Translations under genes and position numbers: made by a program
Part shown: piece after piece, positions 1 to 64,000 of the stretch
Position numbering within the stretch: position 1 is the stretch's first letter
Layout of the letters: every line of letters starts with the position of its first letter
Source of the DNA: Cyanidioschyzon merolae
Taxonomy: Eukaryota
Assembly (NCBI GenBank): GCA_000091205.1
Contig: AP006487.2
Reading direction: 5' to 3' (one strand)
DNA length: 64,000 nt
The notes under the pieces: model-generated
Database searches by the model: none
Seen by the model: only the letters and a program-made list of their open reading frames with translations
What the model was told of the DNA's origin: nothing

Positions 1-1384
1 GCTGGTCTCGAAGAGGACGAAACGGTACCCGAGGAACAGACGCGGAGCCTTTGTCTTGGGATCGGAGCCAAGGTTTGCCCAGTTGTTCGCGAGCGCTAGG
101 TGCTTCCTCGTGTCGCGCTCGTACAGACAACGATCGACTCGAAAAGCCAAGCTCCCTAGGAGAACACCGATACCTGCACGCCTGCAACCTACGCTGATCG
201 CATGGCAGCTTGTAATAGACAATGAAACCCGGACGCATGCCTACAGGTGCAGCAGTGCTCAAGTCGCTGCCTCGAAGGACGCGTCCCTGCTACCCGGTGA
301 GGCGCCCGACGGGCGGGCAGCGTTGGCGGCGCGCGCGAGACTCGACGATTGCCGCATTTGAGGCGTGGTGTACGTGCGTGCTGCGACGCTCGCTCGCCAC
401 GTTGACGGGTACATCCGGCAACGTCGCGAGCTTCTCCAGGAGGCTCGGTACCCAAAGGTTGGTAGCGTCAGAACCTTGTCCTAGATGGGCAGCCTGGTCT
501 GCAGTTGGCGGACCACAGACGTATTTTGAGGGGAGCAGTGGTACCTCTCCTGGTTGCTAACAGCAAGCGAAGTTGCACGGGGTCCCGGGTGCTCTCTTTC
601 CCCTCTTACACCACACAAACCGCATCCAGTGAGAAAGGTACGAGATGCCAATGTACTATACGTAGAGGCAAGTGCAGCAAGATGGCGGCCTGTTCGCTGG
701 TTGTCGGCAGCAGGCATGCATTTGGAAGATTCTCGCAAGGTTCATCGGCGCTGGACGTAAACAATATGCGCACAGCGGAGCATTCGTGCATAAAGCTCAG
801 GTGCATCCCGACGCATGCGCACAGTACACATAAACGCGTGATGGAGCTTAACCGAGACCGTGGCTCGTCTCCGGAAAGCACCTTTGCTCTCGTCCAGCGC
901 GGATGCGAAGGTACCGATCTCTGTCTCCAAAACGCAAACCTCGCGCTCCATTGGATGTTGTTCTTTTCGGGTTGCCGACCCGTTCTGGCTGACTTGCCTC
1001 TCTTCAGTCGAAGCGGGTACGTTGCTCGTTTGCATTCAACGCTCGATGTGCACTGATGTAATGCGTGGCGGTTGCGTTGAGGTTCAGGCAACGCTGCACA
1101 TCGCCGGAATCTGCCGTGACAAACGTGCATGCGAATAGACAGCATATTTCTGATTTCGAGTAGACGCTGATCGGGGTTTACGTGCGCTGCTTGCTAGGCC
1201 CGCATTTCTCCGCTTTTCGGCACTAGGGTTTTACAGAGTAAAACTGCTACGCTAGCGCGTGCAGGAGCACGCACCACACACCTCAGGTTGCGAGCTCGTC
1301 AATTGTCGAGCTCCAGCGCCCTGCATGGGCGTCCCTGTGCCGTGTGCATCGGCAAGCAATGGACCTGCGTAGCGCCCCGCGCAA

Positions 1385-2431
1385 CTAAGCCCCGTGTTCG
1401 TCCATAGACACGTGTGCATCGATATGGAACAGCCAGCGCGTTTCCGTCGGCTGCATGCATGGCGATCGATGGATGGCGGCGGCGGCGGCACTGGCATCGC
1501 CATCTGCACGGATCCATCCAGTGCCTTTCAAAAGCACAGCATGCCACGGTACAAGTCGCTCAACAGGGGCGTCTGGGAGCGAATCCCGCAGCAACCAACG
1601 ACCAGATGACGGGTCCCAGATGTACTGGGGCACACTGATCGCCAGCGGCGTCGACACCTGCCGCCTAAAAACAACGTGCTGTGCGTGCTCCTCAGCTGTG
1701 CACGCCGACAGTGTCTGTGTTTGCCACCAGGACTTTCGGATGCGATAGGCACCGCCTACGCTTCGTGCTGCTTCGAAACGCTCCCGCCACACGAACGTCT
1801 CCCTTGCAATTTCCGTTCCAGGGCCTTGTAGCGTACAGAGCAGGCGCAGGGGCACAGAATCAACATGAAATCTCGGGCAAGGAGTGGAGTCCAAGAAACT
1901 CAAACGCAGGTCCACCGCACGTAGCGGGGATCTCGCATGTTGCCCAATTCGGTTCACGTTCTGTTCGAAGGCGAGGCAGAAGAGCTCGATCATTTCCAGA
2001 AGCGGTTCATAAAAAGTTTCCATGCCGTTCACCGAAAGCCCCATTTCCAGGAATAGGTGCCGCAACGCTGCTCGTTGCTGGTCGATGTCTGCAACCGGTA
2101 CGTGCTGTGCTGTTAGGACGCCGTTCGCTGGTCTGCGTCGAGTTCTCGCCGCCGCCGCCGCCGCCGTCCAGGCTTCTCGTAGGCGAGCGGCGTCAGAGCC
2201 CGGCTTCCACACGCACGCGAGACAGTTTGGTTGCTGAAGGCTTGAGGAAACCTGTGTTTTCACAGTCGTGTGTGCGATTCCGTGCAAAAGTGAGGGCAGC
2301 TCAGCTACCGACTCGTTACTAGTTGCAGCTGAGCAGTTGAACGGTGACCTATTTCTGGCCCGTTTGCGAACTATACCGTATGCTCGCCCGTGTCTTTGGT
2401 TCAAACAGCTCTGCGTTGCTAGAACAAACAT
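1385..2431 (-). CDS. Hypothetical protein (348-aa ORF, no recognisable domain); could be a GC-driven spurious ORF
   Basis: Longest ORF in the first 4 kb. No motif recognised. Overlapped by other-frame ORFs on the opposite strand, as expected for GC-rich non-coding DNA. Confidence 0.2.
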   Translation of the reverse strand: MFVLATQSCLNQRHGRAYGIVRKRARNRSPFNCSAATSNESVAELPSLLHGIAHTTVKTQVSSSLQQPNCLACVWKPGSDAARLREAWTAAAAAARTRRRPANGVLTAQHVPVADIDQQRAALRHLFLEMGLSVNGMETFYEPLLEMIELFCLAFEQNVNRIGQHARSPLRAVDLRLSFLDSTPCPRFHVDSVPLRLLCTLQGPGTEIARETFVWRERFEAARSVGGAYRIRKSWWQTQTLSACTAEEHAQHVVFRRQVSTPLAISVPQYIWDPSSGRWLLRDSLPDAPVERLVPWHAVLLKGTGWIRADGDASAAAAAIHRSPCMQPTETRWLFHIDAHVSMDEHGA

Positions 2432-3001
2432 AAGTCAACCTTTAACTTGCAACTGGAGTGGTTCCACAACACTGATTCAGCGCCGCTCGAGTTAACAGCT
2501 CGCGACAGTCGCTTGTCGTTGCGGCAACGTGCACTACGAACACGAGTGCTCGTCCTCACAGAGCGTCGTGAAATGGAATCGTTGCGATCCGCGCGGTACA
2601 GGCGTTGATCGCGCAGGATCGATGCGTCGAATCGAGCGGTACCTCCCGTGTCCGATACACATGGAATGCGGAACAGCTGGCTCTCTGTCGTGCGAATTCT
2701 CCCGGACTTCTTTTTTAGCTATAAAGCGTGGACACTCGGATTGCATTTATATTGGGTTACAGATTCATATTTGGTTTTGGGGCTCTTGGTCGGAGTGGGA
2801 GAGTGGTGTCTCTGCCGCCGGTGATCGTTGTGACACAGGAATCTGGATCATACGGGACACATCCTAACAAGGACTAGTGCAATAACCGATATCATTGGTC
2901 AAAGCACAGCTACATACTTACACTCATCTCTTTAAGAGCACGTGTAGTGTCATGGAATCAGGCATGCATCAATTCGCGATCTTTCTGTTTCAAGGAAACT
3001 C

Positions 3002-3685
3002 GTGAATCTCGCACACCGCGCCACTCGATGGAACAGGGAAACAGCTCGGGTTCGTCGCTTGACGACTTGTTCACGAGCTCATGCTGAAAGACCACTGAGA
3101 CCATCACATAACAAAACCGATTTCGTTCGAAAGCCGAATCCTGTTCTCTTTATTGCCATCGATGGCACTGCATTCGAGTGCAGCATGAAACCTGTAATGG
3201 GATATGCTCCCAGAGGTTCACGTCGCGCATCTGCCATGGAAAATGTTCTTGGATTCGGACTTGAGGCAGGGCAGGAATCCATTCCGGTGGAGAGTGTGTC
3301 ACTGCTTTGCATGAAGGGCGTGTATACGAATCGATATTTTCTCGACTAGTTCTGTAGCTTTGGCTCTCGTCTATATACCTGTTTCATCACGAACATCATC
3401 GCGTTCCACGAATCGTCATGTGCTCCCAAACCAGTAAAGAGCAGGGTGCTGATAGTCCTGCGCGCCCCAACATATTCCCCATGGTTGAACCCGAATCAGT
3501 ACGTGTTCGAGGCCGTGAAGAGCGACTTCACAGAGGCGAACACACATTTCGGTTACTCGGATCGTCCTCGACAAGAACTACTGCACGTCGCTTTTGGTGC
3601 TGCGACTGAGGCCGACGGCATTGGCAGCATTTGTCGACCGAGAATCGTTGAGGTTTGCGGATCTCGACTTGCCGAACATGCATAG
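3002..3685 (+). mobile_element. Degenerate Tc1/mariner-superfamily DDE transposase relic (copy a), frameshifted across three frames
   Basis: Frame 1 (3002-3349) 'LFIAIDGTAFECSMKPVMGYAPRGSRRAS' resembles Tc1 'IVWSDESKFNLFGSDGNSWVRRPVGSRYS' (first D region). A third frame (~3361-3440) 'CFITNIIAFHESS' resembles 'FVFQQDNDPKHTS' (second D). Frame 2 (3446-3685) 'LRAPTYSPWLNPNQYVFEAVK' resembles '[21 protein letters not shown]' (third motif, E replaced by Q). Nucleotide homology to copies at ~22.9 kb and ~62.2 kb extends upstream to ~2930. Confidence 0.55.
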
Positions 3686-4676
3686 AGAAAAGGGTGGCAT
3701 ATAGCATAAAGCATGCATACGTGCGGCTTGTTTATCACCGGGCGTACACAGCGAATGCAAACGAGCTGTGCCAGGGAAATTACAGAATAAGAGGAACAAC
3801 ATTATCTCCGAGCGTTCCGAAAAGAGGTGCGTGTCGCACTTGGAGAACGTCGCCCTACTCGGACGAAACGCCTGTTCGCACGACGCTAATCGATTGAGCA
3901 TCAGGTCGGAGACGAAGTATATTCTCGGACAACACGGAGTTTACGACGACCAGGGACGCTCACCGCTCCGCCGATTGCACGATGAATATCGGCATCGGAG
4001 AAGGCGGCCATCATTCCAGGTTCCGCCGATCACGTGCTGTATTTACCCGTCGGAGACACTGACCAATACGCATGTTCCGCTGTGCACCGAGCAATCGGTG
4101 AACGTCCTCCGTTGGGTCTCTAGCACCGGTTCGTAAGCACCACGAATATCGCACAGCTTCGTAACATACCTGGGCGTGGGCGCCATGTCAGGAGAACGAA
4201 AAACGCTTCAGGACTATCGAGTGCATCTATGCGCACACGCACACGCACCCACAGAGGCCTCCCCGGCTGTTTTTTGACCGACTGGCTGCTATCGTTCCAG
4301 TTTATCCAGGCACGCCTCAAGTATGAGAGGCTGCCCCATAAAAAATATCCCGTCAGCTGGTCGATTGTTGTTTTCAGCAGCGCACACCGTCTGATCTGGA
4401 TGGCGGCGTTGAACTCTCGGTTCGGGAACTCCTTGCATGCAGTGATGCTGGTGAAACTCATCAATGTAAGGATTCCTCGAACTCGTACACTCAGCGTCAT
4501 GAAAGTCTCGTCATCATCATCCTCTTCATCTTCTTCTTCATAGCACTTGCTCGTCTTCGCTCGATAATCGGAGAGAGGAGAATTTTCCGTTTTTCCCCGA
4601 CATCCGGCTGTGACTACGCTTCGAGTTCCCCGAATTCCATGTCCACACCTTTCCCCTGAATGTTTTATCTCTTCAA

Positions 4677-5855
4677 ATGAACGTACTTCAAACACATCTG
4701 CTACAAACCGTGAAAGCACATTTGATAACACGCTCACGTAAGTGGAACACTATTGAGGTAAACGAGGACGACACCGACTCCGGGTGGCGGCAACTTGATG
4801 CGTCGTGCAACCGGACGCACGCCCGGCATGGCGCCAAAACCTACAAACGCCACTGCCTATCTGGTGCGGCGCCTAGGCTTGTTGCCATGGTGGAGTCAGC
4901 GCCCCTGGGGCTGCTTGAGTCTACCGAGGAACTTGAAAACCGTCTGCTACAATCATATGTGTCCCTGATCAAAAATCTCACGCAGCAAAACGCTTCCTCC
5001 AATCCGGAGGACGCTCACGGCGGCAGTGAGAACCCCGCAGGGGCAGCTGCGGCACCAGGTGCGACAGCCGCCGCAGAAGCAGCGGTTGCCCGGCACGAAC
5101 ACCCTGGCGGCAACGAAACTGCAAAGGCAGATGCGCTAACAGATTCTGTCTTTTCGGACCTATGCTACGTACCAGAGGACTTTATGGTGCCGCCACACTG
5201 CATACCCGTGCGAGCTGACGTCCGGTTTGCTGACTGGGACCAGATCGCAGCAGCAGCAAACGGAAACTACGACGTTATTCTGATGGACCCTCCGTGGCAG
5301 CTCGCCACCGCAAACCCAACTAGAGGTGTGGCGCTCGGCTATAACCAACTGAGCGACGAGTCGATCCTGGCTATTCCCTTGGAAAAACTGCAGCGTTGCG
5401 GACTCCTCTTGATATGGGTAATCAACGCCAAGTACCGAGTGGCTTTACAGATGTTCGAACGCTGGGGCTATCGGCTCGTCGACGAAATCGTATGGGTGAA
5501 GCTGACGGTGAATCGGCGCTTGGCGAAAAATCACGGCTTTTATCTACAGCACGCGAAAGAGACGTGCCTGGTCGGTGTGAAAGGGAACGACCTTTCCGCA
5601 TTGAGCACTGCACCGGGCATGCCCCGACCAGATGTGATTCTCAGCGAACGTCGCGGACAGAGCCAGAAACCAGATGAGCTCTATGAATGGATCGAGGCGC
5701 TCGTGCCGAACGGCAAGTACATCGAGATATTCGCCCGGAAGAATAACCTGCGCAACTTTTGGGTCAGCATTGGGAATGAGGTCACTGGCGAGAGTTTCGA
5801 ACAGGCGCTACCGCCTGAACTTTGCAAGCAGCTGCGAGAAGAACTCTCGACGTAA
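4677..5855 (+). CDS. MT-A70 family N6-adenine methyltransferase (METTL4/MTA1-like; DPPW catalytic motif)
   Basis: 'VILMDPPWQL' catalytic motif and C-terminal 'QSQKPDELYEWIEALVPNGKYIEIFARKNNLRNFWVSIGNEV' typical of MT-A70. Ala-rich low-complexity N-terminus. No METTL3-type CCCH zinc fingers. Alternative start at Met71 (nt 4887). Stop TAA at 5853-5855. Confidence 0.8.
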   Translation: MNVLQTHLLQTVKAHLITRSRKWNTIEVNEDDTDSGWRQLDASCNRTHARHGAKTYKRHCLSGAAPRLVAMVESAPLGLLESTEELENRLLQSYVSLIKNLTQQNASSNPEDAHGGSENPAGAAAAPGATAAAEAAVARHEHPGGNETAKADALTDSVFSDLCYVPEDFMVPPHCIPVRADVRFADWDQIAAAANGNYDVILMDPPWQLATANPTRGVALGYNQLSDESILAIPLEKLQRCGLLLIWVINAKYRVALQMFERWGYRLVDEIVWVKLTVNRRLAKNHGFYLQHAKETCLVGVKGNDLSALSTAPGMPRPDVILSERRGQSQKPDELYEWIEALVPNGKYIEIFARKNNLRNFWVSIGNEVTGESFEQALPPELCKQLREELST

Positions 5856-6137
5856 AGTCGGTACGCACTCCAGCTTGGAGCCATTCACGGGCTCGCAGCG
5901 GTGATTGCTGGCTTTAAGCGTCGGTCGACGCTGTTCCCCGGTGAACAGGTCGTCGCGCGCACTCGCGCGGCCATATGCATTGCGTTCAGGGTAGGCTGCG
6001 TAACCACAGCACCGATGCAGCGATCCAGGCAGAATCCGGAGATCGACAACAGCGCCTTCAGCAATGCATTGCGCCAGGGCGCGTTGCGCATCGATCCAAT
6101 AGACGCCGTGGGCATGCGCGTCCGTGCATGCATACAC

Positions 6138-6336
6138 GTACTGTACTGTACTGTGCTATACTGTACTGTACTGTACTGTGCTATACTGTACTGTACTGTA
6201 CTGTGCTATACTGTACTGTACTGTACTGTGCTATACTGTACTGTACTGTACTGTGCTATACTGTACTGTACTGTGCTATACTGTACTGTGCTATACTGTA
6301 CTGTGCTATACTGTACTGTACTGTACTGTACTGTAC
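6138..6336. repeat. Pentanucleotide microsatellite (ACTGT)n with periodic GCTAT variant units, ~200 bp
   Basis: Direct reading: 'tactgtactgtactgtgctatactg...' repeated. It generates three overlapping artefactual ORFs (5901-6503, 5975-6565, 6124-6495) translating to 'TVLYCTVLYCAILYC'. Confidence 0.9.
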
Positions 6337-6467
6337 ATCCCAGACTCATGCCCCCGAAGCTCAAACCTTACTATATCCGATCGGGCACCTGCCTGGTCTG
6401 CGCAAAAGCGGTACGCATCAGGTGCGGCTCCTGCAACCTCTTTTTTCGTTGGACACGGCCTGCCGCA

Positions 6468-6487
6468 CGCTGCTGCTGCTGCTGCTG
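6468..6487. repeat. (GCT/CTG)n trinucleotide microsatellite
   Basis: 'gctgctgctgctgctgctgc' read directly. Confidence 0.8.
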
Positions 6488-6834
6488 CCGCCTGACGTCC
6501 TGAGTGATCCGCGGCAGCGCGCCGGCTCACGACGTCGACGCACTGACCATTCCGATCCCAACTGATCCCAAAGGAAAGTATCTCGGGACGCTGTACGGCA
6601 TATGATCGCCATATCAAGGACCGGATGGGTGCATCGCTTGATAACAGTACCCATCTGTCGTCGTTGCGGATAGAATCGGCATCTGGGGCTGCTTTGTAAG
6701 CGGAACCGCGACACGGATCACGGTACGCGCGCTGTGCGCGAACATTCTCTGCTAGAGCATTCGCGTGATTTCCTCCCAGATCAGGCAGCGAGAAGCGGTA
6801 GCTCCCTGCTGAAGCCGCAAGTCCACTTTCTTGT

Positions 6835-9213
6835 CTATTCGAAGAGCGCGGGCTCTGTCCAGGTCATCGATTTCGCGCTTGTGCTCTCGATGTCAAGCAA
6901 TTCCCAGTCACATACGGGTTCAGGATCTGGCGAGGGATGATGGCGGTCATGTCGTGAGCGCGGGCGCAGGCGCAGCATTCTGGTGTGATACTGGAGCAAT
7001 GAGGGTCGGTGCCCCACCGAGACGACAGCTGCACCGAGTTGTCGGATTGCTGCGTACACCCGCGCCTCGGAGGCGATATCAAGCGCCGATGTGAACTCGT
7101 CACCAATCACTAAATCCGCACCATTAAGCAAGAGTCTGGCGACGCCCAAGCGTTGCTGCTCCCCCAACGAGAGAACCTCTGACCAGTTTCGCACGGCGCG
7201 AAGACCCTCGGGAAAGCGCTGCGCCAGTTCACTGAGACCCACGGCTTCGAGCACCTGCCAGAGGCGCTCTGCGAGCGGGCTCGTTCGGGAGTCACGTGCG
7301 AGTTCCGTTCCAGCGCTGGAACGTCCATTGAACGTAACCGTTTTCAGCGCGATAGAACGCAGCTCGTCTTGTTGCGCGACGGGCGGTGTCTGTGGATAAT
7401 ACAGGTTCTCGAGTAGTGAACCTAGCGTGCAGTACGGCTTCTGCGGCAGGAAGAAGGTCGATTCGCGGGCCGAGCGTCGCACTTGGCCTTGGCCTCGTCG
7501 CCAGAGACCGGCGATAGCGCGAAGCAGAGACGACTTGCCAACCCCCGATGGTCCCGTCACCAGGAGGCGCTCCCCGCGGCGAAGCTGAAACGACAGGTCG
7601 GCAAACAGGACCCGTTCGGTGAACAGCGACGTGCCCTCTTTGGCTGTATCGACGGCGCTGCGGTCGCGCGGTACACACAGGGTCAGTTTGTCGACCTGCA
7701 ACGGATACGGATCCGTCGCGCTCACAAAGTTCATCCGAATCCAGCGTTCAGCATTCTCTGGCTTATTCAAAGAGACGGCAGCGTCCAGCATTTCCGCAAA
7801 CTCACCGAGTCGATCGACACCGGCACTGAAAGCAGTCAGTGCCTCAAAGCGGGTTACAAATAGGGATAAGTCGCTCAAAATATGATTGAAAGCAGAGTAG
7901 GACTGGTTAATGACTCCAAGTTCGATCCTGCCGGCAAAATAAAGAGGTGCAACCACAAAACCCGGCAGGACCTGGATCAAATATCGGTAGCCTGTCGTGA
8001 AAAGCTCCAGATTTCTCTGCCAGACGATCAGTTTTGCCTGATTATCTACCGCTCGTTTGAGAAGCTCTTCACTCTCGTTGCGCTCTCGCTCCTCTCCACG
8101 ATAAAAGGCAATAGACTCGGCATTCTCCCGCACCCGAACGAGTGCATAACGAAAGTCAGCCTCGCGCTGAAGTTGCTGAAAGTTCAACTGCACAAGACGG
8201 CGCCCGATCGCAGCCGTTGCAAAAGTACCAAAGCCACTGTACACTATGAGCACTCCGAACAACTGCGGGTAAATGCTGAATAGTATGCTACTGAACGAAG
8301 CCAAATCCAGAATAGAGGTCAGCACTGTAAGGCCAAACGACAATGACGTGGCCGTAAAGGCATTCACATCTTCAGCGAGTCGCTGGTCCGGGTTATCGAC
8401 TTCAACCTGGGGCCTCTCCGGTGCTGCCGCGTGTCCATCCATTTCCTGGTTCTCCAGAAGCAGGCTCTGTTGGGCTTGAATCAGGTAATATGCACTGTTG
8501 GAAAAGTATCGTTCCAGGAGGAAGCGCGTCAGCCAGGCCCGCCAGCGCAGCGCCAGACGGTCGCGGGCGTAGCTGTACCACACAACGACCGGCACGCCGA
8601 CGAGCATCGCACCCAGGAAGAGCAGCATTTCTTGGGTGAACTGCTCGGGGTTACGATTGCTGAGCGCCGTCCAAAAATCACGACCAATAAAGGAAAACGC
8701 CACGGATACACCGGACTGGAGTAGCGTCAGCGCAAACACGGCCGCTAAGTCTGTTTTCGCCGTACGAGACTCGCGCCAGTATGGAGTAGCAAGCTTTCGA
8801 AACAGACCCCAGATTCGTCTCAGTTGTGTACGGCGCTTTGCTGCCGTGTCGTTCTCGCGTCCGTCGCCGTCATCCGCGCCTTGCGGCAAGCTCCTACCGC
8901 CGGCAGACTGCCCAGTGAGCTCCTCTTCAAAGGTGCCGAACCCAGAGAAAAGATTTCGCTGGAGAAAGCGTCTCAACTCTTGCTCAAGCGTACTCGAAGT
9001 TTGTCGCTCAGCGGGCCGTTCATCAGGCGGCGGTGGTTGAGCGTTACGTGCACCCGTGTCCCTGCAGAATACTCTCAGCGCTCGGGTGATGTTGCGTTTT
9101 GAAACTCGGTGGTTCATGGGTGCTCGGTGTCGGTACCCGTTCGACGCTACGCCCGGCACGAAAGCAAAGGGAACCTGTCGCCTATTCATTACCGATATTT
9201 TCCAACAAACCAC
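6835..9213 (-). CDS. ABC transporter, subfamily D (peroxisomal/ALDP-type half transporter, TMD-NBD)
   Basis: N-terminal TM region followed by the ABCD-type loop '[14 protein letters not shown]'. Walker A '[21 protein letters not shown]', ABC signature '[15 protein letters not shown]', Walker B '[12 protein letters not shown]'. Alternative start at Met33 (nt 9117). Confidence 0.8.
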
Positions 9214-9625
9214 AACGCGTGACTCTTAAGTTCAGTCGGAGGCGCGCCCTGTGGGTTTCTCCAACGCCCTGCTCCGCCGGACACCGAGGAACGCGTCCGT
9301 CGCCTGCAAAGTCCACGCAGCGTTTCACCTGACTCGGGGTGTCGCTTTTGAGGCGACGCGGTTACGAGCGCTACGTGTTCCTGGAGTGCACTGCGTCCCA
9401 GTCCAGTTCAGGTTTAATACTGAACGTGCTTCGGTTTGCCGGCAAGGTTATTCGCGCGTCAACAGCAGTTTGCGCGGTTGTTGCTGGGTGAAGGCGCACG
9501 ACGATACGGCTCGTGCGCTTGGCTCGACATGCTTCGCGCCGGTGTCCGCTTCTGTGCAATGAGGGTACCTGCCCCCCATTCCCCCATTTGCCTCCCGCAA
9601 ACATCACCGCTCTCTCCAGGTCTCG

Positions 9626-10360
9626 TTGAGCGGGCGACAGCTTGTGTCGACACTGCCGGAGAACGCTCACGAAATGAGCACATCGTCACTGAAGAAGAGT
9701 GCTGTACGTGGTTTTAAAGGCGTTCTTGGGCAGGGGTGTCATTTGGCACTTCGCGGCTGTCCGGGCGTGCGCCTGCAGCGAAGGTGCGCGTTCTCGTACC
9801 CGTCACCACGAGAACTCAACCAAGTTGTGCACTTGGCCAAGTTCGTGCGAGAGACGCCTGCTAACTGTGTCAGTTTATGGAGTTTGCACCACAGTACGAA
9901 ACCTACGATGCTCGGTTGCGCCTTATCTGCGACTGAATACGTAGCATTCGCACAGCGAGCAAGCAAGTATCCGTGGTTCGTATTCCCACTGCTTCGCGCT
10001 GCTGACGGCAACTCGTACGTATCCATGCTTTGCCAGGTTCAGGACTCGCGATATGTGCTCTTCACCTACCTGCAGGAGTATCGAGAGCATGCTGCAACAG
10101 CACAGCCACGGGTTGTATTCACCGTTTATCCAGAACTTGTAGCCGAGAAACAGTTGGCACTTGTGCGCCTTGAAAACCTCCATGAAGGCCAGCTAGAAAA
10201 AGCGGATCTCTGGCGACTCTGGTGCCAGTGGCGGCATTTGTATGCGGCGGCGGACACTGCTGGTCTGCAGCTCCTGGCGGACTTCAATGAGCGACCACGA
10301 GTGTTCCGCTTCGAAAAGGCTCTGGAAGTGGCTTGTAAGTTGTACGCCGAGCGCGAGTGA
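9626..10360 (+). CDS. Hypothetical protein (244 aa), no recognised domain
   Basis: ORF of reasonable length sitting between two minus-strand genes. Amino-acid composition is protein-like, but I could assign no motif. Confidence 0.3.
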   Translation: MSGRQLVSTLPENAHEMSTSSLKKSAVRGFKGVLGQGCHLALRGCPGVRLQRRCAFSYPSPRELNQVVHLAKFVRETPANCVSLWSLHHSTKPTMLGCALSATEYVAFAQRASKYPWFVFPLLRAADGNSYVSMLCQVQDSRYVLFTYLQEYREHAATAQPRVVFTVYPELVAEKQLALVRLENLHEGQLEKADLWRLWCQWRHLYAAADTAGLQLLADFNERPRVFRFEKALEVACKLYAERE

Positions 10361-10575
10361 GGTTTCATGCCAAACACGTCTCGAAGCGATCAGAAATAAG
10401 CCCGAAGCAGCGTCTGCAACACATGCACAGGCCGCCGACTTGAACGGCGTACAGTCCAGAAACGATGACACGCGCTGGACAGCGGCGGCAGTTAGATGCT
10501 CGAAGGACACGTGTCCTTGCGCGACAACGCCAATCATGCGGCCTGCCACTATCGCAACGATCCCCAACGATTCGA

Positions 10576-11601
10576 TCAGAGAGTGACGGAGCTTTGTGGT
10601 AACCACATCTGCGGTGGTACTGCTCCGTAGACCCGGTCCATATTTTCAAAATACGGATGCATCAGCGCCTGACGGGCTGTGATGCGCTTGCTAGGATCAT
10701 AAACCAGGAGACGGCTCAGCAGATCGAGCGCATCCTCGGTCCAGGCGCCGCCAAGTGCCAGTACGCTTTCCCGGATCAGACGAACAGGCCATCGGGGGAA
10801 CGCACTCATGTAGTCCGGCAACTGGCTGACTCCGGGCCAAACTTCCTCACTAGGGGTCCCCAGTGCACGAAAGATTTTGAAAAGCTGGTCTATTTCGGAG
10901 TCCCCCGGGAAAAGCGCCTTCCTGCACATCATCTCCGCAAAGATGCAACCAACCGACCACATGTCTACCGGGGCAGCGTAATTGCGACATCCCAGCAATA
11001 TCTCCGGTGCGCGATACCATAGCGTGATCACTTCCGAGGTCATGTGACGCACTGGAATACCAAACGCTCGGGCGAGGCCAAAGTCCGCAAGCTTCAGGCG
11101 ACCTGCCGCATCGATGAGTAGATTCTGCGGCTTCAGGTCGCGATGGAGAATACGCCGGGCGTGCAAGTACGCAACACCGTTGATCAGCTGGTACAGGAAT
11201 GACTTGGCCTGCTCGGGCCTCATTAGGGTATTCGGCGGTAGTGTATCCATGTAACGTTTCAGATCTTGATCCAGGTGTTCAAAGACGAGGTACAGCTTTG
11301 CGTCACCATGTACAACGTCAAGTAGGCGCACCACGTTCGGTTGGTTGAGTTCCCTCAGGATGGCAATCTCACGTAAAGCCGTACTCGGAACACCCTCTTC
11401 CTCCTGCTCTAGACGAATTTTCTTCAAGGCAACGAGCTGCCCCGTTTGTCGGTCGCGTGCGCGGTATACGACACCATAGGTGCCTTCACCGATGCGCTCC
11501 AGGCGCTGATACCGCAGCGCGATGGCTGCCATGTCCTCGTCATCAGGCATATGACGCATGGTTCCCTGAAAATCCGCAGATTCGCTATCGTGCCCTGGCA
11601 C
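10576..11601 (-). CDS. Cyclin-dependent kinase (CDC2/CDK family) with 'PSTALRE' variant of the PSTAIRE helix
   Basis: '[12 protein letters not shown]' glycine loop, '[27 protein letters not shown]', '[11 protein letters not shown]', '[11 protein letters not shown]', '[10 protein letters not shown]', C-terminal '[20 protein letters not shown]'. About 30-aa N-terminal extension. Confidence 0.9.
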
Positions 11602-12098
11602 GTGTCTCGGGCCGTGGCTCCAGCTGTTCCCTCCCTGGACGCAGCTAGCTCCGCAGGTGCGCAGCTCGAGCAGCTGCTGCGCGTAACGCTCACAGACTCT
11701 TCCCCGAGGATGAGTTCAGCCTGTTGGTCCCAGTCCGTTCCTCGGTCCAAGATGTTCGCTCTTGATAATCTGCCAACAGCTTGTCGACGAGTTCCGTGAA
11801 TGCTCACCCTAAAGCACTGTGCTCGTTTTGCTTCGTGCACCCAGCGGAAGAGCCCGCGACCTCGAATCGTATAGAGCGCGCGGAAGTATTTGTCTTCACA
11901 GAATCCGCGCAGATCGCCAGCATCGCTGCTGGGGCTATCCTGGTGTTTCTCTCATGGTGAAGGATCAATGCATCGGACTGGGTGCGCCCTTGCGAGCGGG
12001 GACCAGGCGAAACATCACTAGTCCACTGAGGTTGCCGCGAGGTCCCAGTGATCCCAGACCACGATACGCATCAGTTGCAGGGGTCTGGTGCGACGTAT

Positions 12099-12122
12099 CC
12101 ACACACACACATACACACACAC
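12099..12122. repeat. (CA)n dinucleotide microsatellite
   Basis: 'acacacacacatacacacacac' read directly. Confidence 0.7.
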
Positions 12123-13531
12123 CGGGTGCTGAGCGCCGGGTATCATCGCTTCATGCGAAGCTGGATGCAAGTTTCGGATGGCACTCGGCGACATCGCGAC
12201 ATCTCGGTACCCGTGCGGGGCTCTGCTCGAGCATGCAGGCGATGCGGGCCGAGCGTTGCAATGAGGCTCGGCAGTGAAACCTAAATCTGGAGCATTCGGG
12301 AATCGATGCCCTGTCTAGAGCTCTTCTTCAAGGAGAATGTGGTTTGATGCGTGTCGCTATGCCTGTATCGAGCCCGGAAACAGGAGTGTGCCTCCCCGCG
12401 TTTTTGTGTCCCGTCGCTGGCAACTTGAGCGGTGCGCTTCGTGCGAGAGGCATCTGCAGCGAATCCGTTCGTAGACTGGGCGGTCGGCGATAGCGAGCCG
12501 CACCTCCGTGGCGCTCGACTAGCGTCGCCCGACAGCGTGTGCCCCGTCTGGCGGTCATGCGTCGGCATTCGGAACGTGGATCTGTAGTGATCCAGGAACA
12601 CAACGGGGTGCACCAGCTGATCCTCGCACCAATACGCTAACGAGCGGAGCTGTCAAGAATGTTGTCGCGTGTCATCTCGGGCGCCCGGACTAGTGTACCT
12701 GAATGAGCGCTGGCATCCTGCAAGCTCGTTCGCGCAGGACTGCTTTGGAAGCTTTGGTCGGTCGAGTGTTTCGCAAGCATATGTCTTGTTTTCTCTGCAA
12801 CCTGCACCGCGGATGATGCGCAGCATTTCATCCACTGAAGTACTTGGATCACAAATTCATATATGCCCGCACGTTTACCTCATACAAAACGGGGTCTGAA
12901 CCCCTGCCAAACAGAATGTGATGTGCTGCAGTTGCGACTCTGAATTTCACCGAACGCAGCATGCGTTCGAAAAACGCTCAGCTGCCAAGGGCGCACCATT
13001 CCTGCCGACAAATCCCCGATGGCTTCCTAAGCATCGGGAGTCATATGCCAACCGCTGGCGGAACGCATACCACCACGGACAACATTTTCAGCCAATGCAT
13101 ACTGTCGTTATAGCGTATCTCTGCCGTCGACGACAGTCTTGCGGAGGCGACTTGAACGTACCGCATCTTTGCTGAGATGCGACATACGGCTGATGAAACT
13201 CGCCTGAACGCGCATCAGTCTTGAAATGCGATGCGACCCGAACTGCAGCTTGCGACTCGCAAGTATATCAAGCGCGTCGCTTCCAACACTAGAACCTGTT
13301 CTGCAACCCCAGAGCCTCATGCAGTATGCACTCGATCGCAACATCTTACCGTTCAGGGTCAGGCGAGCGGCTCCACGCATGACCCTTCGGTTGGAATACC
13401 CCCTCTGCGCTGTATCGGCAGGCGAGAGCCCGGGAACGCTCATTCTCAGTGTTCGTTTTCCATGCGCTAAATCCCTTCTAATACAGAGCCGTCGGCACCA
13501 TCCAATCCTCCAGCAGACACCGGTTACGTCT

Positions 13532-14278
13532 CTAGATTTTGTTGAAAGCGGCAATATCGACCGACTGAACAAGTTCCTCGAGGCCTTCGATTTCCTCTGT
13601 AATAATATCCGTTGACGGCACGAGATCGTCAATAATGGTCGCCATGATCTGCAGTTTTCGAACGCCGTAGCCAATCGGTACCAGTTTCGCAGCGCCCCAC
13701 GTTACGCCGTCAATCTGCAGTTGTCGTATCTTCGTCTCTAGCTCCTGCAGATCCGTTTCAGCCTCCCAGGGTTTCACGTCAAATACAACACTCGACTTGG
13801 CAACGGTCGCCTTGCCTTGCGCGGCCTTCGCAGCGTCTCGCTTCTCTTTCTCGCGCAGGGCAGCCTCGGCGCGCTCCTGTTGGCGTCGGTACGCCTCCGC
13901 GTCTGTCTCCTCGTCGTCAGAGGCGAACAGATCGTCCGCGTCAAACGCCGCTTCCTTAGATTCTGGCTCTTCTTCCACTATGCCGTCGGTATCTCCGGTC
14001 CAACGATCACGATCAGCCGCACTGAAAGAGGAGATGTGGCGGTACCAGCGCGACAGGTGCGGTAGTCCTGCGAGCGCGGTTGCCGGGCGTCGCGACAGAA
14101 TCGCAAACGCAGCTGCGTCTGCTTTTGAGGGCTGCACCCCGTTGATGTACGAGTGATCTGCAAGGTACTCGTTAAGAACCGCAAGACCAGCTGGGCTGTT
14201 AAGCTGTTTAAAGGAAGGTGCCATTTCACTTTCAGTGAGAGCGATTGGCGTGTTTCTTGCCCACCGCACTACGTCCAA
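13532..14278 (-). CDS. EF1B: Translation elongation factor 1-beta (EF-1B guanine nucleotide exchange subunit)
   Basis: GST-like N-terminus '[24 protein letters not shown]'. Acidic linker. C-terminal exchange domain '[58 protein letters not shown]...[19 protein letters not shown]'. Confidence 0.9.
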
Positions 14279-14966
14279 CGCAAAGCCTCTGAGGGATGGC
14301 GGCGGGGCGGGCGCAGCCGCCGGCGTCGCCGCGGAGCCGCCGCTGCTGCAGCGCGCGGGCGTCAGCTGGCAGAAAGAACGGCGGCAGCGCTGACTGCAGG
14401 ATGCGACTGAGCAGTGCTATCTGGTGGGTTACGTCTGCGATACCGGGTATCGAACGGGAGCGAATGCCACAGGACCTGTTCGAGCGACGAGGCAACGACA
14501 TAGTTTGCGGTGTCGAATGCGCGTTTATGGGCTCGATACACACTTCGACAGTCGGATGTGATCGGACTAGTACCGCAGGAGTGAGGCGTGCGGCCTCGAC
14601 GCCGCCCGAGCAGCATCTGTAACGTTCATTCGTGTCAATGCTACTGCGAATGCAAGTCCCTGGGATGCGAAAACGACCGCTTATCTATTCTACATGAAGC
14701 GATGCGTTCACGCCCCAGATATCAGGGTCAGCGAAGCCGTGGAACGCGGATACGCCCAGAGTTGTTCCTGCGGCGGCACCCTTGGCGATGCTGGTGCTCG
14801 TGCGATAGGCGCAAGCAGCGGCGCGCTGGGTGTAGCAGCGGTACTGATGCGGGCTTCGCCACGTGTGCATCGCACGCCCCGGTACGTCCGAGAACATTCA
14901 GGCCGGGAAGCGGCTTGCCACCGTAGCTGGCAATCGTCTCTCGCGGAACTGCAAACTCGTGGTTCG

Positions 14967-16328
14967 ATGGGGCCGACGGTCGCCACCATACCCCGCAAAC
15001 TGGTGGCGCTGGGTGCGAAACCTTCTGTGTGGCTTGAATTCACACCGCTCGCTGCTGCGCTACGCGCTGTGAACCTAGGTCAGGGCTTCCCCGACTGGGA
15101 GCCCCCAGCGTGGGTCGCTGGGGCTGCGAAAAACGCCGTTGCGGACCTGGCCCCAGAGACGCAGCAGTACGCGAGGTCACGGGGTCATCCGAGACTGTTG
15201 GAAACGATTGCGGACGTGTACGGACGCTTGCGCTTCCACGGCAGAAGGTTGGACCCGAATAGAAACGTGCTCGTCACGAACGGTGCATCTGGCGCCATTT
15301 ACCTAGCGATCTCTTGTTTGGTTGACGATGGCGACGAAGTGGTCGTATTCGAGCCCACTTTCGATATATATATGGGTGCCATTCGGTTGGCGGGCGGCAT
15401 TCCGCGCTGCGTGCCGCTGGTATGGCGAGCTCCTCCTCGTGCAAAGGTGGCGAACGAGGACGCGACCGAGCCCGCATCTTGTGCTGCGGACTGGTGCATC
15501 GACTGGGAGGCGCTGCGCGAGGCCATCGGACCAAGAACTCGTGTTCTGATGCTCAACACGCCGCACAATCCGCTTGGAAAAGTCCTGACTCGGAAGGAGC
15601 TTGAACAGCTGGCGGAGTTGGTCCATGCGCACCCGCAGGTCACGGTCGTGAGTGATGAAGTCTATGAGAATATTGTTTTCGAGGGGCGAGAGCATATTAG
15701 CTTCGGAACCTTGCCGCACATGTTTGATCGTTGCGTATCGATTTTCTCTGCAGGGAAAAACTTCAGCGTTACCGGATGGAAAATAGGATGGATGATTGGG
15801 CCAGAGGAACTCATTCAGCGTTTCCACGCGGCGCAGCAGTTTGTCGTATTTTCGGTATGTACGCCGATGCAGGTGGCCGTCGCCGAATGTCTAGCGGAGG
15901 CGGAACGTCGGCATTATTTCCGCGAACTGGCTGCGCTCTACCAGGAACGTCGGGACCAGTTGGTGGCGACGCTGCGTCAGAGCGGCCTTGATCCAATCGT
16001 TCCGCAAGGAGGCTACTTTGTCGTCGCGAATTTTGGGAAACTGCCTGGGTTTACCAACCAGTTTCCTGCGGCTTTGAGTGCACTTGAAGGCGGTAGGGTG
16101 CCAGGGCTTGAGATTGATGACGCAACGCGCCATCGAGCAGATTATAATTTTGCGCGCTGGCTCAGTTTCGAGTGCGGTGTAACGCCGATCCCGCTTTCGG
16201 CTTTCTTCTGCGAGCGGCATGCTGATCGGGCGAATACACTCGTTCGATTTGCTTTTTGCAAACAGTCTCAGGTTCTGGAAGAAGTATCTCGACGTCTGCA
16301 ACGATTCAGGGACATTTCGGGACGGTAA
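14967..16328 (+). CDS. Class-I pyridoxal-phosphate aminotransferase (kynurenine/glutamine transaminase K-like)
   Basis: 'LNTPHNPLGKVLT', 'SAGKNFSVTGWKIGW' (PLP-lysine region), 'LGQGFPDWEPP'. The ORF is open from 14694, but the N-terminal 91 aa look non-genic. ATG at 14967 ('MGPTVATIPRKL') checked in the sequence. Confidence 0.85.
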   Translation: MGPTVATIPRKLVALGAKPSVWLEFTPLAAALRAVNLGQGFPDWEPPAWVAGAAKNAVADLAPETQQYARSRGHPRLLETIADVYGRLRFHGRRLDPNRNVLVTNGASGAIYLAISCLVDDGDEVVVFEPTFDIYMGAIRLAGGIPRCVPLVWRAPPRAKVANEDATEPASCAADWCIDWEALREAIGPRTRVLMLNTPHNPLGKVLTRKELEQLAELVHAHPQVTVVSDEVYENIVFEGREHISFGTLPHMFDRCVSIFSAGKNFSVTGWKIGWMIGPEELIQRFHAAQQFVVFSVCTPMQVAVAECLAEAERRHYFRELAALYQERRDQLVATLRQSGLDPIVPQGGYFVVANFGKLPGFTNQFPAALSALEGGRVPGLEIDDATRHRADYNFARWLSFECGVTPIPLSAFFCERHADRANTLVRFAFCKQSQVLEEVSRRLQRFRDISGR

Positions 16329-17154
16329 CATGGGAAGCACGACCGCTTATGGCGAAGGAAGAGTAGACAGTGTTGCTTGGAGGATCGTTCAAGGATCTGC
16401 GATGGCGAAACCGCGGTTGTCTGGAACGTTTGCTTCAGGCTGTTCGGCGTTGACTGTGTTCCACAGCGGCATTCTTCGTTTTCATGGTGCCTGCGCCGCC
16501 GCAGCTGCTACCGTTGCGAAGTGCGCCCAGCGATGAAAGATGCGATCGCGCACGGAGACGATCCTGTGAATCCGCGAATCGCGCCAGCCGTGTCAGCGCC
16601 CACGTCCACCTGTTGTGAGTAGGCGTGCGGACGTTGAACAGAACGCCCCAAGAGACGTGCTGTTCACTCTGAACAGATTGTCGTCCGAACAGGTGTCCAG
16701 ACCTTGGAGAGAAGATCCCCACAGGTACTCGGCTCATCCTAAACGGACGTGCGTCCTAGGCCGCGGCATGATTGAATTTCGCGCCAGGCGATACAAGCAA
16801 TAGCACATTGTGCGGACACCGCTCTAATGCCGCGTGCTTCCTGCGATTGGGCGTTGCATGACGACTCGTGCCGATTTCCGTATACCTGGACCTGCGATGC
16901 GTCGTTGCCCATCACGACCTGCTGGGATGAATCTGGAACCGCGTGAACCGAGATGCAGCTGCTCTACAGCGGCTGCACTGAAGGACGCACCTGCCAGCGC
17001 TATGCGAAGCGTCACCTGTGTGGGGTCATCGTCCCGCGCACCGCCATCTATCCAGACAGTCGCCATGCGCACGCACAGCGGCCTTTCAGCGCGCGCTGTC
17101 CCGGGCATTGAACGTCACGCAGGCATACACGTGTCCCTTCAACGACATGCATGC

Positions 17155-19398
17155 CTACGGGCACGCATGTTGAATCACGACATCCGAGTACCGACGCTGA
17201 ACGAGTTCAGCTTCGGATCTGCTCTGAACGAGTATCCAGATTGAGCGTATCTCCCGTGTATGGAGACAGAGGCGCCAGGGCGTGTGATTTGCATCCGCAT
17301 CAGATGCTTGTCGCGAATCACGGGGCCAGAGCACTGGTGTGCGTCCGATGACAACGCCACGAGCGGCATCGAGCACGGTTACCACTGCTGAGGTTCGGGC
17401 TGCGTGCAATCGTCCGCGACGATGGCGGATCAGGACTTCATCTCGCAGTTGCCAGCTGCTGCAGAGACAAAGTTCCCCCTTTGAGACATCGTCCCGCGGG
17501 ATGTCCACTCGATATGCGCACTGCGCGGGGAGCGATACGGAGCTGAAGTTGGAGCTGGAGCTGGAGCCGGAGCCGCTGTTTGGCCTATGTTCGAGCAGAT
17601 CGAGGTCGCTTCTGCGCGCTGCAGCGCGACTCGTGTGGCGTTCCTGGATCTTGGCGATCGAGCAATTCGCGCCTGCGTTCAGCGCGACGACTTCCCGGAG
17701 AAATCCCCCCGTGAGCAGTGCTCCGAGTTCAACGCAGTACTTGCAACTATTCATGCTCACGGGCAATCGCAGATAGACGCCGGCAGTGACCCCAGGGTAC
17801 ACCAGGTCCGACGGGTCTATCTCTGGGAGACGGCTTGTCTGCAGTATGCCGAAAGCTTCGCGCCAAACATAGACACCGCTCTGGTTAATGGAAATCGTCT
17901 GGTGAACGGGAGCAAGCATGATATCCGGATCCCCGGTCCCAATGATTGACGTCTCAACTGTGACGAGGACACTCGATCCACCTAGGAAGTAGTGTGGTGC
18001 CAGAAGCGAGCCCCATGGAGCGATCGAGAGTTTCGGTTTGTCCTTCTCGAGCGCGAGCACGTCGCGAAGCAGGTTCACGGACCCGAAGCCCCCGGGATCG
18101 CGCTCCAAAAACGCAATCACATTCCTGAGACCAGCGTCCGGCGTTCGTCCATGAGCGGGCCTGTATGTCGTGAACGCATCCACAAGGTCTCGCGCGAACA
18201 GAATCCCATCGACGGACTGGTCGGTTTTACGCACGTGCGACCACGTCTGGTTCAGCGAGTACATCGATATTCGTTTTGCTGACGAGATGCAAAGATTCAG
18301 ATGCGCGCCAACGTAAATGACCCGCTCAATGCCTCGTCCTTCGAGGACAGCAACGAGCTCCACGAGATCGTCGGCAACGAGAACATCATTCTCGGGATCC
18401 ACGTCCAGGAGCGGGTGCAGGGCCGACCAACCGTACTGCTCCTCGCATCGTTCTTGCGGGTCCGCCGAGCACATGCAGCCGGCAGGCCGGGGTAGGACGC
18501 GAGTGCGTCTCGCCGCCTCGTACGCCATGTCCACGATGCTGGTGGTAGCACGTAGGGCGTCCAGCTTAGCTCTTGTCGTGTAGCGTCGGGCGTTATCCCG
18601 CATGCGCCGCTCTCCGGCATTGCCTCGTTGCTCTAGAAATGCGACGATGTCTGTGGGGGCATGGATGACCAGCATGCCACGTTTCCGCGCCTCTCGGAGA
18701 GCAAGATTCAACGGTGGAATAAGCAACCGCTCTATTCTGGATGCTGCGGTCTTGCACCAGTGGGTGTCCCACAGGTCGACTACAATCAATGCCATCCGAT
18801 CGTAGCGCTCCTGTACATAATGCTCTCGTGCGATAATGTTCGGGTTCGAGGCCACACCCCAGCCATCGTCTGCGAACCATGTCGCGTCCATTGCGGTTGC
18901 CATTGGGTCGCTCGCTGGGCCCGGCATCCCAGAGGCCAGTCTTGCAGTATCCACGAACGACTGTCGCAGCGCACGGCGGCGAACAGGAAATGTGGCTATG
19001 CGCCTTGGATAGAGCAGCGGCGCCTGCTCGTCATCCAGCAGCGCTGTGTGATGAGACAAGTCTTGCGACCAGTACGCAGCGTGGACGGCTTTCATCAGCC
19101 CCGCGGTACCTGATCTCGAAGCATCAACTGCATCCGCAAAGTCGTAAACGAATTGGTTGTGAGAATGACCGTTTCGTGATTGGGCAAGCGCTAAAACAAA
19201 CGCTGATGGCGGTTGAAGCGATCCTCGGTACCAGAGCGCAAACCGACGATTCAGGGCGAGTGAGCGCGCGACCAACGCCAGTCCAAGAACAAAGCAAACG
19301 ACAGCACATAGGAAACAAGCAAGCACCCGGAACTTGTTACGCAGGCTCGTACTTCGGACTCTAAAGGGGTTCACTGGCCTCCGTGCTGGTTCTTGCAT
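17155..19398 (-). CDS. Membrane protein with an isochorismatase-like (cysteine hydrolase) domain and a large C-terminal extension
   Basis: 'ALIVVDLWDTHWC...MLVIHAPTD...RVIYVGAHLNLCISSA' resembles the isochorismatase-family pattern (ALLVIDMQNDF...VIHT...VFVCG.ATNVCV). Signal-anchor 'VLACFLCAVVCFVLGLALVA'. The ORF is open to 19800, but those extra 134 codons run through a 100-bp tandem array. ATG at 19398 ('MQEPARR') verified. Confidence 0.5.
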   Translation of the reverse strand: MQEPARRPVNPFRVRSTSLRNKFRVLACFLCAVVCFVLGLALVARSLALNRRFALWYRGSLQPPSAFVLALAQSRNGHSHNQFVYDFADAVDASRSGTAGLMKAVHAAYWSQDLSHHTALLDDEQAPLLYPRRIATFPVRRRALRQSFVDTARLASGMPGPASDPMATAMDATWFADDGWGVASNPNIIAREHYVQERYDRMALIVVDLWDTHWCKTAASRIERLLIPPLNLALREARKRGMLVIHAPTDIVAFLEQRGNAGERRMRDNARRYTTRAKLDALRATTSIVDMAYEAARRTRVLPRPAGCMCSADPQERCEEQYGWSALHPLLDVDPENDVLVADDLVELVAVLEGRGIERVIYVGAHLNLCISSAKRISMYSLNQTWSHVRKTDQSVDGILFARDLVDAFTTYRPAHGRTPDAGLRNVIAFLERDPGGFGSVNLLRDVLALEKDKPKLSIAPWGSLLAPHYFLGGSSVLVTVETSIIGTGDPDIMLAPVHQTISINQSGVYVWREAFGILQTSRLPEIDPSDLVYPGVTAGVYLRLPVSMNSCKYCVELGALLTGGFLREVVALNAGANCSIAKIQERHTSRAAARRSDLDLLEHRPNSGSGSSSSSNFSSVSLPAQCAYRVDIPRDDVSKGELCLCSSWQLRDEVLIRHRRGRLHAARTSAVVTVLDAARGVVIGRTPVLWPRDSRQASDADANHTPWRLCLHTREIRSIWILVQSRSEAELVQRRYSDVVIQHACP

Positions 19399-19487
19399 AA
19401 GCCCAGAGGGCGTTTGCGCTTTTCGAAAGGCGAATCGAAGCCAAAATAGGCGGCGCGAGGATCGTGGCGGCGGCCGTTTCCTACCAG

Positions 19488-19790
19488 GTTCGAACCGCGC
19501 CCCTGTTTGTATACAAGGATATCGGAATACGAGGAAACGAGTACATGAAGCGAACCGGCGTGTACTTTCTGATGTTTGAGTCTCTTTCTTCGAACCGCGC
19601 CCCTGTTTGTATACAAGGATATCGAAATACGAGGAAACGAGTACATGAAGCGAACCGGGGTGTACTTTCTGATGTTTGAGTCTCTTTCTTCGAACCGCGC
19701 CCCTGTTTGTATACAAGGATATCGAAATACGAGGAAACGAGTACATGAAGCGAACCGGGGTGTACTTTCTGATGTTTGAGTCTCTTTCCA
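19488..19790. repeat. Tandem repeat, 100-bp unit x 3
   Basis: 'cgaaccgcgc' recurs at 19491, 19591 and 19691. Units are near-identical, with g/a and c/g variants. They produce phase-shifted artefactual ORFs (19464-19679, 19576-19779, 19371-19646). Confidence 0.9.
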
Positions 19791-20285
19791 TTTTTATCAA
19801 CAGTAGCCTTTTCGGGATTTTTCTTTGAATGCTTGCTTTTCCGCTCCGTTGTTTTCGGATTTTGAAAGCACTCGCCGGGTGCGTCCGGTGAGCTACGTTT
19901 TCATCAGTCCAAGAGTGTTGATAGCAGCGATCATGAGACAGTTTTCGACGACTCCAGCTGCTTCAGCGTATTGCATACGCAGGTGGTGGTTGCGATGTAC
20001 GCTTCGTCTGCCATTTTCGTTTGCTCTCTTGACAGCGTCAGAGCGCTTTTCTCAGCGGTGATAATTGACTATGCACGGGTCTTCTCATATGCCCATAACG
20101 TATAGTTCTCTGGGCGCCATCTGGTGCCTCGTGATGGCTTGCTTCATCGTCTGGTATATGCCTCTGGTGGCTGCCGAAAGTCTCCCTGGATGCCCTCCAC
20201 CGTTTCTGCGCTCAGTGCCGGACACAACGATCACGGGGATCATCTGGGCAATGCCCCAGCGAGTGCACTGTCCACAGCACGGGCA

Positions 20286-20530
20286 AGTGCACAATCGTTC
20301 ATTCGATAGAGGATTTGCGGAACTCGATGTTTTCCATGGCGAAACAAGCACCAGACGGGAAATCCTGGCCAGAGAACAAGCCGATAGCAATCGATCAGAG
20401 AACGATCCGTACTTGCAAATCGGTGACGCATTTCGACTCGAAGCGACCGCTGCAATGGCTCGTGTCCGAGTTCGAGACCGTTTTCCATGAAAATAGAAGA
20501 GATGGAAGCGTCTGGGAGCATATCCCATGA
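20286..20530 (+). repeat. Dispersed ~125-bp repeat family, copy A (with internal partial duplication)
   Basis: 'cattcgatagaggatttgcggaactcgatgttttccatggcgaaacaagc...aaatcctggccagagaacaagccgatagcaatcgatc' aligns to copies at 43590, 48335 (reverse complement) and 55508. Confidence 0.6.
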
Positions 20531-20968
20531 GAGGTGCAATGCAGCTGTTGATTGCCGCTTCGTCAATCGCCTGGAAGACAGAAGAATTTATCTTTCGATC
20601 AGATTAGATTATGTAACGTGACGAGTTTAGTGAACGGCCAACAAAGGCCTCTGAACAAGTCATCGATGGATAACGTCGATGCTTTTTTCATAGTCCATTC
20701 AGGGGCGCGAGTTGCAGTCAGTGGGCGTCGCCTTGACATAGAAAGATCGAACACTTAAAGCATGTGCGAGTCGAGGACACTAAACGTAAGGAACGGGAAA
20801 GAGTGCAAGTTTATACGTATGCGCCGGACAATGATACCATTCAGTCTACGAACCCCTGTTCAAGGGTATCCTCAATCATTTTGATTCTGTTGACGTAAAC
20901 CAGGAGCAGAGCGTTGAATATCCTACTCTGTAAAGACGACCGAGCATCCCTAAGCTCGTTTACATCTG

Positions 20969-22228
20969 TTGACTTTTATTGCTCCGCTTCAGGTGTCGAA
21001 GCAGTACATCAAAAAAAAAATAGAGTTCGGAAGAAACATTGCAAGGCAGCAACCGAGCGCATCGTCCACTGCTGTCTTTAGATTTGACGCAGACGAGACC
21101 AGTCTTTGCGAGCTGGACGCTACGAGTGGACGTTCCGTTTCAGGGAGGTGTACAAGCGCTTTGAAAGCGATGCAGGGCTGTCAGGTTTGTGTTTGTTTTG
21201 GTACCGGGCCTCGTCTGGTACGAGTTCTGAGCAGTTGTTCTACAAAGACTGGTGCGGTTTGGCTGCGAGCAAACTTGCTCGGATCCCGGTTGGCAAGCGC
21301 GTTTGCACGCGTGAATACCACAGCAGCTCGACTAGCGGGTCGTAGGAGGCCACATAGGTCTATGCAGCGTTCCTGGTTGCTGCTGAAGGACCCCGGTCAT
21401 GAGCGTACACGACCAGAGAGAAGTAGCGTTGGCGCTTGGTATAGCCGACCGTCTGCGGCGGTTGAGCGTGGAGGCGGTTTCTACGTTCCCGGTCTGGACG
21501 GGCCACAGCTGCGGTTTCTGCTCGGACTGACGTGCTTGTTCCTGTTGGCGCTCAATCATTTTGTCTCAGCTGACGGCGTAGACTGGGACGTGCTGGGACA
21601 ATGGTCTGCGCTGCGCACCAGTGAACTGCTGGCAACGGCTGCAGCTGTGAGCCTGGTGAGTGTTGCACGGCTGGAGGCCAGCGCTACCAGACAGCGCGAA
21701 TCCGCAGCCGAAACGCGCACAGAGTTACCTTTCGCCACTGATGATTTCGCCAAAGGCGACACAGCGCCAGCTCCCATCTCAGATGCGACCGGTTTGAACT
21801 TTCTCGTCCGAGCTCTCGCAAACCTGCTAGAGATACGTGTGCCAATTGTAATCGTTCTAGTGAACGGTGCGAATGGTGAAATCAGGCTTTTGCATGCTTC
21901 TCGCGACGTGGCGCTAGCGGTGCGCGCAGAGGCTGCAGTGACTGGTGCATCAACGCGAGTCCACGACTATGGCGAGATCGTCGCGCGAGTCCTTGAGGCA
22001 CAGCGTGGTATTTGCATAGCTAACTTGGAAGAATTGCCCCCTGAGGTATGTTTTCCTTTTCTGGAACCAGGGCGACCTGGTGGGGCCATAGTAGAACCGC
22101 TGAGGGGATCCAGCGGCTCGCCTGTTCAGCGACTCGGATCAGGCGATTGGCTCCTCGTGATTGCGACCCCGATCCCAGCAGCGCTGACCAATACTGATTA
22201 TCGATGGGTCCGGGCGTTGTGCCACTAG
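20969..22228 (+). CDS. Hypothetical membrane protein (S/T/R-rich N-terminus, one predicted TM helix, conserved-looking C-terminal domain)
   Basis: 419-aa ORF. TM 'LRFLLGLTCLFLLALNHFV'. An A10 homopolymer lies inside the first 20 codons, so the real start is probably Met68 (21170) or Met132 (21362). Confidence 0.4.
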   Translation: MTFIAPLQVSKQYIKKKIEFGRNIARQQPSASSTAVFRFDADETSLCELDATSGRSVSGRCTSALKAMQGCQVCVCFGTGPRLVRVLSSCSTKTGAVWLRANLLGSRLASAFARVNTTAARLAGRRRPHRSMQRSWLLLKDPGHERTRPERSSVGAWYSRPSAAVERGGGFYVPGLDGPQLRFLLGLTCLFLLALNHFVSADGVDWDVLGQWSALRTSELLATAAAVSLVSVARLEASATRQRESAAETRTELPFATDDFAKGDTAPAPISDATGLNFLVRALANLLEIRVPIVIVLVNGANGEIRLLHASRDVALAVRAEAAVTGASTRVHDYGEIVARVLEAQRGICIANLEELPPEVCFPFLEPGRPGGAIVEPLRGSSGSPVQRLGSGDWLLVIATPIPAALTNTDYRWVRALCH

Positions 22229-22910
22229 CTTACGAACGCAAAGGGATACGGGGCGTTGACGACCCCCAGTGAGTTCTGGAGTTGTCAGAGAGGATTCCGC
22301 AGACTCTTCAGAGTCCAGACTTGTTTTCGGGCCGTAAGACGCATCCCATGCGCGCATCCGGGCCTGGGTGCTCGTCGCCCGGTCTTTTGGGGTGTTCATG
22401 ACCAGCGTTGCACCAAAGAGGGCGACATTCATGACTGCAATTTGTCTGGTTTTTTCGACTCGGCGGTACGCTGGAGTAAGGACTTGTCTGTGGGATTCCA
22501 GCCGTTGACCCCGATTGCAGCTGCGCTCAAAGGCGATGTGAGCGCTCAGAGCGGAGCTCGCGTGCTCGTTAACTGCGAAAAATGCTTCCGGATGCGTGCT
22601 CGGTGCTCTACACCGGTGTCAGGTTAAACTGGAACACAAAACTGCACGATGTGTTCTCGAACAGTCGTTTTGTTTCGGAATTTTTTTTAAATGTACAGGT
22701 TCAAAATTCGACGTGGAGCGATAAGCATTCACGGATTCTTGCATGGAGCTAGGATTCTCGGTCAGTTTTTTGGAGTGGCCGTTTCGACGCTTACTGCTGG
22801 AATCGATTGCGTCACTAGAATCAAGGCGATTCGCGACGTTCTCGAACAAGGCTTCGTTAAATATCTGATATCAGTCTCCGATGCATCCGTAAAATCTCCT
22901 CTCTTCTCTC

Positions 22911-23396
22911 TTGCTTGTGTGTAGCATTTCCGAGTCACGCATTCTTCAAGCTTACATTCTTTCTGTATTACGGCAACTTGTGAGCGCAGCAATTCGCGCG
23001 GCTGGATGTATGAGAAACATCATTGACTGCGCCTTGGCGACTTTTTCAAACACTGATGCCGACACTTCACGGAAAGTTTCACATCAAAAAATCGAATCCA
23101 GTAGGAAGGCATATCCTCATGTCTCTGTAACCATCGACGAAACGGCATACGACAGCAGCATGAAAGCGCGCACGGATATGCCTCCAGAAGCTCCAGTCGC
23201 CTCCTTCGGTGAGAACACGTCTCGGATCCAGGCTGTAGCGACTGCAACAATCGCTTCCGGTGAAGCGTACGTCGCCGCTTTGCGACAAGGGAGCGTTGTC
23301 GAATCGGCATTTCTCGACTTGATATCCAGGTTGCATTCACTTTTCGGGACTTGTTTTATCGTGGAACGCTTGGCGTTCCACAAAACCTCTATCTAA
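22911..23396 (+). mobile_element. Degenerate Tc1/mariner-like transposase relic (copy b), truncated after the second D motif
   Basis: 'VSVTIDETAYDSSMKARTDMPPE' and 'CFIVERLAFHKTS' are homologous to copies a and c at about 70% nucleotide identity. Homology continues upstream to ~22860. Confidence 0.5.
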
Positions 23397-26300
23397 TGGA
23401 ACAGCGTGCGCCTGTGTGTGCTGCACAAGGAATATTCGTAGAGGTGTCGGCCAGAAGAAGCCTGTGATCATAGGATTCGGTATCGGGCGCTAAAACTGCG
23501 GATGCAATAGAGGCGAGCCCTCTGTATTCGCCAAGGGCATGTACCAGGGAGTTAAGCAAGCGTTCGCACACCACTGCGCGGCGCCTGGTGGTGGAGGTAT
23601 ACTAGAAATACGGGAACACGAGGTAACATCCAAGTGTCGCTGCTATTAAGAGCGTACAGAGGCGCTTGACGAACAAGTCATGTATGGCAAGCGAAGCATA
23701 GACCGAATGTATCATCTACGCGTGAGATGCGACCCCAACAGCTATTAGCTGTGAACGCAGAAATATACCCCTCCAGTCAACATCCTGCGTCTGATTCAAA
23801 CGGTACGGGATCGATAAGAGAGACTGGTGTATGTAAAGCCAAATCTACAAGGACACAAGACGAAGCTGTAGCCGAATACTCCGCAACGGCTGTTTTTCAT
23901 GATACGCGGGAGAAACCGAACCTTTAGCGGGTGCGGAAGCGTTAAGGGATCCGTCCTATTTTATTCCGGCGCGAGCGTATGGCTACGACCTGCACCGTCT
24001 CTCGTCCGCTACCAGTACCAGCGCGGGTGGCATTACTAATGGTATACAGAGCATGTAGCCGGATGCACCAAGACTGACGATTTATGGCATGCTTTGATGA
24101 ATACGCAAATGTTGTGACGAATGACACCAAAGCCCGCGGCTTGTGTCGACATGCGGCACGCTGCTACTTGCGTGGTGTGTGGAACCCCAGCTCCCAGCCT
24201 CAGCTCGAACCGCATCTGAAATGGAAGCTCCCAGAAACGCCCGAAGCTATGATGCATATGGCTCAGGAGTCGATGCCGGAATGCCGACCTACCTGGTGAA
24301 GAGATTCCACAGCCATCAGTGTGGCAGTGTTTCTCGGTAGCTGCTCGTACTGGTCGCGTGCAGGCACTGTGGCCCCCGCAAGCCCTGCATGCAAAGCGTA
24401 TAAGACCAAAGGGTTGGCTTCAACGTTACCTGTATGGATAAGAGGTGCGCTTTCTGAGTTTCCAGTACCCAGCGATCTTCCTGGATCGCGTGGCGACATG
24501 ACAGTCCCGCGTTTCGCTTGTGATGATCAGATGATCGGTTGAGTCGTGATGCACAGGACGTCGGAAAAACGCGTTGCGAAATGCTCGCCATCAGAGAAAA
24601 CTAGAATCTTCCGTGTTACAAAAGGCATGAAGCCGATCGATATGTCCTCGCTTCAAATTCCGGAAGTTTGGATACGAACGTCTGCTGTGCGTCTGCATTC
24701 GCCGGAATCGGGTGTTTAGCCTAAAGCGTTCCGGGAAATGCCATGGCAGCGAAGGACAGCTCGTCAAGAGCCTACGGAACGTTGAAGCCGCCATACAGCG
24801 AGGATGCTGCTCTTCAACCTGGTTAATAGGCAGCACTCGCGCATCCAGAAAATTTTGGTGAGCATGATAGATTTTACATCGTTAGTGACTGCCATTGGAG
24901 ACGCGTTGTCAGTCTGTTTCTCATTTTCCGCCAACGGAAATCACGTGAAACGCATCAGCAAGGATCGCAAACTGCTTCAGGGAACACAGAGCAAGTCTGC
25001 TTCTTGTTTGACGACAAGGCACGGCATGTACATCGCTTTCGCAAGTTTTTTCATACACATTTGATGACCCGGTATGTCGAAGAGATCACCAGCAAGCTGC
25101 ACATGGACAGGTACCAGCATCCTCTTTCATGGTTTGGCCGCTCTGAAAACGATACGGAGCCTAGAACATGCGAAAAACATGTACCCGTTGCAGTTTCCTA
25201 TCTCGTTCACGTCAATGCTCGGCGAATACAATTGCATGCAAAGGCGGCAACAACCATTTTCGGTGGCCTTGCGTGCGCCTCTTCCTGCGGATCCGCACCA
25301 GTACAGCCTTCACGTCGAGGCGAACAAGAGCACACGTATGGAGTATCGCAAAACCCTGAGACGAACGCACGTCTCTTCCCATGATGAAACCTTCACATTG
25401 CCGTGCGCCCCAGCTACGGATGTATACAGTATATGCAAGCATCATGAACACAGCCCGACACGCAAATGCTTGTCGTTTCGCACGTCCACCTTGCAGGGGC
25501 CGCAGAGCCGCGCGCAAACTCAACACCATGCCACGTACACCAAACGTGCTACGCTCTCGTGGCATCTGCTGTCTTCACATAGAACTGTATGACCAAAGCG
25601 GCTGCTGTTATCCTTCCTGTATGGACCTCGCCGTGAAATTCTCAGCACGCAAGCGCTTTGTCGGACTTGAGTGCTTCTCACGAGGCGTGAGGCTGCCAGA
25701 CTCCACGGCGACGCTCTCCGGAGGCGCACAGGCTCCTGCGTGCGTGCGTAGAAGCGGGACGATGCTTCCAGGTATGCACCTTCCACGGACCACGTCTGTC
25801 ATCTATAGTGCATATTCCAACACCCATACCGTATACTTTGGGGTAAAAGCGGTCGCGGAAAAAGTCCAGAGTCTCCAGAAGCGCCGCCCTGCGCGGAGGC
25901 GTCTCACTCGGCTGCGGAAAAACGCGCTGCAACCATGTCAGGTATGCTTGTCTTTCCACTCGATACAAGAGAAACTCACGTGCTTAGGGTAGAACAAAGT
26001 CTCACTGGAAGCATTTAAAGCCTTCAAAGAACGTTGAAGCACCAGTACGAACGTGCGTCTGGGGAAACACAAGTCTATTGTATCGCCTAAGGCGTCAGTC
26101 GCGCTACTGAAATGCGACAGCATTGCCGTTCAGCAGTAGCGGCTCGAGCAGTGACTAGCTCTCCTGTCTGCGACTGCGAAGCGCAGCCAAAGCCTCTTTC
26201 ACCTGGCGCTACCTGCGCGAATAGCTCAAGTTCCACTGCATCCAGTCTAGAACTCAGGTGTGCCTGGGAAAACTGGTTCAGAACGAGCACGGGCTTGGTA

Positions 26301-26449
26301 GCACGCTCACAACGGAAGCAAACGAAGCGTGCCGTGTTTCGTGTTGACGAACGGCTGGCGTCGAATTGACGCTACGGACCGGGGTGTGGCTTTATTTGCT
26401 TCCCACACTTCACTGTGCCCTATTTGATAAAGACGTGCTGTGATCGTCT

Positions 26450-28801
26450 TTGGAGGCGTGCGTTCTTTCGATGAGCTTTTATCCACGTGCAGGAGCTGGC
26501 GGCCCTCGAGCGCTGGGATCGCGCCCCGGCGACCTGAGTGGAGGCCTTGCGGGGAACCGTCCTGCATCGCTGCAGCCAGCTCGCTCGACTTCGGGTCAGA
26601 CAAACTCGAACGAGGCTGTGAGGCTTCTCCAGCTGAGTCCCACTGAACGAGAGGCATACCTTGTCTGGTACCGGGAGGTGCGCGACCCCGCAACCGGTTA
26701 TGTGCCTGGTGACGCAGCAGCTTCGCTTCTGCGCCGCTCTAACCTATACAAAGATCTGCTACGACAAATTTGGGTTTTGGCGGATACCCGTCGACGTGGG
26801 TATCTGGATCAGGACGAGTTTTTTGTTGCCTTGCGACTTGTTGCCATATGCCAACGCGGTGGCGAGCCTTCCCTGGATAGCTTGCGGCGCTTTCGCGGGA
26901 TGCAGCTCATCCCACAAATCGATCCGGCTTCTGCTTCGCGCCCCAGTGCTCAAACAACGCCTGGGGCTGCATCCGCTGCGCAACCGCGCGCTTCTTCTAG
27001 CACCAGCGCTAACCCGGGTGAAACGCTCTCCTGGACGCCAACCTATGAGCAAATCGCAGAATACGATGCGCTCATGCGACAGTATTGTGGAGGCGGTACC
27101 CAGCCGGGTCGGCATCAGTCAGCAGCAAGGCTGGTACGCCTTGCGGACTTGCGCATGACCGGCTCTATCGCGCGGGAGGTCTTTCCGAAACTCTGTCAGC
27201 ATCGCTTAAGCAGTGCCATTCTTCGAGATATCTGGGAGCTCGCCGACCAGGATCGAGATGGGCAGCTGGATTTGCAGGAGTTTCGCTGCGCTGCGCACCT
27301 TTTGACTGTTCTGGGTCGTCAGCCTGCGGACAAGGCGGTTGTGCCGCGCCCACTTCCCCCTGCGCTACGGAAGCAAAGTCTCCGTCTGCGTTTTGGAGAT
27401 GGAGCGAATACAGCGGGCGAGTTTACGGAGGCAGCGCCCTCGGTGCCCAGTGACGCGCTATCGGTTATCTCGTCGCCGAATGCGGAAGTGCCGGCTTCGC
27501 GGAATACGGACCTGGCAGGTGCGTTTTCAGCAGCCAGCAAGTCCGTAGAGGATGCACAGCGTCGCCTGAAAGAACTTCGGGATCATCTGGATCTGCTGGA
27601 AGTGCGAGGTCGTGCACTGGCGGAAAAGAAGCGCGTCACGCTGGCAAACAGCAGTACCAGCACGCTCGAGCGCATCTATGCGGAAGAGCAGGCCTTCGTA
27701 CGAGACGCCCGCGGCGTCGTTGAGGCATGTTTGTTGGATCTGGGCGGAACTCCCGGCCAGTCGCAGAGCGAATCAGTTGCAACGGCGTCAAGACCGGGAC
27801 CCGAATTAGAATCAGAACGCACGATGACCGCCTGGGGTCCGTCATTTTCGTTGAACCTGCAACAGCTGCTTATTAAAGCGAAGAACGAGACAGCCCGGGA
27901 ACGAGCGAAGGTGAAGGTTCTCGAAGAGGAACTCCAGATCGCCCGACGTCAGATTCAAGATATGGTTGCGACCGGGGCTACCGCCCCGGACAAGTTCGGC
28001 ACGGGTCGCACTGAGGGCCATCGTCGAACCCGAAACGTGCACGGGGCGAAGCTCGAGCCCCATGAACCCGGCAAAAGCGCTACACAACGACGAGCGCCAG
28101 GTGGACAGAAGAACGTGAGTGGCTCTCTGCTGGACGACTGGTCCCAAGACGACGCTGATGTGAACGCTGATGACGACGAAGCCCGCAACCAGAGAGCTCG
28201 AAGCAAACGGATCGAGCGCGCAGCGTACCGATTTTCCGCTGAGGAGCAGGTCCCCGAGGACAAGCCAATTGTACGAGATGATCTGGTGGATGTGCCACCC
28301 GAATGGAGTGCCGCTGCGGAGCATGCGCTTTCCGCGAACGAGTCCCGGCAACAGAGCAAGCTGGCCTCCACAGGTACTGCTCGTGGAGCAGCGGATTCCC
28401 GGGCGAGAGGCGACTCGCCGTACCGGCCTCCGCGGTATCAAGGCATGACGCGAGATGCAGCTACCGCTTTTGGCGCTTATATTCAGGACGTTGACGGGGC
28501 CAGAAGCAGACGTTTCGCGGACGACGAACCACGAGATGAGCGTCCTTCGGAGCGGCGGAGAGCGTCTCGCCAAGCGGCACAGTGGCGCCAGACTAGCGTC
28601 GCCGAACCCAGCGAGGATGAGAACTGGCGCAGCGGCAGCGATTACATAGAGGTATCCGAGAGTGTCCACGAGACGACACAGGGTGGCTCACAGCGAGCCG
28701 CCCAGAACCGCTCGGGAGCGATGACCGTCGGCAGCACCGCCGAGGATGACGACGACGAGTGGTCGCGGTCAGCGTCGACTGCTATTTTCAGCTACTGGTA
28801 G
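26450..28801 (+). CDS. EH-domain (Eps15-homology) endocytic adaptor-like protein with two EH domains and a long coiled-coil/low-complexity tail
   Basis: EH1 'YLVWYREVRDPATGYVPGDAAASLLRRSNLYKDLLRQIWVLADTRRRGYLDQDEFFVALRLV'. EH2 'GSIAREVFPKLCQHRLSSAILRDIWELADQDRDGQLDLQEFRCAAHLL'. Heptad-like 'ERAKVKVLEEELQIARRQIQD'. Confidence 0.75.
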   Translation: MEACVLSMSFYPRAGAGGPRALGSRPGDLSGGLAGNRPASLQPARSTSGQTNSNEAVRLLQLSPTEREAYLVWYREVRDPATGYVPGDAAASLLRRSNLYKDLLRQIWVLADTRRRGYLDQDEFFVALRLVAICQRGGEPSLDSLRRFRGMQLIPQIDPASASRPSAQTTPGAASAAQPRASSSTSANPGETLSWTPTYEQIAEYDALMRQYCGGGTQPGRHQSAARLVRLADLRMTGSIAREVFPKLCQHRLSSAILRDIWELADQDRDGQLDLQEFRCAAHLLTVLGRQPADKAVVPRPLPPALRKQSLRLRFGDGANTAGEFTEAAPSVPSDALSVISSPNAEVPASRNTDLAGAFSAASKSVEDAQRRLKELRDHLDLLEVRGRALAEKKRVTLANSSTSTLERIYAEEQAFVRDARGVVEACLLDLGGTPGQSQSESVATASRPGPELESERTMTAWGPSFSLNLQQLLIKAKNETARERAKVKVLEEELQIARRQIQDMVATGATAPDKFGTGRTEGHRRTRNVHGAKLEPHEPGKSATQRRAPGGQKNVSGSLLDDWSQDDADVNADDDEARNQRARSKRIERAAYRFSAEEQVPEDKPIVRDDLVDVPPEWSAAAEHALSANESRQQSKLASTGTARGAADSRARGDSPYRPPRYQGMTRDAATAFGAYIQDVDGARSRRFADDEPRDERPSERRRASRQAAQWRQTSVAEPSEDENWRSGSDYIEVSESVHETTQGGSQRAAQNRSGAMTVGSTAEDDDDEWSRSASTAIFSYW

Positions 28802-29849
28802 AGCAGGCGTGGTGCCTGCTTACTTTTCTAGCGCAGATACGATGCTTCTGGACTTGGTACGTGAGCAAAACGGGAGGAATTTTGGCCGAACAAAGTCAGC
28901 AAGTGTATAAACGCGGTTCAAGCGAGCACGTCACCTGATTCCAGGTTCAACATGTCGCTTGTCTCGAGAATAGAAGCCACGGATTCGAGTGTTGGGAAAC
29001 GCCTCTGGGTACCTGGAAGTACGCGCCGTGTCGGCTATGTTGCCGACGCCAGCGACAAAAACGAAAACAGGTCACCGATGGGGATGTATGCGCTCTCCAA
29101 CAACAGCCGTATAGACACAAAAAGGCTGCGGTCCGTCTCTTGCCTACGTTATTCTAATGTCGATGAAATATCCCCGCTCGATGCATTGCCAGAGGCATTG
29201 GACGATTTTTTGGTCCAGCGTCGAGTGTGAATAGCGTGGGCAGCGCCAGACGCATCGTCCAGGCCGAACAGCGACGAAGGAATCGGTGCAGGTCAGCCCG
29301 GAGGCGTTTTCTTTGTCATCACATTGCGAGACGCTTCATGGCTCATTTGAGGGACTTGAAAGCGCACGAAATTGGCTTGGATATAACGTCAGCGTATCAG
29401 GTTACACATGTGGATACAGGACCTGAGCCGTCGACACCAAAAGAGCATTGTTGAAGCGTGCACTTTCAGGGCGTACACAAGCAACCATGCTGACGGGTCT
29501 GGAGCGATGTATCGAAGCAGATACACTCGGATACGCGACTAGTGCAGATTTATGGGAAGCGAAGTCATTTCTCGTGGAGCGCTATTGTCTGCGACTGGAC
29601 TCTGGTCAGTTTTTACTTTGGAATAAACGCATGATCGATCTGGACACCGTCCGTATGCTGAGCGTATCCGGGGCAGTTGCAGCGTCGCTAGCGACGCTTC
29701 AGCGGTCGCTTGCACATGGACAGGATGACTCGCAGATGTATATGCAGGTGTCCACCGGAGAAACGTACGCATTCAGGTCTCTGTTCCATACGTCAGAAGC
29801 GAGAGTCCCTGGAGCGAGGTCTTGTGACTGGCTATCGACGACAACGGCT

Positions 29850-31195
29850 CATTCACGAAAACGACATTGATTCCAGTCAACGCAACGCTCTGCAGTAGTG
29901 CACCTCTGGATGTGCGACTGCTCGCGTGCGTCCCTCTTCCGTTACACTTCATGTGCATCGATTCAGTCACGAAAACGACATTGATTCCAGTCAACGCAAC
30001 GCTCTGCAGTAGTGCACCTCTGGATGTGCGACTGCTCGCGTGCGTCCCTCTTCCGTTACACTTCTGGTGCATCGATTCAGTCACGAAAACGACATTGATT
30101 CCAGTCAACGCAACGCTATGCAGTAGTGCACCTCTGGATGTACGACTGCTCGCGTGCGTCCCTCTTCCGTTACACTTCATGTGCATCGATTCAGTCACGA
30201 AAACGACATTGATTCCAGTCAACGCAACGCTATGCAGTAGTGCACCTCTGGATGTACGAGTGCTCGCGTGCGTCCCTCTTCCGTTACACTTCAGGTGCAT
30301 CGATTCAGTCACGAAAACGACATTGATTCCAGTCAACGCAACGCTATGCAGTAGTGCACCTCTGGATGTACTGCTGCTCGCGTGCGTCCCTCTTCCGTTA
30401 CACTTCATGTGCATCGATTCAGTCACGAAAACGACATTGATTCCAGTCAACGCAACGCTATGCAGTAGTGCACCTCTGGATGTACGAGTGCTCGCGTGCG
30501 TCCCTCTTCCGTTACACTTCAGGTGCATCGATTCAGTCGCGACAACGACATTGATTCCAGGCAACGCAACGCTATGCAGTAGTGCACCTCTGGATGTACG
30601 AGTGCTCGCGTGCGTCCCTCTTCCGTTACACTTCAGGTGCATCGATTCAGTCGCGACAACGACATTGATTCCAGTCAACGCAACGCTATGCAGTAGTGCA
30701 CCTCTGGATGTACTGCTGCTCGCGTGCGTCCCTCTTCCGTTACACTTCATGTGCATCGATTCAGTCACGAAAACGACATTGATTCCAGTCAACGCAACGC
30801 TATGCAGTAGTGCACCTCTGGATGTGCGACTGCTCGCGTGCGTCCCTCTTCCGTTACACTTCTGGTGCATCGATTCAGTCACGAAAACGACATTGATTCC
30901 AGTCAACGCAACGCTATGCAGTAGTGCACCTCTGGATTTACGAGTGCTCGCGTGCGTCCCTCTTCCGTTACACTTCATGTGCATCGATTCAGTCGCGACA
31001 ACGACATTGATTCCAGTCAACGCAACGCTATGCAGTAGTGCACCTCTGGATGTACGAGTGCTCGCGTGCGTCCCTCTTCCGTTACACTTCAGGTGCATCG
31101 ATTCAGTCGCGACAACGACATTGATTCCAGGCAACGCAACGCTATGCAGTAGTGCACCTCTGGATGTGCGACTGCACGCGTGCGTCTGCGCGCTC
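29850..31195. repeat. Tandem array, 114-bp unit x ~11.8 (satellite/minisatellite), in-frame with 3 (38 codons)
   Basis: 'attgattccagtcaacgcaacgct' recurs at 29866, 29980, 30094 and onward (period 114). Units differ at about 5 positions, with a higher-order pattern. Both strands are open through the array (ORFs 29773-31212 minus, 29867-31261 plus). Confidence 0.95.
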
Positions 31196-31270
31196 ATAAC
31201 ACGCTTCAGCACTTGCAGTAACGTTCGAGTTACGTTTTCTTCTAGTCGCGTGAGACACTAGACTACCGGA

Positions 31271-32443
31271 ATGGAGAAGGTTTGCGACCTGCCTCAGAGT
31301 CCTATATGGAACTGGACTGCGAAGCTCTCACCGACCTCGAGTGGGACGTATACCTCTGTTCCGTTCCCGTCGCATGTTCGGAACGCGTTCAAGCGCTCGG
31401 GAGCCACGTTGACGGAGCGACACGACGCTACAGGCGAGCTGGTTCGTTTACTCGACGACCTCTCCACAGAGTTCCGGTGGATAGCAGCACGCACTCGGGA
31501 AATGTTTGTGAAATCGCTAGAGTCGACACCTTTTACGCCTCGGTTAGTCACACAGCAGTTGTACTTTGCACTGTGTCACGATGGATATGCGTGTCTGTTG
31601 GTTAGTAAAGACCAGAAGGAGCCGATGTCGATACCCCCGGATATGCCGTCCGGGAGTTATGTGATTGTGTTAGTGAGTCTGGATCTTGATGAGGAGCTTG
31701 CGCCCTCAGAAGGCCTCGTGGGCTCCCTCTTCTCCGTCTACAAGCGAAAGACCGCACCTGGCCGAGCCGGTCGGCGCGAGGACTTGCAAGTTTGCTTCGC
31801 TGACCAGGTAGCGGCGGGCTATGCACTTTACGGTAGTTCCACACAGCTCTGCTATTGCATGCGAGGCAATCCCGGAGTGTATCGCTTTGTTTTGCATCCA
31901 GTGGCCAAGCAGTTCTTCATGTGTCGAGGCGGCCCGATCGAGTTCGGTTCCGAGTACGATCGCGGTCGACAGCGCTTGCAGACTGTACTCGCTGTACCGA
32001 CGGAAGCCGCCGGGACCTCTACTGTAGCCTCGGAAGCGAGTGCGCATGTCGTCACACCGATACTGTTTGCTGCTCGAGAGCTTTTCCTCGGTGATGACGC
32101 CTTAGCACAGACCCTGCGTCATCTGGCCGACCAGTATGAGTATAGCGCCGTTCACACGGGTTGTCTGATCGGAGATTTTCATACATTAATGCAGCGAGGA
32201 GGCATTTTAGTTGCGGATAACGTAGACGCCCTGTGCGAAGCAGCTCCAATGGCGTATCTGGCCGAGGAGGCCGGCGCTCGAGCAATCGACCAGCGGGGCT
32301 GTCGCATTCTCAGCCAAAATCTTGGTGGCGATCACCCGCTCCACACCAGAACTTGCCTAATTATCGGGTCGCCAACTCAGCTGGCTCAGTTTGAACAGAT
32401 TCTACAAGAGTACCAGTCGGGCGCAACATCGGCGGATACTTGA
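31271..32443 (+). CDS. Divergent fructose-1,6-/sedoheptulose-1,7-bisphosphatase-like protein (FBPase fold)
   Basis: C-terminal FBPase motifs 'AAGYALYGSSTQLCY' and 'PMAYLAEEAGARAIDQRGCRILS'. The metal-binding 'DPLDGSSN' region reads 'VSLDLDEEL'. Confidence 0.7.
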   Translation: MEKVCDLPQSPIWNWTAKLSPTSSGTYTSVPFPSHVRNAFKRSGATLTERHDATGELVRLLDDLSTEFRWIAARTREMFVKSLESTPFTPRLVTQQLYFALCHDGYACLLVSKDQKEPMSIPPDMPSGSYVIVLVSLDLDEELAPSEGLVGSLFSVYKRKTAPGRAGRREDLQVCFADQVAAGYALYGSSTQLCYCMRGNPGVYRFVLHPVAKQFFMCRGGPIEFGSEYDRGRQRLQTVLAVPTEAAGTSTVASEASAHVVTPILFAARELFLGDDALAQTLRHLADQYEYSAVHTGCLIGDFHTLMQRGGILVADNVDALCEAAPMAYLAEEAGARAIDQRGCRILSQNLGGDHPLHTRTCLIIGSPTQLAQFEQILQEYQSGATSADT

Positions 32444-32805
32444 CGGGGAAGCAGGAACCTAAATGCGAAAAAGGGTCGCAACGGCGCCAGGTGTCAACGC
32501 AGTACCCTGCTGTACCCGGCATGCATCTGCCTCCTCCGGACGAGTTCCGTTGACGAGCAGGACGATGCCCGGTACTCGGCGGATTTCCATGAAACAAAAA
32601 AAACACTGCGAGGTATGCAGACGGGGGCTCGTTGACAGGTCGGGTTTCACCAGCGCATTGCCTCGTCAGGATGTCCATGGCGATGCATGGTCATTGAGAA
32701 TAAGGCAGCGCAAATTGCTGGCAGAACTCTTGTCCTTGTTTTCGCGAGCGCATCTTGAGGACCGGATCCTGCCCTTGTCGCAGCACTCGGCAACAAATCA
32801 TCGTT

Positions 32806-33639
32806 TCAGGGTGTATCCTGTTGCATGGTTGCATCGTGATGCTCGTCCGAGTCCGTTACGTTCTGCGGCGCTTGTTCGGTGCTCGTCTCCGTTGCCGTTC
32901 CACCAGACTTTGGAAACGCGCAGGCATCCAGCAGTGGCTGCACCTGCTCATGTTCGTAAAGATGAAAACGCATATCATCGCCGATGCTGACAACCCCGAC
33001 CGCACAGTTTTCCGCACTCAAGTGCTGATCTTTGGCGGACGCAAGCGTCTCATTCAGTGCCCATAGAGCATGGCGAATAAGCGCCTCTCGAGAAGCCGAT
33101 GAAAACTCATCCATATGACGTTCTAAGTAGGTGCGGGCGCTCTGTGAACGTGCTCCTAATGCCATACCCACGAGATCGTAAACCTCTCCGCTCGGACAGG
33201 TTTGATAGAGGTGAGGGCCACTCTCGTCGACGCCAGCAACTAGCAACCCTACACCATACGGCCGTCGAGAAATGCGTTGTGTGCACTTTTGGCACAGGTC
33301 TGCGACCAGGTGCACGAGGCGTCCAACCGGCATAGCGTCCCCGTAGACAAAGCGGTGTTGCAAGCACTCGTCCCGCATTCTTTTGGTCAAGACGCGGGCA
33401 TCTGCAGCAATACCGGATATGGCAACCCCTATGTGTTCATCAATAGGAACGATCTTTCGTTGGTGCCACGCTAAGTCGGAAAACGAGCGTTTCAGGGCAG
33501 CCAAGACAACGTGCGTTGCTGAGCAGACCCCAACCACCGCGGAGCCCTGTTTCACCGCCTCCATGGCGTACTCTACCTGCAGGAGGCGACCCTGTGGCGA
33601 AAATGTTGTTACATCAGTGTCATACTGGCTGCGGAACAT
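32806..33639 (-). CDS. PSMA1: Proteasome subunit alpha type-1 (20S core alpha subunit)
   Basis: '[37 protein letters not shown]' matches the human PSMA1 N-terminus '[37 protein letters not shown]'. Also '[18 protein letters not shown]'. Confidence 0.93.
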   Translation of the reverse strand: [277 protein letters not shown]

Positions 33640-35195
33640 GCTTCAGACTCGATCTGCTGCAGAAGGCAGGTCTGTGCGTCCGCGACGCGCGCTGTAGTGA
33701 CACGTGACAACGTCCAAGTGGCAAGCGAACACCAGTAGAGGTCGCAGTTTGTCGCCGGTTCAGCGCGACAGCTTCGGATGCTCGCCGGGGACAACGCGAG
33801 GCGTATCGGTTCGGGCATGCGACGTATTGGAGCATGGCGACGAGTTCATCGTGAGATGTGTTCAAGCATGAGACAACCAGCGCCTGTACAAAAGCCTGGA
33901 CTCCTGTTTGAGGCTGGGAACCGTCTGCAACATGCAAGGGTGTGGCGGTGGTTTTGTGACGCCAGGCCAGGTTCATTGCCCAAACGTTTGGTGATCACTG
34001 CAACCGTTGACCGGAAACTGCTCAAGTTACCACCGCGTGTTGCGAAGGCAACGTTTATAGCGTCGCGGTTATAGACATTACCCGTTTGATAAGTGAAATC
34101 GAGGAGGCTACGGAGCTGGATGCCACCAGGACCTGAGAACGCTGCCGGAAGAGCCAAACAACGGCCGCTTCGCGCAGTGCTCGCAAAGACCCAGTTCGAC
34201 TTTGCTGATGCAAGCGCAACGTATCCCACGACTCTGAGTCGTTATCGCATGTTGCGCAACGAGCACGTGTGCAGCGAGTTCCTGGACTGCACCCAGCTGC
34301 AGACCGTGTAAAAGGCACTCCCCGTGATCGGATCTGGTCACTGCGGGGCTAGCTTTTCCTCGAAAACGCGGTTTGTAACGGTTTACTGGTTACGATCGGG
34401 CGCTTCAGCTATGGAGGCAGTTGAGGAACGCACAGGCGACTCCTCCTGGACGCTGATGCAGCTCTGTCGGGTGCAGGTTGTTTGAATGGAGCAGGGCTGA
34501 CGCCCCAGCAACGGATGCAGCATCAATGCCCGGGATGGATCCTACCGAAACACCAGCTGGATTACAGCTTCGTGGAAGCAGTCAAGAGAGCAGCTCTGAA
34601 GCGGAAGATTGTCGCTGGATCCTTGCAGGCATTCGCGACGGCGCTTCGCCCAAACTGTGACGAGTAATACGAACACAACAGGAGTACCCAGCAAGTGACC
34701 TAAGTAAGCAGGCACTCGCGCCTGCATGCTATCGGAAGACGTTTACAACCACAACCGGCGAGCATGCGATATTTTGCCCAGCAGCCTTCATCGATATGTC
34801 ATATAGACATATACGCCGACGTGCGTGCGTGCGTGCAACATAGCGTGCGTGCGTGCAACATAGCGTGCAAAGTCTATCGGCTGCTGCGGCTGCGGCTGCG
34901 GCGGATCGCGCGCCGGCCGCACCCCCGATGCACACGCATTCGCGCATGAACCAGCAGACGCCGTGCGGTATACGGGCATGATTGAGGTCTCCGATCGGTT
35001 GCCTCGTGAACGGACACGTGTCCACGCCCTGCGTTGTCACGCATAGCGCCTGCAGTTTTCGCGCGTAACCTGCGTTCCGCAGCCGGCATAGCGAGAACGG
35101 CACACGGAAATGCGGACGTCGAGGCGGTCACGATCTGAGGCGGCGAATTCGCAGCTGGTGTTGTGATGGCGCTGCACCTCGGGAACATTGAGGGG

Positions 35196-36545
35196 TTACG
35201 ATTGGGACAGCTCGTGTACGAGCAGTGTGCCGCCTTGCTTTTCGGCGATGCTTGAGCCCAGCTCCGCGTTTGCATCATAGGAGGGCACTATGGCGAGGGT
35301 TCCGTTCGTTAGCGCTGCAAAGAGGCCGGTGATCATGACACGATGTGCGCGCTCGCGGTTTCTGGGCGAGAGCACGACCCGTCCATGGGCAACATCTCCG
35401 TGATCGGCGTGCATGCCGCCCAGTTTCTGAGCCAAGGTTTGGGCGTGCTTTAAGATCGCCATCTCATCCAGATGTACGTAACAATCTTTCCCTGCACCGA
35501 AATGCCCAGTGCTACCATCTTGGCCTGCTTCCGGTTCGCAGAAAATGAATGTGCCCAACTTTTCGTGACTATGTTTGAGATTATCCTCCAGAGGATGCGG
35601 ATCTGCATCGTACACGAGCATATTGCGATAGCGTAGTAGCGTGCGCAGATTCTCCGGACCGGTATGCGCGACAAACTCCAGCTGCTGCGGCACCAATGCA
35701 GGTTGCGGCCGTATGGTATGACCTGTGAGCGGCGTAAATCCTGCCAATCCAGCACTATCGCAGGTTACGGGTGAGCGCTCAGCTGCAGCCGTCGGTGGAG
35801 CCAGGAATAGTGCACGCACGAGCTGCACCGGCACATCCAAATTATCATACAGCACACTGCTCAGCGTGCTCCCTGCTGGTGCGACACGCTCCGGGGACGG
35901 CATTCGGGCAGCTACTGCACGCGGGATAACTTCGTAATCATGCCAACAGATGAGACCCCGAGGTGGATACTTTTGAAGCATTCGCAGCGCGCGCTCGAGT
36001 GTGATGTCGTCCACCACGCCGTCCTGCGCGCTAGTGTTCGTGTCATCCTTGGGCGGCAGCGGTGATGACGTCCGCAGGATCCTCCTCGGCGGTGGGAGCG
36101 AAACGAGCTCCAGTCCGGAAGCAGCGCTAGCCAGTGCGAGAATGATAAACTCTGCACTACCTGACGGCAACCAACTTGCGATACGATCGCCTGGAAGGAG
36201 GCCGAGCTCGCCTCGCAAACCGGCGGCAAGTGCTCGCACGTGACGATTCAATTGACTCGTCGTCAGCGTCAAAGGTTCTCCACGCGTCGTCTGGAGAATG
36301 CGAAGCGCATCTTTGAACGGGTTTCCCTCTGCAGCGCGTGCCAGGTACGCGTAGACGCGTTCGTCGCGCTCTCCTGCAGGTGCATGCACTGTCGCTGCGG
36401 CTCTGGCGTGCAGCGCGCGGCACGTTCCGTTACGCTTGAAGAGATCGTATTCTACGCGCAAGAAAACCTTTCTTAAAAGCATCCGGTTCGAGGCAAGCGA
36501 TGACGCGAAAAGGCGAGGTACGGGACCTGCGGGAGCAAACCGCAC
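35196..36545 (-). CDS. AMP-binding (acyl-activating enzyme) family protein, N-terminal half only; truncated gene/pseudogene, or an unrecognised intron
   Basis: N-terminal substrate-binding region 'LTLTTSQLNRHVRALAAGLRGELGLLPGDRIASWLPSGSAEFIILALASAASGLELVSLPP' and 'LSPRNRERAHRVMITGLFAALTNGTLAIV'. The ORF then stops, with no downstream continuation in any frame. Confidence 0.45.
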   Translation of the reverse strand: MRFAPAGPVPRLFASSLASNRMLLRKVFLRVEYDLFKRNGTCRALHARAAATVHAPAGERDERVYAYLARAAEGNPFKDALRILQTTRGEPLTLTTSQLNRHVRALAAGLRGELGLLPGDRIASWLPSGSAEFIILALASAASGLELVSLPPPRRILRTSSPLPPKDDTNTSAQDGVVDDITLERALRMLQKYPPRGLICWHDYEVIPRAVAARMPSPERVAPAGSTLSSVLYDNLDVPVQLVRALFLAPPTAAAERSPVTCDSAGLAGFTPLTGHTIRPQPALVPQQLEFVAHTGPENLRTLLRYRNMLVYDADPHPLEDNLKHSHEKLGTFIFCEPEAGQDGSTGHFGAGKDCYVHLDEMAILKHAQTLAQKLGGMHADHGDVAHGRVVLSPRNRERAHRVMITGLFAALTNGTLAIVPSYDANAELGSSIAEKQGGTLLVHELSQS

Positions 36546-38614
36546 CGAGTCGGAGCGCGTAGCGAGCGGCTCGACTGCGCCTTGCCACTCGCTGTGCGAG
36601 AGGCGAGGCGTGTCCAGTGGGGGCGGCGGCGGCTGCGTCCACGTCGCTGTTCAGCCCAGAGGGTTTTCGGAGCACTGCCAGCGACCGGTGGTCGATTATC
36701 CCAGAGTACCCGTCTCTGATAACGAGTGACAGGCAGCCCTGGTGAAGATTTGAATGTTTATCTCTAAACAGAATTTTAGGTAGCGTTCAGCGTCTGGCGG
36801 AAAGGTGCAGAAGCAAGCGCACGATGCATCTCTTGAAGCGTGCCACACGTGTGAATACGTGAATTTCTCGTGTTTTAAAGCGGGAACTGTGCGGCTTGGA
36901 ATGCTTTTGCAGAAGGCCATGATCCACGAGCACCCTGATACCGCAATTTTTGAAGAAGATGAGATTTCGCGGGCCATAGCCCCGACGCAGAGGCGTTCTC
37001 TCATGGCGCTCTGGACCGCCTCTCGCTCCTGAATACGAGTACGCCAATAACTGTCGTCATTGAGATAGAAGCGCATCGAACGCTTGCAAGTATCAAGCCT
37101 GGAATTCCCGCAGCAGCTTTATTAGAATGATAGCGGGTACGCTTCTTGCGATCTTTTGCATGTGTGGTTTTCGTGTCGTGTTCGAGGACTACGAATATGC
37201 ACGTGTGTATGCGCGCGTATCATACGAGGGTGCATCCGCATCATGCTCGCCGCTTGTCTTCGCACCTCTGCTTCTATGTGCCTGCGATACGAATCTGCTT
37301 TAATGGTCACGTGCGAGTGCACACGAACGTGGTAGGCCTCAAAAGTCCCGCAACACCGGGAGGCGTGGCGATCTCCACATCAACTGCAACCAAGTCCAGC
37401 TGCGTTGCTGCGTGTATGCCGCGACTTTTCGCACGTGCCAAGTCATATGGTCATGGTTTGCGTCTCGTCAGTCGAGCTACCTTCGAAGCATGCCTTCCAA
37501 AAAGCGTTTCACCGCTGCACGGGGATATCATGCATCCGATGGACTCGGGCCAAGGCAGCCGTAGACCCGTGTCCGTGGCTTTCGTACCCAAAGGGAACAC
37601 TCGGGATGGCGTTCACGAAAAAAAATCGCGTCCAGTACAAGAGCTGGCTCTATTTTGGTTTGCGTCATGCGCATTCCCCAGTGATGCAGGGATGGCGAAT
37701 GTTTGCATCCACAGGAACGACACGTGTGACCCGCGGAACCGAACCGAAATGAGGCACGAGTCTGAATCGTTCTCATCGAGCTCGTCGCCAATGTGCATAC
37801 TGTTCTTGACAATATCGATTTCCTGACCCAGCAAGCGCGGAGCAGCAGGCCTCAACAGCGCTGCGCCAGTCCGAGGTCCGTGCATTTCGAACACGGACTC
37901 GCTCATCCGCTGAGCTGGCGGCACCGCCAGTTTTCTCGCATCGTGCGGCCGAGCTTTGATGTTTGCGGGGCATACCACGAACCCGAGCAGTACAGAACGA
38001 AAAAATTATTTTGATGTGCTCCTCTGAGCGACTCGGGTATCCGCAACTGGGCAAAACAAAAACGGATTCGAGATTCGATCCGAGGTATTTCAATCTCAGA
38101 ACGCTTCCAGTTTCTCGAATTCACACGAGAACGTCAACCTGCTCCTAGAGGTGCCGAGCACTACGTTTCTGCTCTACGTACGTAAAGGGATGGACGGTCA
38201 CTGGGCACCATGGCAAGACGCATACAGCTGTGTGCGCCGCCCTCGTCTCCTGACTCTATGAAGCCGCACTGGTTAAACAGATCCAACAATCTCGTAACTC
38301 GCAAACATCCACGACGAGTAAAGACGCATGTCAGATACCCGATGATAATGGGAGCATAGCAACGAACAGACCCTCGTCGGCATCGCCGCGTCCCGCGTGG
38401 TCAGGATACCATGTCGCCCGGTGTCGCAGAGAGCCAGCGCCTCTGCTACACGTAGAAGATGGAGCTTGCACACGGACATCGCTTATAACGATTGCCTGCG
38501 CTGAGGTGCACTCCAGTAGACACTACACTTCATCGAATTTCGAACTTATTGTCGCGAAATCCCAGGCAGGCGTCACGCAACGTCATCTGGCCTTGGGCCG
38601 GAGGCATGTGCGCC

Positions 38615-39868
38615 TCACGATGTGCTACGTTTGCTCTTCGTCTGACGACCTGGTTCGGCGCGATCCCGTTCCTGAACATAGTTCACGAGCGAAGCGTAGA
38701 AATCTGGGCCTACGCGGTCCCTAAGCTCAGTTCCAGCGGCTGCGCATTCATCGATAACGTTTGCCGGCGTGCACTGCCTTGTGGTCTCGAATAGGTCTCG
38801 GCCATCTGGCGTCGCAACAAGGCCGCGAAAATGGATTCGCTCCGAAGAGTCCGTATCGAACCAGGCTTGCCCTGCAATTGGTGTGCGACAACTCCCATCA
38901 AGGTTCGCGAGGAACGCCCGCTCTGCCTCGACACAAAGCTTCGTCCGTGGGCACGAAAGCGGACCCAGGAGTGCTGCAGTGCGATCATCTCCGCGTCGCG
39001 TTGTGATACCGATCGCACCTTGCGCTACCGCTGGGAGCATGTCCTCCATTCCGAGAACAGCAGTCGCGACGTGTTCCATCTGGAGCCGCCGAAGGCCCGC
39101 AAGTGCCAAAAGCGTCGCGTCAACGACGCATTCTTCGAGTTTGCGCAATCTCGTTTGGACATTCCCACGAAAGTTGATCACTTTGAGATGCGGATACCGT
39201 GCCAGAATCTGGCTCTGTCGTCGCAGAGATGAAGATCCTACAACACTTCCGGGCGGCAACTCGTCTAGGCTCTTCGCCTTGAAGGAGACGAAGGCATCAC
39301 GCGTATCTTCGCGGCGCAGGATACTTGTGAGCTCAATATCCGGAGGCAGGAAAGTGGGTACATCCTTCATCGAGTGCACGGCAATATCGATATCGCCACG
39401 CAACTGCGCTTCATCGATCTCGCGCGTGAAGAGCCCCTTGCCCCCGATTTCCGACAACGCGCGGTCCAATACGATATCACCAGTCGTATGGATGATTTCA
39501 ATGTGAATGGCGCCTTCTCGGTCGCGCAGAAACGGGTGCGCCTCTTCGAGCAGACGTTTCGTCTCGTGGGCCTGGGCGAGCGCGAGCGGCGAGCCCCGCG
39601 TCCCGATCACAACAATAGCGGGGTTCTCGCGCCGTCGCGTTGACGCGTCCACTGGACATTGAGCAACCGTAGCTCTCCAAGTCCTTGGCCCGGAAGTGAT
39701 GCATTCCGCCGTCCTTGCTTTGGAAGCGGGACCCGTGCCCTTGCAAAGCCTGTGGCGAGTCGGCGCTGTCAGCAGCAGCGCCCGAGGCGAGCACCCAACG
39801 CGTGCGCGCGTTCGCTGCTGTGTGCCTGTCGCAACCGCTGCTGTGACGGAAACAAAGCCCCAAAGCAT
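38615..39868 (-). CDS. HMBS: Porphobilinogen deaminase (hydroxymethylbilane synthase) with ~75-aa N-terminal targeting-like extension
   Basis: 'IVVIGTRGSPLALAQA', 'GGKGLFTREIDEAQLRGDIDIAVHSMKDVPT', 'VGSSSLRRQSQI', 'RGNVQTRLRKL', 'DATLLALAGLRRL', 'GSCRTPIAG'. The N-terminus 'MLWGFVSVTAAVATGTQQRTRARVGCSPRALLLTAPTRHR' is hydrophobic, then S/T/R/A-rich. Confidence 0.92.
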   Translation of the reverse strand: MLWGFVSVTAAVATGTQQRTRARVGCSPRALLLTAPTRHRLCKGTGPASKARTAECITSGPRTWRATVAQCPVDASTRRRENPAIVVIGTRGSPLALAQAHETKRLLEEAHPFLRDREGAIHIEIIHTTGDIVLDRALSEIGGKGLFTREIDEAQLRGDIDIAVHSMKDVPTFLPPDIELTSILRREDTRDAFVSFKAKSLDELPPGSVVGSSSLRRQSQILARYPHLKVINFRGNVQTRLRKLEECVVDATLLALAGLRRLQMEHVATAVLGMEDMLPAVAQGAIGITTRRGDDRTAALLGPLSCPRTKLCVEAERAFLANLDGSCRTPIAGQAWFDTDSSERIHFRGLVATPDGRDLFETTRQCTPANVIDECAAAGTELRDRVGPDFYASLVNYVQERDRAEPGRQTKSKRSTS

Positions 39869-41020
39869 TTTCCTGAGATAGACACAAGTCGGATACGACC
39901 CAGCGCCTGCAAACCCTGGGTGTTGTTCCGCTGAAGCGTCCGCTTGTCGCGGAACTCGACGACGAAGAGGACGAGTCGGGTGCTACCCGCTGGCGCTGGA
40001 GCTCAGAGGCGCGCCGGCTGGCGATCGAGCGCCGGAGACACGACGCAGCGCGCTGATTTTAGGTTGAGAAAAGCTTTTCCACAGACTATGGATATACCAG
40101 ACTGCGGGATCGAACATAGCATTCGGGAAATCGCTCATCATGCCGCACCCAACCTCCAAGTTCCATTGCTTAGACTTCTCTTCGGATATAGTGGTCGTTT
40201 CGTACGTTCTATCGTGCGCGGGGTACCTGACTTGGTGCTGCACTCGCGATAGCGCCTAAACCGCTGAAGCGGATGCAGTACGAAGACAGATGCTCGGTTT
40301 TGGTATACCGTAGAGGGCGTCGGTTCGAGGGATGGTTCTCATTTAACATGGAATCAGGATTCTAAATCATTCTGGGAGCCTGCAAGCTGTGCGGACATAC
40401 CTGCTGTCTGCGACAGCACGAAGCCATACGCTGAGAGACTATGGCGATCAGGACGACGCCCAGACGCAGCATACACGATGCTAGTCCCAGAATGGGCAGC
40501 GTTTCAACCAGGTTGCACAGATCCTACCACTGCAGAGTCCAAGGGAGCGTAAGCCCCGCAGACTCGTCAGGCCCGCAAGATCTTCCGCCTGCAGGGTAAA
40601 CTTTCAACAATATGGAAATATTTTCCCCTTTCAGCGCTTACCGTGAAGGTCGAACGGAACTGGTATCGAGTTTGGAGTCAGTTGATCGTTTCTGTTCATT
40701 GTTTGACAGCGCGGTCGATGCGCGCTCGAAGCGAATGCCGCTGCCCAGTGCGTGGCCCCTGGACACGTGTAGCCCGCGCGCTGCTGTCGTCGCCGACGCA
40801 TTGGGCGATCCACGGCCTAGGTGGCATCGCGGGCGCACCGGCGATCAATGACCAGTCAGTTTGCGTGCCGTGCGATTCGCAGTTGCTCGCTCTGTCCAGC
40901 GACTTGTCTAGACGAACGTCCGACAAGTGCAGTCTGTTTCTGAACCAATCAAGTATAATATTCTTGTTCGTGGCAGCGTTTGTGCTCACATATTTGTGTA
41001 CTGTATGATCTGCTGCTGGG

Positions 41021-42073
41021 ATGTCGAACGGACGTGTACCGCAGTTGTTCGGTCTGAAGGAGCGCAGAGCTGGACAAGCTCTCCGTAAGGTTGAGTCGCT
41101 GGACATGGAGCGACAAGACCTCGAAGCACAGGTCAAGGTTGCCTCTTCGGTAGATTTTTCTCGAAAAACAGGCAACGAACCGGTCAAAGGCACTGAACAT
41201 GCTCCCGAGTCGCAAGCATCTACGGCGGCGAGCGCGCCCAATCGACAACGTTTCCCAGCGTCGAGCTCCCAGAACAGTCTCCCGGATACGGAGAAGGGCG
41301 AGAGCGGGCGACTACACCCGCGGCGTCACAGACATGTACCCTATCACAAGCACCCGTTGGTTGTTGAGATGCTCCGAGCTGCGGCGTCGAGCGACTCACC
41401 GTACCCGCGCCACGCAGCCTACGACTACGTTCGGGTTCTGCCGCGTCTCGATCCTGCAGAGGAAGCTATTGTCGTGATATTGGGGAAAAATGTACCATAT
41501 CATCAGTACGAGAGGGAAATATCGTTGCGTTTTATCTTATTTGTTCTTCATGTTGTTGCGTTATCGCAACGCGAGAAGTATCGCCTGGTTTACGTGCATC
41601 GACAAGATTCAGGTGTGAGTGGCCCAGGATTGCTCTGGTTGTTGCGTTCGTTTCGAAGGATGCCCCGGCGTGCACATCGGCTCTTGTCATGTCTCGTGGT
41701 CGTGAATGCGGGTTTGCAACTGCACCTTTCCCGCTGGACCATCTTACCATTCATAGATTTCCGCATGTGGCGAAGGCTGCGCTTTGGCGGAGTTCTTGAC
41801 GATCTTCGTCTCGAAGATCACCCGCATATCATGCCTTTATTGCAGTTCCCGAAGCGGAAACAACGTGAAAGGATATTTTCTTTCAAGAGTTTGTCACCAA
41901 GAAGTCTGGATACTAGACGTTCGCCAGAAGCGGAAGCGGAAGTGGAATTGGTAGCGAATCATCGTGTCTCGGCCCCAGATGGAAATGCGGCGATACAACC
42001 CAGCTCAGAATTGAGCGCATTGCCGGAGGCATCACATCCATCGGGAACGACAGCAATAGCGTCTGCTGCCTGA
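41021..42073 (+). CDS. Hypothetical protein with divergent CRAL-TRIO/BCH-like lipid-binding domain
   Basis: 'YRLVYVHRQDSGVSGPGLLWLLRSFRRMPRRAHRLLSCLVVVNAGLQLHLSRWTILPFIDFRMWRRLRFGGVLDDL' follows the CRAL_TRIO_2 (GDAP2/BNIP2-like) pattern. N- and C-termini are low-complexity. Confidence 0.4.
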   Translation: MSNGRVPQLFGLKERRAGQALRKVESLDMERQDLEAQVKVASSVDFSRKTGNEPVKGTEHAPESQASTAASAPNRQRFPASSSQNSLPDTEKGESGRLHPRRHRHVPYHKHPLVVEMLRAAASSDSPYPRHAAYDYVRVLPRLDPAEEAIVVILGKNVPYHQYEREISLRFILFVLHVVALSQREKYRLVYVHRQDSGVSGPGLLWLLRSFRRMPRRAHRLLSCLVVVNAGLQLHLSRWTILPFIDFRMWRRLRFGGVLDDLRLEDHPHIMPLLQFPKRKQRERIFSFKSLSPRSLDTRRSPEAEAEVELVANHRVSAPDGNAAIQPSSELSALPEASHPSGTTAIASAA

Positions 42074-43364
42074 GCGAGCCAGCACGCGACTCGACCCGGA
42101 ACGTTTGGGCATGTCACGAGATATTGCAGCGTCAACCGATCGCTATACAAGTTACAGAAGCGACGTGAACGGCTTGCGGTTTCGTTGCGTACCTTTGCGT
42201 CGGCGATTCTATTGCACTTTATCATGTGCGACATGGAAACCTGAATAGGCGAATTTCGCGGCTTTGCCGGAAGCGAAGCACGACAGCGGATCTTTTGCGA
42301 TCGACGGGCAGGAACATGCACCAGCACCTTTGAATATAAGCGGTGTCTGGGCGCTACCCTTGACGATCAGCCAGTGTTTTTTCGCATGTACAAGCAGTGG
42401 ATCATGGGCGCCACCGGCCCGACACATTGACGACTACACTCTCCTGGGATATGCACCAATGCAATGCAGCGTGCATGATCGCATGCCTACTGCGCACCAG
42501 CGGGATATGGCGGCGTCTTGTGATTCCAGTTCGGACAACGCCGATGCATTCATTCATGACCTTGGGCGCGTTTCAAACAGTGTTAGCACAGAGCGCTCAT
42601 TTAATGGTTATGGATCTGGGTGTCGGGATTTCTGTTCCATGTGACAAGCTCGGTTAGTGTCTGTATCGAAAGCAAGCTAGAGGGCGGGGCTCGGTTTGGG
42701 GCCCGAGAGGGCCTCCATGGTTTCGAGTATAGTCACGCATTGTCCATTCTCCAGCTCAATCGAAATTCCAGTGACCCAGACAACCTTCGATATAATTGTC
42801 TTAAAAGTGCTCCCATATACATCATTGAGCATGAGATGACCCGGTGATTTGCACCCTGCTCGATACAGCTTTGATTCAGGCCACTGTGCTTGCTCTTGGC
42901 TGGCGAGGAAGCCTCACTGGGGCATCGCGCACTACGAGGCCTTGCGTAAACAAGTGGGCACCAAGATCTACGGGCTTTCCGCGCCCAATAAGGAACGAAA
43001 TGCGATTGGTCCACGAACCGAACTCGGGCGTAGAAGTAGAAGCTCGGGCGCGTTCCCATTGCCATCAACATCAGCGATTGTCGGCTGTTTCCGCGACTGA
43101 ATCGTTTTCCTCTCTCTCTCATGCCTGACTTTGAATATACTGGCCTCTGCGTTCCCTCTAGTTCCGTTGTCAGCAGTCGAAGGATATTGATGGCAGTGTT
43201 CCATTCGCGATTTCGCTGCTCCTGGATGCTTTCTGAGCAATGCATGCTGAGGAGGGAGTCGCTATCTACGCTTCGCTTTCCATGTTCATCTTTTTCATAT
43301 ATAGCCCCGGTGCGCTCTCTGCAGCGCTGACTCCTTGCTTCGGCCAGGTGTTATCCGAGGCCCA

Positions 43365-43392
43365 GCACACGCACACACACACACACACACAC
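43365..43392. repeat. (CA)n dinucleotide microsatellite
   Basis: 'cacgcacacacacacacacacacac' read directly. Confidence 0.7.
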
Positions 43393-43589
43393 CATTGTCC
43401 GGTTGGCTTCCTGTGTTGTGTGGTTGCTTGTCTCGTCTCTCGGCATGTGCAATTGCCGGACGCAGAAGGCTCCGCTCGATACCCGGCTCCGTGTCCGCGT
43501 CTTGTTCAATAACCTCAGATTACCGGCCTTTTTTTTTCTGAATGATCCGATCTGCGAGTACGCTGTCCGCCACATGCATAAGCGCAGGC

Positions 43590-43705
43590 CGCCTCCCTGG
43601 ACAGAGGAATTCGTTAAACGCGACGTTTTCCATGACCAATCGACTTGCGAAAAGCAAATCCAGGCTGGAGATCAAGTCGAGAGATTTCGATCGGTCTACA
43701 CTTGC
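43590..43705 (+). repeat. Dispersed ~125-bp repeat family, copy B
   Basis: 'cgacgttttccatgaccaatcgacttgcgaaaagcaaatccaggctggagatcaagtcgagagatttcgatcggtctacacttgcttc'. A T10 homopolymer lies ~50 bp upstream. Confidence 0.6.
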
Positions 43706-44711
43706 TTCACGACAAGAGGGTGACGCATGTGGCACAAGAAGTGATCGCTGCCACGACTGCATTCTCCCTTCTATACCGTTCTGCATGCAAACACAATTGA
43801 CGTGAACCTCTTGGAATGTGTCTCGTGGCATGTCACATGTTCGCGTCAAACGCTTTTTGTGCATGGAGACACAGCTATGCGTCTATAGATTCGGAACGGA
43901 ATCGCTTATCTGACGTGACTGGTTTAGTGAGCCAATCGGCATGAGCTTCTGAACAGGACGCCTATGGGCGACAACACGCTACATCCATCGCCAAAACAGT
44001 GACGCACATTGCTACGTCCACAAGTTGGCTTGAAGCCGAATCATCGAAAAATTGAAGCTTGCATCATTTCATCACGCTACACGTACGGAGACGAGAAAAC
44101 GGGAAGCTTGCACGTCCGCATCGCACCATGCTATCGGTTATTTCACGAAGCCGAGGTCGATGGCTTTGCGGATCGTCTTGATTCCGACGCAATACCGCAT
44201 TCCAGTGGCATATACTCGAATACATCTCGCCAGGAAGACGACCGAGAACCCGTAAACCCACCGACAGATCCATTCACCTCGATGGAGACACCTCGAATAT
44301 CGCACCTCGATATCCAGAAAACCCGTTCGGGAGAAATCGGTACACAGGAACATAGCCAGCAGTTCAGTGCTCCAGTTTAATCCGACAAGGGTTTGGCAGG
44401 GAGCTTTAGGCGTTCTGTGCCAGTCATCGGGCGCTCGACGATTGCAAGAGATGCAAAGTTCCACGTTGCACACCTTTTGATCGGCAGGACGCAAGCATGA
44501 TGCATTGGATTTGTTTTCGAGCGAGCAAACGTCTTTGTCGTTGTCTGTTTACTGGAGCGGCGAATCCAGCACGAGTTCGTCACTTTTCCGCCAAGAGTCC
44601 GGTGCATCTGCCACCGTCAGCATATGGTGCATGTATCAATGCCAAGGCCCGACGTAACCAGCAATGCACATTTGCCTGCGTCCCTGCTCCAGTGATATGC
44701 TCATGTCGAGG

Positions 44712-46115
44712 TTATGCTGCTTCACTGGGCTGACGCCGAGTCCAGGATCGTGAATTGAACTTTCTGATGACGCCGCGTTTGATGAGGTACGTCCCGTGAC
44801 TTTGAACCTGCTGACGAGTTTTGTTCGGTAGGAAACTTTTGATCCGGTTCCATTTGCAACCGAACGTTGCGTAGGCGCGTCTGAACATGCAGTCTTCTTC
44901 CTCAGACCAGACTGAGTGACGACGCATTTTGTGCTTGGGATCCACAGAAGTGCTCTTCTCTCGCGCTGCTGTTGTGCACTGGACGCTCTGTAATTCCCCA
45001 GGCAAGGCCCCAGAGGTTGCGACGTTCGATGCGTGCGAACCCGCGTAGCTTGCGATGTGCTTGAATGACACCGCGGCATGTGATATGCCATGACACGGGC
45101 GGCTGCGAGCCAAGGCACATGCGTCCGGAATCTCGACGCGCAAGCCCGCTTCTCGAATCGTTTGGCGTTCCGTTGCCTCTGGAATAGGGCGTCGCTCATG
45201 CGTTGCGGTGTCATTCGAGCTGGTCGTGTTTGCTGGATTAGAGATACCATAGAGTGCTGAGTCCCTGTTCCACTGTTCATTGTCCAGACGAGCAACCGAG
45301 TGCGCAACGCCTCTCGCGAAATCAGAATGTCCATCTGGCGTTCTCAAAGCGTGCTCCGCTACGCATTCAAAGATGTATTGTGACCTGGCCGTGCGTGTCT
45401 GTGGTCCCGGAGCCTTGTCCAGACCCGATTTTATTGAACTGGGCGACGAACTTTTTTCTGATTGCAGTGATTGAACGTCGAATGCTCTGTTTCGGACAGG
45501 CGTGGCTGGCTCGGCTTGCTGTGTCACATAAGCGGAATAGGTTGCACACCTGGGTGCTGCAGAGGCCTCGTGAGTTCGCGTCTGCTGTCGTAGCGCACTG
45601 TAGCAGAAGGACGATTCAAGGGATTCGACGCGTTCACGTAGACTGCGAACTTCGCGAACAAGCGCTGCAACAGTTGATTCTGCTGCTGAGCCCGCGGGAA
45701 TTCGTGGATCGTACTGGTGTTGGAGGCCGCTGAGTTGCAGCAAACCATGACGCGACCCTTCGACGAACACCTCAGAATGCTGCGCTCCATATCTCGACTC
45801 AGGCGTCCCTGACGCGGCGAATCCGAATGGCAACGTCTCAGCGCACCTCGGGAGTCGCTCGGCACACGGCTCGAGATGCGGATGTACGGCATCTCCTGGT
45901 AGGTGTATCTCCATAAATCCTCTGGAATTGAGCGATGACATGCTTCCCGCAAGTGCTGACGCTTGTAAGCGCGAAAAAACTGGAATCTGCGAAGGCGTTT
46001 GCGCCTCTGGTTGATGCGGCTGGGTGAGCCAGATTGAGCCCGGCCCGCCTGCGGATCCCGCATAGGGTGCCCGGGCATAGACCAGACCCGGCTCCATTCT
46101 CATCGGTCGTTGCAC
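44712..46115 (-). CDS. Myb/SANT-domain (SHAQKYF-class-like) DNA-binding protein
   Basis: C-terminal 'RRHSVWSEEEDCMFRRAYATFGCKWNRIKSFLPNKTRQQVQSHGTYLIKRG'. The rest is low-complexity. Confidence 0.5.
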   Translation of the reverse strand: MQRPMRMEPGLVYARAPYAGSAGGPGSIWLTQPHQPEAQTPSQIPVFSRLQASALAGSMSSLNSRGFMEIHLPGDAVHPHLEPCAERLPRCAETLPFGFAASGTPESRYGAQHSEVFVEGSRHGLLQLSGLQHQYDPRIPAGSAAESTVAALVREVRSLRERVESLESSFCYSALRQQTRTHEASAAPRCATYSAYVTQQAEPATPVRNRAFDVQSLQSEKSSSPSSIKSGLDKAPGPQTRTARSQYIFECVAEHALRTPDGHSDFARGVAHSVARLDNEQWNRDSALYGISNPANTTSSNDTATHERRPIPEATERQTIREAGLRVEIPDACALARSRPCHGISHAAVSFKHIASYAGSHASNVATSGALPGELQSVQCTTAAREKSTSVDPKHKMRRHSVWSEEEDCMFRRAYATFGCKWNRIKSFLPNKTRQQVQSHGTYLIKRGVIRKFNSRSWTRRQPSEAA

Positions 46116-48334
46116 GCCGTTGCAGCCGAAAAATCCGCACCATATACGTTTCCTTCAAGGAGGAAAACGCGTTTGCCTGCGTCGCACGCCGAACAGGGCC
46201 TTGAGCCTGCAGCTCACAACCGCTCCCGTGCAACCTTTTCTTTTCCTATTCACAAGGTTAGGAGAAGCGACGTTTCAATTCCGTTGCTGAGCCGCCTCGG
46301 TTTGGAAGTATGGCGACTGCGTACACGCTCTGGTTCCGCCTTTCTGCTCGAACGTGTCATACTCGTACGCAGCGAAACGCGTCAACGCAAAGTCGCGTGT
46401 TTCCCAGAGCGCCGCCAATTTTGACGCACCCCAAGGGACACGTGCTGTGTACGTGTATGGATACGTGTGCGTTTTTCATGAATTGACGAGACGTTTACAT
46501 AGGCCAGCGTTCTTCGATTGTGCGCTTTTTCTCTCCTTTCTTTTTCGATTTTTGTTTCAGTGCACGATGAAGCATCCATTGACCCATTCCCCGCTTCGAA
46601 GTTACATTTCCCGTACTGGTTCTCGGATATTCTGGTCGCTTCATACGTCCTATCGTGTGTGCCTAGTACCTACCCTAATCATACGCCTTTGCGCGTGAAC
46701 CGCTGGAGCAGATAGGTCATAAGGACAGAACGGCGTTTCGGGAACACACAGAGGGCGTCGGCTCGAGGCGCGCTTTACCCGACGTAAAGTCGGAATTCAT
46801 CATTATTATGTGCTCGGACAGTCTGCGGATGCAGTCTTGCCTTCGCTGCACGACACGCTGGAGAAACTTGGCTGTTAGGATGAATTCTGGGAGCCGCCTC
46901 TCTCCTTCGTGATCATGCATGGAATGCGTTGTCGGTTGACAATGCGGGTTCTGTGCTTGACACGCGCTAGTGGGTAGGCGCAGAAAGCGCACTAGGTCCG
47001 TGTGCGTATCCGATACGCTGGACCTTGCGCCTAGAATGCCATTGCCGGTACTGCACGCAGCGCTCGTCGCTCGAGGCAGCAATGCTCGCTAACGATCGCT
47101 GAGCAGTGTGCGCCCAGGGTCGCCTGCTCGCGGAGCTCCTGATGCGGTTTAGCGCGATGTCCCGCTTTCGACGGCACTGGGAATGCTCATCGCCCGCCAC
47201 AGCGGATGCGCGCTATCCCTTCGAGGCGGACGCTGTGGGAGATTTGCCACGAATACTGGAGTGGCGCGGCGTAACGAAGTATACAACCACGGTGCAACTG
47301 TACGGCTACAATGCCCGTGTGATGGTGGCGCTGTGTCTCCAGCAGGATGCACACACCGGTTTCGACTTTGTGTGCTCTCGACAGCTGAAGTATGACGTTC
47401 AAGCACGATCATCGATGCTTGGAAACTCTTCTTTTGCCAAGTGTATCGCCTGATTTTTGTACTGCAGTGGAGGATCTCGCAATACTTCACGGGTGACTCG
47501 AGAGACTACCTGCATACTCGCTGGTAATATGTCCGTGCAATGGACACGAGACTCGTGTAAAACGCGCCGTTTTCGGCGCTTCCCATCATTTGTCTGAATT
47601 TTGCAAGAAAACGGATTCAACACGCTCGCAGTGCAATTCGGTTCAGAAACCGTGATGGCAGTCACGTTGACGTGGCCTCTCTGGCTGTCAGAGGCACGCG
47701 ATCCCCGAATTTCAAGTTTGTATGGAGATCGGTCTCAAACATAAGGACAGTGACCTGGATGGCATCCTCTGCCGCGATCCGGTCGGAGCCGTCCACGAGA
47801 CTTATCGGATGACTCTGCAACAGCACTGACCAGTGCACAGCGCCGGCTGGAGGCGATATCGTTCTCACTGGATCACCGACACCGCGCACAGGATTGTCTG
47901 GTTCGCGCAATGCCCTGGGTACGCTTCACCACGGTTACCTATGAAGCGTGCATTGCAAGATTTGCGTTTGAGAAGGACAGATTTCATGGCGGAGCGAAAT
48001 CAGCCATCTAACTGGACGACGTCTTAACTGCGAGAACCGCATGCCCCGTGCAGCCGTTGCGGCCTTGGTTTCTGTCGGCGAGTGCGGATGCATATCGTGA
48101 TGGCATGGGCGGCATTCTCCGTTGATGTCGTAGTGAAATGGAACGCTGCATTCTTCGCCCAGACCCTAAATTTCTATTTTTTCGAACATAATTTGGATGT
48201 GCAGTCTAGACATTCGAATTGCAGCAATATGGGGTTAAGGACTTACACGTCGTTTCAGGGTTCTCGTTCGTCTTTCAGGTGTGTGGCTCCTTCGACGCTT
48301 CGCCGGTGGAATTCGTTACCGTACCGATCTTGGT

Positions 48335-48450
48335 TCAAGTAGAGCGTAGACAAATCGAAATTTCTCGACCAGATATCTAGCCTGGATTTTGCTTCTGAAA
48401 ATTGTCTCATCATGGAAGTCATTGCGAATTCCAAATCCGCTGTTGAACGG
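48335..48450 (-). repeat. Dispersed ~125-bp repeat family, copy C (inverted orientation)
   Basis: The reverse complement reads 'ggatttggaattcgcaatgacttccatgatgagacaattttcagaagcaaaatccaggctagatatctggtcgagaaatttcgatttgtctacgctc', aligning with copies B and D. Confidence 0.55.
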
Positions 48451-48526
48451 ACCCGCAGGCATATGCATGTGCAACTGACGAAGGAATGGCCAAGAGAGCC
48501 AACCCGATGAAGACCGCGATCGTAGG

Positions 48527-48527
<1 letters not shown>

Positions 48528-48559
<32 letters not shown>
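48528..48559. repeat. (CTG)n trinucleotide microsatellite (~11 units)
   Basis: 'tgctgctgctgctgctgctgctgctgctgctg' read directly. Confidence 0.8.
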
Positions 48560-48560
<1 letters not shown>

Positions 48561-49512
48561 CTCCAAAACGAACAAATGCATCGATGGGAGCGTACTTTAC
48601 CGGTCAGGGGCATGCGCCGAGCGATGACGCGAGCTTTCACACGGCAAATGGCCGTTCCACAAAGAGCAGATGTGGTGCACAACTGGGAACACTTGACCGC
48701 ACGCAAGTGTCACAAAGGCGGAGGCCGCACAGGGGCTCGTGAACTAGAAGATGAAAGAAAGTAAGAGGGGCGTGGAACGCAACCTTTGTCTCTGCATGCC
48801 TTGTGTTGATAACAGCCGGAGGCGACGAATTCGGGACCTGGTGGCTGCAACCGACACCCGCCGACCGCTGCCAATGGAGCTAGAGAGGAAAACAGCGACG
48901 TACGTGGAGAACGCTGGAACCAAGTAAGTAAGAAAAGAAGCACTAGGACCAAAGTCCCTCAAATGCTTTTGTTGGTGATCGTGGCAACAGATCCGAACTT
49001 TAGTTTGCTCACCCGCATGGGCAAATCGGACCTCTCCAATGCTATCCTGAAATGGCTGAATCAGAGAATACCCCCGTGTCCATCGCTGTCCATTTTCGAA
49101 CCTGACGTTGCAGGCAAAACCATGCGACGCCACCATTTCTCGATAAGTACAGTATTCTCCCTATATATATAGTTTATCTCTCCGATGCACCAGGGTGCGC
49201 GCAACCTGGACAAAGAGCCCATCAGCAGGCACCTGATCCGGACAGCCATCGCGCGGCTTGCCTGCATCAGATGCAACGGATACGCGAAATACGGTCGCGC
49301 TTGCTGCGCTCGATACGCATCCCGTGATCCGTCGACAGAATCCCCGGATCACGGCTGCATCCACTCTGTTTCCAGGATGATGCCAGAACTCATGCGACAT
49401 ACGCACGCGCCGAATTTATTGGTGTTCTTTCTTCTACAAGCATCGATATTGAGTCGAGGACTGGTTTTCAAGTTGCACTTACGCCGGACGTTATTGCACC
49501 TCACACACAGAG

Positions 49513-51237
49513 ATGAAGCGTGTCTGGGCATTCGTAGCACTATTATTCAGCATGCTGCTGAGCGCGATCGGCGTGCTCGCTGTGCTATCCAGCGAAGCTG
49601 ACCTCGCCTGGATCTCACGCACGAGCTCGTACTTCGCCCCGCGCGGTCCGTCACCAGACTTGCCGCCAACCGATATCCGCCTGCAGTCTCGCAATGGCGG
49701 CGTCGAGCAGGTGCACCTGGTGGCGAATCGTCACGATCGCGTTACACTTGTGTTCGTGCGGGATATCTCTTCGAATCCAGATATGCCGCTACAGTTGCAG
49801 GCAACTGTTCGGTATGGTCGGAACGCATCCCTGCTCGACAATGAAGGTCTCGCGACTGCTCGGGTCTACACCGGCATGCAAGAGTACAATAGCTATCTCT
49901 GGAACCCGCCGATGGGCGCACCGTTTCTTAACCGCTCTGAAATTGCCAAGCTTATGAACACGGCATCGTGGGCGCAGCCCTGGTGGCCAGTCTACAACAA
50001 CGATACCGCGGCGAATATTCCCGAAAACGAATCCGTGAAAGCAGCATACAATAACCCCGCATCGCTCTATCAGTCGCCTCTCATTTTCACGGTGAAGCTC
50101 GAGAACCTTCTACCGAACACACAGTACTTTTATGAGATTGATGGGGAATATCAGGGAAATTTCACCACGCTGCCCATGGATGGCGACCATAGCAAACCAC
50201 TGACCCTGGGCATGTGGGCCGATGTAGGCCAGACCAACGTCAGTGCCCTGAACATGGAGTATCTGTTGCACGATGTGAATCCCGATCTGGTGCTGCTCGC
50301 TGGAGACCTGTCGTATGCGGACGCCTTTCAGCAGCGCTGGGATACCTGGGGCCGTCTAATGGAACCGCTGATGTCGCATAAGCTATCGCTGTTTTGTAAT
50401 GCCGACCACGAGTTGAATGTTGGCAATGAGCAGAATATCGGTTACCTGTTCCGGTACCCGGCACCATTTGAGGAATCGAATTCTCCGTCCTTTGAGTACT
50501 ACAGCTACAAGACGGGACCGCTGCATATCATCGCCCTGGGGTCATACACGGTTTTCAACCATTCCAGCGTGCAGTATCGCTGGCTCGAGCAGGAGCTCGC
50601 GCGCATCGACCGGCGGCGTACGCCTTGGGTGCTGGTGATGCTGCACGTGCCCTGGTACTGCTCGAACTTTGTTCACATCGGCGAGGGCCTACTAATGCGA
50701 GAATCCATGGAACCGCTGCTCTACAAATACGGCGTCGACATCGTTCTTACTGGGCACGTTCACGCGTACGAGCGCACTTTCCCGGTATATCAGAATGAGA
50801 CGAATTCGTGTGGCCCGGTGCACTTCGATCTCGGCGACGCTGGAAACCGTGAGGGCGCCTACACCGACTGGCTGATGCCGCAGCCAAGCTGGTCCGCTTT
50901 CCGTGAGGCCTCTTTCGGCGTGGGCAAGCTCGTTATCTACAACGAGACGCACGCGTACTACGAATGGCACCGCGTCGCATGCGAGGACACGAATGCCACA
51001 CATTGCGCGACCAAGGGCGACAACTCGGCCCAACGGTACGATATCTCGGACACAACCTGGGTGATCCGGAATACCAGCCAGTGTCCCAATCGGCTTATGC
51101 CAAACGCCATGTCCGAGCCTGTTCATCGTATGCCGAATCCGCCTGCAGGCATTGCGAGACCGAAACCAGCACGCCCAGCGCCACAGCTCCCGGGTCCGCC
51201 TGCGGCAGCACCAGCGCCAGCGCATCCACACCCGTAG
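49513..51237 (+). CDS. Purple acid phosphatase (metallophosphoesterase), secreted
   Basis: Signal peptide 'MKRVWAFVALLFSMLLSAIGVLAVLS'. PAP metal-ligand blocks 'GDLSYAD', 'NADHE', 'VLVMLHVPWY', 'LTGHVHAYER'. Confidence 0.88.
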   Translation: MKRVWAFVALLFSMLLSAIGVLAVLSSEADLAWISRTSSYFAPRGPSPDLPPTDIRLQSRNGGVEQVHLVANRHDRVTLVFVRDISSNPDMPLQLQATVRYGRNASLLDNEGLATARVYTGMQEYNSYLWNPPMGAPFLNRSEIAKLMNTASWAQPWWPVYNNDTAANIPENESVKAAYNNPASLYQSPLIFTVKLENLLPNTQYFYEIDGEYQGNFTTLPMDGDHSKPLTLGMWADVGQTNVSALNMEYLLHDVNPDLVLLAGDLSYADAFQQRWDTWGRLMEPLMSHKLSLFCNADHELNVGNEQNIGYLFRYPAPFEESNSPSFEYYSYKTGPLHIIALGSYTVFNHSSVQYRWLEQELARIDRRRTPWVLVMLHVPWYCSNFVHIGEGLLMRESMEPLLYKYGVDIVLTGHVHAYERTFPVYQNETNSCGPVHFDLGDAGNREGAYTDWLMPQPSWSAFREASFGVGKLVIYNETHAYYEWHRVACEDTNATHCATKGDNSAQRYDISDTTWVIRNTSQCPNRLMPNAMSEPVHRMPNPPAGIARPKPARPAPQLPGPPAAAPAPAHPHP

Positions 51238-52526
51238 TTGTTGAGGATGTGTGGCCTTGGCTCCCGCAGCCGATGCCGGAAAAGCAGCAAGCGCCGCGAT
51301 CCTGTTGGGATCGGACCCAAAACACCAGATCGTGGAAGAAAAAGAACAATTTTGCCGGCGAAAGGAAGAAATATCGTATTTGCTACATGAAGTTAAGGTG
51401 GAGAGGCTCAAGGTGGAGAAGATCAAGGTGGAGAGGCTCGAGGCAGAGAATGTCGAGGTAGTCATCGTAAAGCATGCAGTGTACCAAATCAGATGCGTAT
51501 GCACGTCAGCTCGCTTTTGTGTCGAGTTGAAAACGATGACACCACGTCGCCTTTGTGGGGAATCGACAAATCATGAATTCGCATGCGCTTGTAGCAGTCC
51601 TTCTTTGCTGGAAGCACGCGTCGAACTTGTTTGCATGACGCAATAAAGACGCAAAACCACCGGCAATGCCTCGCGCGAAAGGTACGTACCCTGGTCACGC
51701 ACCAGAGCCCTAATCCATCCGTGAAACATCTTTAGTGGTGCCCCAAGCACCGTAGCAATTGCCCGCAGTACGCGCGGCACTCGACGGTTCACTGGATCGA
51801 TCGAGCCTGTGCTCCTGCCGGAAGCACTGCTCTGGAATCGATGAAACGCGTAAAGGCCTCTGAAAGACACATGGGCTTTATGTTTATGATCGGCAGTCTC
51901 GATAGCACCCGGGCGGCAACAGATTCCGTGCGTCGCTCCAGAGCCGTGGAAACAACCACTGTCGTTGCGCGTCAAAGGTCGATGCACGATGCGTGTCCAT
52001 TTGCTGCCAATGACGTGTCCTGTCACGTCCGCGGCTGCATGCAACGCAGGGTCACCGCTGCCGATGCGATGCATGCACGTCAACGTCCCGTCGAGGCGGA
52101 CACGCGCGGTGTCGACGCTGGTGCCGACATCGCCTCTATGTATCGTGTCGCACGGCGTGTCGTCCATTGGTCTGAATTGCGCTGCGCCCCGCGATTACCG
52201 AAGGCAGAGGACGCCCCAGGAGCTGCTGGCGCTATACGCATGGTGAATCATCGACGCATCCGGCTTTCTGTTCCCATGTGAAGGAGCATGAGTGTATATG
52301 GAAGACACCAAGTCTCTGATATAGAACCTTGTCCACAGATAACGCCAGCCAAATGATAACGCCTCGAATTGTTCAAAGGCTCACGATGATCAGGGGAATA
52401 TCCAGTGCACACGCGTCTGATTGCGTGGTATCTGTAGACTCGCTAAACCATGACTATGGCGCCTTCCGCCAGACTTTGCACCAAATGCAAAAATCCTGCG
52501 ACATGATCGACACATTCGGCCTCATC

Positions 52527-52775
52527 TCCGGAAACGCAGCTGACCTACATGACACGCAGTGGCGCGGCGATATCGTCGGTTCACGGACTTTTTCAATTCA
52601 GCCAACTCTGCGGAAACACAGCTGACCTACATGACACGCCGTGGCGCGACGATATCGTCGGTTCCCGGACTTTTTCAATTCAGCCAACTCTGCGGAAACA
52701 CAGCTGACCTACATGACACGCCGTGGCGCGACGATATCGTCGGTTCACGGACTTTTTCAATTCAGCCAACTCGAG
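52527..52775. repeat. Tandem repeat, 82-bp unit x 3
   Basis: 'ctgacctacatgacacgc' recurs at 52540, 52622 and 52704. It generates three phased artefactual ORFs. Confidence 0.9.
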
Positions 52776-53037
52776 CGTGTCATGGGCGGACGGGACGACT
52801 TGCCCTGCTCCCGGAGTGCGTCTGCTCGGAAAAGCTTCGCGTCGTGATATATGTGGCACAGCGTTGACCAGTACTCAACGTAACGCTGCTGGGTGCCTTG
52901 GAAGTCGCTGCCGCATGCACTCGGTACCAAACTGAATGCTTACTATGTACGCTCTATCACTGCGAGCCACCACTGGCCAAGCTTGGCGACTCGAGTGCCG
53001 CATGCGTTGCAGTGCGCAGGTCTAGCGGAGATTCGCG

Positions 53038-54183
53038 TTACGCAACGGGTCTCGAACCAATACCTCGGCGTTGAAAGTCGGCGATCATGGCATCGAGGCC
53101 CTCCTCGAGCGGGACGCGCGGCGCCCAGTCGAGGACGGTGCGCGCCAAATGGATATCCGGCTGTCGGCGACCGGGATCATCGGGTGTCGGCGGCAAATAC
53201 CGAATAGGTCCACTTTTCGGGAGCTTTCTTCGAACCAGTTCAGCGAGCTCCCGAACCGTGAACTCTGTTGGATTACCCAGGTTAACAGGACCAGTGATGC
53301 CCTCTGTATTCATGAGTCGGATCAGAGCGTCCACCAGGTCACTGACGAAACAGAACGAGCGTGTCTGGCTACCATCGCCAAAAATGGTCAGCTCCTCTCC
53401 GCGTAATGCCTGGCCCACAAAATTACTGACCACGCGCCCGTCATTTTCCACCATCCGTGGACCGTACGTATTGAAAATACGAGCGACTCGAATGTCGACA
53501 TGATGCTGACGATAATAGTCAAAGCAGAGCGTTTCTGCCACGCGCTTCCCCTCGTCGTAGCAAGAGCGCACACCGATTGGGTTGACGTTGCCCCAGTAGC
53601 TCTCTGGTTGTGGGTGTACCAGTGGGTCGCCGTACACCTCGCTGGTGCTTGCCAGCAGAAGTCGTGCACCGGTGCGTTTTGCGATACCGAGCATGTTCAA
53701 CGTGCCCAGGACATTGGTTTTAATGGTTTTGATCGCGTTGTACTTATAGTGAAGCGGTGAAGCGGGACACGCCAGATGGTAGATCTGGTCGACTTCCAGC
53801 ATGATGCGCTCCGTGACGTCGTGACGAATGAAGTCGAACCGCGGGTGTCCTATCCAGTGCGCAATGTTCTCCTTGGTACCAGTGAACAACGAATCAAGAA
53901 CAATGACCTCGTGACCAAGCTCCATCAGATGGTCAACTAGGTTCGAGCCGATGAATCCCGCTCCACCGGTAACGAGGATTCGTTGACGCTCTGGGGTGCG
54001 GTTGGGGGCGTGCTGGGCCCTCCAGACCGCCGTGGTGTCTATTGGCGGGACACGTTCATCAGGGTGCGGTGAAACCGACGGTGTCATTGGAGTGGTTATT
54101 CGTGCGTATGCGGTAAAGCCCGAGAGTGAACGTGAGCGCGCCACGAAGCAAAAAAACACCTCTTTAGTCTCGTGGCAGGGCAA
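53038..54183 (-). CDS. UXS1: UDP-glucuronate decarboxylase (UDP-xylose synthase), extended SDR family
   Basis: '[19 protein letters not shown]' Rossmann motif, '[27 protein letters not shown]', 'YDEGKRVAE' (YxxxK), '[10 protein letters not shown]'. About 65-aa N-terminal extension. Alternative start at nt 54087. Confidence 0.92.
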
Positions 54184-54221
54184 ACTTGTCGCGAGTGCAA
54201 CGGCGCGTGTGCGCGCGCGTA

Positions 54222-54472
54222 CGCGCGTATTGTGCTGGTATCGACTCGCATGTAGACTGCGCGTATTGTGCTGGTATCGACTCGCATGTAGACTGCGCGT
54301 ATTGTGCTGGTATCGACTCGCATGTAGACTGCGCGTATTGTGCTGGTATCGACTCGCATGTAGGCTGCGCGTATTGTGCTGGTATCGACTCGCATTTAGG
54401 CTGCGCGTATTGTGCTGGTATCGACTCGCATGTAGGCTGCGCGTATTGTGCTGGTATCGACTCGCATGTCGG
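54222..54472. repeat. Tandem repeat, 36-bp unit x ~7, preceded by an alternating-GC tract
   Basis: 'gcgtattgtgctggtatcgactcgcatgtagactgc' repeated with period 36, with 'gtaggctgc' variants. 'gcgcgtgtgcgcgcgcgtacgcgcg' at 54204-54228. Confidence 0.9.
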
Positions 54473-55507
54473 TCTCGTGACAGGAGTTTTGTGCGATCCA
54501 GTGCGAGGTTTCGCGGGAGGCGTCACGAGCGCAGGGCGTATGCCGTCAGCAGCCACGAAACGTTCAGAACAGCGTTCAACGCTGAGCGTTCTATTATGAT
54601 GTCAAGGGCTTAGATGCGTGAAAGATGTGGTAGTGGTCCATCGGAAGTTCAGGTGCAGATCCGTTTGAGAGAATTTTTCCTGTTTAATCTTTGGGAACTG
54701 TGAAGTTCGGACAAGTCAACTTTGAAGACCTAGATTGTTCCACCTGCAGATCGCAATCAAACAGAAACGTTTTGAGTTTGCATAGGCGCGCATGGATCGG
54801 GGCACTGGAGCAAACAGCCAGATCCGTCGATACGGCATCCTTTGTGCAAACTGCCTGACGAGGTGTGCGCGTCGTGGACGCAGAGAGCACAGGGGCACCC
54901 GACCGAGCGACTATCCACCGCGTATCTACACCCAAACTGAAACAAAATAGATCGCGTCTAGTTGTATAATTGTGGCGTAAACGCTAATGTTTGGGAGGCT
55001 CTCCACTGACCGTACCGCTAGATACTACAGGATTCGGATACGAATGCTTCATTTTTCGCTTTGTCAAATTCGAGTTTACATACACCGGCCTCTCCTTTGT
55101 TTCCGGTTTCGTTGGCAGCATTCAAGGGATGCTGATGGCATCGTTAAAGTCTCGCTTTCGCAGCTTTCGGCTGTTGTCGGCATATTCCGTCCAGAGACGG
55201 TCGTTGCGGTTAGAGTTTTGCTTACCGTACACATCTCTATGATGCTCAGCTTCGGTGCGTGCTTTGCAGCGGTAACACATGGATGTGGCCGGGAATTCTC
55301 ATCCATCGACCACACCTCCATGTTCTCCGAGCATTGCCTTATACCGCATGAACGTTTACACCATCGTTCGATACATGCCCTTGACGGGTACTGGAGGCTT
55401 CCGAAGATGTACTCGCGGGCGTCCGCGCCCGACGCATCACGGTGCGGTCACGAGCTCCTTCCAGGCGATGCCTTTGGCGAGTGCTTTATCGGTTGATCCA
55501 GCCAGCG

Positions 55508-55640
55508 CATGCAGGCGCATTCGATAGAGGATTTGCGAAATGCGATGTTGTTCATTGTGAGACGATTACAGTAAGGAAAATTTGGGTTGGAGATCAAGTC
55601 AAGAGTTTCGGAACCGTCTACACCCGCTTTGCAGAAAAAA
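55508..55640 (+). repeat. Dispersed ~125-bp repeat family, copy D
   Basis: 'cattcgatagaggatttgcgaaatgcgatgttgttcattg...ggagatcaagtcaagagtttcggaaccgtctacacccgctttgcagaaaaaaagcgg'. Ends in an A7 run. Confidence 0.6.
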
Positions 55641-57828
55641 AGCGGTAACGCAATATCCACAAGAAACGATCGCTACGATGGTTCAAGACCGATTCCCGGA
55701 CCTTTCTCCATACAATGGAGCGGGAGCCTCTGGGAGCATACGCTCTCCAAGGCAATGCGTTGCTGTGGAATGCGGTGTCAGTGACGGCTACTAAGGGAGG
55801 AGCATTTGTCCTCCGAACGAACTCGATCATATGACCTGGAACTTGCAGTGAATTGTGGGCATGAGCTCGTGAAGCGGTCATCCATGGTTTGCATCGGCCT
55901 TAGGTCGTCCCCGGTCCAGCAGCGCGAATCGGTGCGCCTACGAGTCGCTTTGGACGAGAGGGATCGAATACTTGAGGATCTAGTAGTTTGAGCATTCTAT
56001 AAGTAACGATCGGAAATGAATCAATACTTTTAAGTATAAATAGGAGAGCGATATCGCTGATTTCACGATTTCTCGTACAAGGGCGTCGCGAATCAGCTTG
56101 ATCCCGGTAATGAATTCCATCCGCAAAGCGTCGATAGAACCACTCAGAAAAGACAACTGAAGGTCCTCAGACCAAGTGTGTATGCTTAAGCCTTTATTGC
56201 TGTACTTTGAAAGTCGATGGTTTACCGCTATATAGTGTAAAACGAAGAACGTTTCACGACCATGGAGGGTAGACACGTATACCCAAGCACTGACGCCTCC
56301 TATTCTTTTCGGACTGGCCGCCTGCGATCAGGTTCAGGTTTTATGCGGGTACTCTTCGAGTCCGAGGGACTGTCCGACGAATTTGTATCGCGTCAGCTTC
56401 GCGGGCCTCTCAGTCAGCACCGTGCATTTCCTGATATTGAAGGCGGCGTTCAAGGCTCGATTCACTCCCTCCGTGCGTGCGCTGCCTCCGGTGGAACGCA
56501 CCAGCGTAAGAATTCCACGAATTCGTGCCCGCCGTTCCATTTGGTGCTCTGCCAGCGCTCCGCGCGTTTCTAGCACTGAAGCGCTCCGCTGCTGTCCTGC
56601 ATCAAGTCTTTGCGAAGCGTAAACCCACGCTTATTCCTTATTCGTTTTGAAAATCAACGCGTTTTTCTGCGTTTAAGTGAGACCCTGCCTGGATCGAGGA
56701 AGATTTGCATAAGAAAGACGACACTTGCTCCGGTGTCACCGGGTGCTGAACGCCTCAGCGATTCGCCCAGGGGGACGCTCATTACTTTTCTCGATAGCAA
56801 ATACGCCTTCGATACAGTTGCAACATAGAGTGTACAGAGGAATGGAACGCAGCTCCACCCCCGATAGAATCCGCAAAATCTCGAATGCGAAGGGAATCGT
56901 GAAATTCCACGTCGACCAACAGAAGGACATCCGAAGATATCAGGGAAAAAGTCTTTCGTGATTTGATGAATTGTTTGGAGCTGCTGGATGAGCCTTCGCT
57001 ACGGGCGAAACTGGTGCCGCCAAAAGAATCCACTGCCGCTGGGACAGTTGATGATGCCATAGTTCTCTTCGCGTTCGACCGTGTCTAGAACAGGCTCCCG
57101 CTCCGCGAGTACCCGTATACGCTCCGGCCTTATTATCCGAGGCGAGTGTCATCGGCTGGAAGAACCAACGTGCCTGTAATTCATAACGATCGCGCCGTTC
57201 CAGGAACACTTTAGTAGTTGCGATGTCGGTGGAAGATGGCAGTACGTGAACTACAACTTTGTTTTGCGATTGTGCCCCAGTGTTTTCAGGACCACAAGGT
57301 CAAGCTATTGAGAAACAGAGACGACCGTGGTTACAAGGATCGTCGCTTTTGCTTTACCCACGGTGATTTATGGGTCGTTTTTTCACTTGACCGCAAGCAT
57401 TGTCTAACAATATCGGATTTTGGCGCTGAGCCCATCTACTCGCTTCTTTCATTTCCCTCAACCATCTGAGTCCTGTGTTCTGACTGACCTGAACACGGAT
57501 TGCAGATCTCCGTGCGCTGTCCAGTAAAGAATATGTATCCTTCAGACGATTCGTCTACGATCTATACGATTCAATGCACCGTGATTTCGCTCTCCATCTA
57601 GCCATCGCATCAGAGGGGAAGCAAAATTGTGCTGAACGACGAGAGGCCAGTACCGACCGGAACGCCGACAAAACGCTTTCCTGGGCGCTGCAGCCCAGTG
57701 CTTCAAGCGAAATGGGGGCCACCGAGCAGCGGACCCAGAGCTTCTAGCCTTTCGGACCCCTTTTCATTCTTTACGAGTATCGCTGGCTGAGCGCGGACGT
57801 CTTCGTTGTCTCACCGAGAACAACCCGG

Positions 57829-59880
57829 TTACGCATGGTCCCAGTTCGCCTCCGCGAGGGCGCGAGCTTTCTGCACCCGTTCTCGAAGGCGTCGCAGTCG
57901 TGGCAGATAACCGGAAGCATCTGGGCTGGTTAAAATTGTTGCTGTCGACGAGACCGCCTCCGACGGTTGTGACGGACCTGCTGTGGAAGCGCGACCCAGA
58001 CGCGAGCCTGCCTCTGACAGCGCTCCGTTCTCGGTCGCTGCCCTCGAGTCAGGTCCTGGTCTTGCGGCACCGAAACGCGTGAGGCGCTCGAGTCCCTGCT
58101 GCAGTTGCGGCGTCGGCGGGCTAGAGCGCCCTGTGCTAACCTTCCTCAGTGCGACCCGAGCGGGACGATTCGTCACCGAGCTGTTGTCGAGCCTGGAATC
58201 GGCCTCGTCGTGCTCGCTGCATACCACAGACAGACCCGCCTCAGGTGCAGCCTCAGGTGAGCGCGACAGTCTCCGAGACAGAATCCCCGGGCTACGATGC
58301 AGTCGCGGCGGTGAAGAGCCTGCTGGCACCTCGGTATGCTCCGCTTTTGGCGCTGTGCTCTGTGCTGCGACGCTTGCCGCTGCTGGTGTATGCTGGACGC
58401 CCGTATTCGTGGTGGCACGTTTCGTTTTGTTGGTTGCATTTTCAGGGGCATGCAATTCCTTACTCCCTCCTGAGGCATCGCGCACATGTATCGGACGGTT
58501 TGTGTTGACAACGGCCTTGGTGCTGCTCGAGTCGGGCGACCGGGTGCGAGCAGATAGAGAGGGTGCCGGCCGGGTGCGTTGCAGTTGGCTGGCTTCCGTC
58601 TTTCGCCCACGGTGCGAGTCGAGCGCGCTTGTCAACGGCATTTGAGGCTTTGCGGAGTGCTGCTCTTTGGACTTTTCCTCCTTATCTCCATGTGCTGTAC
58701 GAATGGGCGCTTCTGCCTTCGCTTTGGTCGCTGGCGTGCGCAGTGGAGCAGCTTCGATGGTGCCTCCGGACGCTGCGCTCGTCAAGATCATCTCGCGTTT
58801 CACCGTATCCTCTACTTGTTCCAGTATCTGCGAACGCTGAGCCCGCAAATCCGATGATCCTGAATGAGATTCCCCGACCGCAGTCTGCACCATTTGCCGC
58901 CCGGCTTCATGCCGCTTTGCAGCGCTCCGCCCCGTGCTGAGTCGAGTCACAGGATCATTCGTATCGATACCCACAACAGTCGCTCTGGTCTGTGACGACG
59001 CCAGGCGACGACTTGGCGGCAGGGTGGCAGTTTCGCCACGCGCCGATGATACCCCGCTCCTTGGCATGCGAGGGCGCGACGAGCCGCGGGTAGACGAAAC
59101 GTGCTCCTGCGCTTGCACTGCGTCTCGCGTCGCTTTACTAGGTTTGGGCTCGGGGAGCAAGAAGCGCTCGCGCAACACGTTCTCGATTTCGAGCGCCTCT
59201 CGAAGCCACCGACGGACACGAAGAATCGACGCTTCTACTCGCTGCATTGTGTCCGTATCATCGTTAGGCTCGCCGATTTGCCATAGCTGCTCCTGTTCGA
59301 GCACTAAAGACCATTGTTGGCAACGAGAAATCGTCTCTTGCAGTTCTTCGCGCATGATCTGCAGCGCTTTCTCGATCCTGGTTTTGAGAGCACCATATGC
59401 TCCGTCTTCAGCCCCAGTACGAGGCAGGTCGGCTCGGTTTCCGTGAGGGTGCTCAGTAAGGGCTTGGTGTTGGAGCGGTGCCTTGTGAGGGGCTCCAAAA
59501 GAAGCACCTGCAGCACTGCTGCCAGGGCGCTGTGCTTGGGCTTCCCCAGAAGGCTGTTTTTGAAGCACTGTCGCTTGAATCGTACCAGGGCGACTATCCC
59601 CAGTCTGGACGCGTGTTTTAGGTTCCGCATGCTCGGGTTCCAGCGCGAATCGACCACTGTGAGGTACCGCAAACGCCTGAAATAGAGCGGGCGGTATTCG
59701 ATACACCGGTCCGCGTAGGATCGGCACTGGACGTCCCGAATTCGCCCCGAGGAAACTAGGAGACTTTCTGTCAGAGGGAGCCGCCTCTGTACTTAGTTTC
59801 CTCGTGTTTGACTCATCCCGAAGTCCATTCTCTTCATAAACGCTGAACCAAGCGTGAAAGGGGAGCACGCGGCAAGCCAT
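57829..59880 (-). CDS. Hypothetical Ser/Ala/Pro/Arg-rich coiled-coil protein
   Basis: 683-aa ORF. Highly low-complexity with heptad-like stretches. No catalytic motif. The many antisense ORFs of similar length mean it could be partly artefactual. Confidence 0.35.
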   Translation of the reverse strand: MACRVLPFHAWFSVYEENGLRDESNTRKLSTEAAPSDRKSPSFLGANSGRPVPILRGPVYRIPPALFQAFAVPHSGRFALEPEHAEPKTRVQTGDSRPGTIQATVLQKQPSGEAQAQRPGSSAAGASFGAPHKAPLQHQALTEHPHGNRADLPRTGAEDGAYGALKTRIEKALQIMREELQETISRCQQWSLVLEQEQLWQIGEPNDDTDTMQRVEASILRVRRWLREALEIENVLRERFLLPEPKPSKATRDAVQAQEHVSSTRGSSRPRMPRSGVSSARGETATLPPSRRLASSQTRATVVGIDTNDPVTRLSTGRSAAKRHEAGRQMVQTAVGESHSGSSDLRAQRSQILEQVEDTVKREMILTSAASGGTIEAAPLRTPATKAKAEAPIRTAHGDKEEKSKEQHSAKPQMPLTSALDSHRGRKTEASQLQRTRPAPSLSARTRSPDSSSTKAVVNTNRPIHVRDASGGSKELHAPENATNKTKRATTNTGVQHTPAAASVAAQSTAPKAEHTEVPAGSSPPRLHRSPGILSRRLSRSPEAAPEAGLSVVCSEHDEADSRLDNSSVTNRPARVALRKVSTGRSSPPTPQLQQGLERLTRFGAARPGPDSRAATENGALSEAGSRLGRASTAGPSQPSEAVSSTATILTSPDASGYLPRLRRLRERVQKARALAEANWDHA

Positions 59881-59927
59881 GGCGACAAGGCGAAAGCATT
59901 TTTTGGCGCGCTTTCCTGGCGCTCTGC

Positions 59928-61376
59928 ATGGCCAGTGACGCTACTGTGGAACGCGTGGACGAGGCGTTGACTGCCCAGGTTCGGGTGTGTCTTCAGCGGC
60001 TTGAAGCTATCATCAACGACTCAGAACAGGCAAGTGACCATCAGTTTGTGCATGGGTCATATAGCGATCCGGCGGGAACCGGAGACTGTCCCGCACCTGG
60101 TGGCGAGGCGGGCGAACACCCGCGGGTTGACAGTCTAGCGACTATTTCGAGCGTGCTAGCCTCGCTGCGGGACTTGCGCAGCCAGCTTGCCGCTGTCCTC
60201 CGCGCAGGTGCATCCCTGGAAACAGCTGCTGCTCTTGATGGTGAACACGGCTCAGTGCGTCAGCAGCTTGCTTTGCGTGCGGAGCTAGAGGCGTCCCAGT
60301 CGCTGGTTTGGGCACTGCAGCGCGAGCTCAAGGCACGCACAGAGGTAGCAGAACGCTGGCGACTTCGTGCTATCGAAAGTGAGAAAGCGCGGGCTACTCT
60401 TGAAGTTCGATACCAGGCACTGAAAAGGACATGGGAAGCTGCTCAGGGGCAGGCTCAGCCTGAGGGTTGCCTCTTTCCGCAACAGGCTACAGCGTCGCAC
60501 GACTCGCACGGATCGAGGCGCTTGCCGGCTGATTCGAAGGATTCCGGCACTGCAACTGCATATAGAACGATGCATGATGCTGCAGATACTTCGAGTGAGC
60601 GGCACGATGGCACCCAAGTCTCGAGTTTGGGTGCTGATGCGGTAACGTCAACAGAACACGCGACGGTGGAGCGCGCGCTAGCGGCTGCGCAGTCCCTGGA
60701 CCGGCCTGCACTTTTGCTGCAGTTACGTACTCTATACCGGGAAAGAGAAGCGTTGGCTGCTGCACTGGCCCAGGCAGAGGACAGACTCGGGCGAGGTGCC
60801 TTCGATCCGGAGCGCTATCGGCTGTGGCATCCGCGTAAGGCACCGCCCCAGCTCGGCACGGTGTCGGCACGTGAAGGCACCACGACAATGCCGAATACCA
60901 CGACGACGAGCACGAACAAAATGAAAGCAACAACAACAACAACAACAACAGCAGATAGATCCTCAAAAACGGAGTCGCCCGCTCCAAGCGTGGACTCAGG
61001 TGCCGGGGATGACGAAGCGACTGGTCACCATATGGATCCCTGGAAGCTCGTTCAGCGGACGCGTGAAGCTGCGCGAGCGAAAATCCAACAAGTTGTCGAA
61101 TCTATTTACTATCTCTTCGGTTGGCGATTACGTATCGCTGGCTCTGTTTACACACTGGAAAGCCTCTATGCAGAAAATGCGGATGACAAGATCCAGTTTC
61201 ATCGCAATGAACGAGGTGCTTTCGAGCTGATGGCCACGGATTTTGTCCAGCGTGCTCTTCGAGCTGAAGTGGAGACGCTCCTATGCCAAATGGATTCCAT
61301 CCCAGCTTTTTTGGCGACGGTTCAGCTGCAGTTATTTGAACAGAGCACCGCGGTCACTGGAATTGCGTCTGGGTAG
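59928..61376 (+). CDS. MAD1: Mitotic spindle assembly checkpoint protein MAD1
   Basis: C-terminal domain 'YTLESLYAENADDKIQFHRNERGAFELMATDFVQRALRAEVETLLCQMDSIPAFLATVQLQLFEQSTAV' matches the human MAD1 C-terminus 'YRLTSLYAEHPGDCLIFK...[26 protein letters not shown]'. Upstream coiled-coil with Ala-rich segments. (ACA)n encodes a poly-Thr tract. Confidence 0.8.
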   Translation: MASDATVERVDEALTAQVRVCLQRLEAIINDSEQASDHQFVHGSYSDPAGTGDCPAPGGEAGEHPRVDSLATISSVLASLRDLRSQLAAVLRAGASLETAAALDGEHGSVRQQLALRAELEASQSLVWALQRELKARTEVAERWRLRAIESEKARATLEVRYQALKRTWEAAQGQAQPEGCLFPQQATASHDSHGSRRLPADSKDSGTATAYRTMHDAADTSSERHDGTQVSSLGADAVTSTEHATVERALAAAQSLDRPALLLQLRTLYREREALAAALAQAEDRLGRGAFDPERYRLWHPRKAPPQLGTVSAREGTTTMPNTTTTSTNKMKATTTTTTTADRSSKTESPAPSVDSGAGDDEATGHHMDPWKLVQRTREAARAKIQQVVESIYYLFGWRLRIAGSVYTLESLYAENADDKIQFHRNERGAFELMATDFVQRALRAEVETLLCQMDSIPAFLATVQLQLFEQSTAVTGIASG

Positions 61377-62236
61377 ATTCCGCATGGGCGACGTGCCTCT
61401 TGCGACAGCCGCAGATGAGCGGTTCACGGCACCTGCAGCCGATCTGCTGGTGCAGGCTGTATCATCGCTGCCGGCAGCATGCGTATTGGGAATATCGAGC
61501 GATGCATCTTCATGATAAACCATAGCGGCAGGCATACGAGAGATATGATGGACACCCGGGGCATCATGGGCGCGCTTTTTCATCATAAACAGCAGCCGCA
61601 TACCATGGAGCGCTATTCAAAACCCCGCTGTAGATGCGAGCGTTGCTCTTGTCGGCGTCCGCGAACCCCGGAGTTGGATTGGTGTGTCAAGCTCATGGTT
61701 GCTGATGCATTGATCCACAGACCAGGGATCCATCAGATTCATAGCGTCCATTCGGAGCGCATACACATAGTTTTCCATGAACGCTTGCTTGCAGCAGGCT
61801 CGCTGGCGCAGCGGCACCGAGGAGTGAACAAGGCCTTGAACCGACCTAGTCGCTCGGTGTAACCTCGAGGCTCGAGACCGACTCGACTACAGCAGTGAAC
61901 TAGTCGTTCTATGTTTGCTTTTAGAATTACTCGCCGAACGTTTTCTTAGATGTGCTGCCTTGAAATTCGAAGAGCTGCAGTCGAGGATGACGGACTCAGA
62001 CGTAGTGTCAGGGGGGTGCGGTCGTCTTTTCGGAGTGGCGCTTTCGACGTTTTGACGCTGGGATTCCTTACGTCGTCGAAATCCAGGTGATTGGCGATGT
62101 CTTCGAACCGGGACTCGTCAGATTACCGAATTCGTACCCAACGGATCGATAGAAGTTTCATTTCATCTCCTCTGCCTGATTGTAGCGTGTTCATATCAAG
62201 CATTCTTCAAGGTTTCAATCTTCCTGGTTCAAGGTA

Positions 62237-62893
62237 ATGCATGGAGCCAGCAACTCGTGCAAATTCGTTGACGATGCAAAAAATGGACGTCGAGCACTGA
62301 AGGCCTGTTCACAAGCTCATGTCGACAGTTCACAGAAAGTTCCACGTCCTATAATCGAATCCGGCCGAGAGACGAATACTCTTGTGTTTGTGCCCATCGG
62401 CGAAACCGCATTTCACAGCAGCATGATACGTCCCACGAGCTATACTCCTAAAGACCTCTGTCTTTATTGTCTGTATGGTAAAGGGTCTTGGACTCGGACT
62501 TGGGTTATCGAAGCGATCGCTTCCCGTGCAGCGTGCGTCGTCGGTTCGCACGAAGACAGCGTAGACGATTCGCAATTTCTCAACTTGATATCCAGCCTCA
62601 TTTCGCCTTCTCCTCCTTGTTTCATCATGGATAGCATCGCGTTCCATGAATCCTCTGTCGAGTGCGACGTCGGGCACTTGTGTGTACAGCGCACAGAGCG
62701 CTCGCCTATGGGAACGCTCAGAACACGATCGGGAGTCTACGGCAGGGCACTCAGTGCGGGTACAGTGAAGGGTAACAATTGGATCCATCAGTGTCCATCA
62801 AGAGCATATACTGAGCGATGCCGTGTGTCCTTACGCGGGACCAGGGGGCTCTTGAAGGAACAGGAGCTGTGGTGGACATATTCCAGCTGCTGA
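62237..62893 (+). mobile_element. Degenerate Tc1/mariner-like transposase relic (copy c)
   Basis: 'LVFVPIGETAFHSSMIRPTSYTPK' and 'CFIMDSIAFHESS' are homologous to copies a and b at nucleotide level. Homology starts near 62150. Confidence 0.5.
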
Positions 62894-62938
62894 CCAGGGT
62901 CGTGTGTCGTAGCTGCCAGGGGCGTACCACGGCTGCCA

Positions 62939-63126
62939 CCAGAGAAGACGAAAATGGCAAGTAAGGTGCAGATCGCAACTATTACCCGTGCATCCAGTGT
63001 GTTGACGCCGTCCGGAGGCCGAGGCTGTCTCCAGAGCAGACGAAAACGGCTAGTAAAGTGCAGATCGCAACTATTACCCGCACATCCAGTGCGTTGACGT
63101 CGTCCGAACGCATCAGAATCGGCACT
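62939..63126. repeat. Direct repeat, ~94 bp x 2 (~90% identity), immediately 3' of transposase relic c
   Basis: 'cagagaagacgaaaatggcaagtaaggtgcagatcgcaactattacccgtgcatccagtgtgttgacgccgtccgg' against 'cagagcagacgaaaacggctagtaaagtgcagatcgcaactattacccgcacatccagtgcgttgacgtcgtccg'. Confidence 0.7.
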
Positions 63127-63412
63127 TGAACGCTGTTATCAACATCCGTCGACTGCTGGCACCGAAGCTGGAGACACAAGTGCGACCGGCTTCATTAAAG
63201 CAAAAGCTGCGAGATAGAGAAAGGAAGCAGCACAAGAAACAGTACGCAGAGGCTGGGGCTGATAACAGTTGAACGAGACACAACATTTAGAATACGCCCT
63301 AGTTCGAGGTCCGCCTCTATCTCATGGTGATACGCGTAGAGCTACAATCTCCTGGACGGCAACAATTCGAACAGCCAAAGCAGCATAAACCCCATTTTTT
63401 TCTGGGATCGCA

Positions 63413-64000
63413 TTAGGAGGAGGCCTTGGTGTTTCGCAACACTTGGCGAGGCGCCCCGAAATATCGTTCTGTCCGCAATTCCGCTAACGCACGTGGAGCG
63501 AGAGGCTCCTGCTTCCACACTGTACCGCCGCCAGCAACTCGGACATGCACGGTGCAGGAGCCACTGCCCAGCAGTGCTACCCAGCCGAGACCAGGTATCA
63601 CGATATCGGCACAAGTTCGTTTCCAGGTACCGTGTTCCACACACATTCGCACAGGTTCTACGGTCGCGAGCGGCACACGCAAGCCACCAGGCCATAACAG
63701 GCCGTTCTTCACGGACTGTACGCGATACGTCTCGTTCAGTGCCTTGCTGGCGTCGCTTACATGAACGGTTACCTGCTCGCTGACGTAGGCTGTGAAGAAC
63801 CAGGGTTTCCCCTCAGCCAGGGCGATATTTACCAAACCGCCCAGCCATAAAGACTTGCCCTGTTCGAGACGATACGTGATACCGCGGAGGCGTCGTCTTG
63901 GCAGGATACCTTTCATCTCTGAGATATCTTCGAGACAGAGGAGGTTGACGCGGCGAGGCTCGACGATGCCAGGTGTATCCATGATCACGATGCGCTCGCC
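63413..64000 (-). CDS. NOA1/YqeH-family circularly permuted GTPase, C-terminal part (gene continues past the window end)
   Basis: 'DTPGIVEP' G3 motif, 'LEQGKSLWLGGLVNIALAEG...' and 'VIPGLGWVALLG' parallel B. subtilis YqeH 'IDTPGII...EEQTLFFSGLARFD...VFSGLGWVTV'. The reading frame stays open beyond 'MIMDTPG' to nt 64000. Confidence 0.5.
   Translation of the reverse strand, partial: GERIVIMDTPGIVEPRRVNLLCLEDISEMKGILPRRRLRGITYRLEQGKSLWLGGLVNIALAEGKPWFFTAYVSEQVTVHVSDASKALNETYRVQSVKNGLLWPGGLRVPLATVEPVRMCVEHGTWKRTCADIVIPGLGWVALLGSGSCTVHVRVAGGGTVWKQEPLAPRALAELRTERYFGAPRQVLRNTKASS

What the first reader, a model, noticed from the sequence alone, without database searches (positions are those of the whole stretch)
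3002..62893. Three diverged, frameshifted copies of one Tc1/mariner-like DDE transposon family
Loci at ~2930-3700, ~22860-23400 and ~62150-62900 share about 70% nucleotide identity, for example 'gcattcgagtgcagcatgaaacc' / 'gcatacgacagcagcatgaaagc' / 'gcatttcacagcagcatgatacg'. All are in + orientation. Their conceptual translations align to the Tc1 transposase catalytic core: the first-D region '...DGTAFE...GYAPRGSR', the second-D region 'CFIMDSIAFHESS' (Tc1 'FVFQQDNDPKHTS'), and in copy a the third motif 'SPWLNPNQ' (Tc1 'SPDLNPIE'), where the catalytic E is replaced by Q. Copy a is split across three reading frames. All copies look dead. The ~70% identity points to old, independent decay of an ancient insertion burst rather than recent duplication.
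Basis: partly seen in the sequence, partly recalled or inferred. Interest (0 to 1): 0.5.

Follow-up and report, generated by a model that had tools for sequence, protein, structure and literature searches.

The report
Decayed mariner-type transposons carrying a Fanzor fragment
The window, from chromosome 5 of the red alga Cyanidioschyzon merolae, holds seven (not three) dead copies of one old cut-and-paste transposon family whose right-hand part is a leftover of a Fanzor/TnpB nuclease gene; this is an ordinary kind of element, but far more common here than the published "almost transposon-free" picture of this genome suggests.

Summary
The window is C. merolae 10D chromosome 5. The three loci share 59-65% nucleotide identity (E 1e-42 to 1e-75). 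A profile of them finds seven copies, on both strands, all between genes.

A 13-copy consensus (window plus metagenome copies) rebuilds a 1,377-bp element:
- 25-bp terminal inverted repeats, CACCCGTGTCAGA[T/A]TAAAATGGAAC, matching 24/25 between the ends.
- TA on both flanks.
- An IS630/Tc1/mariner-type transposase frame (Pfam DDE_3, 45 bits, above threshold).

In six of the seven copies the transposase stops just after the second catalytic Asp. There it joins the last ~181 codons of a Fanzor1/TnpB-like gene (profile comparison 96.9%, E 1.6e-10). Only copy a keeps the transposase C-terminus (YSPWLNPNQ).

Differences between copies are equal at all three codon positions. Variation between strains matches other intergenic DNA. 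So the copies decayed neutrally after one old burst. No copy was detected in 43 kb of syntenic Cyanidiococcus DNA.

This is a new member of a known kind (mariner elements carrying Fanzor1, Bao & Jurka 2013). The copy density conflicts with the published count of eight class II elements.

The parts
2642..3941 (+). Copy a, the 'transposase-only' variant. Left TIR at 2642-2666. Transposase remnant at about 2719-3682, including AIDGTAFE, TCFITNIIAFHESS and YSPWLNPNQ (catalytic E replaced by Q), ending AEHA*. Degenerate right TIR at about 3920-3941. TA at 2640-2641 and 3942-3943.
19714..21095 (-). Copy d. Transposase-derived part about 21009-20300. Fanzor-like part about 20314-19775. Its right end plus flank is tandemly triplicated (19489-19788).
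22611..23977 (+). Copy b, the best-preserved ends. Left TIR: TA|CACCGGTGTCAGGTTAAACTGGAAC (24/27 to consensus including the TA). A recognisable right TIR. TA at 22609-22610 and 23978-23979. Transposase part 22691-23396. Fanzor-like part 23404-23889.
42982..44393 (-). Copy f. Left TIR recognisable (score 16 against a null 99th percentile of 10). Transposase part about 44313-43590. Fanzor-like part 43583-43039. Metagenome contigs break inside it.
48105..49060 (+). Copy g, with an internal deletion of about 480 bp (4-copy profile positions 140 to 621). Left TIR remnant at 48126-48144. Fanzor-like part 48456-48891. Contains a (TGC)10 microsatellite.
54929..56326 (-). Copy e. Transposase part about 56227-55540. 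Fanzor-like part 55532-54990. Its 5' end abuts a CMe-1A 3' fragment.
61869..63338 (+). Copy c. Transposase part 61950-62665, including the 218-aa ORF 62237-62893 that metagenome gene calls flag as weak DDE_3. Fanzor-like part 62650-63269, with an internal 92-bp tandem duplication (62931-63106).

Best explanation
These are seven neutrally decaying copies of one class II (cut-and-paste) transposon family of the IS630/Tc1/mariner superfamily, in the nuclear genome of Cyanidioschyzon merolae.

Reconstructed element. It is about 1.38 kb long. It has 25-bp terminal inverted repeats beginning CACCCGTG, and it inserted at TA, duplicating it. It carries a ~95-bp leader and a transposase ORF with helix-turn-helix-like N-terminal segments and the DDE_3 core (AIDETAF ... 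CFIMDNIAFHKSS).

Two variants. In the dominant variant (six of seven window copies) the transposase is cut off right after the second catalytic Asp. It is joined to the last ~181 codons of a Fanzor1 (eukaryotic TnpB) gene: the QRA motif, the GYGTG motif, the RuvC-II Glu, a CxxC..CxxC zinc ribbon and the RuvC-III RDxNAAxNI motif. About 50 bp follow, ending in the right TIR. Copy a is a second variant that keeps the transposase C-terminus and has no Fanzor part.

Inferred history. The dominant variant is an internal-deletion, non-autonomous derivative of a ~3.5-kb parent that encoded both a mariner-type transposase and a Fanzor1, the architecture of PUl-1 in Pythium. A transposase supplied in trans mobilised it through the shared TIRs. 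It amplified in one burst in the Cyanidioschyzon lineage after the split from Cyanidiococcus, and has drifted since.

Shown: repeat family, ends, TA flanks, both protein homologies, neutrality, and no detectable copy in the syntenic Cyanidiococcus DNA sampled.
Inferred: the deletion-derivative origin, trans-mobilisation, the post-split timing of the burst, and genome-wide abundance.
For: - Family and copies: self-BLAST and nhmmer.
- Host: exact protein matches to C. merolae 10D chromosome 5 genes.
- Transposase: consensus hits Pfam DDE_3 at E 1.2e-11 / 4.1e-11 (45 and 43 bits, gathering score 28.6) and NCBIfam IS630 at E 3.3e-14. blastp to the PUl-1 mariner transposase gives E 7e-10 and aligns all three catalytic motifs. 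Metagenome gene calls flag the copy c ORF as weak DDE_3.
- Ends: conservation among 13 copies rises and falls exactly at a 24/25 inverted repeat, with TA the plurality dinucleotide on both flanks. Copies a and b show TA on both sides.
- Fanzor part: Pfam PF07282 E 1e-5 (26.0 bits, gathering score 26.3). blastp to CMe-1 Fanzor1 E 1e-6 and to PUl-1 Fanzor1 E 2e-5. hhalign of the 13-copy profile against three Fanzor1 C-termini gives 96.9%, E 1.6e-10, 136 columns. A longer Fanzor1-like pseudogene with RuvC-I GLDPGR is 74% identical over 58 aa.
- Neutrality: differences from consensus are 0.256/0.252/0.256 at codon positions 1/2/3. Differences from strains that are 99.2% identical are 10.8 per kb in the elements, 10.9 in other intergenic DNA and 4.3 in coding sequence.
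- Lineage: no hit in 43 kb of syntenic Cyanidiococcus DNA, even with nhmmer --max at E<=100, and the intergenic regions there are much shorter.
- Precedent: Bao & Jurka 2013 (PMC3627910) describe mariner elements carrying Fanzor1.
Against: - No intact copy and no full-length parent was found, so the deletion-derivative model rests on analogy with PUl-1.
- TIRs are at noise level in copies c, d and e.
- TA flanks are only the plurality base: T in 4 of 10 and A in 7 of 11 copies on the left, T in 5 of 13 and A in 6 of 13 on the right.
- The Pfam hit for the Fanzor part is 0.3 bits under threshold, and no single copy reaches it.
- No precise empty site could be aligned, because Cyanidiococcus intergenic DNA is saturated.
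- In most copies the second catalytic residue is E or N; D is restored only in the 13-copy consensus.
- Word-indexed protein search and PDB sequence search with the consensus found nothing.
Confidence: 0.85

Rival explanations
1. The copies are a family of functional host genes or regulatory modules derived from a transposase. The apparent frameshifts would then be introns or sequencing noise, and the copies would be kept because they serve neighbouring genes.
For: All seven copies are intergenic. Five of seven have a gene downstream in the same orientation. The coding part is slightly more conserved between copies than the leader and 3' part (25% against 32-37% difference from consensus).
Against: Every copy has stops or frameshifts at different places. 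There is no codon-position bias in the differences. Between-strain variation equals that of other intergenic DNA and is 2.5 times that of coding sequence. No copy is detectable in syntenic Cyanidiococcus regions whose flanking genes are conserved. According to the genome paper, only 0.5% of C. merolae genes have introns.
Confidence: 0.04
2. These are copies of the already described C. merolae repeats: the 253-copy 'WSV486-like' element of Nozaki 2007, which is CMe-1A / TE-N2_CMe of Bao & Jurka 2013.
For: Both carry Fanzor1-related sequence. The Fanzor-like part of the consensus aligns to the CMe-1 Fanzor1 C-terminus (E 1e-6). WSSV holds a Fanzor1, so the 253-copy element is most probably CMe-1A.
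Against: There is no significant nucleotide similarity between the 1,377-bp consensus and the 3,169-bp CMe-1A consensus (best blastn E 0.93). CMe-1A has no TIRs and no transposase, and this family has both. Protein identity in the Fanzor part is only about 25%. Separate CMe-1A fragments lie elsewhere in the window.
Confidence: 0.05
3. The Fanzor-like reading of the 3' part is a chance resemblance. The elements would then be plain mariner/IS630 elements with a diverged non-coding or transposase-derived 3' region.
For: The Pfam hit is marginal (26.0 bits against a gathering score of 26.3) and is seen only in the consensus. There is no PDB hit.
Against: Three independent comparisons agree and align the same motifs (QRA, YG.G, E, CxxC..CxxC, RDxNAAxNI): blastp to two Fanzor1 proteins, hhalign at 96.9% and E 1.6e-10, and database ORFs with 52-74% identity that extend into a RuvC-I GLDPGR motif. 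The consensus has a long open frame there in a frame different from the transposase frame.
Confidence: 0.06

Closest known systems
PUl-1 and related 'Fanzor1 in Tc/mariner' elements (Pythium ultimum; Bao & Jurka 2013, PMC3627910)
   Same: TIRs of about 24-26 bp, TA target-site duplication, a mariner/IS630-type DDE transposase at the 5' side and Fanzor1 at the 3' side in the same orientation. Both proteins are detectably homologous to those of this family (transposase E 7e-10, Fanzor C-terminus E 2e-5).
   Different: PUl-1 is 3,620 bp with both ORFs complete. Here the consensus is 1,377 bp, the transposase lacks its last ~85 residues and the Fanzor lacks its N-terminal two thirds or more. All copies are dead. 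The host is a red alga, not an oomycete. Identity is only 22-25%.
CMe-1A / TE-N2_CMe of C. merolae (Bao & Jurka 2013), which is probably the 253-copy WSV486-like element of Nozaki et al. 2007
   Same: Same genome, old and dispersed (~80% identity to consensus), and containing Fanzor1.
   Different: No nucleotide similarity. CMe-1A is 3.2 kb, has no TIRs, no transposase and an intact-capable 734-aa Fanzor1. This family is more diverged (70-75% to consensus) and belongs to a classifiable superfamily.
IS630 family / Tc1 transposases (Pfam DDE_3 PF13358; NCBIfam NF033545)
   Same: DDE_3 core with DE(T/S)xF, DNxxxH and YSPxLNP(I/V)E-type motifs. The small size (~320 aa in copy a), TA target and short TIRs also match.
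   Different: The NCBIfam score of 53 bits is far below the IS630 equivalog cut-off of 100. The third catalytic residue is Q in the only copy that keeps it. The sub-family within the superfamily was not determined.
The eight 'class II transposase-related elements' reported for C. merolae (Nozaki et al. 2007, PMC1955436)
   Same: They are described as closest to bacterial transposases with weak BLASTX E-values (0.071 to 6e-7). That is what the best-preserved copies of this family would give.
   Different: Their identity could not be checked, because no coordinates were available. Seven copies in 64 kb is incompatible with eight in 16.5 Mb if they are the same family counted completely.

Membership tests
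IS630/Tc1/mariner (ITm) superfamily DNA transposon | DDE_3-type (RNase H-fold) transposase domain | tested here: met
   The consensus hits PF13358 at 45.1 and 43.4 bits (gathering score 28.6), E about 1e-11. Copy c alone gives 26.7 bits and copy a 18.3 bits. NCBIfam IS630 gives E 3.3e-14 but below its cut-off.
IS630/Tc1/mariner (ITm) superfamily DNA transposon | Intact catalytic triad D, D, E/D | tested here: not met
   The first D is present in most copies. The second D is present in copies c and h and in the 13-copy consensus, but is E or N in the others. The third residue survives only in copy a, as Q. No extant copy can be active.
IS630/Tc1/mariner (ITm) superfamily DNA transposon | Terminal inverted repeats at the element ends | tested here: met
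   In the 13-copy consensus, 24 of 25 positions match between the ends, exactly where inter-copy conservation starts and stops. Individually above a shuffled-position null: copy b at both ends, and copies a, f and g at the left end.
IS630/Tc1/mariner (ITm) superfamily DNA transposon | TA target-site duplication | tested here: met
   TA is the plurality dinucleotide directly outside both TIRs in the 13-copy alignment, and is present on both sides of copies a and b. Support is moderate because of decay.
IS630/Tc1/mariner (ITm) superfamily DNA transposon | N-terminal helix-turn-helix DNA-binding domain | tested here: inconclusive
   Only weak hits: HTH_Tnp_Tc3_2 E 0.026, HTH_33 0.057, HTH_50 0.092. 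The motif ...FGV..STLCRW... is seen by eye.
IS630/Tc1/mariner (ITm) superfamily DNA transposon | Evidence of mobility (filled versus empty orthologous sites) | tested here: inconclusive
   Nothing detectable at six orthologous intergenic regions of Cyanidiococcus, two of which are about 1.5-2.9 kb shorter. Intergenic DNA there is not alignable, so no precise empty site was obtained. All copies are fixed among strains that are 99%-identical.
Fanzor1 / TnpB (OMEGA nuclease) gene | C-terminal RuvC-II Glu, zinc ribbon (TNB) and RuvC-III RD motif | tested here: met
   PF07282 E 1e-5, 26.0 bits (gathering score 26.3). hhalign against Fanzor1 C-termini gives 96.9%, E 1.6e-10. The consensus reads ..VVDIWEHLTIAKCHRCEG..YHLCMKCVD..RNRDLNAAINILR.
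Fanzor1 / TnpB (OMEGA nuclease) gene | Full-length protein with RuvC-I Asp and WED/REC parts | tested here: not met
   Only about 181 C-terminal codons are present. The junction with the transposase lies directly after DNIAFHKSS. This is a fragment, not a gene.
Fanzor1 / TnpB (OMEGA nuclease) gene | Guide (omega) RNA encoded at the 3' end | tested here: inconclusive
   The fold of the consensus 3' 293 nt gives z = -0.62 against shuffles, so there is no support. This is not a decisive test for a decayed element.
CMe-1A / TE-N2_CMe (C. merolae repeats) | Nucleotide similarity to the published consensus | tested here: not met
   Best blastn E 0.93 between the consensus sequences. Distinct CMe-1A fragments lie elsewhere in the window.
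MITE | Short (under ~800 bp) element without coding remnant | tested here: not met
   The element is 1.3-1.47 kb and made almost wholly of two ORF remnants. P-MITE reports no MITEs in this genome.

The most novel reading that the evidence does not exclude
The dominant variant kept exactly the transposase-binding ends plus the 3' end of the Fanzor gene and the right end of the element. That is where Fanzor/TnpB guide (omega) RNAs are encoded. On this reading these non-autonomous elements were parasites of both machines of the parent: mobilised by its transposase, and retained or homed by its RNA-guided Fanzor nuclease acting in trans. That would help explain how one family filled a large share of the intergenic DNA (by extrapolation, over 1,000 copies and about a tenth of the genome) of a eukaryote famed for having almost no transposons.
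Probability: 0.1. Interest if true: 0.7.

Novelty: new member of a known kind. Interest (0 to 1): 0.35.

Why it matters
C. merolae is widely cited as a minimal eukaryotic genome. The genome paper reports transposons at 0.7% of the genome, eight class II elements in all, and a MITE survey found none.

This window has one decayed mariner/Fanzor element every ~9 kb (7 in 64 kb, about 14% of the window). Flanks of unrelated copies from metagenomes show about one per 12 kb. If that density holds genome-wide, which is an extrapolation from roughly 100 kb, much of the 'unexplained' intergenic DNA of this compact genome is dead transposon. The genome's simplicity would then reflect old invasion and decay rather than absence of mobile DNA.

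The family also adds a red-algal case to the known association between mariner-type elements and Fanzor1 RNA-guided nucleases. It provides a dated, lineage-specific burst (no copy detected in the syntenic Cyanidiococcus DNA sampled). It is of modest interest to specialists: the kind of element is known and every copy is dead.

Tried and rejected
- TIR search on single copies and on the 8-copy consensus found nothing convincing. The TIRs appeared only after six metagenome copies were added.
- The word-indexed protein search with the transposase consensus returned no hit.
The single consensus worked.
- PDB sequence searches with both consensus proteins returned no hit.
- Pfam on the Fanzor-like translations of individual copies returned no TNB hit.
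- The RNA fold of the 3' end gave no excess stability.
- Empty-site alignment with Cyanidiococcus failed: only the flanking genes align.
- The search for a full-length parent found only short ORFs from other decayed copies, plus a transposase-less, frameshifted ~480-aa Fanzor1-like pseudogene on another contig.
- Considered and rejected, for the reasons given under the rival explanations: a functional gene family, identity with CMe-1A, and chance similarity. Bacterial contamination was also rejected, because the copies sit between eukaryotic genes in the finished chromosome and in independent metagenome assemblies.
- The full HMMER representative search and structure prediction were not used. 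They accept only window sequences, and single decayed copies would be too weak.


Full report
**Where the window comes from.** Ten ORFs of the window were looked up by exact sequence. Nine are annotated proteins of Cyanidioschyzon merolae strain 10D on a 528,682-bp record, which is chromosome 5 (genes CME114C to CME138C and beyond). The genes are typical eukaryotic and plastid-related ones: EH domain, MAD1, MT-A70, a peroxisomal-type ABC transporter and CCB2/CCB4. G+C is 52-60%.

**Checking the observation.** Self-BLAST confirms that the three loci are related:
- b vs c: 680 bp at 65% identity (E 2e-29).
- a vs b: 291 bp at 67%.
- a vs c: 369 bp at 65%.
- A fourth, inverted match lies near 20,400-20,800.

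With more sensitive settings the pairwise alignments grow to 477-1,071 bp at 59-63% identity, with E 1e-42 to 1e-75. A profile HMM built from four copies then finds seven copies in the window, four on the plus strand and three on the minus strand, one of them (g) with an internal deletion. All lie between genes.

**Is it a transposase?** Single copies give weak but consistent DDE_3 hits: copy c E 5.7e-6, copy a E 2.3e-3, copies b and d none. The majority consensus of four copies restores one almost open reading frame. Completed with the C-terminus of copy a, it hits Pfam DDE_3 at 45 bits (gathering score 28.6; E 1.2e-11). It also hits the NCBIfam IS630 transposase model at E 3.3e-14, which is below that model's strict cut-off. 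Independent gene calls on metagenome contigs flag the orthologue of the copy c ORF as weak DDE_3. The consensus reads AIDETAF for the first Asp and CFIMDNIAFHKSS for the second.

**More copies and the ends of the element.** One scan of metagenome contigs with the consensus protein returned 24 loci. These collapse to six further distinct near-full-length copies plus fragments. Several 6-kb loci hold two copies. In a 13-copy alignment, column conservation jumps from background (about 0.52) to about 0.7 and falls back at two sharp points 1,377 bp apart. The 25 bases at the two points are inverted repeats of each other, matching 24/25: CACCCGTGTCAGATTAAAATGGAAC at the left, and the reverse complement of CACCCGTGTCAGAATAAAATGGAAC at the right. 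The consensus dinucleotide immediately outside each is TA.

In the window, four ends score above the 99th percentile of a positional null: copy b at both ends, with TA on both sides, and copies a, f and g at the left end. Copy a also has TA on both sides. The ends of c, d and e are too decayed to score. TIRs plus a TA duplication plus a DDE_3 transposase are the defining features of the IS630/Tc1/mariner superfamily.

**An unexpected second part.** Downstream of the second Asp motif, copy a and the other copies stop being alignable. In the other copies the 13-copy consensus has a long open frame, different from the transposase frame. It reads:

..YRMEQRALACAADRVLAEGIAQKKPVIVGYGTGRGNGGGH..GGGCVVDIWEHLTIAKCHRCEG..YHLCMKCVDNSRKLRNRDLNAAINILR...

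This is the pattern of the C-terminal third of TnpB/Fanzor nucleases: the RuvC-II Glu, a C4 zinc ribbon and the RuvC-III RD motif. The evidence is:
- Pfam PF07282 (Cas12f1-like TNB, formerly OrfB_Zn_ribbon): E 1e-5, 26.0 bits against a gathering score of 26.3.
- blastp to the C. merolae CMe-1 Fanzor1, residues 539-681 of 734: E 1e-6.
- blastp to the Pythium PUl-1 Fanzor1: E 2e-5. Both sequences were taken from the supplement of Bao & Jurka 2013.
- Profile-profile comparison of 13 frame-corrected translations against three Fanzor1 C-termini: probability 96.9%, E 1.6e-10, 136 columns.
- A profile search of the protein database found only short ORFs from other decayed copies. It also found a longer, frameshifted Fanzor1-like pseudogene on another contig. 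That one reaches upstream to a RuvC-I GLDPGR motif and is 74% identical over 58 residues to this consensus.

Individual window copies are too decayed to hit Pfam on their own. All six carry the segment when compared with the consensus, a partly circular comparison because the consensus was built from them.

**Relation to known repeats of this genome.** The genome paper reports only eight class II elements, 'closest to bacterial transposases' at E 0.071 to 6e-7. It also reports 253 copies of a 3.2-kb element with a truncated ORF resembling WSSV protein WSV486. Bao & Jurka list a Fanzor1 in WSSV. They describe a C. merolae Fanzor1 family, CMe-1A: 3,169 bp, about 150 copies, about 80% identical to its consensus, no TIRs, unclassified. 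They also describe TE-N2_CMe, with about 70 copies. So the 253-copy element is most probably CMe-1A.

The present family is not CMe-1A. The two consensus sequences have no significant nucleotide similarity, and separate CMe-1A fragments lie elsewhere in the window. Bao & Jurka also show that Fanzor1 genes are often carried by mariner-type elements. One example is PUl-1 (3,620 bp, 24-bp TIRs, TA TSD, transposase followed by Fanzor1). The consensus transposase here aligns to the PUl-1 transposase at E 7e-10 across all three catalytic motifs.

The simplest model, inferred and not shown, is this. The dominant 1.38-kb variant is an internal-deletion derivative of such a two-gene parent. It keeps both TIRs, the first ~236 codons of the transposase and the last ~181 codons of the Fanzor. 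Copy a is a sister variant that keeps the whole transposase and lacks the Fanzor.

**How the copies evolved.** Differences from the consensus are the same at codon positions 1, 2 and 3: 0.256/0.252/0.256 over 173 codons and 0.234/0.241/0.246 over 62 codons. Hence the divergence accumulated without selection on the protein. Copies are 64-75% identical to the 8-copy consensus (copy a lowest, partly because its 3' part is not homologous to the others), and pairwise distances are similar for all pairs.

Compared with metagenome strains about 99.2% identical to 10D, differences per kb are 10.8 in the elements, 10.9 in other intergenic DNA and 4.3 in coding sequence. All seven copies are present in those strains. 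So the copies are fixed and evolve neutrally today.

In 43 kb of syntenic DNA from Cyanidiococcus yangmingshanensis, gene order is conserved and coding sequences are 71-79% identical. Neither the family profile (nhmmer --max, E up to 100) nor the protein consensuses find anything. The region covers the orthologous positions of six of the seven copies, and two of those intergenic regions are about 1.5 and 2.9 kb shorter. The family therefore most likely spread in the Cyanidioschyzon lineage after that split. Loss from Cyanidiococcus cannot be formally excluded, because its intergenic DNA is not alignable.

**Abundance.** There are seven copies in 64 kb, about 9 kb of sequence or 14% of the window. 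One more lies 2 kb upstream of the window. Three further copies occur in about 35 kb of flanks around unrelated copies. Together this points to roughly one copy per 9-12 kb. Extrapolated to 16.5 Mb, that would be over a thousand copies and about a tenth of the genome. This is an inference from about 0.6% of the genome and needs a whole-genome scan. It is hard to reconcile with the published figure of eight class II elements and 0.7% transposons. The published BLASTX approach would have detected only the best-preserved copies.

**What does not fit or remains open.**
- No active or full-length member was found.
- The second catalytic residue is Glu or Asn in most copies, and Asp appears only in copies c and h and in the larger consensus.
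- The third residue is Gln in the one copy that has it.
- The HTH domains give only weak hits.
- The idea that the retained Fanzor 3' end encodes a guide RNA has no support from folding (z = -0.62).
- Whether Repbase already holds this family could not be checked. The accessible literature does not describe it.

**Verdict.** This is a real, ordinary kind of feature: a decayed IS630/Tc1/mariner-type DNA transposon family, here fused to a Fanzor1 fragment. It is a new member of a known kind. The interest is moderate to low, and comes mainly from the copy density in a genome reputed to be nearly free of transposons.

Noticed in passing
window 40070-40725 (+), 46596-46834 (+), 56292-56634 (-), 4252-4483 (-): Fragments of the published C. 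merolae Fanzor1 element CMe-1A. The first matches its 5' 635-bp part (TE-N2_CMe-like, 74% over 670 bp). The last two match its 3' end (Fanzor C-terminus, tblastn E 1e-21 and 2e-8). One lies ~310 bp from copy a; the other overlaps the 5' end of copy e.
   Followed up: partly
window 19489-19788: A 100-bp unit repeated 3 times at 99% identity. It spans the last ~75 bp of copy d (degenerate right TIR), the TA and 23 bp of flank. A 99%-identical strain (L014 14797-15394) has 6 units, so the array length appears polymorphic. A metagenome assembly artefact is not excluded.
   Followed up: partly
window 29849-31186: A 114-bp unit repeated 11.7 times at 96% identity, directly upstream of the fructose-1,6-bisphosphatase gene and open in long ORFs on both strands. 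The metagenome contig L002 appears to hold only about 2 units. This could be real variation or assembly collapse.
   Followed up: no
window 53038-54087 (-), compared with L010 12391-13440 (+): The epimerase/dehydratase gene is inverted relative to its neighbours when compared with Cyanidiococcus. In C. merolae it is bracketed by tandem arrays (52525-52772, 82 bp x3; 54223-54469, 36 bp x6.9) and lies next to copy e.
   Followed up: no
window 42982-44393 (copy f); contig ends of L002-L006 and start of L015: Several independent metagenome contigs end at window positions ~43,711-43,747, and another starts at ~44,252, all inside copy f. Assemblies seem to break at this repeat.
   Followed up: no
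L045 6001-7400 (metagenome contig Ga0307940_1001143): A frameshifted Fanzor1-like pseudogene of about 480 aa, with RuvC-I GLDPGR, no transposase upstream and none of this family's transposase part. It lies between a peptidase M16 gene and another ORF. It is 74% identical over 58 aa to the Fanzor part of the window family and has a ~50-aa insertion between the zinc-ribbon halves.
   Followed up: partly
window 62931-63106, 48528-48559 and 6138-6336: A 92-bp tandem duplication lies inside the Fanzor-like part of copy c. A (TGC)10 microsatellite lies inside copy g. A GTACT-based 25-bp array lies downstream of the MT-A70 gene.
   Followed up: no

Follow-up and report, generated by a model that had tools for sequence, protein, structure and literature searches.

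An AMT1/MTA1-clade MT-A70 methyltransferase from a red alga, Cyanidioschyzon merolae, a probable DNA N6-adenine methyltransferase

Does the MT-A70 gene in this 64-kb window, the whole stretch of Cyanidioschyzon merolae DNA that was analysed, encode an enzyme that methylates adenine in DNA or one that methylates mRNA? The window is nuclear DNA of a unicellular red alga, which explains its GC content of about 55% and its densely packed, intron-free ORFs. On its plus strand, 4677-5855 is a real and complete ORF of 392 codons plus stop, and the product showed 100% identity over its full length with an annotated protein of C. merolae 10D (XP_005535622.1 / BAM79336.1 / UniProt M1UPJ1) when a large protein collection was searched. 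The translation contains both strings that the initial annotation had quoted as a clear catalytic core ('DVILMDPPWQL...' and 'QSQKPDELYEWIEALVPNGKYIEIFARKNNLRNFWVSIGNEV'), and the MT-A70 profile PF05063 covers aa 198-368 with the whole of its 172 positions; at E=4.6e-36 and 124.8 bits, compared to a cutoff of 23.9, this match is far above chance. No second Pfam family besides MT-A70 was found in the 392-aa product, and a search of the six-frame translation with the family HMM recovered no further MT-A70 domain in the 64-kb window. We infer that the gene is locus CME116C on chromosome 5. Its classification as AMT1 is already known: the gene has carried an annotation ever since publication of the genome, was placed in MT-A70 trees by Iyer et al. 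2016 (PMC4738411), and was scored as AMT1 in a supplementary table of 2025. In the public records the protein carries the names 'mRNA m(6)A methyltransferase' and 'N6-adenosine-specific RNA methylase IME4', and it has also been called 'CmMTA'.

To place the protein within the MT-A70 family, we compared sequence scores, structure and phylogeny. When the protein was searched against PDB sequences with phmmer, the Tetrahymena MTA1 chains (7F4L, 7F4R, 7YI8, 8XYL) scored best at about 245 bits (E ~6e-72), with about 60% identity over aa 169-369 of the C. merolae protein; human METTL3 (118 bits), METTL14 (44), the METTL4-like chain 7cv6_B (31.5) and MTA9 (25.6) all scored lower. A re-test with anchor sequences, consisting of TtMTA1 170-372 and the human METTL3 and METTL14 domains checked against PDB chains, gave 246.8 bits for MTA1, 112.8 for METTL3 and 43.7 for METTL14. 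Foldseek on the AlphaFold2 (AF2) model returned MTA1/AMT1 chains at ranks 1-12 (best E=1.5e-24), with METTL3 first appearing at rank 13. An exhaustive HMMER scan supplied 86 domain sequences for a neighbor-joining (NJ) bootstrap tree, in which METTL4 and AMT6/7 are unsampled. In this tree the protein joins the orthologues from Cyanidiales with 93% bootstrap, and together they lie in the group containing TtMTA1, apart from METTL3, METTL14 and the AMT2/5 cluster, the last recognised by its ZZ fingers. This is the phylogenetic placement that the initial annotation had called for, and it points away from METTL3 and METTL14 with weak deep supports. Because the deep nodes are weak (68% for the METTL3 split and less than 20% within the AMT1 group), the tree only corroborates the assignment, and we rely on the score gaps, the diagnostic residues described below and the published tree.

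That published tree comes from the survey of MT-A70 genes across 231 eukaryotes by Romero Charria et al. (Nat Genet 2025, PMC12695648). Its supplementary table, which rests on IQ-TREE-based trees, scores C. merolae with AMT1=1 and AMT2/5=1, and with 0 for each of AMT6/7, METTL4, METTL3 and METTL14; among the leaf names read from the tree, two belong to C. merolae (CME116C and CMH026C). We regard ORF 4677-5855 as almost certainly an AMT1/MTA1-clade orthologue. The initial annotation had preferred a METTL4/MTA1-type enzyme over METTL3, and the MTA1 half of that claim stands (245 versus 118 bits, Foldseek, contact residues and tree), but the METTL4 half does not, at 31 bits and with METTL4 forming a separate clade. 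Likewise, of the protists, algae and oomycetes among which it had placed this type of enzyme, the organism is an alga, a red one, and neither an oomycete nor a protist. The METTL3/METTL14 pair that it had proposed to look for is reported absent from C. merolae, the survey scoring neither gene as present.

The catalytic domain spans aa 166-372 (5172..5792, plus strand), contains the PF05063 match, aligns to Tetrahymena MTA1 170-372, and is modelled with high confidence. In the AF2 model, the mean pLDDT of 69.6 is made up of values mostly above 90 in the MT-A70 domain and below 50 for aa 114-147. The DPPW motif at aa 204-207 is intact and fits the [DNSH]PP[YFW] pattern. As the initial annotation had stated, there are no CCCH zinc fingers: we found no CCCH pattern in the 392-aa protein, in which MT-A70 is the only Pfam family. 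Its description of the N-terminal 160 aa as Ala-rich low complexity is accurate for one part of that region. Alanine makes up 10% of aa 1-70, 20% of aa 71-160 and 36% of aa 110-145, and this last stretch, an unconserved Ala/Gly/Pro-rich disordered linker (5004..5111, plus strand), is the sole truly low-complexity part of the protein. The description does not suit aa 1-70 at 10% Ala, nor aa 77-107 (LGLLESTEELENRLLQSYVSLIKNLTQQNAS; 4905..4997, plus strand), which are predicted to form a helix (AF2 pLDDT ~77) that is kept in Cyanidiales. In Tetrahymena, an N-terminal helix of MTA1 docks p1/p2 (PMC12485025), and the modelled C. merolae helix is a candidate equivalent of it.

Codons 1-70 are unconserved. 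In Cyanidiococcus the 320-aa orthologue has its first residue at the position matching M71, in an open frame with no in-frame ATG farther upstream, and the 90% cluster to which the C. merolae protein belongs includes several gene calls of 322 aa with the M71 start. The ATG of M71 (4887..4889, plus strand), which yields a 322-aa product, is thus probably the conserved functional start. Neither GC3 and composition nor comparison of near-identical strains, which have too few differences, separates the M1 start from the M71 start.

The cryo-EM study of MTA1c on hemimethylated DNA (PMC12485025) names the residues by which MTA1 grips the DNA and the flipped adenine, namely D209, P210, W212, L214, R221, V223, I225, Y227, I254, K280, T282, N284, K286, K289, H291, F293, Q296, R328, Q331, S332 and K334. 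With P211 of DPPW added to these contacts, 22 positions were compared, of which the C. merolae protein is identical at 20 and conservatively changed at the other two (I225L and K286R). By alignment, and with the roles taken from the MTA1c-DNA structure (PMC12485025), the equivalents are distributed over three elements, all on the plus strand, and I249: gate loop 1 at 5286..5342 (DPPW, being D204, P205, P206 and W207, followed by L209, R216, V218, L220 and Y222), strand beta4 with the substrate-binding (interface) loop at 5499..5549 (K275, T277, N279, R281, K284, H286, F288 and Q291), and gate loop 2 at 5649..5669 (R325, Q328, S329 and K331, within RRGQSQK). In the same alignment, a gap replaces R221 and V223 in human METTL3, which has T and H at the positions of H291 and F293. 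The Tetrahymena R221 and H291 wedge into the duplex, where H291 contacts the 6mA methyl group of the opposite strand (PMC12485025); C. merolae H286 is the counterpart of H291 in the alignment. The retained equivalents of R221 and H291 are the best argument at the level of sequence for a DNA substrate and for maintenance behaviour at ApT sites. The catalytic and DNA-contact residues are invariant in Cyanidiales and in 60 homologues, and this full conservation argues for selection on catalysis.

We propose that the C. merolae AMT1 (MTA1) orthologue is the SAM-dependent catalytic subunit of a eukaryotic DNA N6-adenine methyltransferase. On the model of the Tetrahymena enzyme, AMT1 would bind double-stranded DNA and flip the adenine to be methylated, within an ApT site, into the DPPW pocket, in which D204 would bond N6 and P205 and W207 would stack on the base. 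R216 of gate loop 1, together with H286 and F288 of the substrate-binding loop, would enter the duplex, where H286 would read the methyl group on the opposite strand. A preference for hemimethylated sites, as in Tetrahymena, would then allow symmetric 6mA to be copied after replication. AMT1 and an unlinked AMT2/5-type paralogue on chromosome 8 (MT-A70 plus ZZ) would together form a small adenine-methylation system, with the mRNA m6A writer absent; in Tetrahymena, AMT1 is the maintenance enzyme and AMT2 and AMT5 are the de novo enzymes (PMC12077518). As a whole, we consider this explanation of ORF 4677-5855 quite probable. That AMT1 deposits 6mA on C. merolae DNA in vivo, as its residues suggest, is in our judgement likely. 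The data show the identity of the protein, its family and clade, the conserved catalytic and DNA-contact residues and the existence of the paralogue; DNA rather than RNA as the substrate in C. merolae, ApT specificity, maintenance behaviour and activity without AMT6/7 are expectations. Activity in vivo is something that we infer, since AMT6/7 is reported absent and a search of the literature recovered no 6mA measurement in C. merolae, Galdieria, Cyanidiales or any red alga. The searchable literature likewise contained no experimental report on the locus tag CME116C, and no red algae are among the 18 species sequenced in PMC12695648.

The main rival reading is an AMT1-type fold that has little or no activity in vivo, or depends on an unknown partner, leaving genomic 6mA scarce or absent. 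Tetrahymena AMT1 shows no activity unless AMT7/MTA9, p1 and p2 are present (PMC12485025), and these obligate ciliate partners appear to be missing from C. merolae (AMT6/7 is scored 0, possibly joined by p1/p2), for which no 6mA report was found in the searchable literature. We nevertheless judge such inactivity improbable, given the intact catalytic and DNA-contact residues, which do not vary in Cyanidiales and the 60 homologues, and the retained N-terminal helix, which, as predicted, could dock accessory proteins. Other lineages also carry 6mA without the ciliate partners. Prasinophytes that have AMT1 but no detectable AMT6/7 have 6mA near the starts of active genes, and Trichomonas, which is without AMT6/7, p1 and p2, has 6mA in a WATW/TAT rather than SATS context (PMC12695648). 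Activity of the C. merolae AMT1 is still likely because 6mA is present in Trichomonas without these partners and because the catalytic and DNA-contact residues are fully conserved. If AMT1 is active as a DNA methyltransferase, DNA 6mA would be a transcription-linked mark in C. merolae.

A writer of m6A on mRNA, or on other RNA, is what the database names and the 'CmMTA' label imply. Apart from the automated names ('mRNA m(6)A methyltransferase' and 'IME4'), this reading can draw on the protein's listing as an MTA homologue in a review of plant m6A (PMC6576107), where the two C. merolae genes are named 'CmMTA' and 'CmMTB', and on METTL3 as the second-best family at 118 bits. Human METTL3 does have the MT-A70 fold, DPPW and the SAM pocket in common with the C. 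merolae protein, at about 33% identity and a Foldseek E of about 1e-18. However, MTA1 scores twice as high as METTL3, and METTL3 has CCCH fingers, of which pattern search and Pfam found none in the C. merolae protein. The equivalents of R221, H291 and F293 are missing from METTL3, and the C. merolae protein has these DNA-intercalating MTA1 residues in place of the METTL3-specific loop residues. METTL3 also needs METTL14 and WTAP, and METTL14, FIP37/WTAP, VIR, HAKAI and YTH readers are absent from C. merolae in the published surveys; METTL14 is scored 0 in PMC12695648, and FIP37/WTAP, VIR, HAKAI and YTH proteins were not found in PMC6576107. We therefore reject a METTL3 identity on three counts (no CCCH, no METTL3-type loop residues, and no METTL14 or WTAP according to the literature) and consider an RNA writer very unlikely. 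The initial annotation had named clustering with METTL3 or METTL14, combined with a WTAP-like partner, as the mark of an ordinary mRNA m6A writer, and this does not apply here because the protein groups with MTA1 rather than METTL3/14 and because PMC6576107 reports no FIP37/WTAP-like partner. The RNA-function names of XP_005535622.1 are unsupported by the clade placement and were probably assigned from the family name alone; placement in the AMT1 clade thus flags a database error in a protein that carries the name of an mRNA m6A methyltransferase. A METTL4/DAMT-1-type enzyme, which would have the MT-A70 fold, DPPW and absence of zinc fingers in common with the protein, has a negligible chance of being correct, since its identity is ruled out by similarity (31.5 bits to 7cv6_B versus 245 to MTA1) and METTL4 is scored 0 for C. 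merolae in PMC12695648.

The DNA methyltransferase reading also involves the second MT-A70 gene of C. merolae, which we recovered with a profile of ZZ-bearing relatives. The encoded protein (P0398 = BAM79731.1 / XP_005536017.1) is 626 aa long, with an MT-A70 domain at aa 185-359 that includes DPPW and is accompanied by three ZZ fingers, and its MT-A70 domain is 35% identical to that of the CME116C product. The two genes are on separate records, of 528,682 bp for BAM79336.1 and 739,753 bp for P0398. The third letter of a C. merolae locus tag by convention denotes the chromosome, so that CME116C in the window would be on 5 and the ZZ gene CMH026C on 8, and from record lengths and domain content we take P0398 to be CMH026C on chromosome 8. 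The same architecture of MT-A70 (with DPPW) plus ZZ occurs in Cyanidiococcus (P0265) and Galdieria (P0296/P0306). AMT2 and AMT5, the de novo 6mA enzymes of Tetrahymena, belong to the same family and combine MT-A70 with ZZ, unlike the CME116C product, in which Pfam detected no ZZ fingers. An AMT2/5 identity was accordingly rejected for the latter, which also falls outside the ZZ-bearing cluster. Cheng et al. 2025 described the AMT2/5 clade as nearly exclusive to ciliates, along with Naegleria and Acanthamoeba, and because of this near ciliate-only description the red-algal members of AMT2/5 type have been under-noticed.

One possibility, which we put forward tentatively and hold to be less probable than the activity of AMT1 itself, is that Cyanidiophyceae have a stripped-down 6mA system consisting of an AMT1-type enzyme and a catalytically intact AMT2-type ZZ enzyme, with neither the dead partner AMT6/7 nor RNA m6A machinery. 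In such a system, AMT1 would act as a homodimer, or be paired with the ZZ paralogue or with an unrecognised partner. If true, red algae would gain their first demonstrated epigenetic mark based on adenine methylation. C. merolae itself, a very small red alga with almost no introns, is genetically tractable, its genes being easy to target and its genome 16.5 Mb in size, and it offers a clean place for a test because it has no METTL3, METTL14 or METTL4 to confound RNA and DNA signals. Both the role of AMT1 without AMT6/7 and that of an AMT2-type ZZ enzyme outside ciliates are testable there.

The closest known system is Tetrahymena thermophila AMT1/MTA1, the catalytic subunit of the MTA1c/AMT1 complex (PDB 7F4L, 7YI8, 8XYL, 9U9E). 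The two proteins have in common an MT-A70 domain that is about 60% identical over some 200 residues, with DPPW and both gate loops, as well as the 20 of 22 identical contact residues (R221, H291 and F293 included), an N-terminal region disordered except for one helix, predicted here in the C. merolae protein, and the absence of zinc fingers. They differ in that an AMT6/7 (MTA9) partner is not reported in C. merolae, in their unrelated N-terminal sequences, and in that the C. merolae protein is known from sequence. Outside Cyanidiales, the nearest relatives are the green-algal AMT1 proteins of Chlamydomonas, Chlorella, Picochlorum, Ostreococcus and Micromonas, at about 47-65% identity and with equal architecture. 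Chlorella adds AMT6/7 and METTL4 (PMC12695648), whereas C. merolae has AMT1 and the ZZ protein of AMT2/5 type instead. Among other red algae, Chondrus, Pyropia and Gracilariopsis are scored zero in every MT-A70 column (PMC12695648). Horizontal transfer was considered for this patchy red-algal distribution; the green-algal nearest kin would fit a gene inherited vertically in Archaeplastida and later lost from other red algae, an account to which we attach low confidence. Among the distant homologues in a 50% representative library, some AMT1-like MT-A70 domains (P0191, P0251, P0260 and P0240) are fused to a retroelement integrase C-terminal domain and chromodomain, or to Myb. These fusions suggest that transposon-borne or DNA-targeted versions of the enzyme occur in eukaryotes.

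The gene order DUF1826 - AMT1 - ABCD-type half-transporter - ATP11 is identical in Cyanidiococcus and another close relative, indicating that the AMT1 gene is an old and stably placed resident of this locus. Its neighbours in the window are housekeeping genes, including those for DUF1826, the ABCD-type ABC transporter, ATP11, a protein kinase, EF-1beta and an aminotransferase, among others. Near the AMT1 gene, where candidates for AMT6/7, p1 or p2 were sought, we found no methylation-related neighbours, and the 64-kb window has no second MT-A70 domain. The sole ORF in the window with a Myb domain (44712-46115, minus strand) was rejected as a p1/p2 candidate, as it matches ordinary Myb proteins and not the p1/p2 chains. 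Four long ORFs had no Pfam match at E<=0.001: 17155-19800 (minus strand, 881 aa), 57829-59880 (minus strand, 683 aa), 25381-25992 (plus strand, 203 aa) and 37146-37826 (plus strand, 226 aa).

The spacer between DUF1826 and AMT1 (2432-4676) is about 2.2 kb long here; that of a close relative measures only some 155 bp (L002 3846-4001). At about 3100-3690 on the plus strand, it contains a stop-interrupted frame with a Tc1/IS630-like 'YSPWLNPNQ' string and a weak DDE_3 match (E=0.0026, below the cutoff), which by its sequence looks like a decayed DNA-transposon insertion. Another ORF, at 62237-62893 (plus strand), has a DDE_3 transposase-like match at E=5e-6 and 26.9 bits, just under the cutoff of 28.6; it has no nucleotide similarity to the relic in the DUF1826-AMT1 spacer. 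Where the AMT1 and ABC-transporter genes converge, the interval between them at 6138-6336 is occupied by a 25-bp tandem repeat (GTACTGTACTGTACTGTGCTATACT) in 8 copies with 91% match, which gives rise to long spurious 'TVLYC' ORFs on the plus strand.

Follow-up and report, generated by a model that had tools for sequence, protein, structure and literature searches.

Upstream of a gene annotated as 'similar to fructose 1,6-bisphosphatase' (FBPase) lies a tandem array of 114-bp units, through which long open reading frames (ORFs) run on both strands. What is this array: a gene for a repetitive protein, a satellite, or a promoter-proximal minisatellite that controls the adjacent gene? The three options were raised in an earlier note on this DNA. 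Exact protein look-ups identify the window, by which we mean the whole 64-kb stretch of DNA that was analyzed, as DNA of Cyanidioschyzon merolae strain 10D; it lies on chromosome 5, which measures 528,682 bp in the finished genome (PMC1955436). The array and its neighbors are arranged as follows.

26471..28801, + strand: EH-domain, Eps15-like gene BAM79344.1 (Pfam EH and EF-hand domains; exact look-up)
28802..29848, no strand: unique spacer from the stop codon of the EH-domain gene to the array (ORF list)
29849..31186, no strand: 114-bp minisatellite, 11 full units and an 84-bp last partial unit (Tandem Repeats Finder, unit-by-unit comparison, 21-mer spacing)
31187..31270, + strand: unique 84-nt stretch from the array to the start codon, which probably serves the FBPase-like gene as core promoter and 5′ leader (ATG count, TAG conservation, contig ends)
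31271..32443, + strand: FBPase-like gene BAM79345.1 / XP_005535631.1 (Pfam FBPase N- and C-terminal domains; exact look-up; red-algal orthologues)
32806-33639, - strand: proteasome alpha-6 subunit gene BAM79346.1 (exact look-up)

Tandem Repeats Finder (TRF) delimits the array at 29849-31186 (1338 bp), with a period of 114 bp, 11.7 copies, 96% matches, 0% indels and a score of 2431. A 21-mer taken from the unit occurs 12 times at a spacing of exactly 114 bp, against an expectation of 0 in 100 shuffles. The array of about 12 units described in the earlier note is thus borne out, as are the ORFs of 464 aa (+; 29867-31261) and 479 aa (-; 29773-31212) that span it. It does lie close upstream of the FBPase-like gene, at -85 to -1422 from the ATG at 31271, but the gap is 84 nt by the TRF boundary; the 76 bp given previously corresponds to a later end point. 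A search for a sub-period inside the 114-bp unit found none, and the GC content of the array, 0.52, is approximately that of the genome and the window.

The units do vary, as had been noticed, but at more than the "about 5" sites first listed. Unit-by-unit comparison gives 12 variable columns in approximately 6 patches (0-based unit offsets 3; 6 and 10; 28; 41; 63-69; 102-103). The mutation spectrum is odd: 9 of the 12 columns are transversions, and 5 of the 12 sites are packed into the 7-bp patch at offsets 63-69 (e.g. CGACTG, CGAGTG, CTGCTG). Among non-adjacent units, U4 is identical to U6, while U2 and U9, and likewise U7 and U11, differ at 1 site. A higher-order pattern had been proposed; despite these matches, it has no statistical support (mean unit difference at lag 3, permutation p = 0.21; family-wise p over lags 1-6 = 0.79).

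The ORFs of 464 and 479 aa are the most direct argument for a protein-coding repeat gene, which would specify a 38-residue repeat protein on the + or the - strand or, by read-through of a TAG codon, an N-terminal extension of the FBPase-like protein. Such frames arise readily, however: after tandemization, each strand has at least one open frame in 21% of shuffled units and in 66% of 114-mers taken from the window itself, and the open frames of the array are therefore uninformative. The observation that the array is open on both strands stands, but not as a sign of anything unusual. Codon usage also fails to resemble that of a gene. Log-odds scoring, with the genes of the window as training set, gave the array frames -0.008 (+) and -0.025 (-), below every one of the 17 correctly framed window genes (0.023 to 0.162); one segment of the training set (17155-19400 of gene 17155-19800) was out of frame, which blurs the model slightly and makes that segment's own row invalid. 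GC at codon position 1 is 0.53 and 0.50 in the array frames and 0.60-0.68 in the window genes. For the substitutions between units, the earlier note had proposed a comparison of synonymous changes and codon positions, and its outcome is neutral, with no coding bias: 3 of 12 variants are synonymous in the + frame and 2 of 12 in the - frame (neutral expectation 0.27 and 0.25), and codon position 3, which coincides in the two open frames, holds only 3 of the 12, a sample of variants small enough for weak selection to escape.

Searches of 5.8 billion protein clusters with both array frames returned no homologue at E ≤ 0.001, and ATG-start versions of the two ORFs are not in the protein collection. 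Pfam matches of the - frame proved to be repeat artefacts, all with zero significant stretches. Because the accessions BAM79344.1, BAM79345.1 and BAM79346.1 run consecutively, there is no annotated gene between the first two; this and the absence of the ATG-start array ORFs from the protein collection indicate that the reference annotation treats the array as intergenic. Example tryptic peptides of the repeat frames are LLACVPLPLHFMCIDSVTK (+) and GALLHSVALTGINVVFVTESMHMK (-), and the + frame unit contains 3 Cys rather than the 4 counted at first.

The idea of an N-terminal extension draws on the fact that the + ORF shares its frame with the FBPase-like coding sequence and is closed by a single TAG at 31259-31261, 9 nt (three codons) before the ATG. 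By chance alone, two frames would coincide in 1 case in 3. Moreover, the TAG is kept in all environmental contigs, and the N-termini of FBPase-like orthologues align from the annotated Met (MEKVCDLPQSP), so the array is not an extension of this protein. With open frames at chance level, codon usage unlike that of genes, neutral substitutions, and neither homologues nor annotation, the coding reading is rejected in the + and the - frame alike. The option of a repetitive protein gene is unsupported, and the absence of the array from relatives (see below) adds to our view that such a gene is very improbable. Long ORFs across tandem arrays with a period that is a multiple of 3 are not to be called genes.

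Non-coding candidates of other kinds were also considered. No Rfam family reached threshold (best match E = 0.23, 20 bits against a 50-bit cut-off), ARAGORN found no tRNA in the array, and the unit folded no better than its shuffles on either strand (z = -1.20 and -0.02); a structured RNA or tRNA cluster was dropped on this basis. Flanking the array, a search for terminal inverted repeats gave only imperfect inverted matches of 12-13 nt, which is chance level, and a transposon of the MITE or Helitron type was rejected for want of such repeats. A viral origin was likewise rejected, the unit having no match in viral contigs.

A dispersed satellite would occur at many loci; this unit appears, as far as seen, to be locus-specific. 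An exact scan of JGI metagenomes with the unit 21-mer found 5 contigs, all 5 at the array locus and 4 of them ending inside the array, and sensitive blastn detected no further copy in the 64-kb window. For the 16.5-Mb genome, the single-locus call rests on exact-match scans of metagenomes containing a 99%-identical C. merolae-like strain. With the unit present only at this locus in the JGI metagenomes, the viral contigs and the window, the "satellite" option, taken as a dispersed or multi-locus repeat, is unsupported. Two further candidates, a centromeric or dispersed structural satellite and a set of tandemly arranged small RNA genes, have only the tandem organization itself in their favor. 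Against the satellite are the single locus, its length of only 1.3 kb and its average GC content, whereas C. merolae centromeres are AT-rich and not known to be repetitive; against the small RNA genes are the same locus and length together with the lack of any Rfam, tRNA or fold signal. We consider either barely conceivable.

Comparison with relatives bears on both the age of the array and its importance. Orthologues of the FBPase-like gene occur across red algae, and the order EH, FBPase-like, proteasome (-), AMP-binding (-), porphobilinogen deaminase (-) is kept in three relatives: Cyanidiococcus yangmingshanensis, an environmental relative and Cyanidium caldarium, whose FBPase-like proteins are 74%, 75% and 54% identical to that of C. 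merolae, respectively. In all three, the interval between the EH and FBPase-like genes contains no tandem repeat and no unit-like sequence. The lengths of this spacer are as follows.

C. merolae: 2469 bp
C. merolae minus the array: about 1131 bp
Cyanidiococcus yangmingshanensis: 879 bp (contig gene calls)
Cyanidium caldarium: 220 bp (contig gene calls)

Because relatives with the same gene order have no array, it represents a recent lineage-specific insertion or expansion. And because orthologues in the three relatives exist without it, behind annotated spacers of down to 220 bp, the FBPase-like gene does not need the array. A sensitive blastn search for the source of the unit in neighboring and orthologous sequence (the window and contigs L012, L013 and L015) gave nothing significant. 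The same method found no similarity between the unique spacer at 28802..29848 and the orthologous spacers of the relatives. This spacer holds only unannotated short ORFs of 92 and 140 aa, the latter entering the first unit by 22 bp, and ATG-start versions of both were not found in the protein collection. A near-perfect 24-bp palindrome (TGCAGCGTCGCT/AGCGACGCTTCA) lies within it at 29678-29701, approximately 150 bp ahead of the array.

Some observations concern the neighboring genes in their own right. Upstream of the EH-domain gene, 4.2 kb (22230-26450) contain no ORF longer than 203 aa, the longest (25381-25992) having no Pfam match; for such a compact genome this stretch is unusually gene-poor. 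In a phmmer alignment of the FBPase-like protein to human FBP1 (5zwk), K, D and V stand at the positions of the metal ligands E97, E98 and D118, and SLDLDE replaces DPLDGS. Judged from this alignment, the protein may be a paralogue without catalytic activity. Cyanidium caldarium has a gene for a pyrophosphatase-FBPase fusion two genes upstream (L015, 882-3026).

The array is also present, with other unit variants, in environmental contigs whose flanks are approximately 99% identical to strain 10D. In contigs that cross it, 0.7, 1.7 or 2.7 copies are apparent, possibly through assembly collapse, and other contigs stop after up to 3.4 units. Such low numbers are what short-read assemblers give when they collapse or break within a longer repeat, and they are not taken as the true environmental copy numbers. 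The variants in the terminal units can be read, and they vary among contigs as well as relative to 10D. Since the last units differ between contigs with nearly identical flanks, unit composition turns over fast. In practical terms, short-read assemblies of C. merolae-like populations break or collapse at this locus, and it could serve as a variable-number tandem repeat (VNTR) marker for typing strains of hot-spring Cyanidioschyzon.

Where does transcription of the FBPase-like gene begin with respect to the repeats? Contigs of 1.4-2.7 kb from several samples (L016, L018-L020, L022-L024; region 31191-33757) span the FBPase-like and proteasome genes, or in the case of L024 the proteasome gene only, with most ends falling 37-230 nt before the start codons of these genes. 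They look like cDNA assemblies of convergent mRNAs overlapping in the 363-bp spacer. Four contigs of approximately 2.5 kb (JGI, Logan; 2.2-2.7 kb) end at 31191, 31221, 31229 and 31234 and, on the other side, 70-177 nt upstream of the proteasome ATG, with all ends in unique sequence. For contigs of approximately 5.4 kb, the lengths suggest a similar end close to the 5′ end of the AMP-binding gene. Three contigs (L017, L021 and L018) extend 31-228 nt further upstream, into the array, and three that are possibly RNA-derived (L004-L006) cross a collapsed array, and there may be low-level transcription through the repeats. The Lemonade Creek project in Yellowstone, a possible source of such contigs, in which a C. 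merolae 10D-like alga was reported, comprises DNA as well as poly-A and RiboMinus metatranscriptomes (PMC11662350). A 175-aa ORF at 32463-32990, which is called in many assemblies and overlaps the 3′ end of the proteasome gene on the opposite strand, is probably spurious.

The distribution of start codons is also relevant. On the + strand there are 26 ATGs in the array and 0 in 31167-31270, an ATG-free run that begins in the last partial unit. An mRNA begun inside the repeats would bear many upstream start codons because of the 26 ATGs. Together, the contig ends and the ATG-free leader tip the balance, modestly, toward a main transcription start downstream of the repeats.

The array is one of several in the window. 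Five further minisatellite-like arrays have periods of 25, 100, 82, 36 and 92 bp, and the TRF-reported arrays together make up approximately 4% of the window. Since the window holds five more, intergenic minisatellites appear to be commonplace in the C. merolae genome. Four of the five are placed as follows.

6138-6336: (GTACT)-based 25-bp array, 8 copies, in a spacer between convergent genes
19489-19788: 100-bp array, 3 copies, at the 5′ end of the long minus-strand ORF 17155-19800
52525-52772: 82-bp array, 3 copies, in a spacer between convergent genes
54223-54469: 36-bp array, 6.9 copies, lying upstream, at approximately 136 bp, of ATG 54087, which is the first in the minus-strand NAD-epimerase-like ORF 53038-54183

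The 205-aa ORF that runs through the 36-bp array is spurious. At the 100-bp array, an environmental contig (L009, 1591-1790) has one copy fewer, seen as a 100-bp offset shift; the difference may be genuine or a product of collapse during assembly.

The label "promoter-proximal minisatellite" fits where the array lies and the class to which it belongs. The array ends 84 nt before an ATG. Control of the adjacent gene is a further step. One version holds that each unit supplies binding sites or excludes nucleosomes, so that copy number tunes FBPase-like expression in the manner of unstable promoter repeats in yeast. The location at -85 to -1422 suits this idea; at least one other minisatellite in the window, the 36-bp array, lies a short way upstream of a start codon, the 100-bp array is at the 5′ end of another minus-strand ORF, and unit composition differs among natural strains. 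It is opposed by the three relatives, whose orthologues have no repeat, by the lack of any motif in the unit shown to exceed chance, and by the possibility that apparent differences in copy number are products of assembly collapse, and we judge it unlikely. In a more elaborate form, the array would be a copy-number-variable upstream element that sets the expression of a red-alga-specific, possibly inactive FBPase paralogue, or that supplies alternative transcription starts within its units. If this were true, natural C. merolae populations would vary in FBPase-like expression through repeat expansion and contraction; we consider it decidedly unlikely. A modest effect of the array on FBPase-like expression is possible. 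In C. merolae, homologous recombination is easy, which offers a simple test of whether a promoter-side minisatellite has an effect.

Taken together, our results argue that the array is a locus-specific, non-coding minisatellite between the Eps15-like and FBPase-like genes, of Cyanidioschyzon-lineage origin, encoding neither a protein nor a structured RNA and having an effect on expression that is probably nil or small; we give this reading a probability of roughly 0.85. The array would have arisen in the Cyanidioschyzon lineage after its split from Cyanidiococcus, most likely growing from a 114-bp stretch of the spacer by replication slippage and unequal sister-chromatid exchange. Gene conversion would then hold the units at approximately 96% identity and shuffle the few variants among them. 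These three processes are general mechanisms of minisatellites. The array more than doubles the spacer, which measures 2.47 kb with it and about 1.1 kb without it. The FBPase-like gene is probably transcribed from a start in the unique 84 nt or in the last partial unit, and because this start would lie downstream of the repeats, the array would constitute upstream promoter-region DNA. The finished C. merolae genome is known for very few repeats. The array adds one more minisatellite to this finished, repeat-poor genome, and carries little biological weight.

A search of the literature on C. merolae tandem repeats and minisatellites found nothing specific to this locus, and the closest comparisons come from other organisms. 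Like the coding tandem repeats within genes for yeast FLO adhesins and parasite surface antigens, the array has a period that is a multiple of 3 and long ORFs throughout; unlike them, it has no codon bias, homologues or annotation, its substitutions are neutral, and it is absent from relatives. Vinces et al. reportedly described unstable tandem repeats in yeast promoters in 2009. The array resembles these in lying upstream of a gene in a compact, intron-poor genome, but the yeast repeats are mostly short and AT-rich and act on nucleosome occupancy, whereas the unit here is 114 bp long with 52% GC. The array fits best with minisatellites and VNTR loci, whose units of about 10 to 100+ bp form arrays of roughly 0.1 to 20 kb. 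Its unit falls at the long end of their usual range, and its copy number is blurred by short-read collapse, but the repeats are strictly tandem and locus-specific. Like these loci, of which human promoter VNTRs such as the INS VNTR are examples, it consists of head-to-tail units at one locus in non-coding intergenic DNA, forms a mosaic of variant units, and differs in unit composition between closely related strains.

Follow-up and report, generated by a model that had tools for sequence, protein, structure and literature searches.

A probable non-catalytic member of the fructose-1,6-bisphosphatase family in Cyanidioschyzon merolae, shared with other red algae, Rhodelphis and glaucophytes

Introduction

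The stretch of Cyanidioschyzon merolae DNA analysed here (64,000 nucleotides of contig AP006487.2, referred to as the window) carries a gene whose product resembles fructose-1,6-bisphosphatase (FBPase). A sequence-only reading of the window noted that two canonical FBPase blocks are present, but that the position of the metal-binding block DPLDGSSN is occupied by something else. It offered two interpretations: a catalytically altered or regulatory paralog, or a lineage-specific bisphosphatase. The question raised by this locus is therefore whether the protein is still a phosphatase and, if not, why it has been kept.

A complete gene next to a tandem repeat array

The features discussed below are the following, with positions given in the window and residue numbers in the C. 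merolae protein unless stated otherwise.

29849..31186, no strand: 114-bp tandem array, 11.7 copies, 96% matches
31259..31261, plus strand: in-frame TAG, 9 nt (three codons) upstream of the ATG
31271..32443, plus strand: FBPase-fold paralog, a complete intron-less open reading frame with an ATG start, 390 amino acids and a stop
31364..31390, plus strand: family-specific helix-H1 motif FPSHVRNAF; 40 members all share F32, H35, V36 and R37
31424..31459, plus strand: DATGELVRLLDD, more conserved than any other block of the family, with variation confined to block residue 2
31601..31615, plus strand: VSKDQ, where canonical enzymes have (V/A)SEE(D/N); E97 is replaced by K113 and E98 by D114
31658..31699, plus strand: YVIVLVSLDLDEEL, residues 130-143, where canonical enzymes have YVV.FDPLDGSSNI
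31808..31843, plus strand: VAAGYALYGSST, residues 180-191, a retained canonical core beta-strand block of the FBPase N-domain
31946..32059, plus strand: 38-residue insertion, residues 226-263
32219..32275, plus strand: NVDALCEAAPMAYLAEEAG, in which E280 is kept (E323) and R276 is replaced by D319

The open reading frame is a real gene. Its 390-residue product is identical to a protein of C. merolae 10D (BAM79345.1, XP_005535631.1, UniProt M1V4G6), which is annotated as "similar to fructose 1,6-bisphosphatase". A kinetoplastid origin, suggested at first by the dense intron-less genes, was discarded on account of this identity and because the homologs are from Cyanidiales. Because of the upstream TAG, the protein cannot have a transit peptide or any other extension at its N-terminus, and the gene is separated from an open frame that the repeat array has in the same frame. 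Orthologs start at the coinciding position, marked by the homologous motif ME..[DE][LM]PQSP[IV]WNW.

The array that was said to adjoin the gene upstream is real and ends 84 bp before the ATG. It lies outside the protein, in what is intergenic or promoter sequence, and only C. merolae has it; the orthologous loci lack it. Open reading frames within the array were considered as genes or as an N-terminal domain and were rejected, as no credible Pfam domain and no Rfam family was found; the Pfam matches are not credible because those on the minus strand have zero individually significant stretches. The absence of the array from orthologous loci also counts against these frames.

The FBPase fold is retained

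Family assignment is secure at the level of the fold. Both Pfam domains pass their gathering thresholds, PF00316 (FBPase N-domain) with E 1e-15 and 58.3 bits where 34.8 are required, and PF18913 (FBPase_C) with E 3e-10 and 40.4 bits where 27 are required, and phmmer matches human FBP1 with E 3e-16. In an AlphaFold2 model (pLDDT 84.2, pTM 0.85), the two-domain FBPase/IMPase-type alpha-beta sandwich is predicted to be intact. Apart from the N-terminal tail, the region of lowest confidence in this model is the 38-residue insertion, which is confined to Cyanidioschyzon, Cyanidiococcus and Cyanidium. The best Foldseek matches of the model are the human, pig, yeast and E. coli FBPases (E ~1e-22, target-normalised TM 0.79-0.86).

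Membership of the functional family is a different matter. The best-scoring NCBIfam FBPase equivalog model, NF006778, reaches 105.8 bits, more than 250 bits short of its cutoff of 368. Two more specific identities were considered and rejected. For SBPase, structural matches are far weaker than the match to FBP1 (5iz3 with E 0.02 and 7b2o with E 2e-4) and metal ligands have been lost. For the chloroplast FBPases cpFBPase1 and cpFBPase2, both a transit peptide and an insertion of the size of loop 170 are lacking, the 131-170 region being only ~2 residues longer than in human FBP1.

The canonical blocks named in the sequence-only reading are indeed present, VAAGYALYGSST at residues 180-191 and PMAYLAEEAG at residues 326-335. 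Its statement that the N-terminal FBPase blocks are not recognisable is wrong: the HMMER alignment begins as early as residue 50, and TGEL occurs without variation across the family.

The active site is extensively degenerate

Residues of the active site were placed by three independent alignments, namely phmmer, MAFFT, and hhalign of the family profile against the canonical profile (probability 100%, E 9e-51). As the canonical comparison served 93 full-length homologs (at least 300 residues) with the full E97-D118-D121-E280 set, and numbering follows pig FBPase, with N212 and Y215 checked against the pig sequence. All three methods place VSLDLDEE opposite DPLDGSSN and SKD opposite SEE, which upholds the original by-eye placement of this block as non-canonical; an alignment in which every metal ligand is conserved was not obtained. 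No DPxDG motif occurs anywhere in the 390 residues.

The degeneration exceeds what was first described. The metal carboxylates E97, D118, D121 and E280 correspond to K113, V136, D138 and E323, so that only two of the four (D121 and E280) are kept. Within the metal-binding block, D118 is replaced by V136, L120 and D121 are retained, and G122-S123-S124-N125 becomes L-D-E-E in the phmmer and hhalign alignments; in MAFFT, L143 takes the place of N125. Gone with these residues is the 1-phosphate cradle (GSSN). The catalytic loop 52-72 is shortened, with D68 opposite a gap and D74 replaced, while E98 corresponds to D114. All six sugar and 6-phosphate contacts (N212, Y215, R243, Y244, Y264 and K274) are replaced, and the loop 264-274, which bears Y264 and K274, is deleted just upstream of NVDALCEAAPMAYLAEEAG. 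The FBPase reaction is thus, as judged from these residues, almost certainly beyond the ability of the protein.

These losses are not peculiar to C. merolae. E97, D118 and K274 are missing in 44 of the 44 clade members in the MAFFT alignment, and G122, S123 and Y264 are each kept in at most one of ~80. All 40 aligned members carry Asp in place of S123; in the wider set, a few have another residue there. Position 276, D319 in C. merolae, is His in most other members. A single metal site could be built from D121, E280, the Asp at 123 and the His or Asp at 276. The invariant Cys322 was considered as a new metal ligand specific to the family and rejected, because the motif LLCEAAP is also found in some canonical bacterial FBPases.

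An ancient clade under strong purifying selection

These residue losses are shared by ~80 homologs, which represent all red-algal classes, Rhodelphis and glaucophytes; no green-plant member occurs among them. The clade is monophyletic in a neighbour-joining tree (bootstrap 100/100), and branching inside it follows the organismal phylogeny, with glaucophytes, then Rhodelphis, then red algae. It is therefore ancient and common to Rhodophyta, Rhodelphis and Glaucophyta.

Purifying selection on the gene is strong, with dN/dS of ~0.05-0.07. The ratio is 0.069 between Cyanidiococcus and the JGI relative and 0.045 between C. merolae and Cyanidiococcus, for which dS is saturated. Syntenic orthologs are present and synteny is conserved.

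The distribution of constraint along the protein differs from that in canonical enzymes. In a comparison for which the family sample is mostly florideophytes, the family minus canonical conservation z-score is +1.3 to +1.5 for residues 10-39 and -1.2 to -1.5 for residues 60-69 and 120-129. Conservation within the family is 0.51 for the C-terminal (substrate-binding) domain and 0.68 for the N-domain. As judged from these profiles, relative constraint has moved from the catalytic segments to the N-terminal "AMP domain". The constrained parts of this domain are helix H1, with the pattern F-x-S-H-V-R, and a loop and H2 block, D-x-TGELVRLLDD. The second of these, DATGELVRLLDD, matches the AMP-phosphate loop together with the beginning of helix H2 (T27-G28-E29-L30 in human FBPase). 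V36 in helix H1 aligns with V17 of pig and human FBPase, a residue of the AMP site. We infer from these linear alignments that the N-terminal block corresponds to the AMP site; T31 is Val, however, and K112 is not conserved, which speaks against an intact site.

Interpretation and alternatives

The protein combines homology to an enzyme family with loss of the essential catalytic residues, and its degenerate state is deeply conserved under purifying selection, as expected of a pseudoenzyme. Since most residues that bind metal and sugar phosphate are lost, it is probably non-catalytic and mislabelled as FBPase in databases. The best explanation, to which we assign a probability of roughly 0.6, is that the gene encodes a class I FBPase-fold protein that is cytosolic and non-catalytic and has a regulatory or ligand-sensing role. 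The first interpretation in the sequence-only reading, that of a catalytically altered or regulatory paralog, thus finds support in the HMM, profile-profile and structure-based comparisons. A lineage-specific bisphosphatase, the second interpretation, is unlikely, since residues that every Mg-dependent phosphatase of the superfamily needs are among those lost.

Such a pseudoenzyme would no longer hydrolyse sugar bisphosphates and would instead work through the conserved surface of its AMP domain. The phosphate-binding loop, which is retained, may serve to sense a ligand, either a nucleotide or a phosphorylated compound. The protein may also associate with another protein; the likeliest candidate, purely by analogy with FBPases as obligate oligomers, would be the active cytosolic FBPase. 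Either mode would modulate cytosolic gluconeogenic flux.

Two competing accounts grant that the gene is functional. One of them, which we consider improbable, is that the protein is still an enzyme, with a remodelled site in which D138, D140, D/H319 and E323 (and K113 for metal charge) serve another reaction or phospho-substrate. Former active-site positions are indeed strongly conserved in the clade (K or R at 97, and an almost invariant Asp at 123), position 276 carries His or Asp, both of which can be metal ligands, E280 is kept, and the N-domain beta-core surrounding the site is conserved. Moreover, pseudoenzymes predicted from sequence have sometimes turned out to be active through alternative mechanisms. 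However, across the FBPase/IMPase superfamily E97 and D118 bind the metals of sites 1 and 2, and both are lost; the catalytic loop and all known sugar-phosphate contacts are gone along with loop 264-274, and it is the substrate-binding domain that is the less conserved of the two. A non-catalytic moonlighting role in the nucleus or in transcription is somewhat less probable again. It would account for the N-terminal extension of many florideophyte members, in which a conserved basic K-R-x-(R/K) resembles, by eye, a monopartite NLS, and for a conserved SP-x-SP upstream of the fold that may allow phospho-regulation. Parallels exist in human FBP1, which acts in the nucleus, and in Arabidopsis FINS1/cyFBPase, which signals without catalysis. 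The basic extension is nevertheless missing from the C. merolae, Galdieria and Porphyridium proteins.

The remaining accounts deny the degeneration or the gene itself. That this is an ordinary active FBPase or SBPase, with the motif loss produced by alignment error, is very hard to believe: database names such as "Fructose-bisphosphatase" or "fructose-1,6-bisphosphatase I" for the homologs favour it, but three methods concur with high posterior confidence over the block, DPxDG is lacking, the NCBIfam equivalog cutoffs are missed by a wide margin, and the SBPase structures match only feebly. Least credible of all is a decaying pseudogene or spurious frame, an idea prompted by the adjoining 1.3-kb tandem array with its spurious repeat-generated open reading frames. 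The intact 390-residue frame, the low dN/dS and the syntenic orthologs argue against it, as do the homologs in more than 10 red-algal genera, Rhodelphis and glaucophytes, the 46 invariant columns and the confident fold prediction.

Within the preferred reading of a non-catalytic regulator, a more elaborate history can be sketched, although it is doubtful. An ancient metabolite-sensing regulator may have arisen from an FBPase by keeping the AMP-type phosphate site and dropping catalysis, and may control cytosolic gluconeogenesis or storage-glucan flux. It would have originated before red algae and Rhodelphis diverged, possibly in the ancestor of Archaeplastida. Rhodophyta and Glaucophyta make starch in the cytosol, and the regulator might have exerted its control in cytosolic-starch lineages and been lost in green plants once starch became plastidial; this link to cytosolic starch is speculation drawn from the taxonomic distribution.

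Relation to known FBPases and pseudoenzymes

Compared with class I FBPases (human FBP1, the pig kidney enzyme and E. coli Fbp), the protein has the same two-domain fold (TM 0.8-0.86) and a similar length, and likewise lacks a loop 170 insertion. Shared elements include VAAGY.LYGS, LDP/LHP, (L/Y)(C/Y)E..P.A...E.AGG, the T27-G28-E29-L30 loop, Y113, D121 and E280. Absent are E97, D118, D68, D74, G122-N125, N212, Y215, R243, Y244, Y264, K274 and R276, and in most members E98; loop 52-72 is shorter and loop 264-274 is deleted. Only the clade has the conserved N-terminal segment SPxSP ... F.SHVR, and only the Cyanidiales have the 38-residue insertion. SBPases (5iz3, 7b2o) belong to the same fold superfamily and keep all metal ligands, whereas the C. 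merolae protein does not.

Like SuhB (an IMPase-family protein acting in bacterial rRNA antitermination), the trypanosomatid "prozymes" and Arabidopsis FINS1/cyFBPase in fructose signalling, the clade retains an enzyme fold under selection, with a function that would be independent of, or separable from, catalysis. FINS1 and SuhB keep their catalytic residues, while this clade has lost them.

A survey of plant and algal FBPases recognises three types only, cyFBPase, cpFBPase1 and cpFBPase2, and does not describe a catalytically degenerate fourth clade (PMC7195585). Its Table 1 lists C. merolae as positive for cy and cp1 and negative for cp2, and this table is our source for separate canonical FBPases in the organism. 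The protein resembles cyFBPase in lacking a transit peptide and the redox loop 170; unlike the surveyed isoforms, its clade has members in Rhodelphis and glaucophytes and none in green plants. The G. partita member of the clade is GpartN1_g4319. In a G. partita omics study, an isoform named "FBP3", which may or may not be this member, is up in photoautotrophy (PMC12145455).

Significance

Public names for the protein and its homologs include "fructose-bisphosphatase", "FBPase class 1" and "fructose-1,6-bisphosphatase I". Metabolic reconstructions and omics studies of red algae may therefore count as FBPase a protein that is almost certainly incapable of the reaction. Searches by accession and by abbreviated name, with poor coverage of the spelled-out name, found no literature on this protein or on any FBPase-family pseudoenzyme. 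C. merolae is genetically tractable through homologous recombination, and the function of the protein is therefore directly testable. A probable pseudoenzyme derived from a central enzyme of gluconeogenesis and the Calvin cycle has been kept in red algae, in their non-photosynthetic sister Rhodelphis and in glaucophytes, and the strong selection on this clade suggests that carbon metabolism there has a regulatory component so far unrecognised.

Gene, protein and fold

The window is C. merolae nuclear DNA, and its genes mark it as eukaryotic. The FBPase-like gene runs uninterrupted from its ATG through 390 codons to a stop and is flanked as follows:

26450..28801, + strand: EH/EF-hand protein gene
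29849..31186: 114-bp tandem array, 11.7 copies with 96% matches, ending 84 bp before the ATG
31271..32443, + strand: FBPase-like ORF
32806..33639, - strand: proteasome alpha subunit gene

The encoded protein is 100% identical to BAM79345.1 of strain 10D (XP_005535631.1, UniProt M1V4G6), described in the databases as 'similar to fructose 1,6-bisphosphatase', and the existing genome annotation already includes the gene. All three motifs quoted in the sequence-only reading are found in the translated ORF, namely YVIVLVSLDLDEEL (aa 130-143), VAAGYALYGSST (aa 180-191) and PMAYLAEEAG (aa 326-335).

The protein belongs to the FBPase family and passes the gathering threshold of each of the two Pfam FBPase domains. 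A phmmer search of the PDB matches human FBP1 (E 3e-16), and SBPase identity is excluded by the far weaker scores of two SBPase structures (E 0.02 and 2e-4). An AlphaFold2 model computed from a 40-sequence family alignment (mean pLDDT 84.2, pTM 0.85) finds the human, pig, yeast and E. coli FBPases as its best Foldseek matches (E ~1e-22, target-normalised TM 0.79-0.86, identity 20-22%). The NCBIfam FBPase equivalog models reach at best 106 bits against a cutoff of 368.

Dismantling of the active site

Residues were mapped by phmmer alignment to human FBP1, by MAFFT alignment that included human FBP1 and canonical FBPases from bacteria and fungi, and by hhalign comparison of the family profile with a canonical profile (probability 100%, E 9e-51). 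The human reference sequence agreed with PDB segments, and the N212/Y215 region was checked on pig FBPase. All three independent alignments yield one concordant mapping, which excludes misalignment as the source of the motif loss.

Canonical FBPase residues (pig/human numbering) and their state in the C. merolae protein
Catalytic loop 52-72 (with D68) and D74: loop shortened, neither acid present
E97: K113
E98: D114
D118: V136
L120, D121: retained as L137, D138
G122-S123-S124-N125: L-D-E-E
N212, Y215, R243, Y244: all substituted
Loop 264-274 (Y264, K274): deleted
R276: D319
E280: retained as E323

Of the four carboxylate metal ligands shared across the FBPase/IMPase superfamily, only two are left. 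The non-canonical metal-binding block suspected from the sequence is thus borne out by each alignment, and the degeneration is wider than had been proposed. The companion claim that the N-terminal FBPase blocks are unrecognisable was wrong: the HMMER alignment begins at residue 50, and T54-G55-E56-L57 corresponds to human T27-L30.

An ancient clade of degenerate homologs

Sequence and profile searches of 5.8 billion proteins, together with an HMMER search run exhaustively over 1.84 billion cluster representatives, recovered about 80 full-length relatives in which position 97 is K, R or N, position 118 is not Asp and position 123 is Asp. Every taxon-labelled member comes from Rhodophyta (Cyanidioschyzon, Cyanidiococcus, Cyanidium, Galdieria, Porphyridium, Rhodosorus, Purpureofilum, Compsopogon, Rhodochaete, Porphyra/Pyropia, Chondrus, Gracilaria, Gracilariopsis, Agarophyton and Eucheuma), Rhodelphis limneticus or Glaucophyta (Cyanophora paradoxa and Gloeochaete wittrockiana). 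Neither green plants nor algae with red-derived secondary plastids, whose genomes were in the searched libraries, yielded a member; the clade appears restricted to these three lineages. Labelled full-length members score at least 249 bits, Cyanophora being lowest, and the best canonical FBPase, from a Saprospiraceae bacterium, scores 152 bits.

In a neighbor-joining tree (52 sequences, 314 columns), bootstrap support is 100/100 for the clade, 94 for red algae plus Rhodelphis and 89 for glaucophytes. Branching within the clade matches organismal phylogeny, indicating that the protein was already degenerate before red algae and Rhodelphis split, and probably as early as the split from glaucophytes, and has been inherited vertically ever since.

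Some multicellular red algae carry two paralogs (P0045/P0137 in Gracilariopsis chorda, P0086/P0319 in Porphyra umbilicalis), and a few unlabelled members (P0152, P0155, P0156) have also lost E280. A different degenerate pattern, with E97 replaced by A, D74 by K, E280 by K or Q and Y244 by W and with DALDGSSN retained, marks the bacterial class I FBPase homologs P0069, P0073, P0074 (from Candidatus Accumulibacter), P0078, P0147 and P0148, a separate group that is possibly another subfamily of non-canonical type, with no relation to the red-algal clade.

Selection and relocated constraint

The gene order EH-domain protein (+), FBPase-like (+), proteasome alpha (-), AMP-binding enzyme (-) and porphobilinogen deaminase (-) (window 26450-39868) is conserved in Cyanidiococcus yangmingshanensis and a related metagenomic Cyanidiales genome. 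Nei-Gojobori dN/dS is 0.069 between Cyanidiococcus and the metagenomic relative and 0.045 between C. merolae and Cyanidiococcus, the latter only a bound as dS is saturated. Conserved synteny, low dN/dS and 46 invariant columns among 40 aligned clade members exclude a pseudogene; the gene is functional.

Per-column conservation in the clade was compared with that of 93 canonical FBPases, each set z-scored within itself. The clade is relatively more constrained at residues 10-39, which take in helix H1, the T27-L30 loop and the beginning of H2 (+1.3 to +1.5), and at 80-89, 100-109 and 140-149. It is relatively less constrained across the catalytic loop (50-79), the segment that holds DGSSN (120-129, -1.5) and residues 240-259 and 310-319. 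Conservation averages 0.68 over the N-terminal 'AMP domain' and 0.51 over the C-domain that binds substrate, versus 0.54 and 0.55 in the canonical set. The most striking blocks are F-x-S-H-V-R in H1 and D-x-T-G-E-L-V-R-L-L-D-D, which varies at its second position only.

The AMP contacts of the pig and human FBPase-AMP structures we take to be V17, T27, G28, E29, T31, K112, Y113 and R140. The 40 aligned members show no variation at V17, T27, G28, E29 and Y113; in Rhodelphis, Ala replaces V17 and Lys replaces T27. At the other contacts, R140 is replaced by Lys, T31 by Val, and K112 is variable. Chloroplast FBPases are AMP-insensitive and lack the TG motif. The pattern of conserved residues suggests that the clade may have kept a phosphate- or nucleotide-binding site.

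N-terminus

An in-frame TAG at 31259-31261, three codons 5' of the ATG, makes an earlier start impossible, and the C. merolae protein cannot carry a transit peptide. Its first 24 residues are predicted to be disordered in the AlphaFold2 model and contain P-Q-S-P, the family-wide form being SP-x-SP; this is all that C. merolae holds of 'SPxSP(M/L)G' (window 31292-31315). Florideophyte members (for example P0008, P0012, P0021 and P0031; columns 40-170 of the family alignment) have an N-terminal extension with a conserved '(L/S)(T/P)PTA...KR(Q/R/V)(R/K)' followed by 'SPxSP(M/L)G', whose basic K-R-x-(R/K) motif looks, by eye, like a nuclear localization signal.

The Cyanidiococcus model P0002 (locus L001, 8001-9284) begins about 45 residues before the start conserved between C. 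merolae (MEKVCDLPQSP) and the JGI metagenomic relative. This start is probably over-extended, because an internal Met (MQEMPQSPVWNW) aligns with the conserved one. P0005, a 238-aa model from a second assembly, diverges past residue ~174, as a gene model with a frameshift or truncation would.

The upstream array

Within the window, the 114-bp array occurs at this one place, and the orthologous intergenic regions in Cyanidiococcus (L001) and the metagenomic relative (L002, L003) lack it. Pfam and Rfam searches gave no credible Pfam match and no Rfam match. Because 114 is a multiple of three, the array gives rise to a long spurious ORF on each strand, 29867..31261 (+) and 29773..31212 (-). The array's open + frame is shared by the FBPase-like ORF, with only the TAG and three codons between them (window 29867-31270); this is probably coincidence, because all orthologs begin at a homologous Met.

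Short-read and metagenome assemblies encoding the identical 390-aa protein (L004-L013) contain just 1-4 copies of the unit. In these assemblies 1216, 1330 or 1444 bp separate the EH gene and the FBPase-like gene, against 2470 bp in the window, and every difference is an exact multiple of 114. Four of the contigs break 310-540 bp upstream of the ATG. The low copy numbers could be short-read assembly collapse or true copy-number polymorphism.

Interpretation

An intact FBPase fold is combined with a dismantled set of catalytic and substrate-binding residues. Purifying selection acts on the protein, which is ancient, and constraint has relocated to the AMP domain. The initial suggestion of a catalytically altered or regulatory paralog is supported. 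Our overall reading, at a probability of about 0.6, is a cytosolic regulatory or sensor pseudoenzyme that would no longer hydrolyse FBP or SBP. It would act via its AMP-domain surface by binding a ligand, by joining a partner (the active cytosolic FBPase, for example) or in both ways. That the protein is not an FBPase is highly probable, and this central point stands on much firmer ground than any particular mode of regulation. The main rival, which we consider unlikely, is new chemistry at a remodelled active site; it would enlist the retained D138 and E323 together with D140, D/H319 and K113.

The available text of PMC7195585, the only FBPase survey found that covers C. merolae, recognizes cyFBPase, cpFBPase1 and cpFBPase2, scores the species cy+, cp1+ and cp2-, and mentions no degenerate fourth clade. 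Literature searches on the protein's accession, FBPase pseudoenzymes and algal FBPase-like proteins returned nothing relevant, full-name queries being uninformative. GpartN1_g4319 of G. partita belongs to the degenerate clade; an isoform of that alga named 'FBP3' is described in PMC12145455 as up-regulated in photoautotrophy. The C. merolae gene defines an apparently undescribed clade of FBPase homologs that is ancient, selectively maintained and catalytically degenerate.
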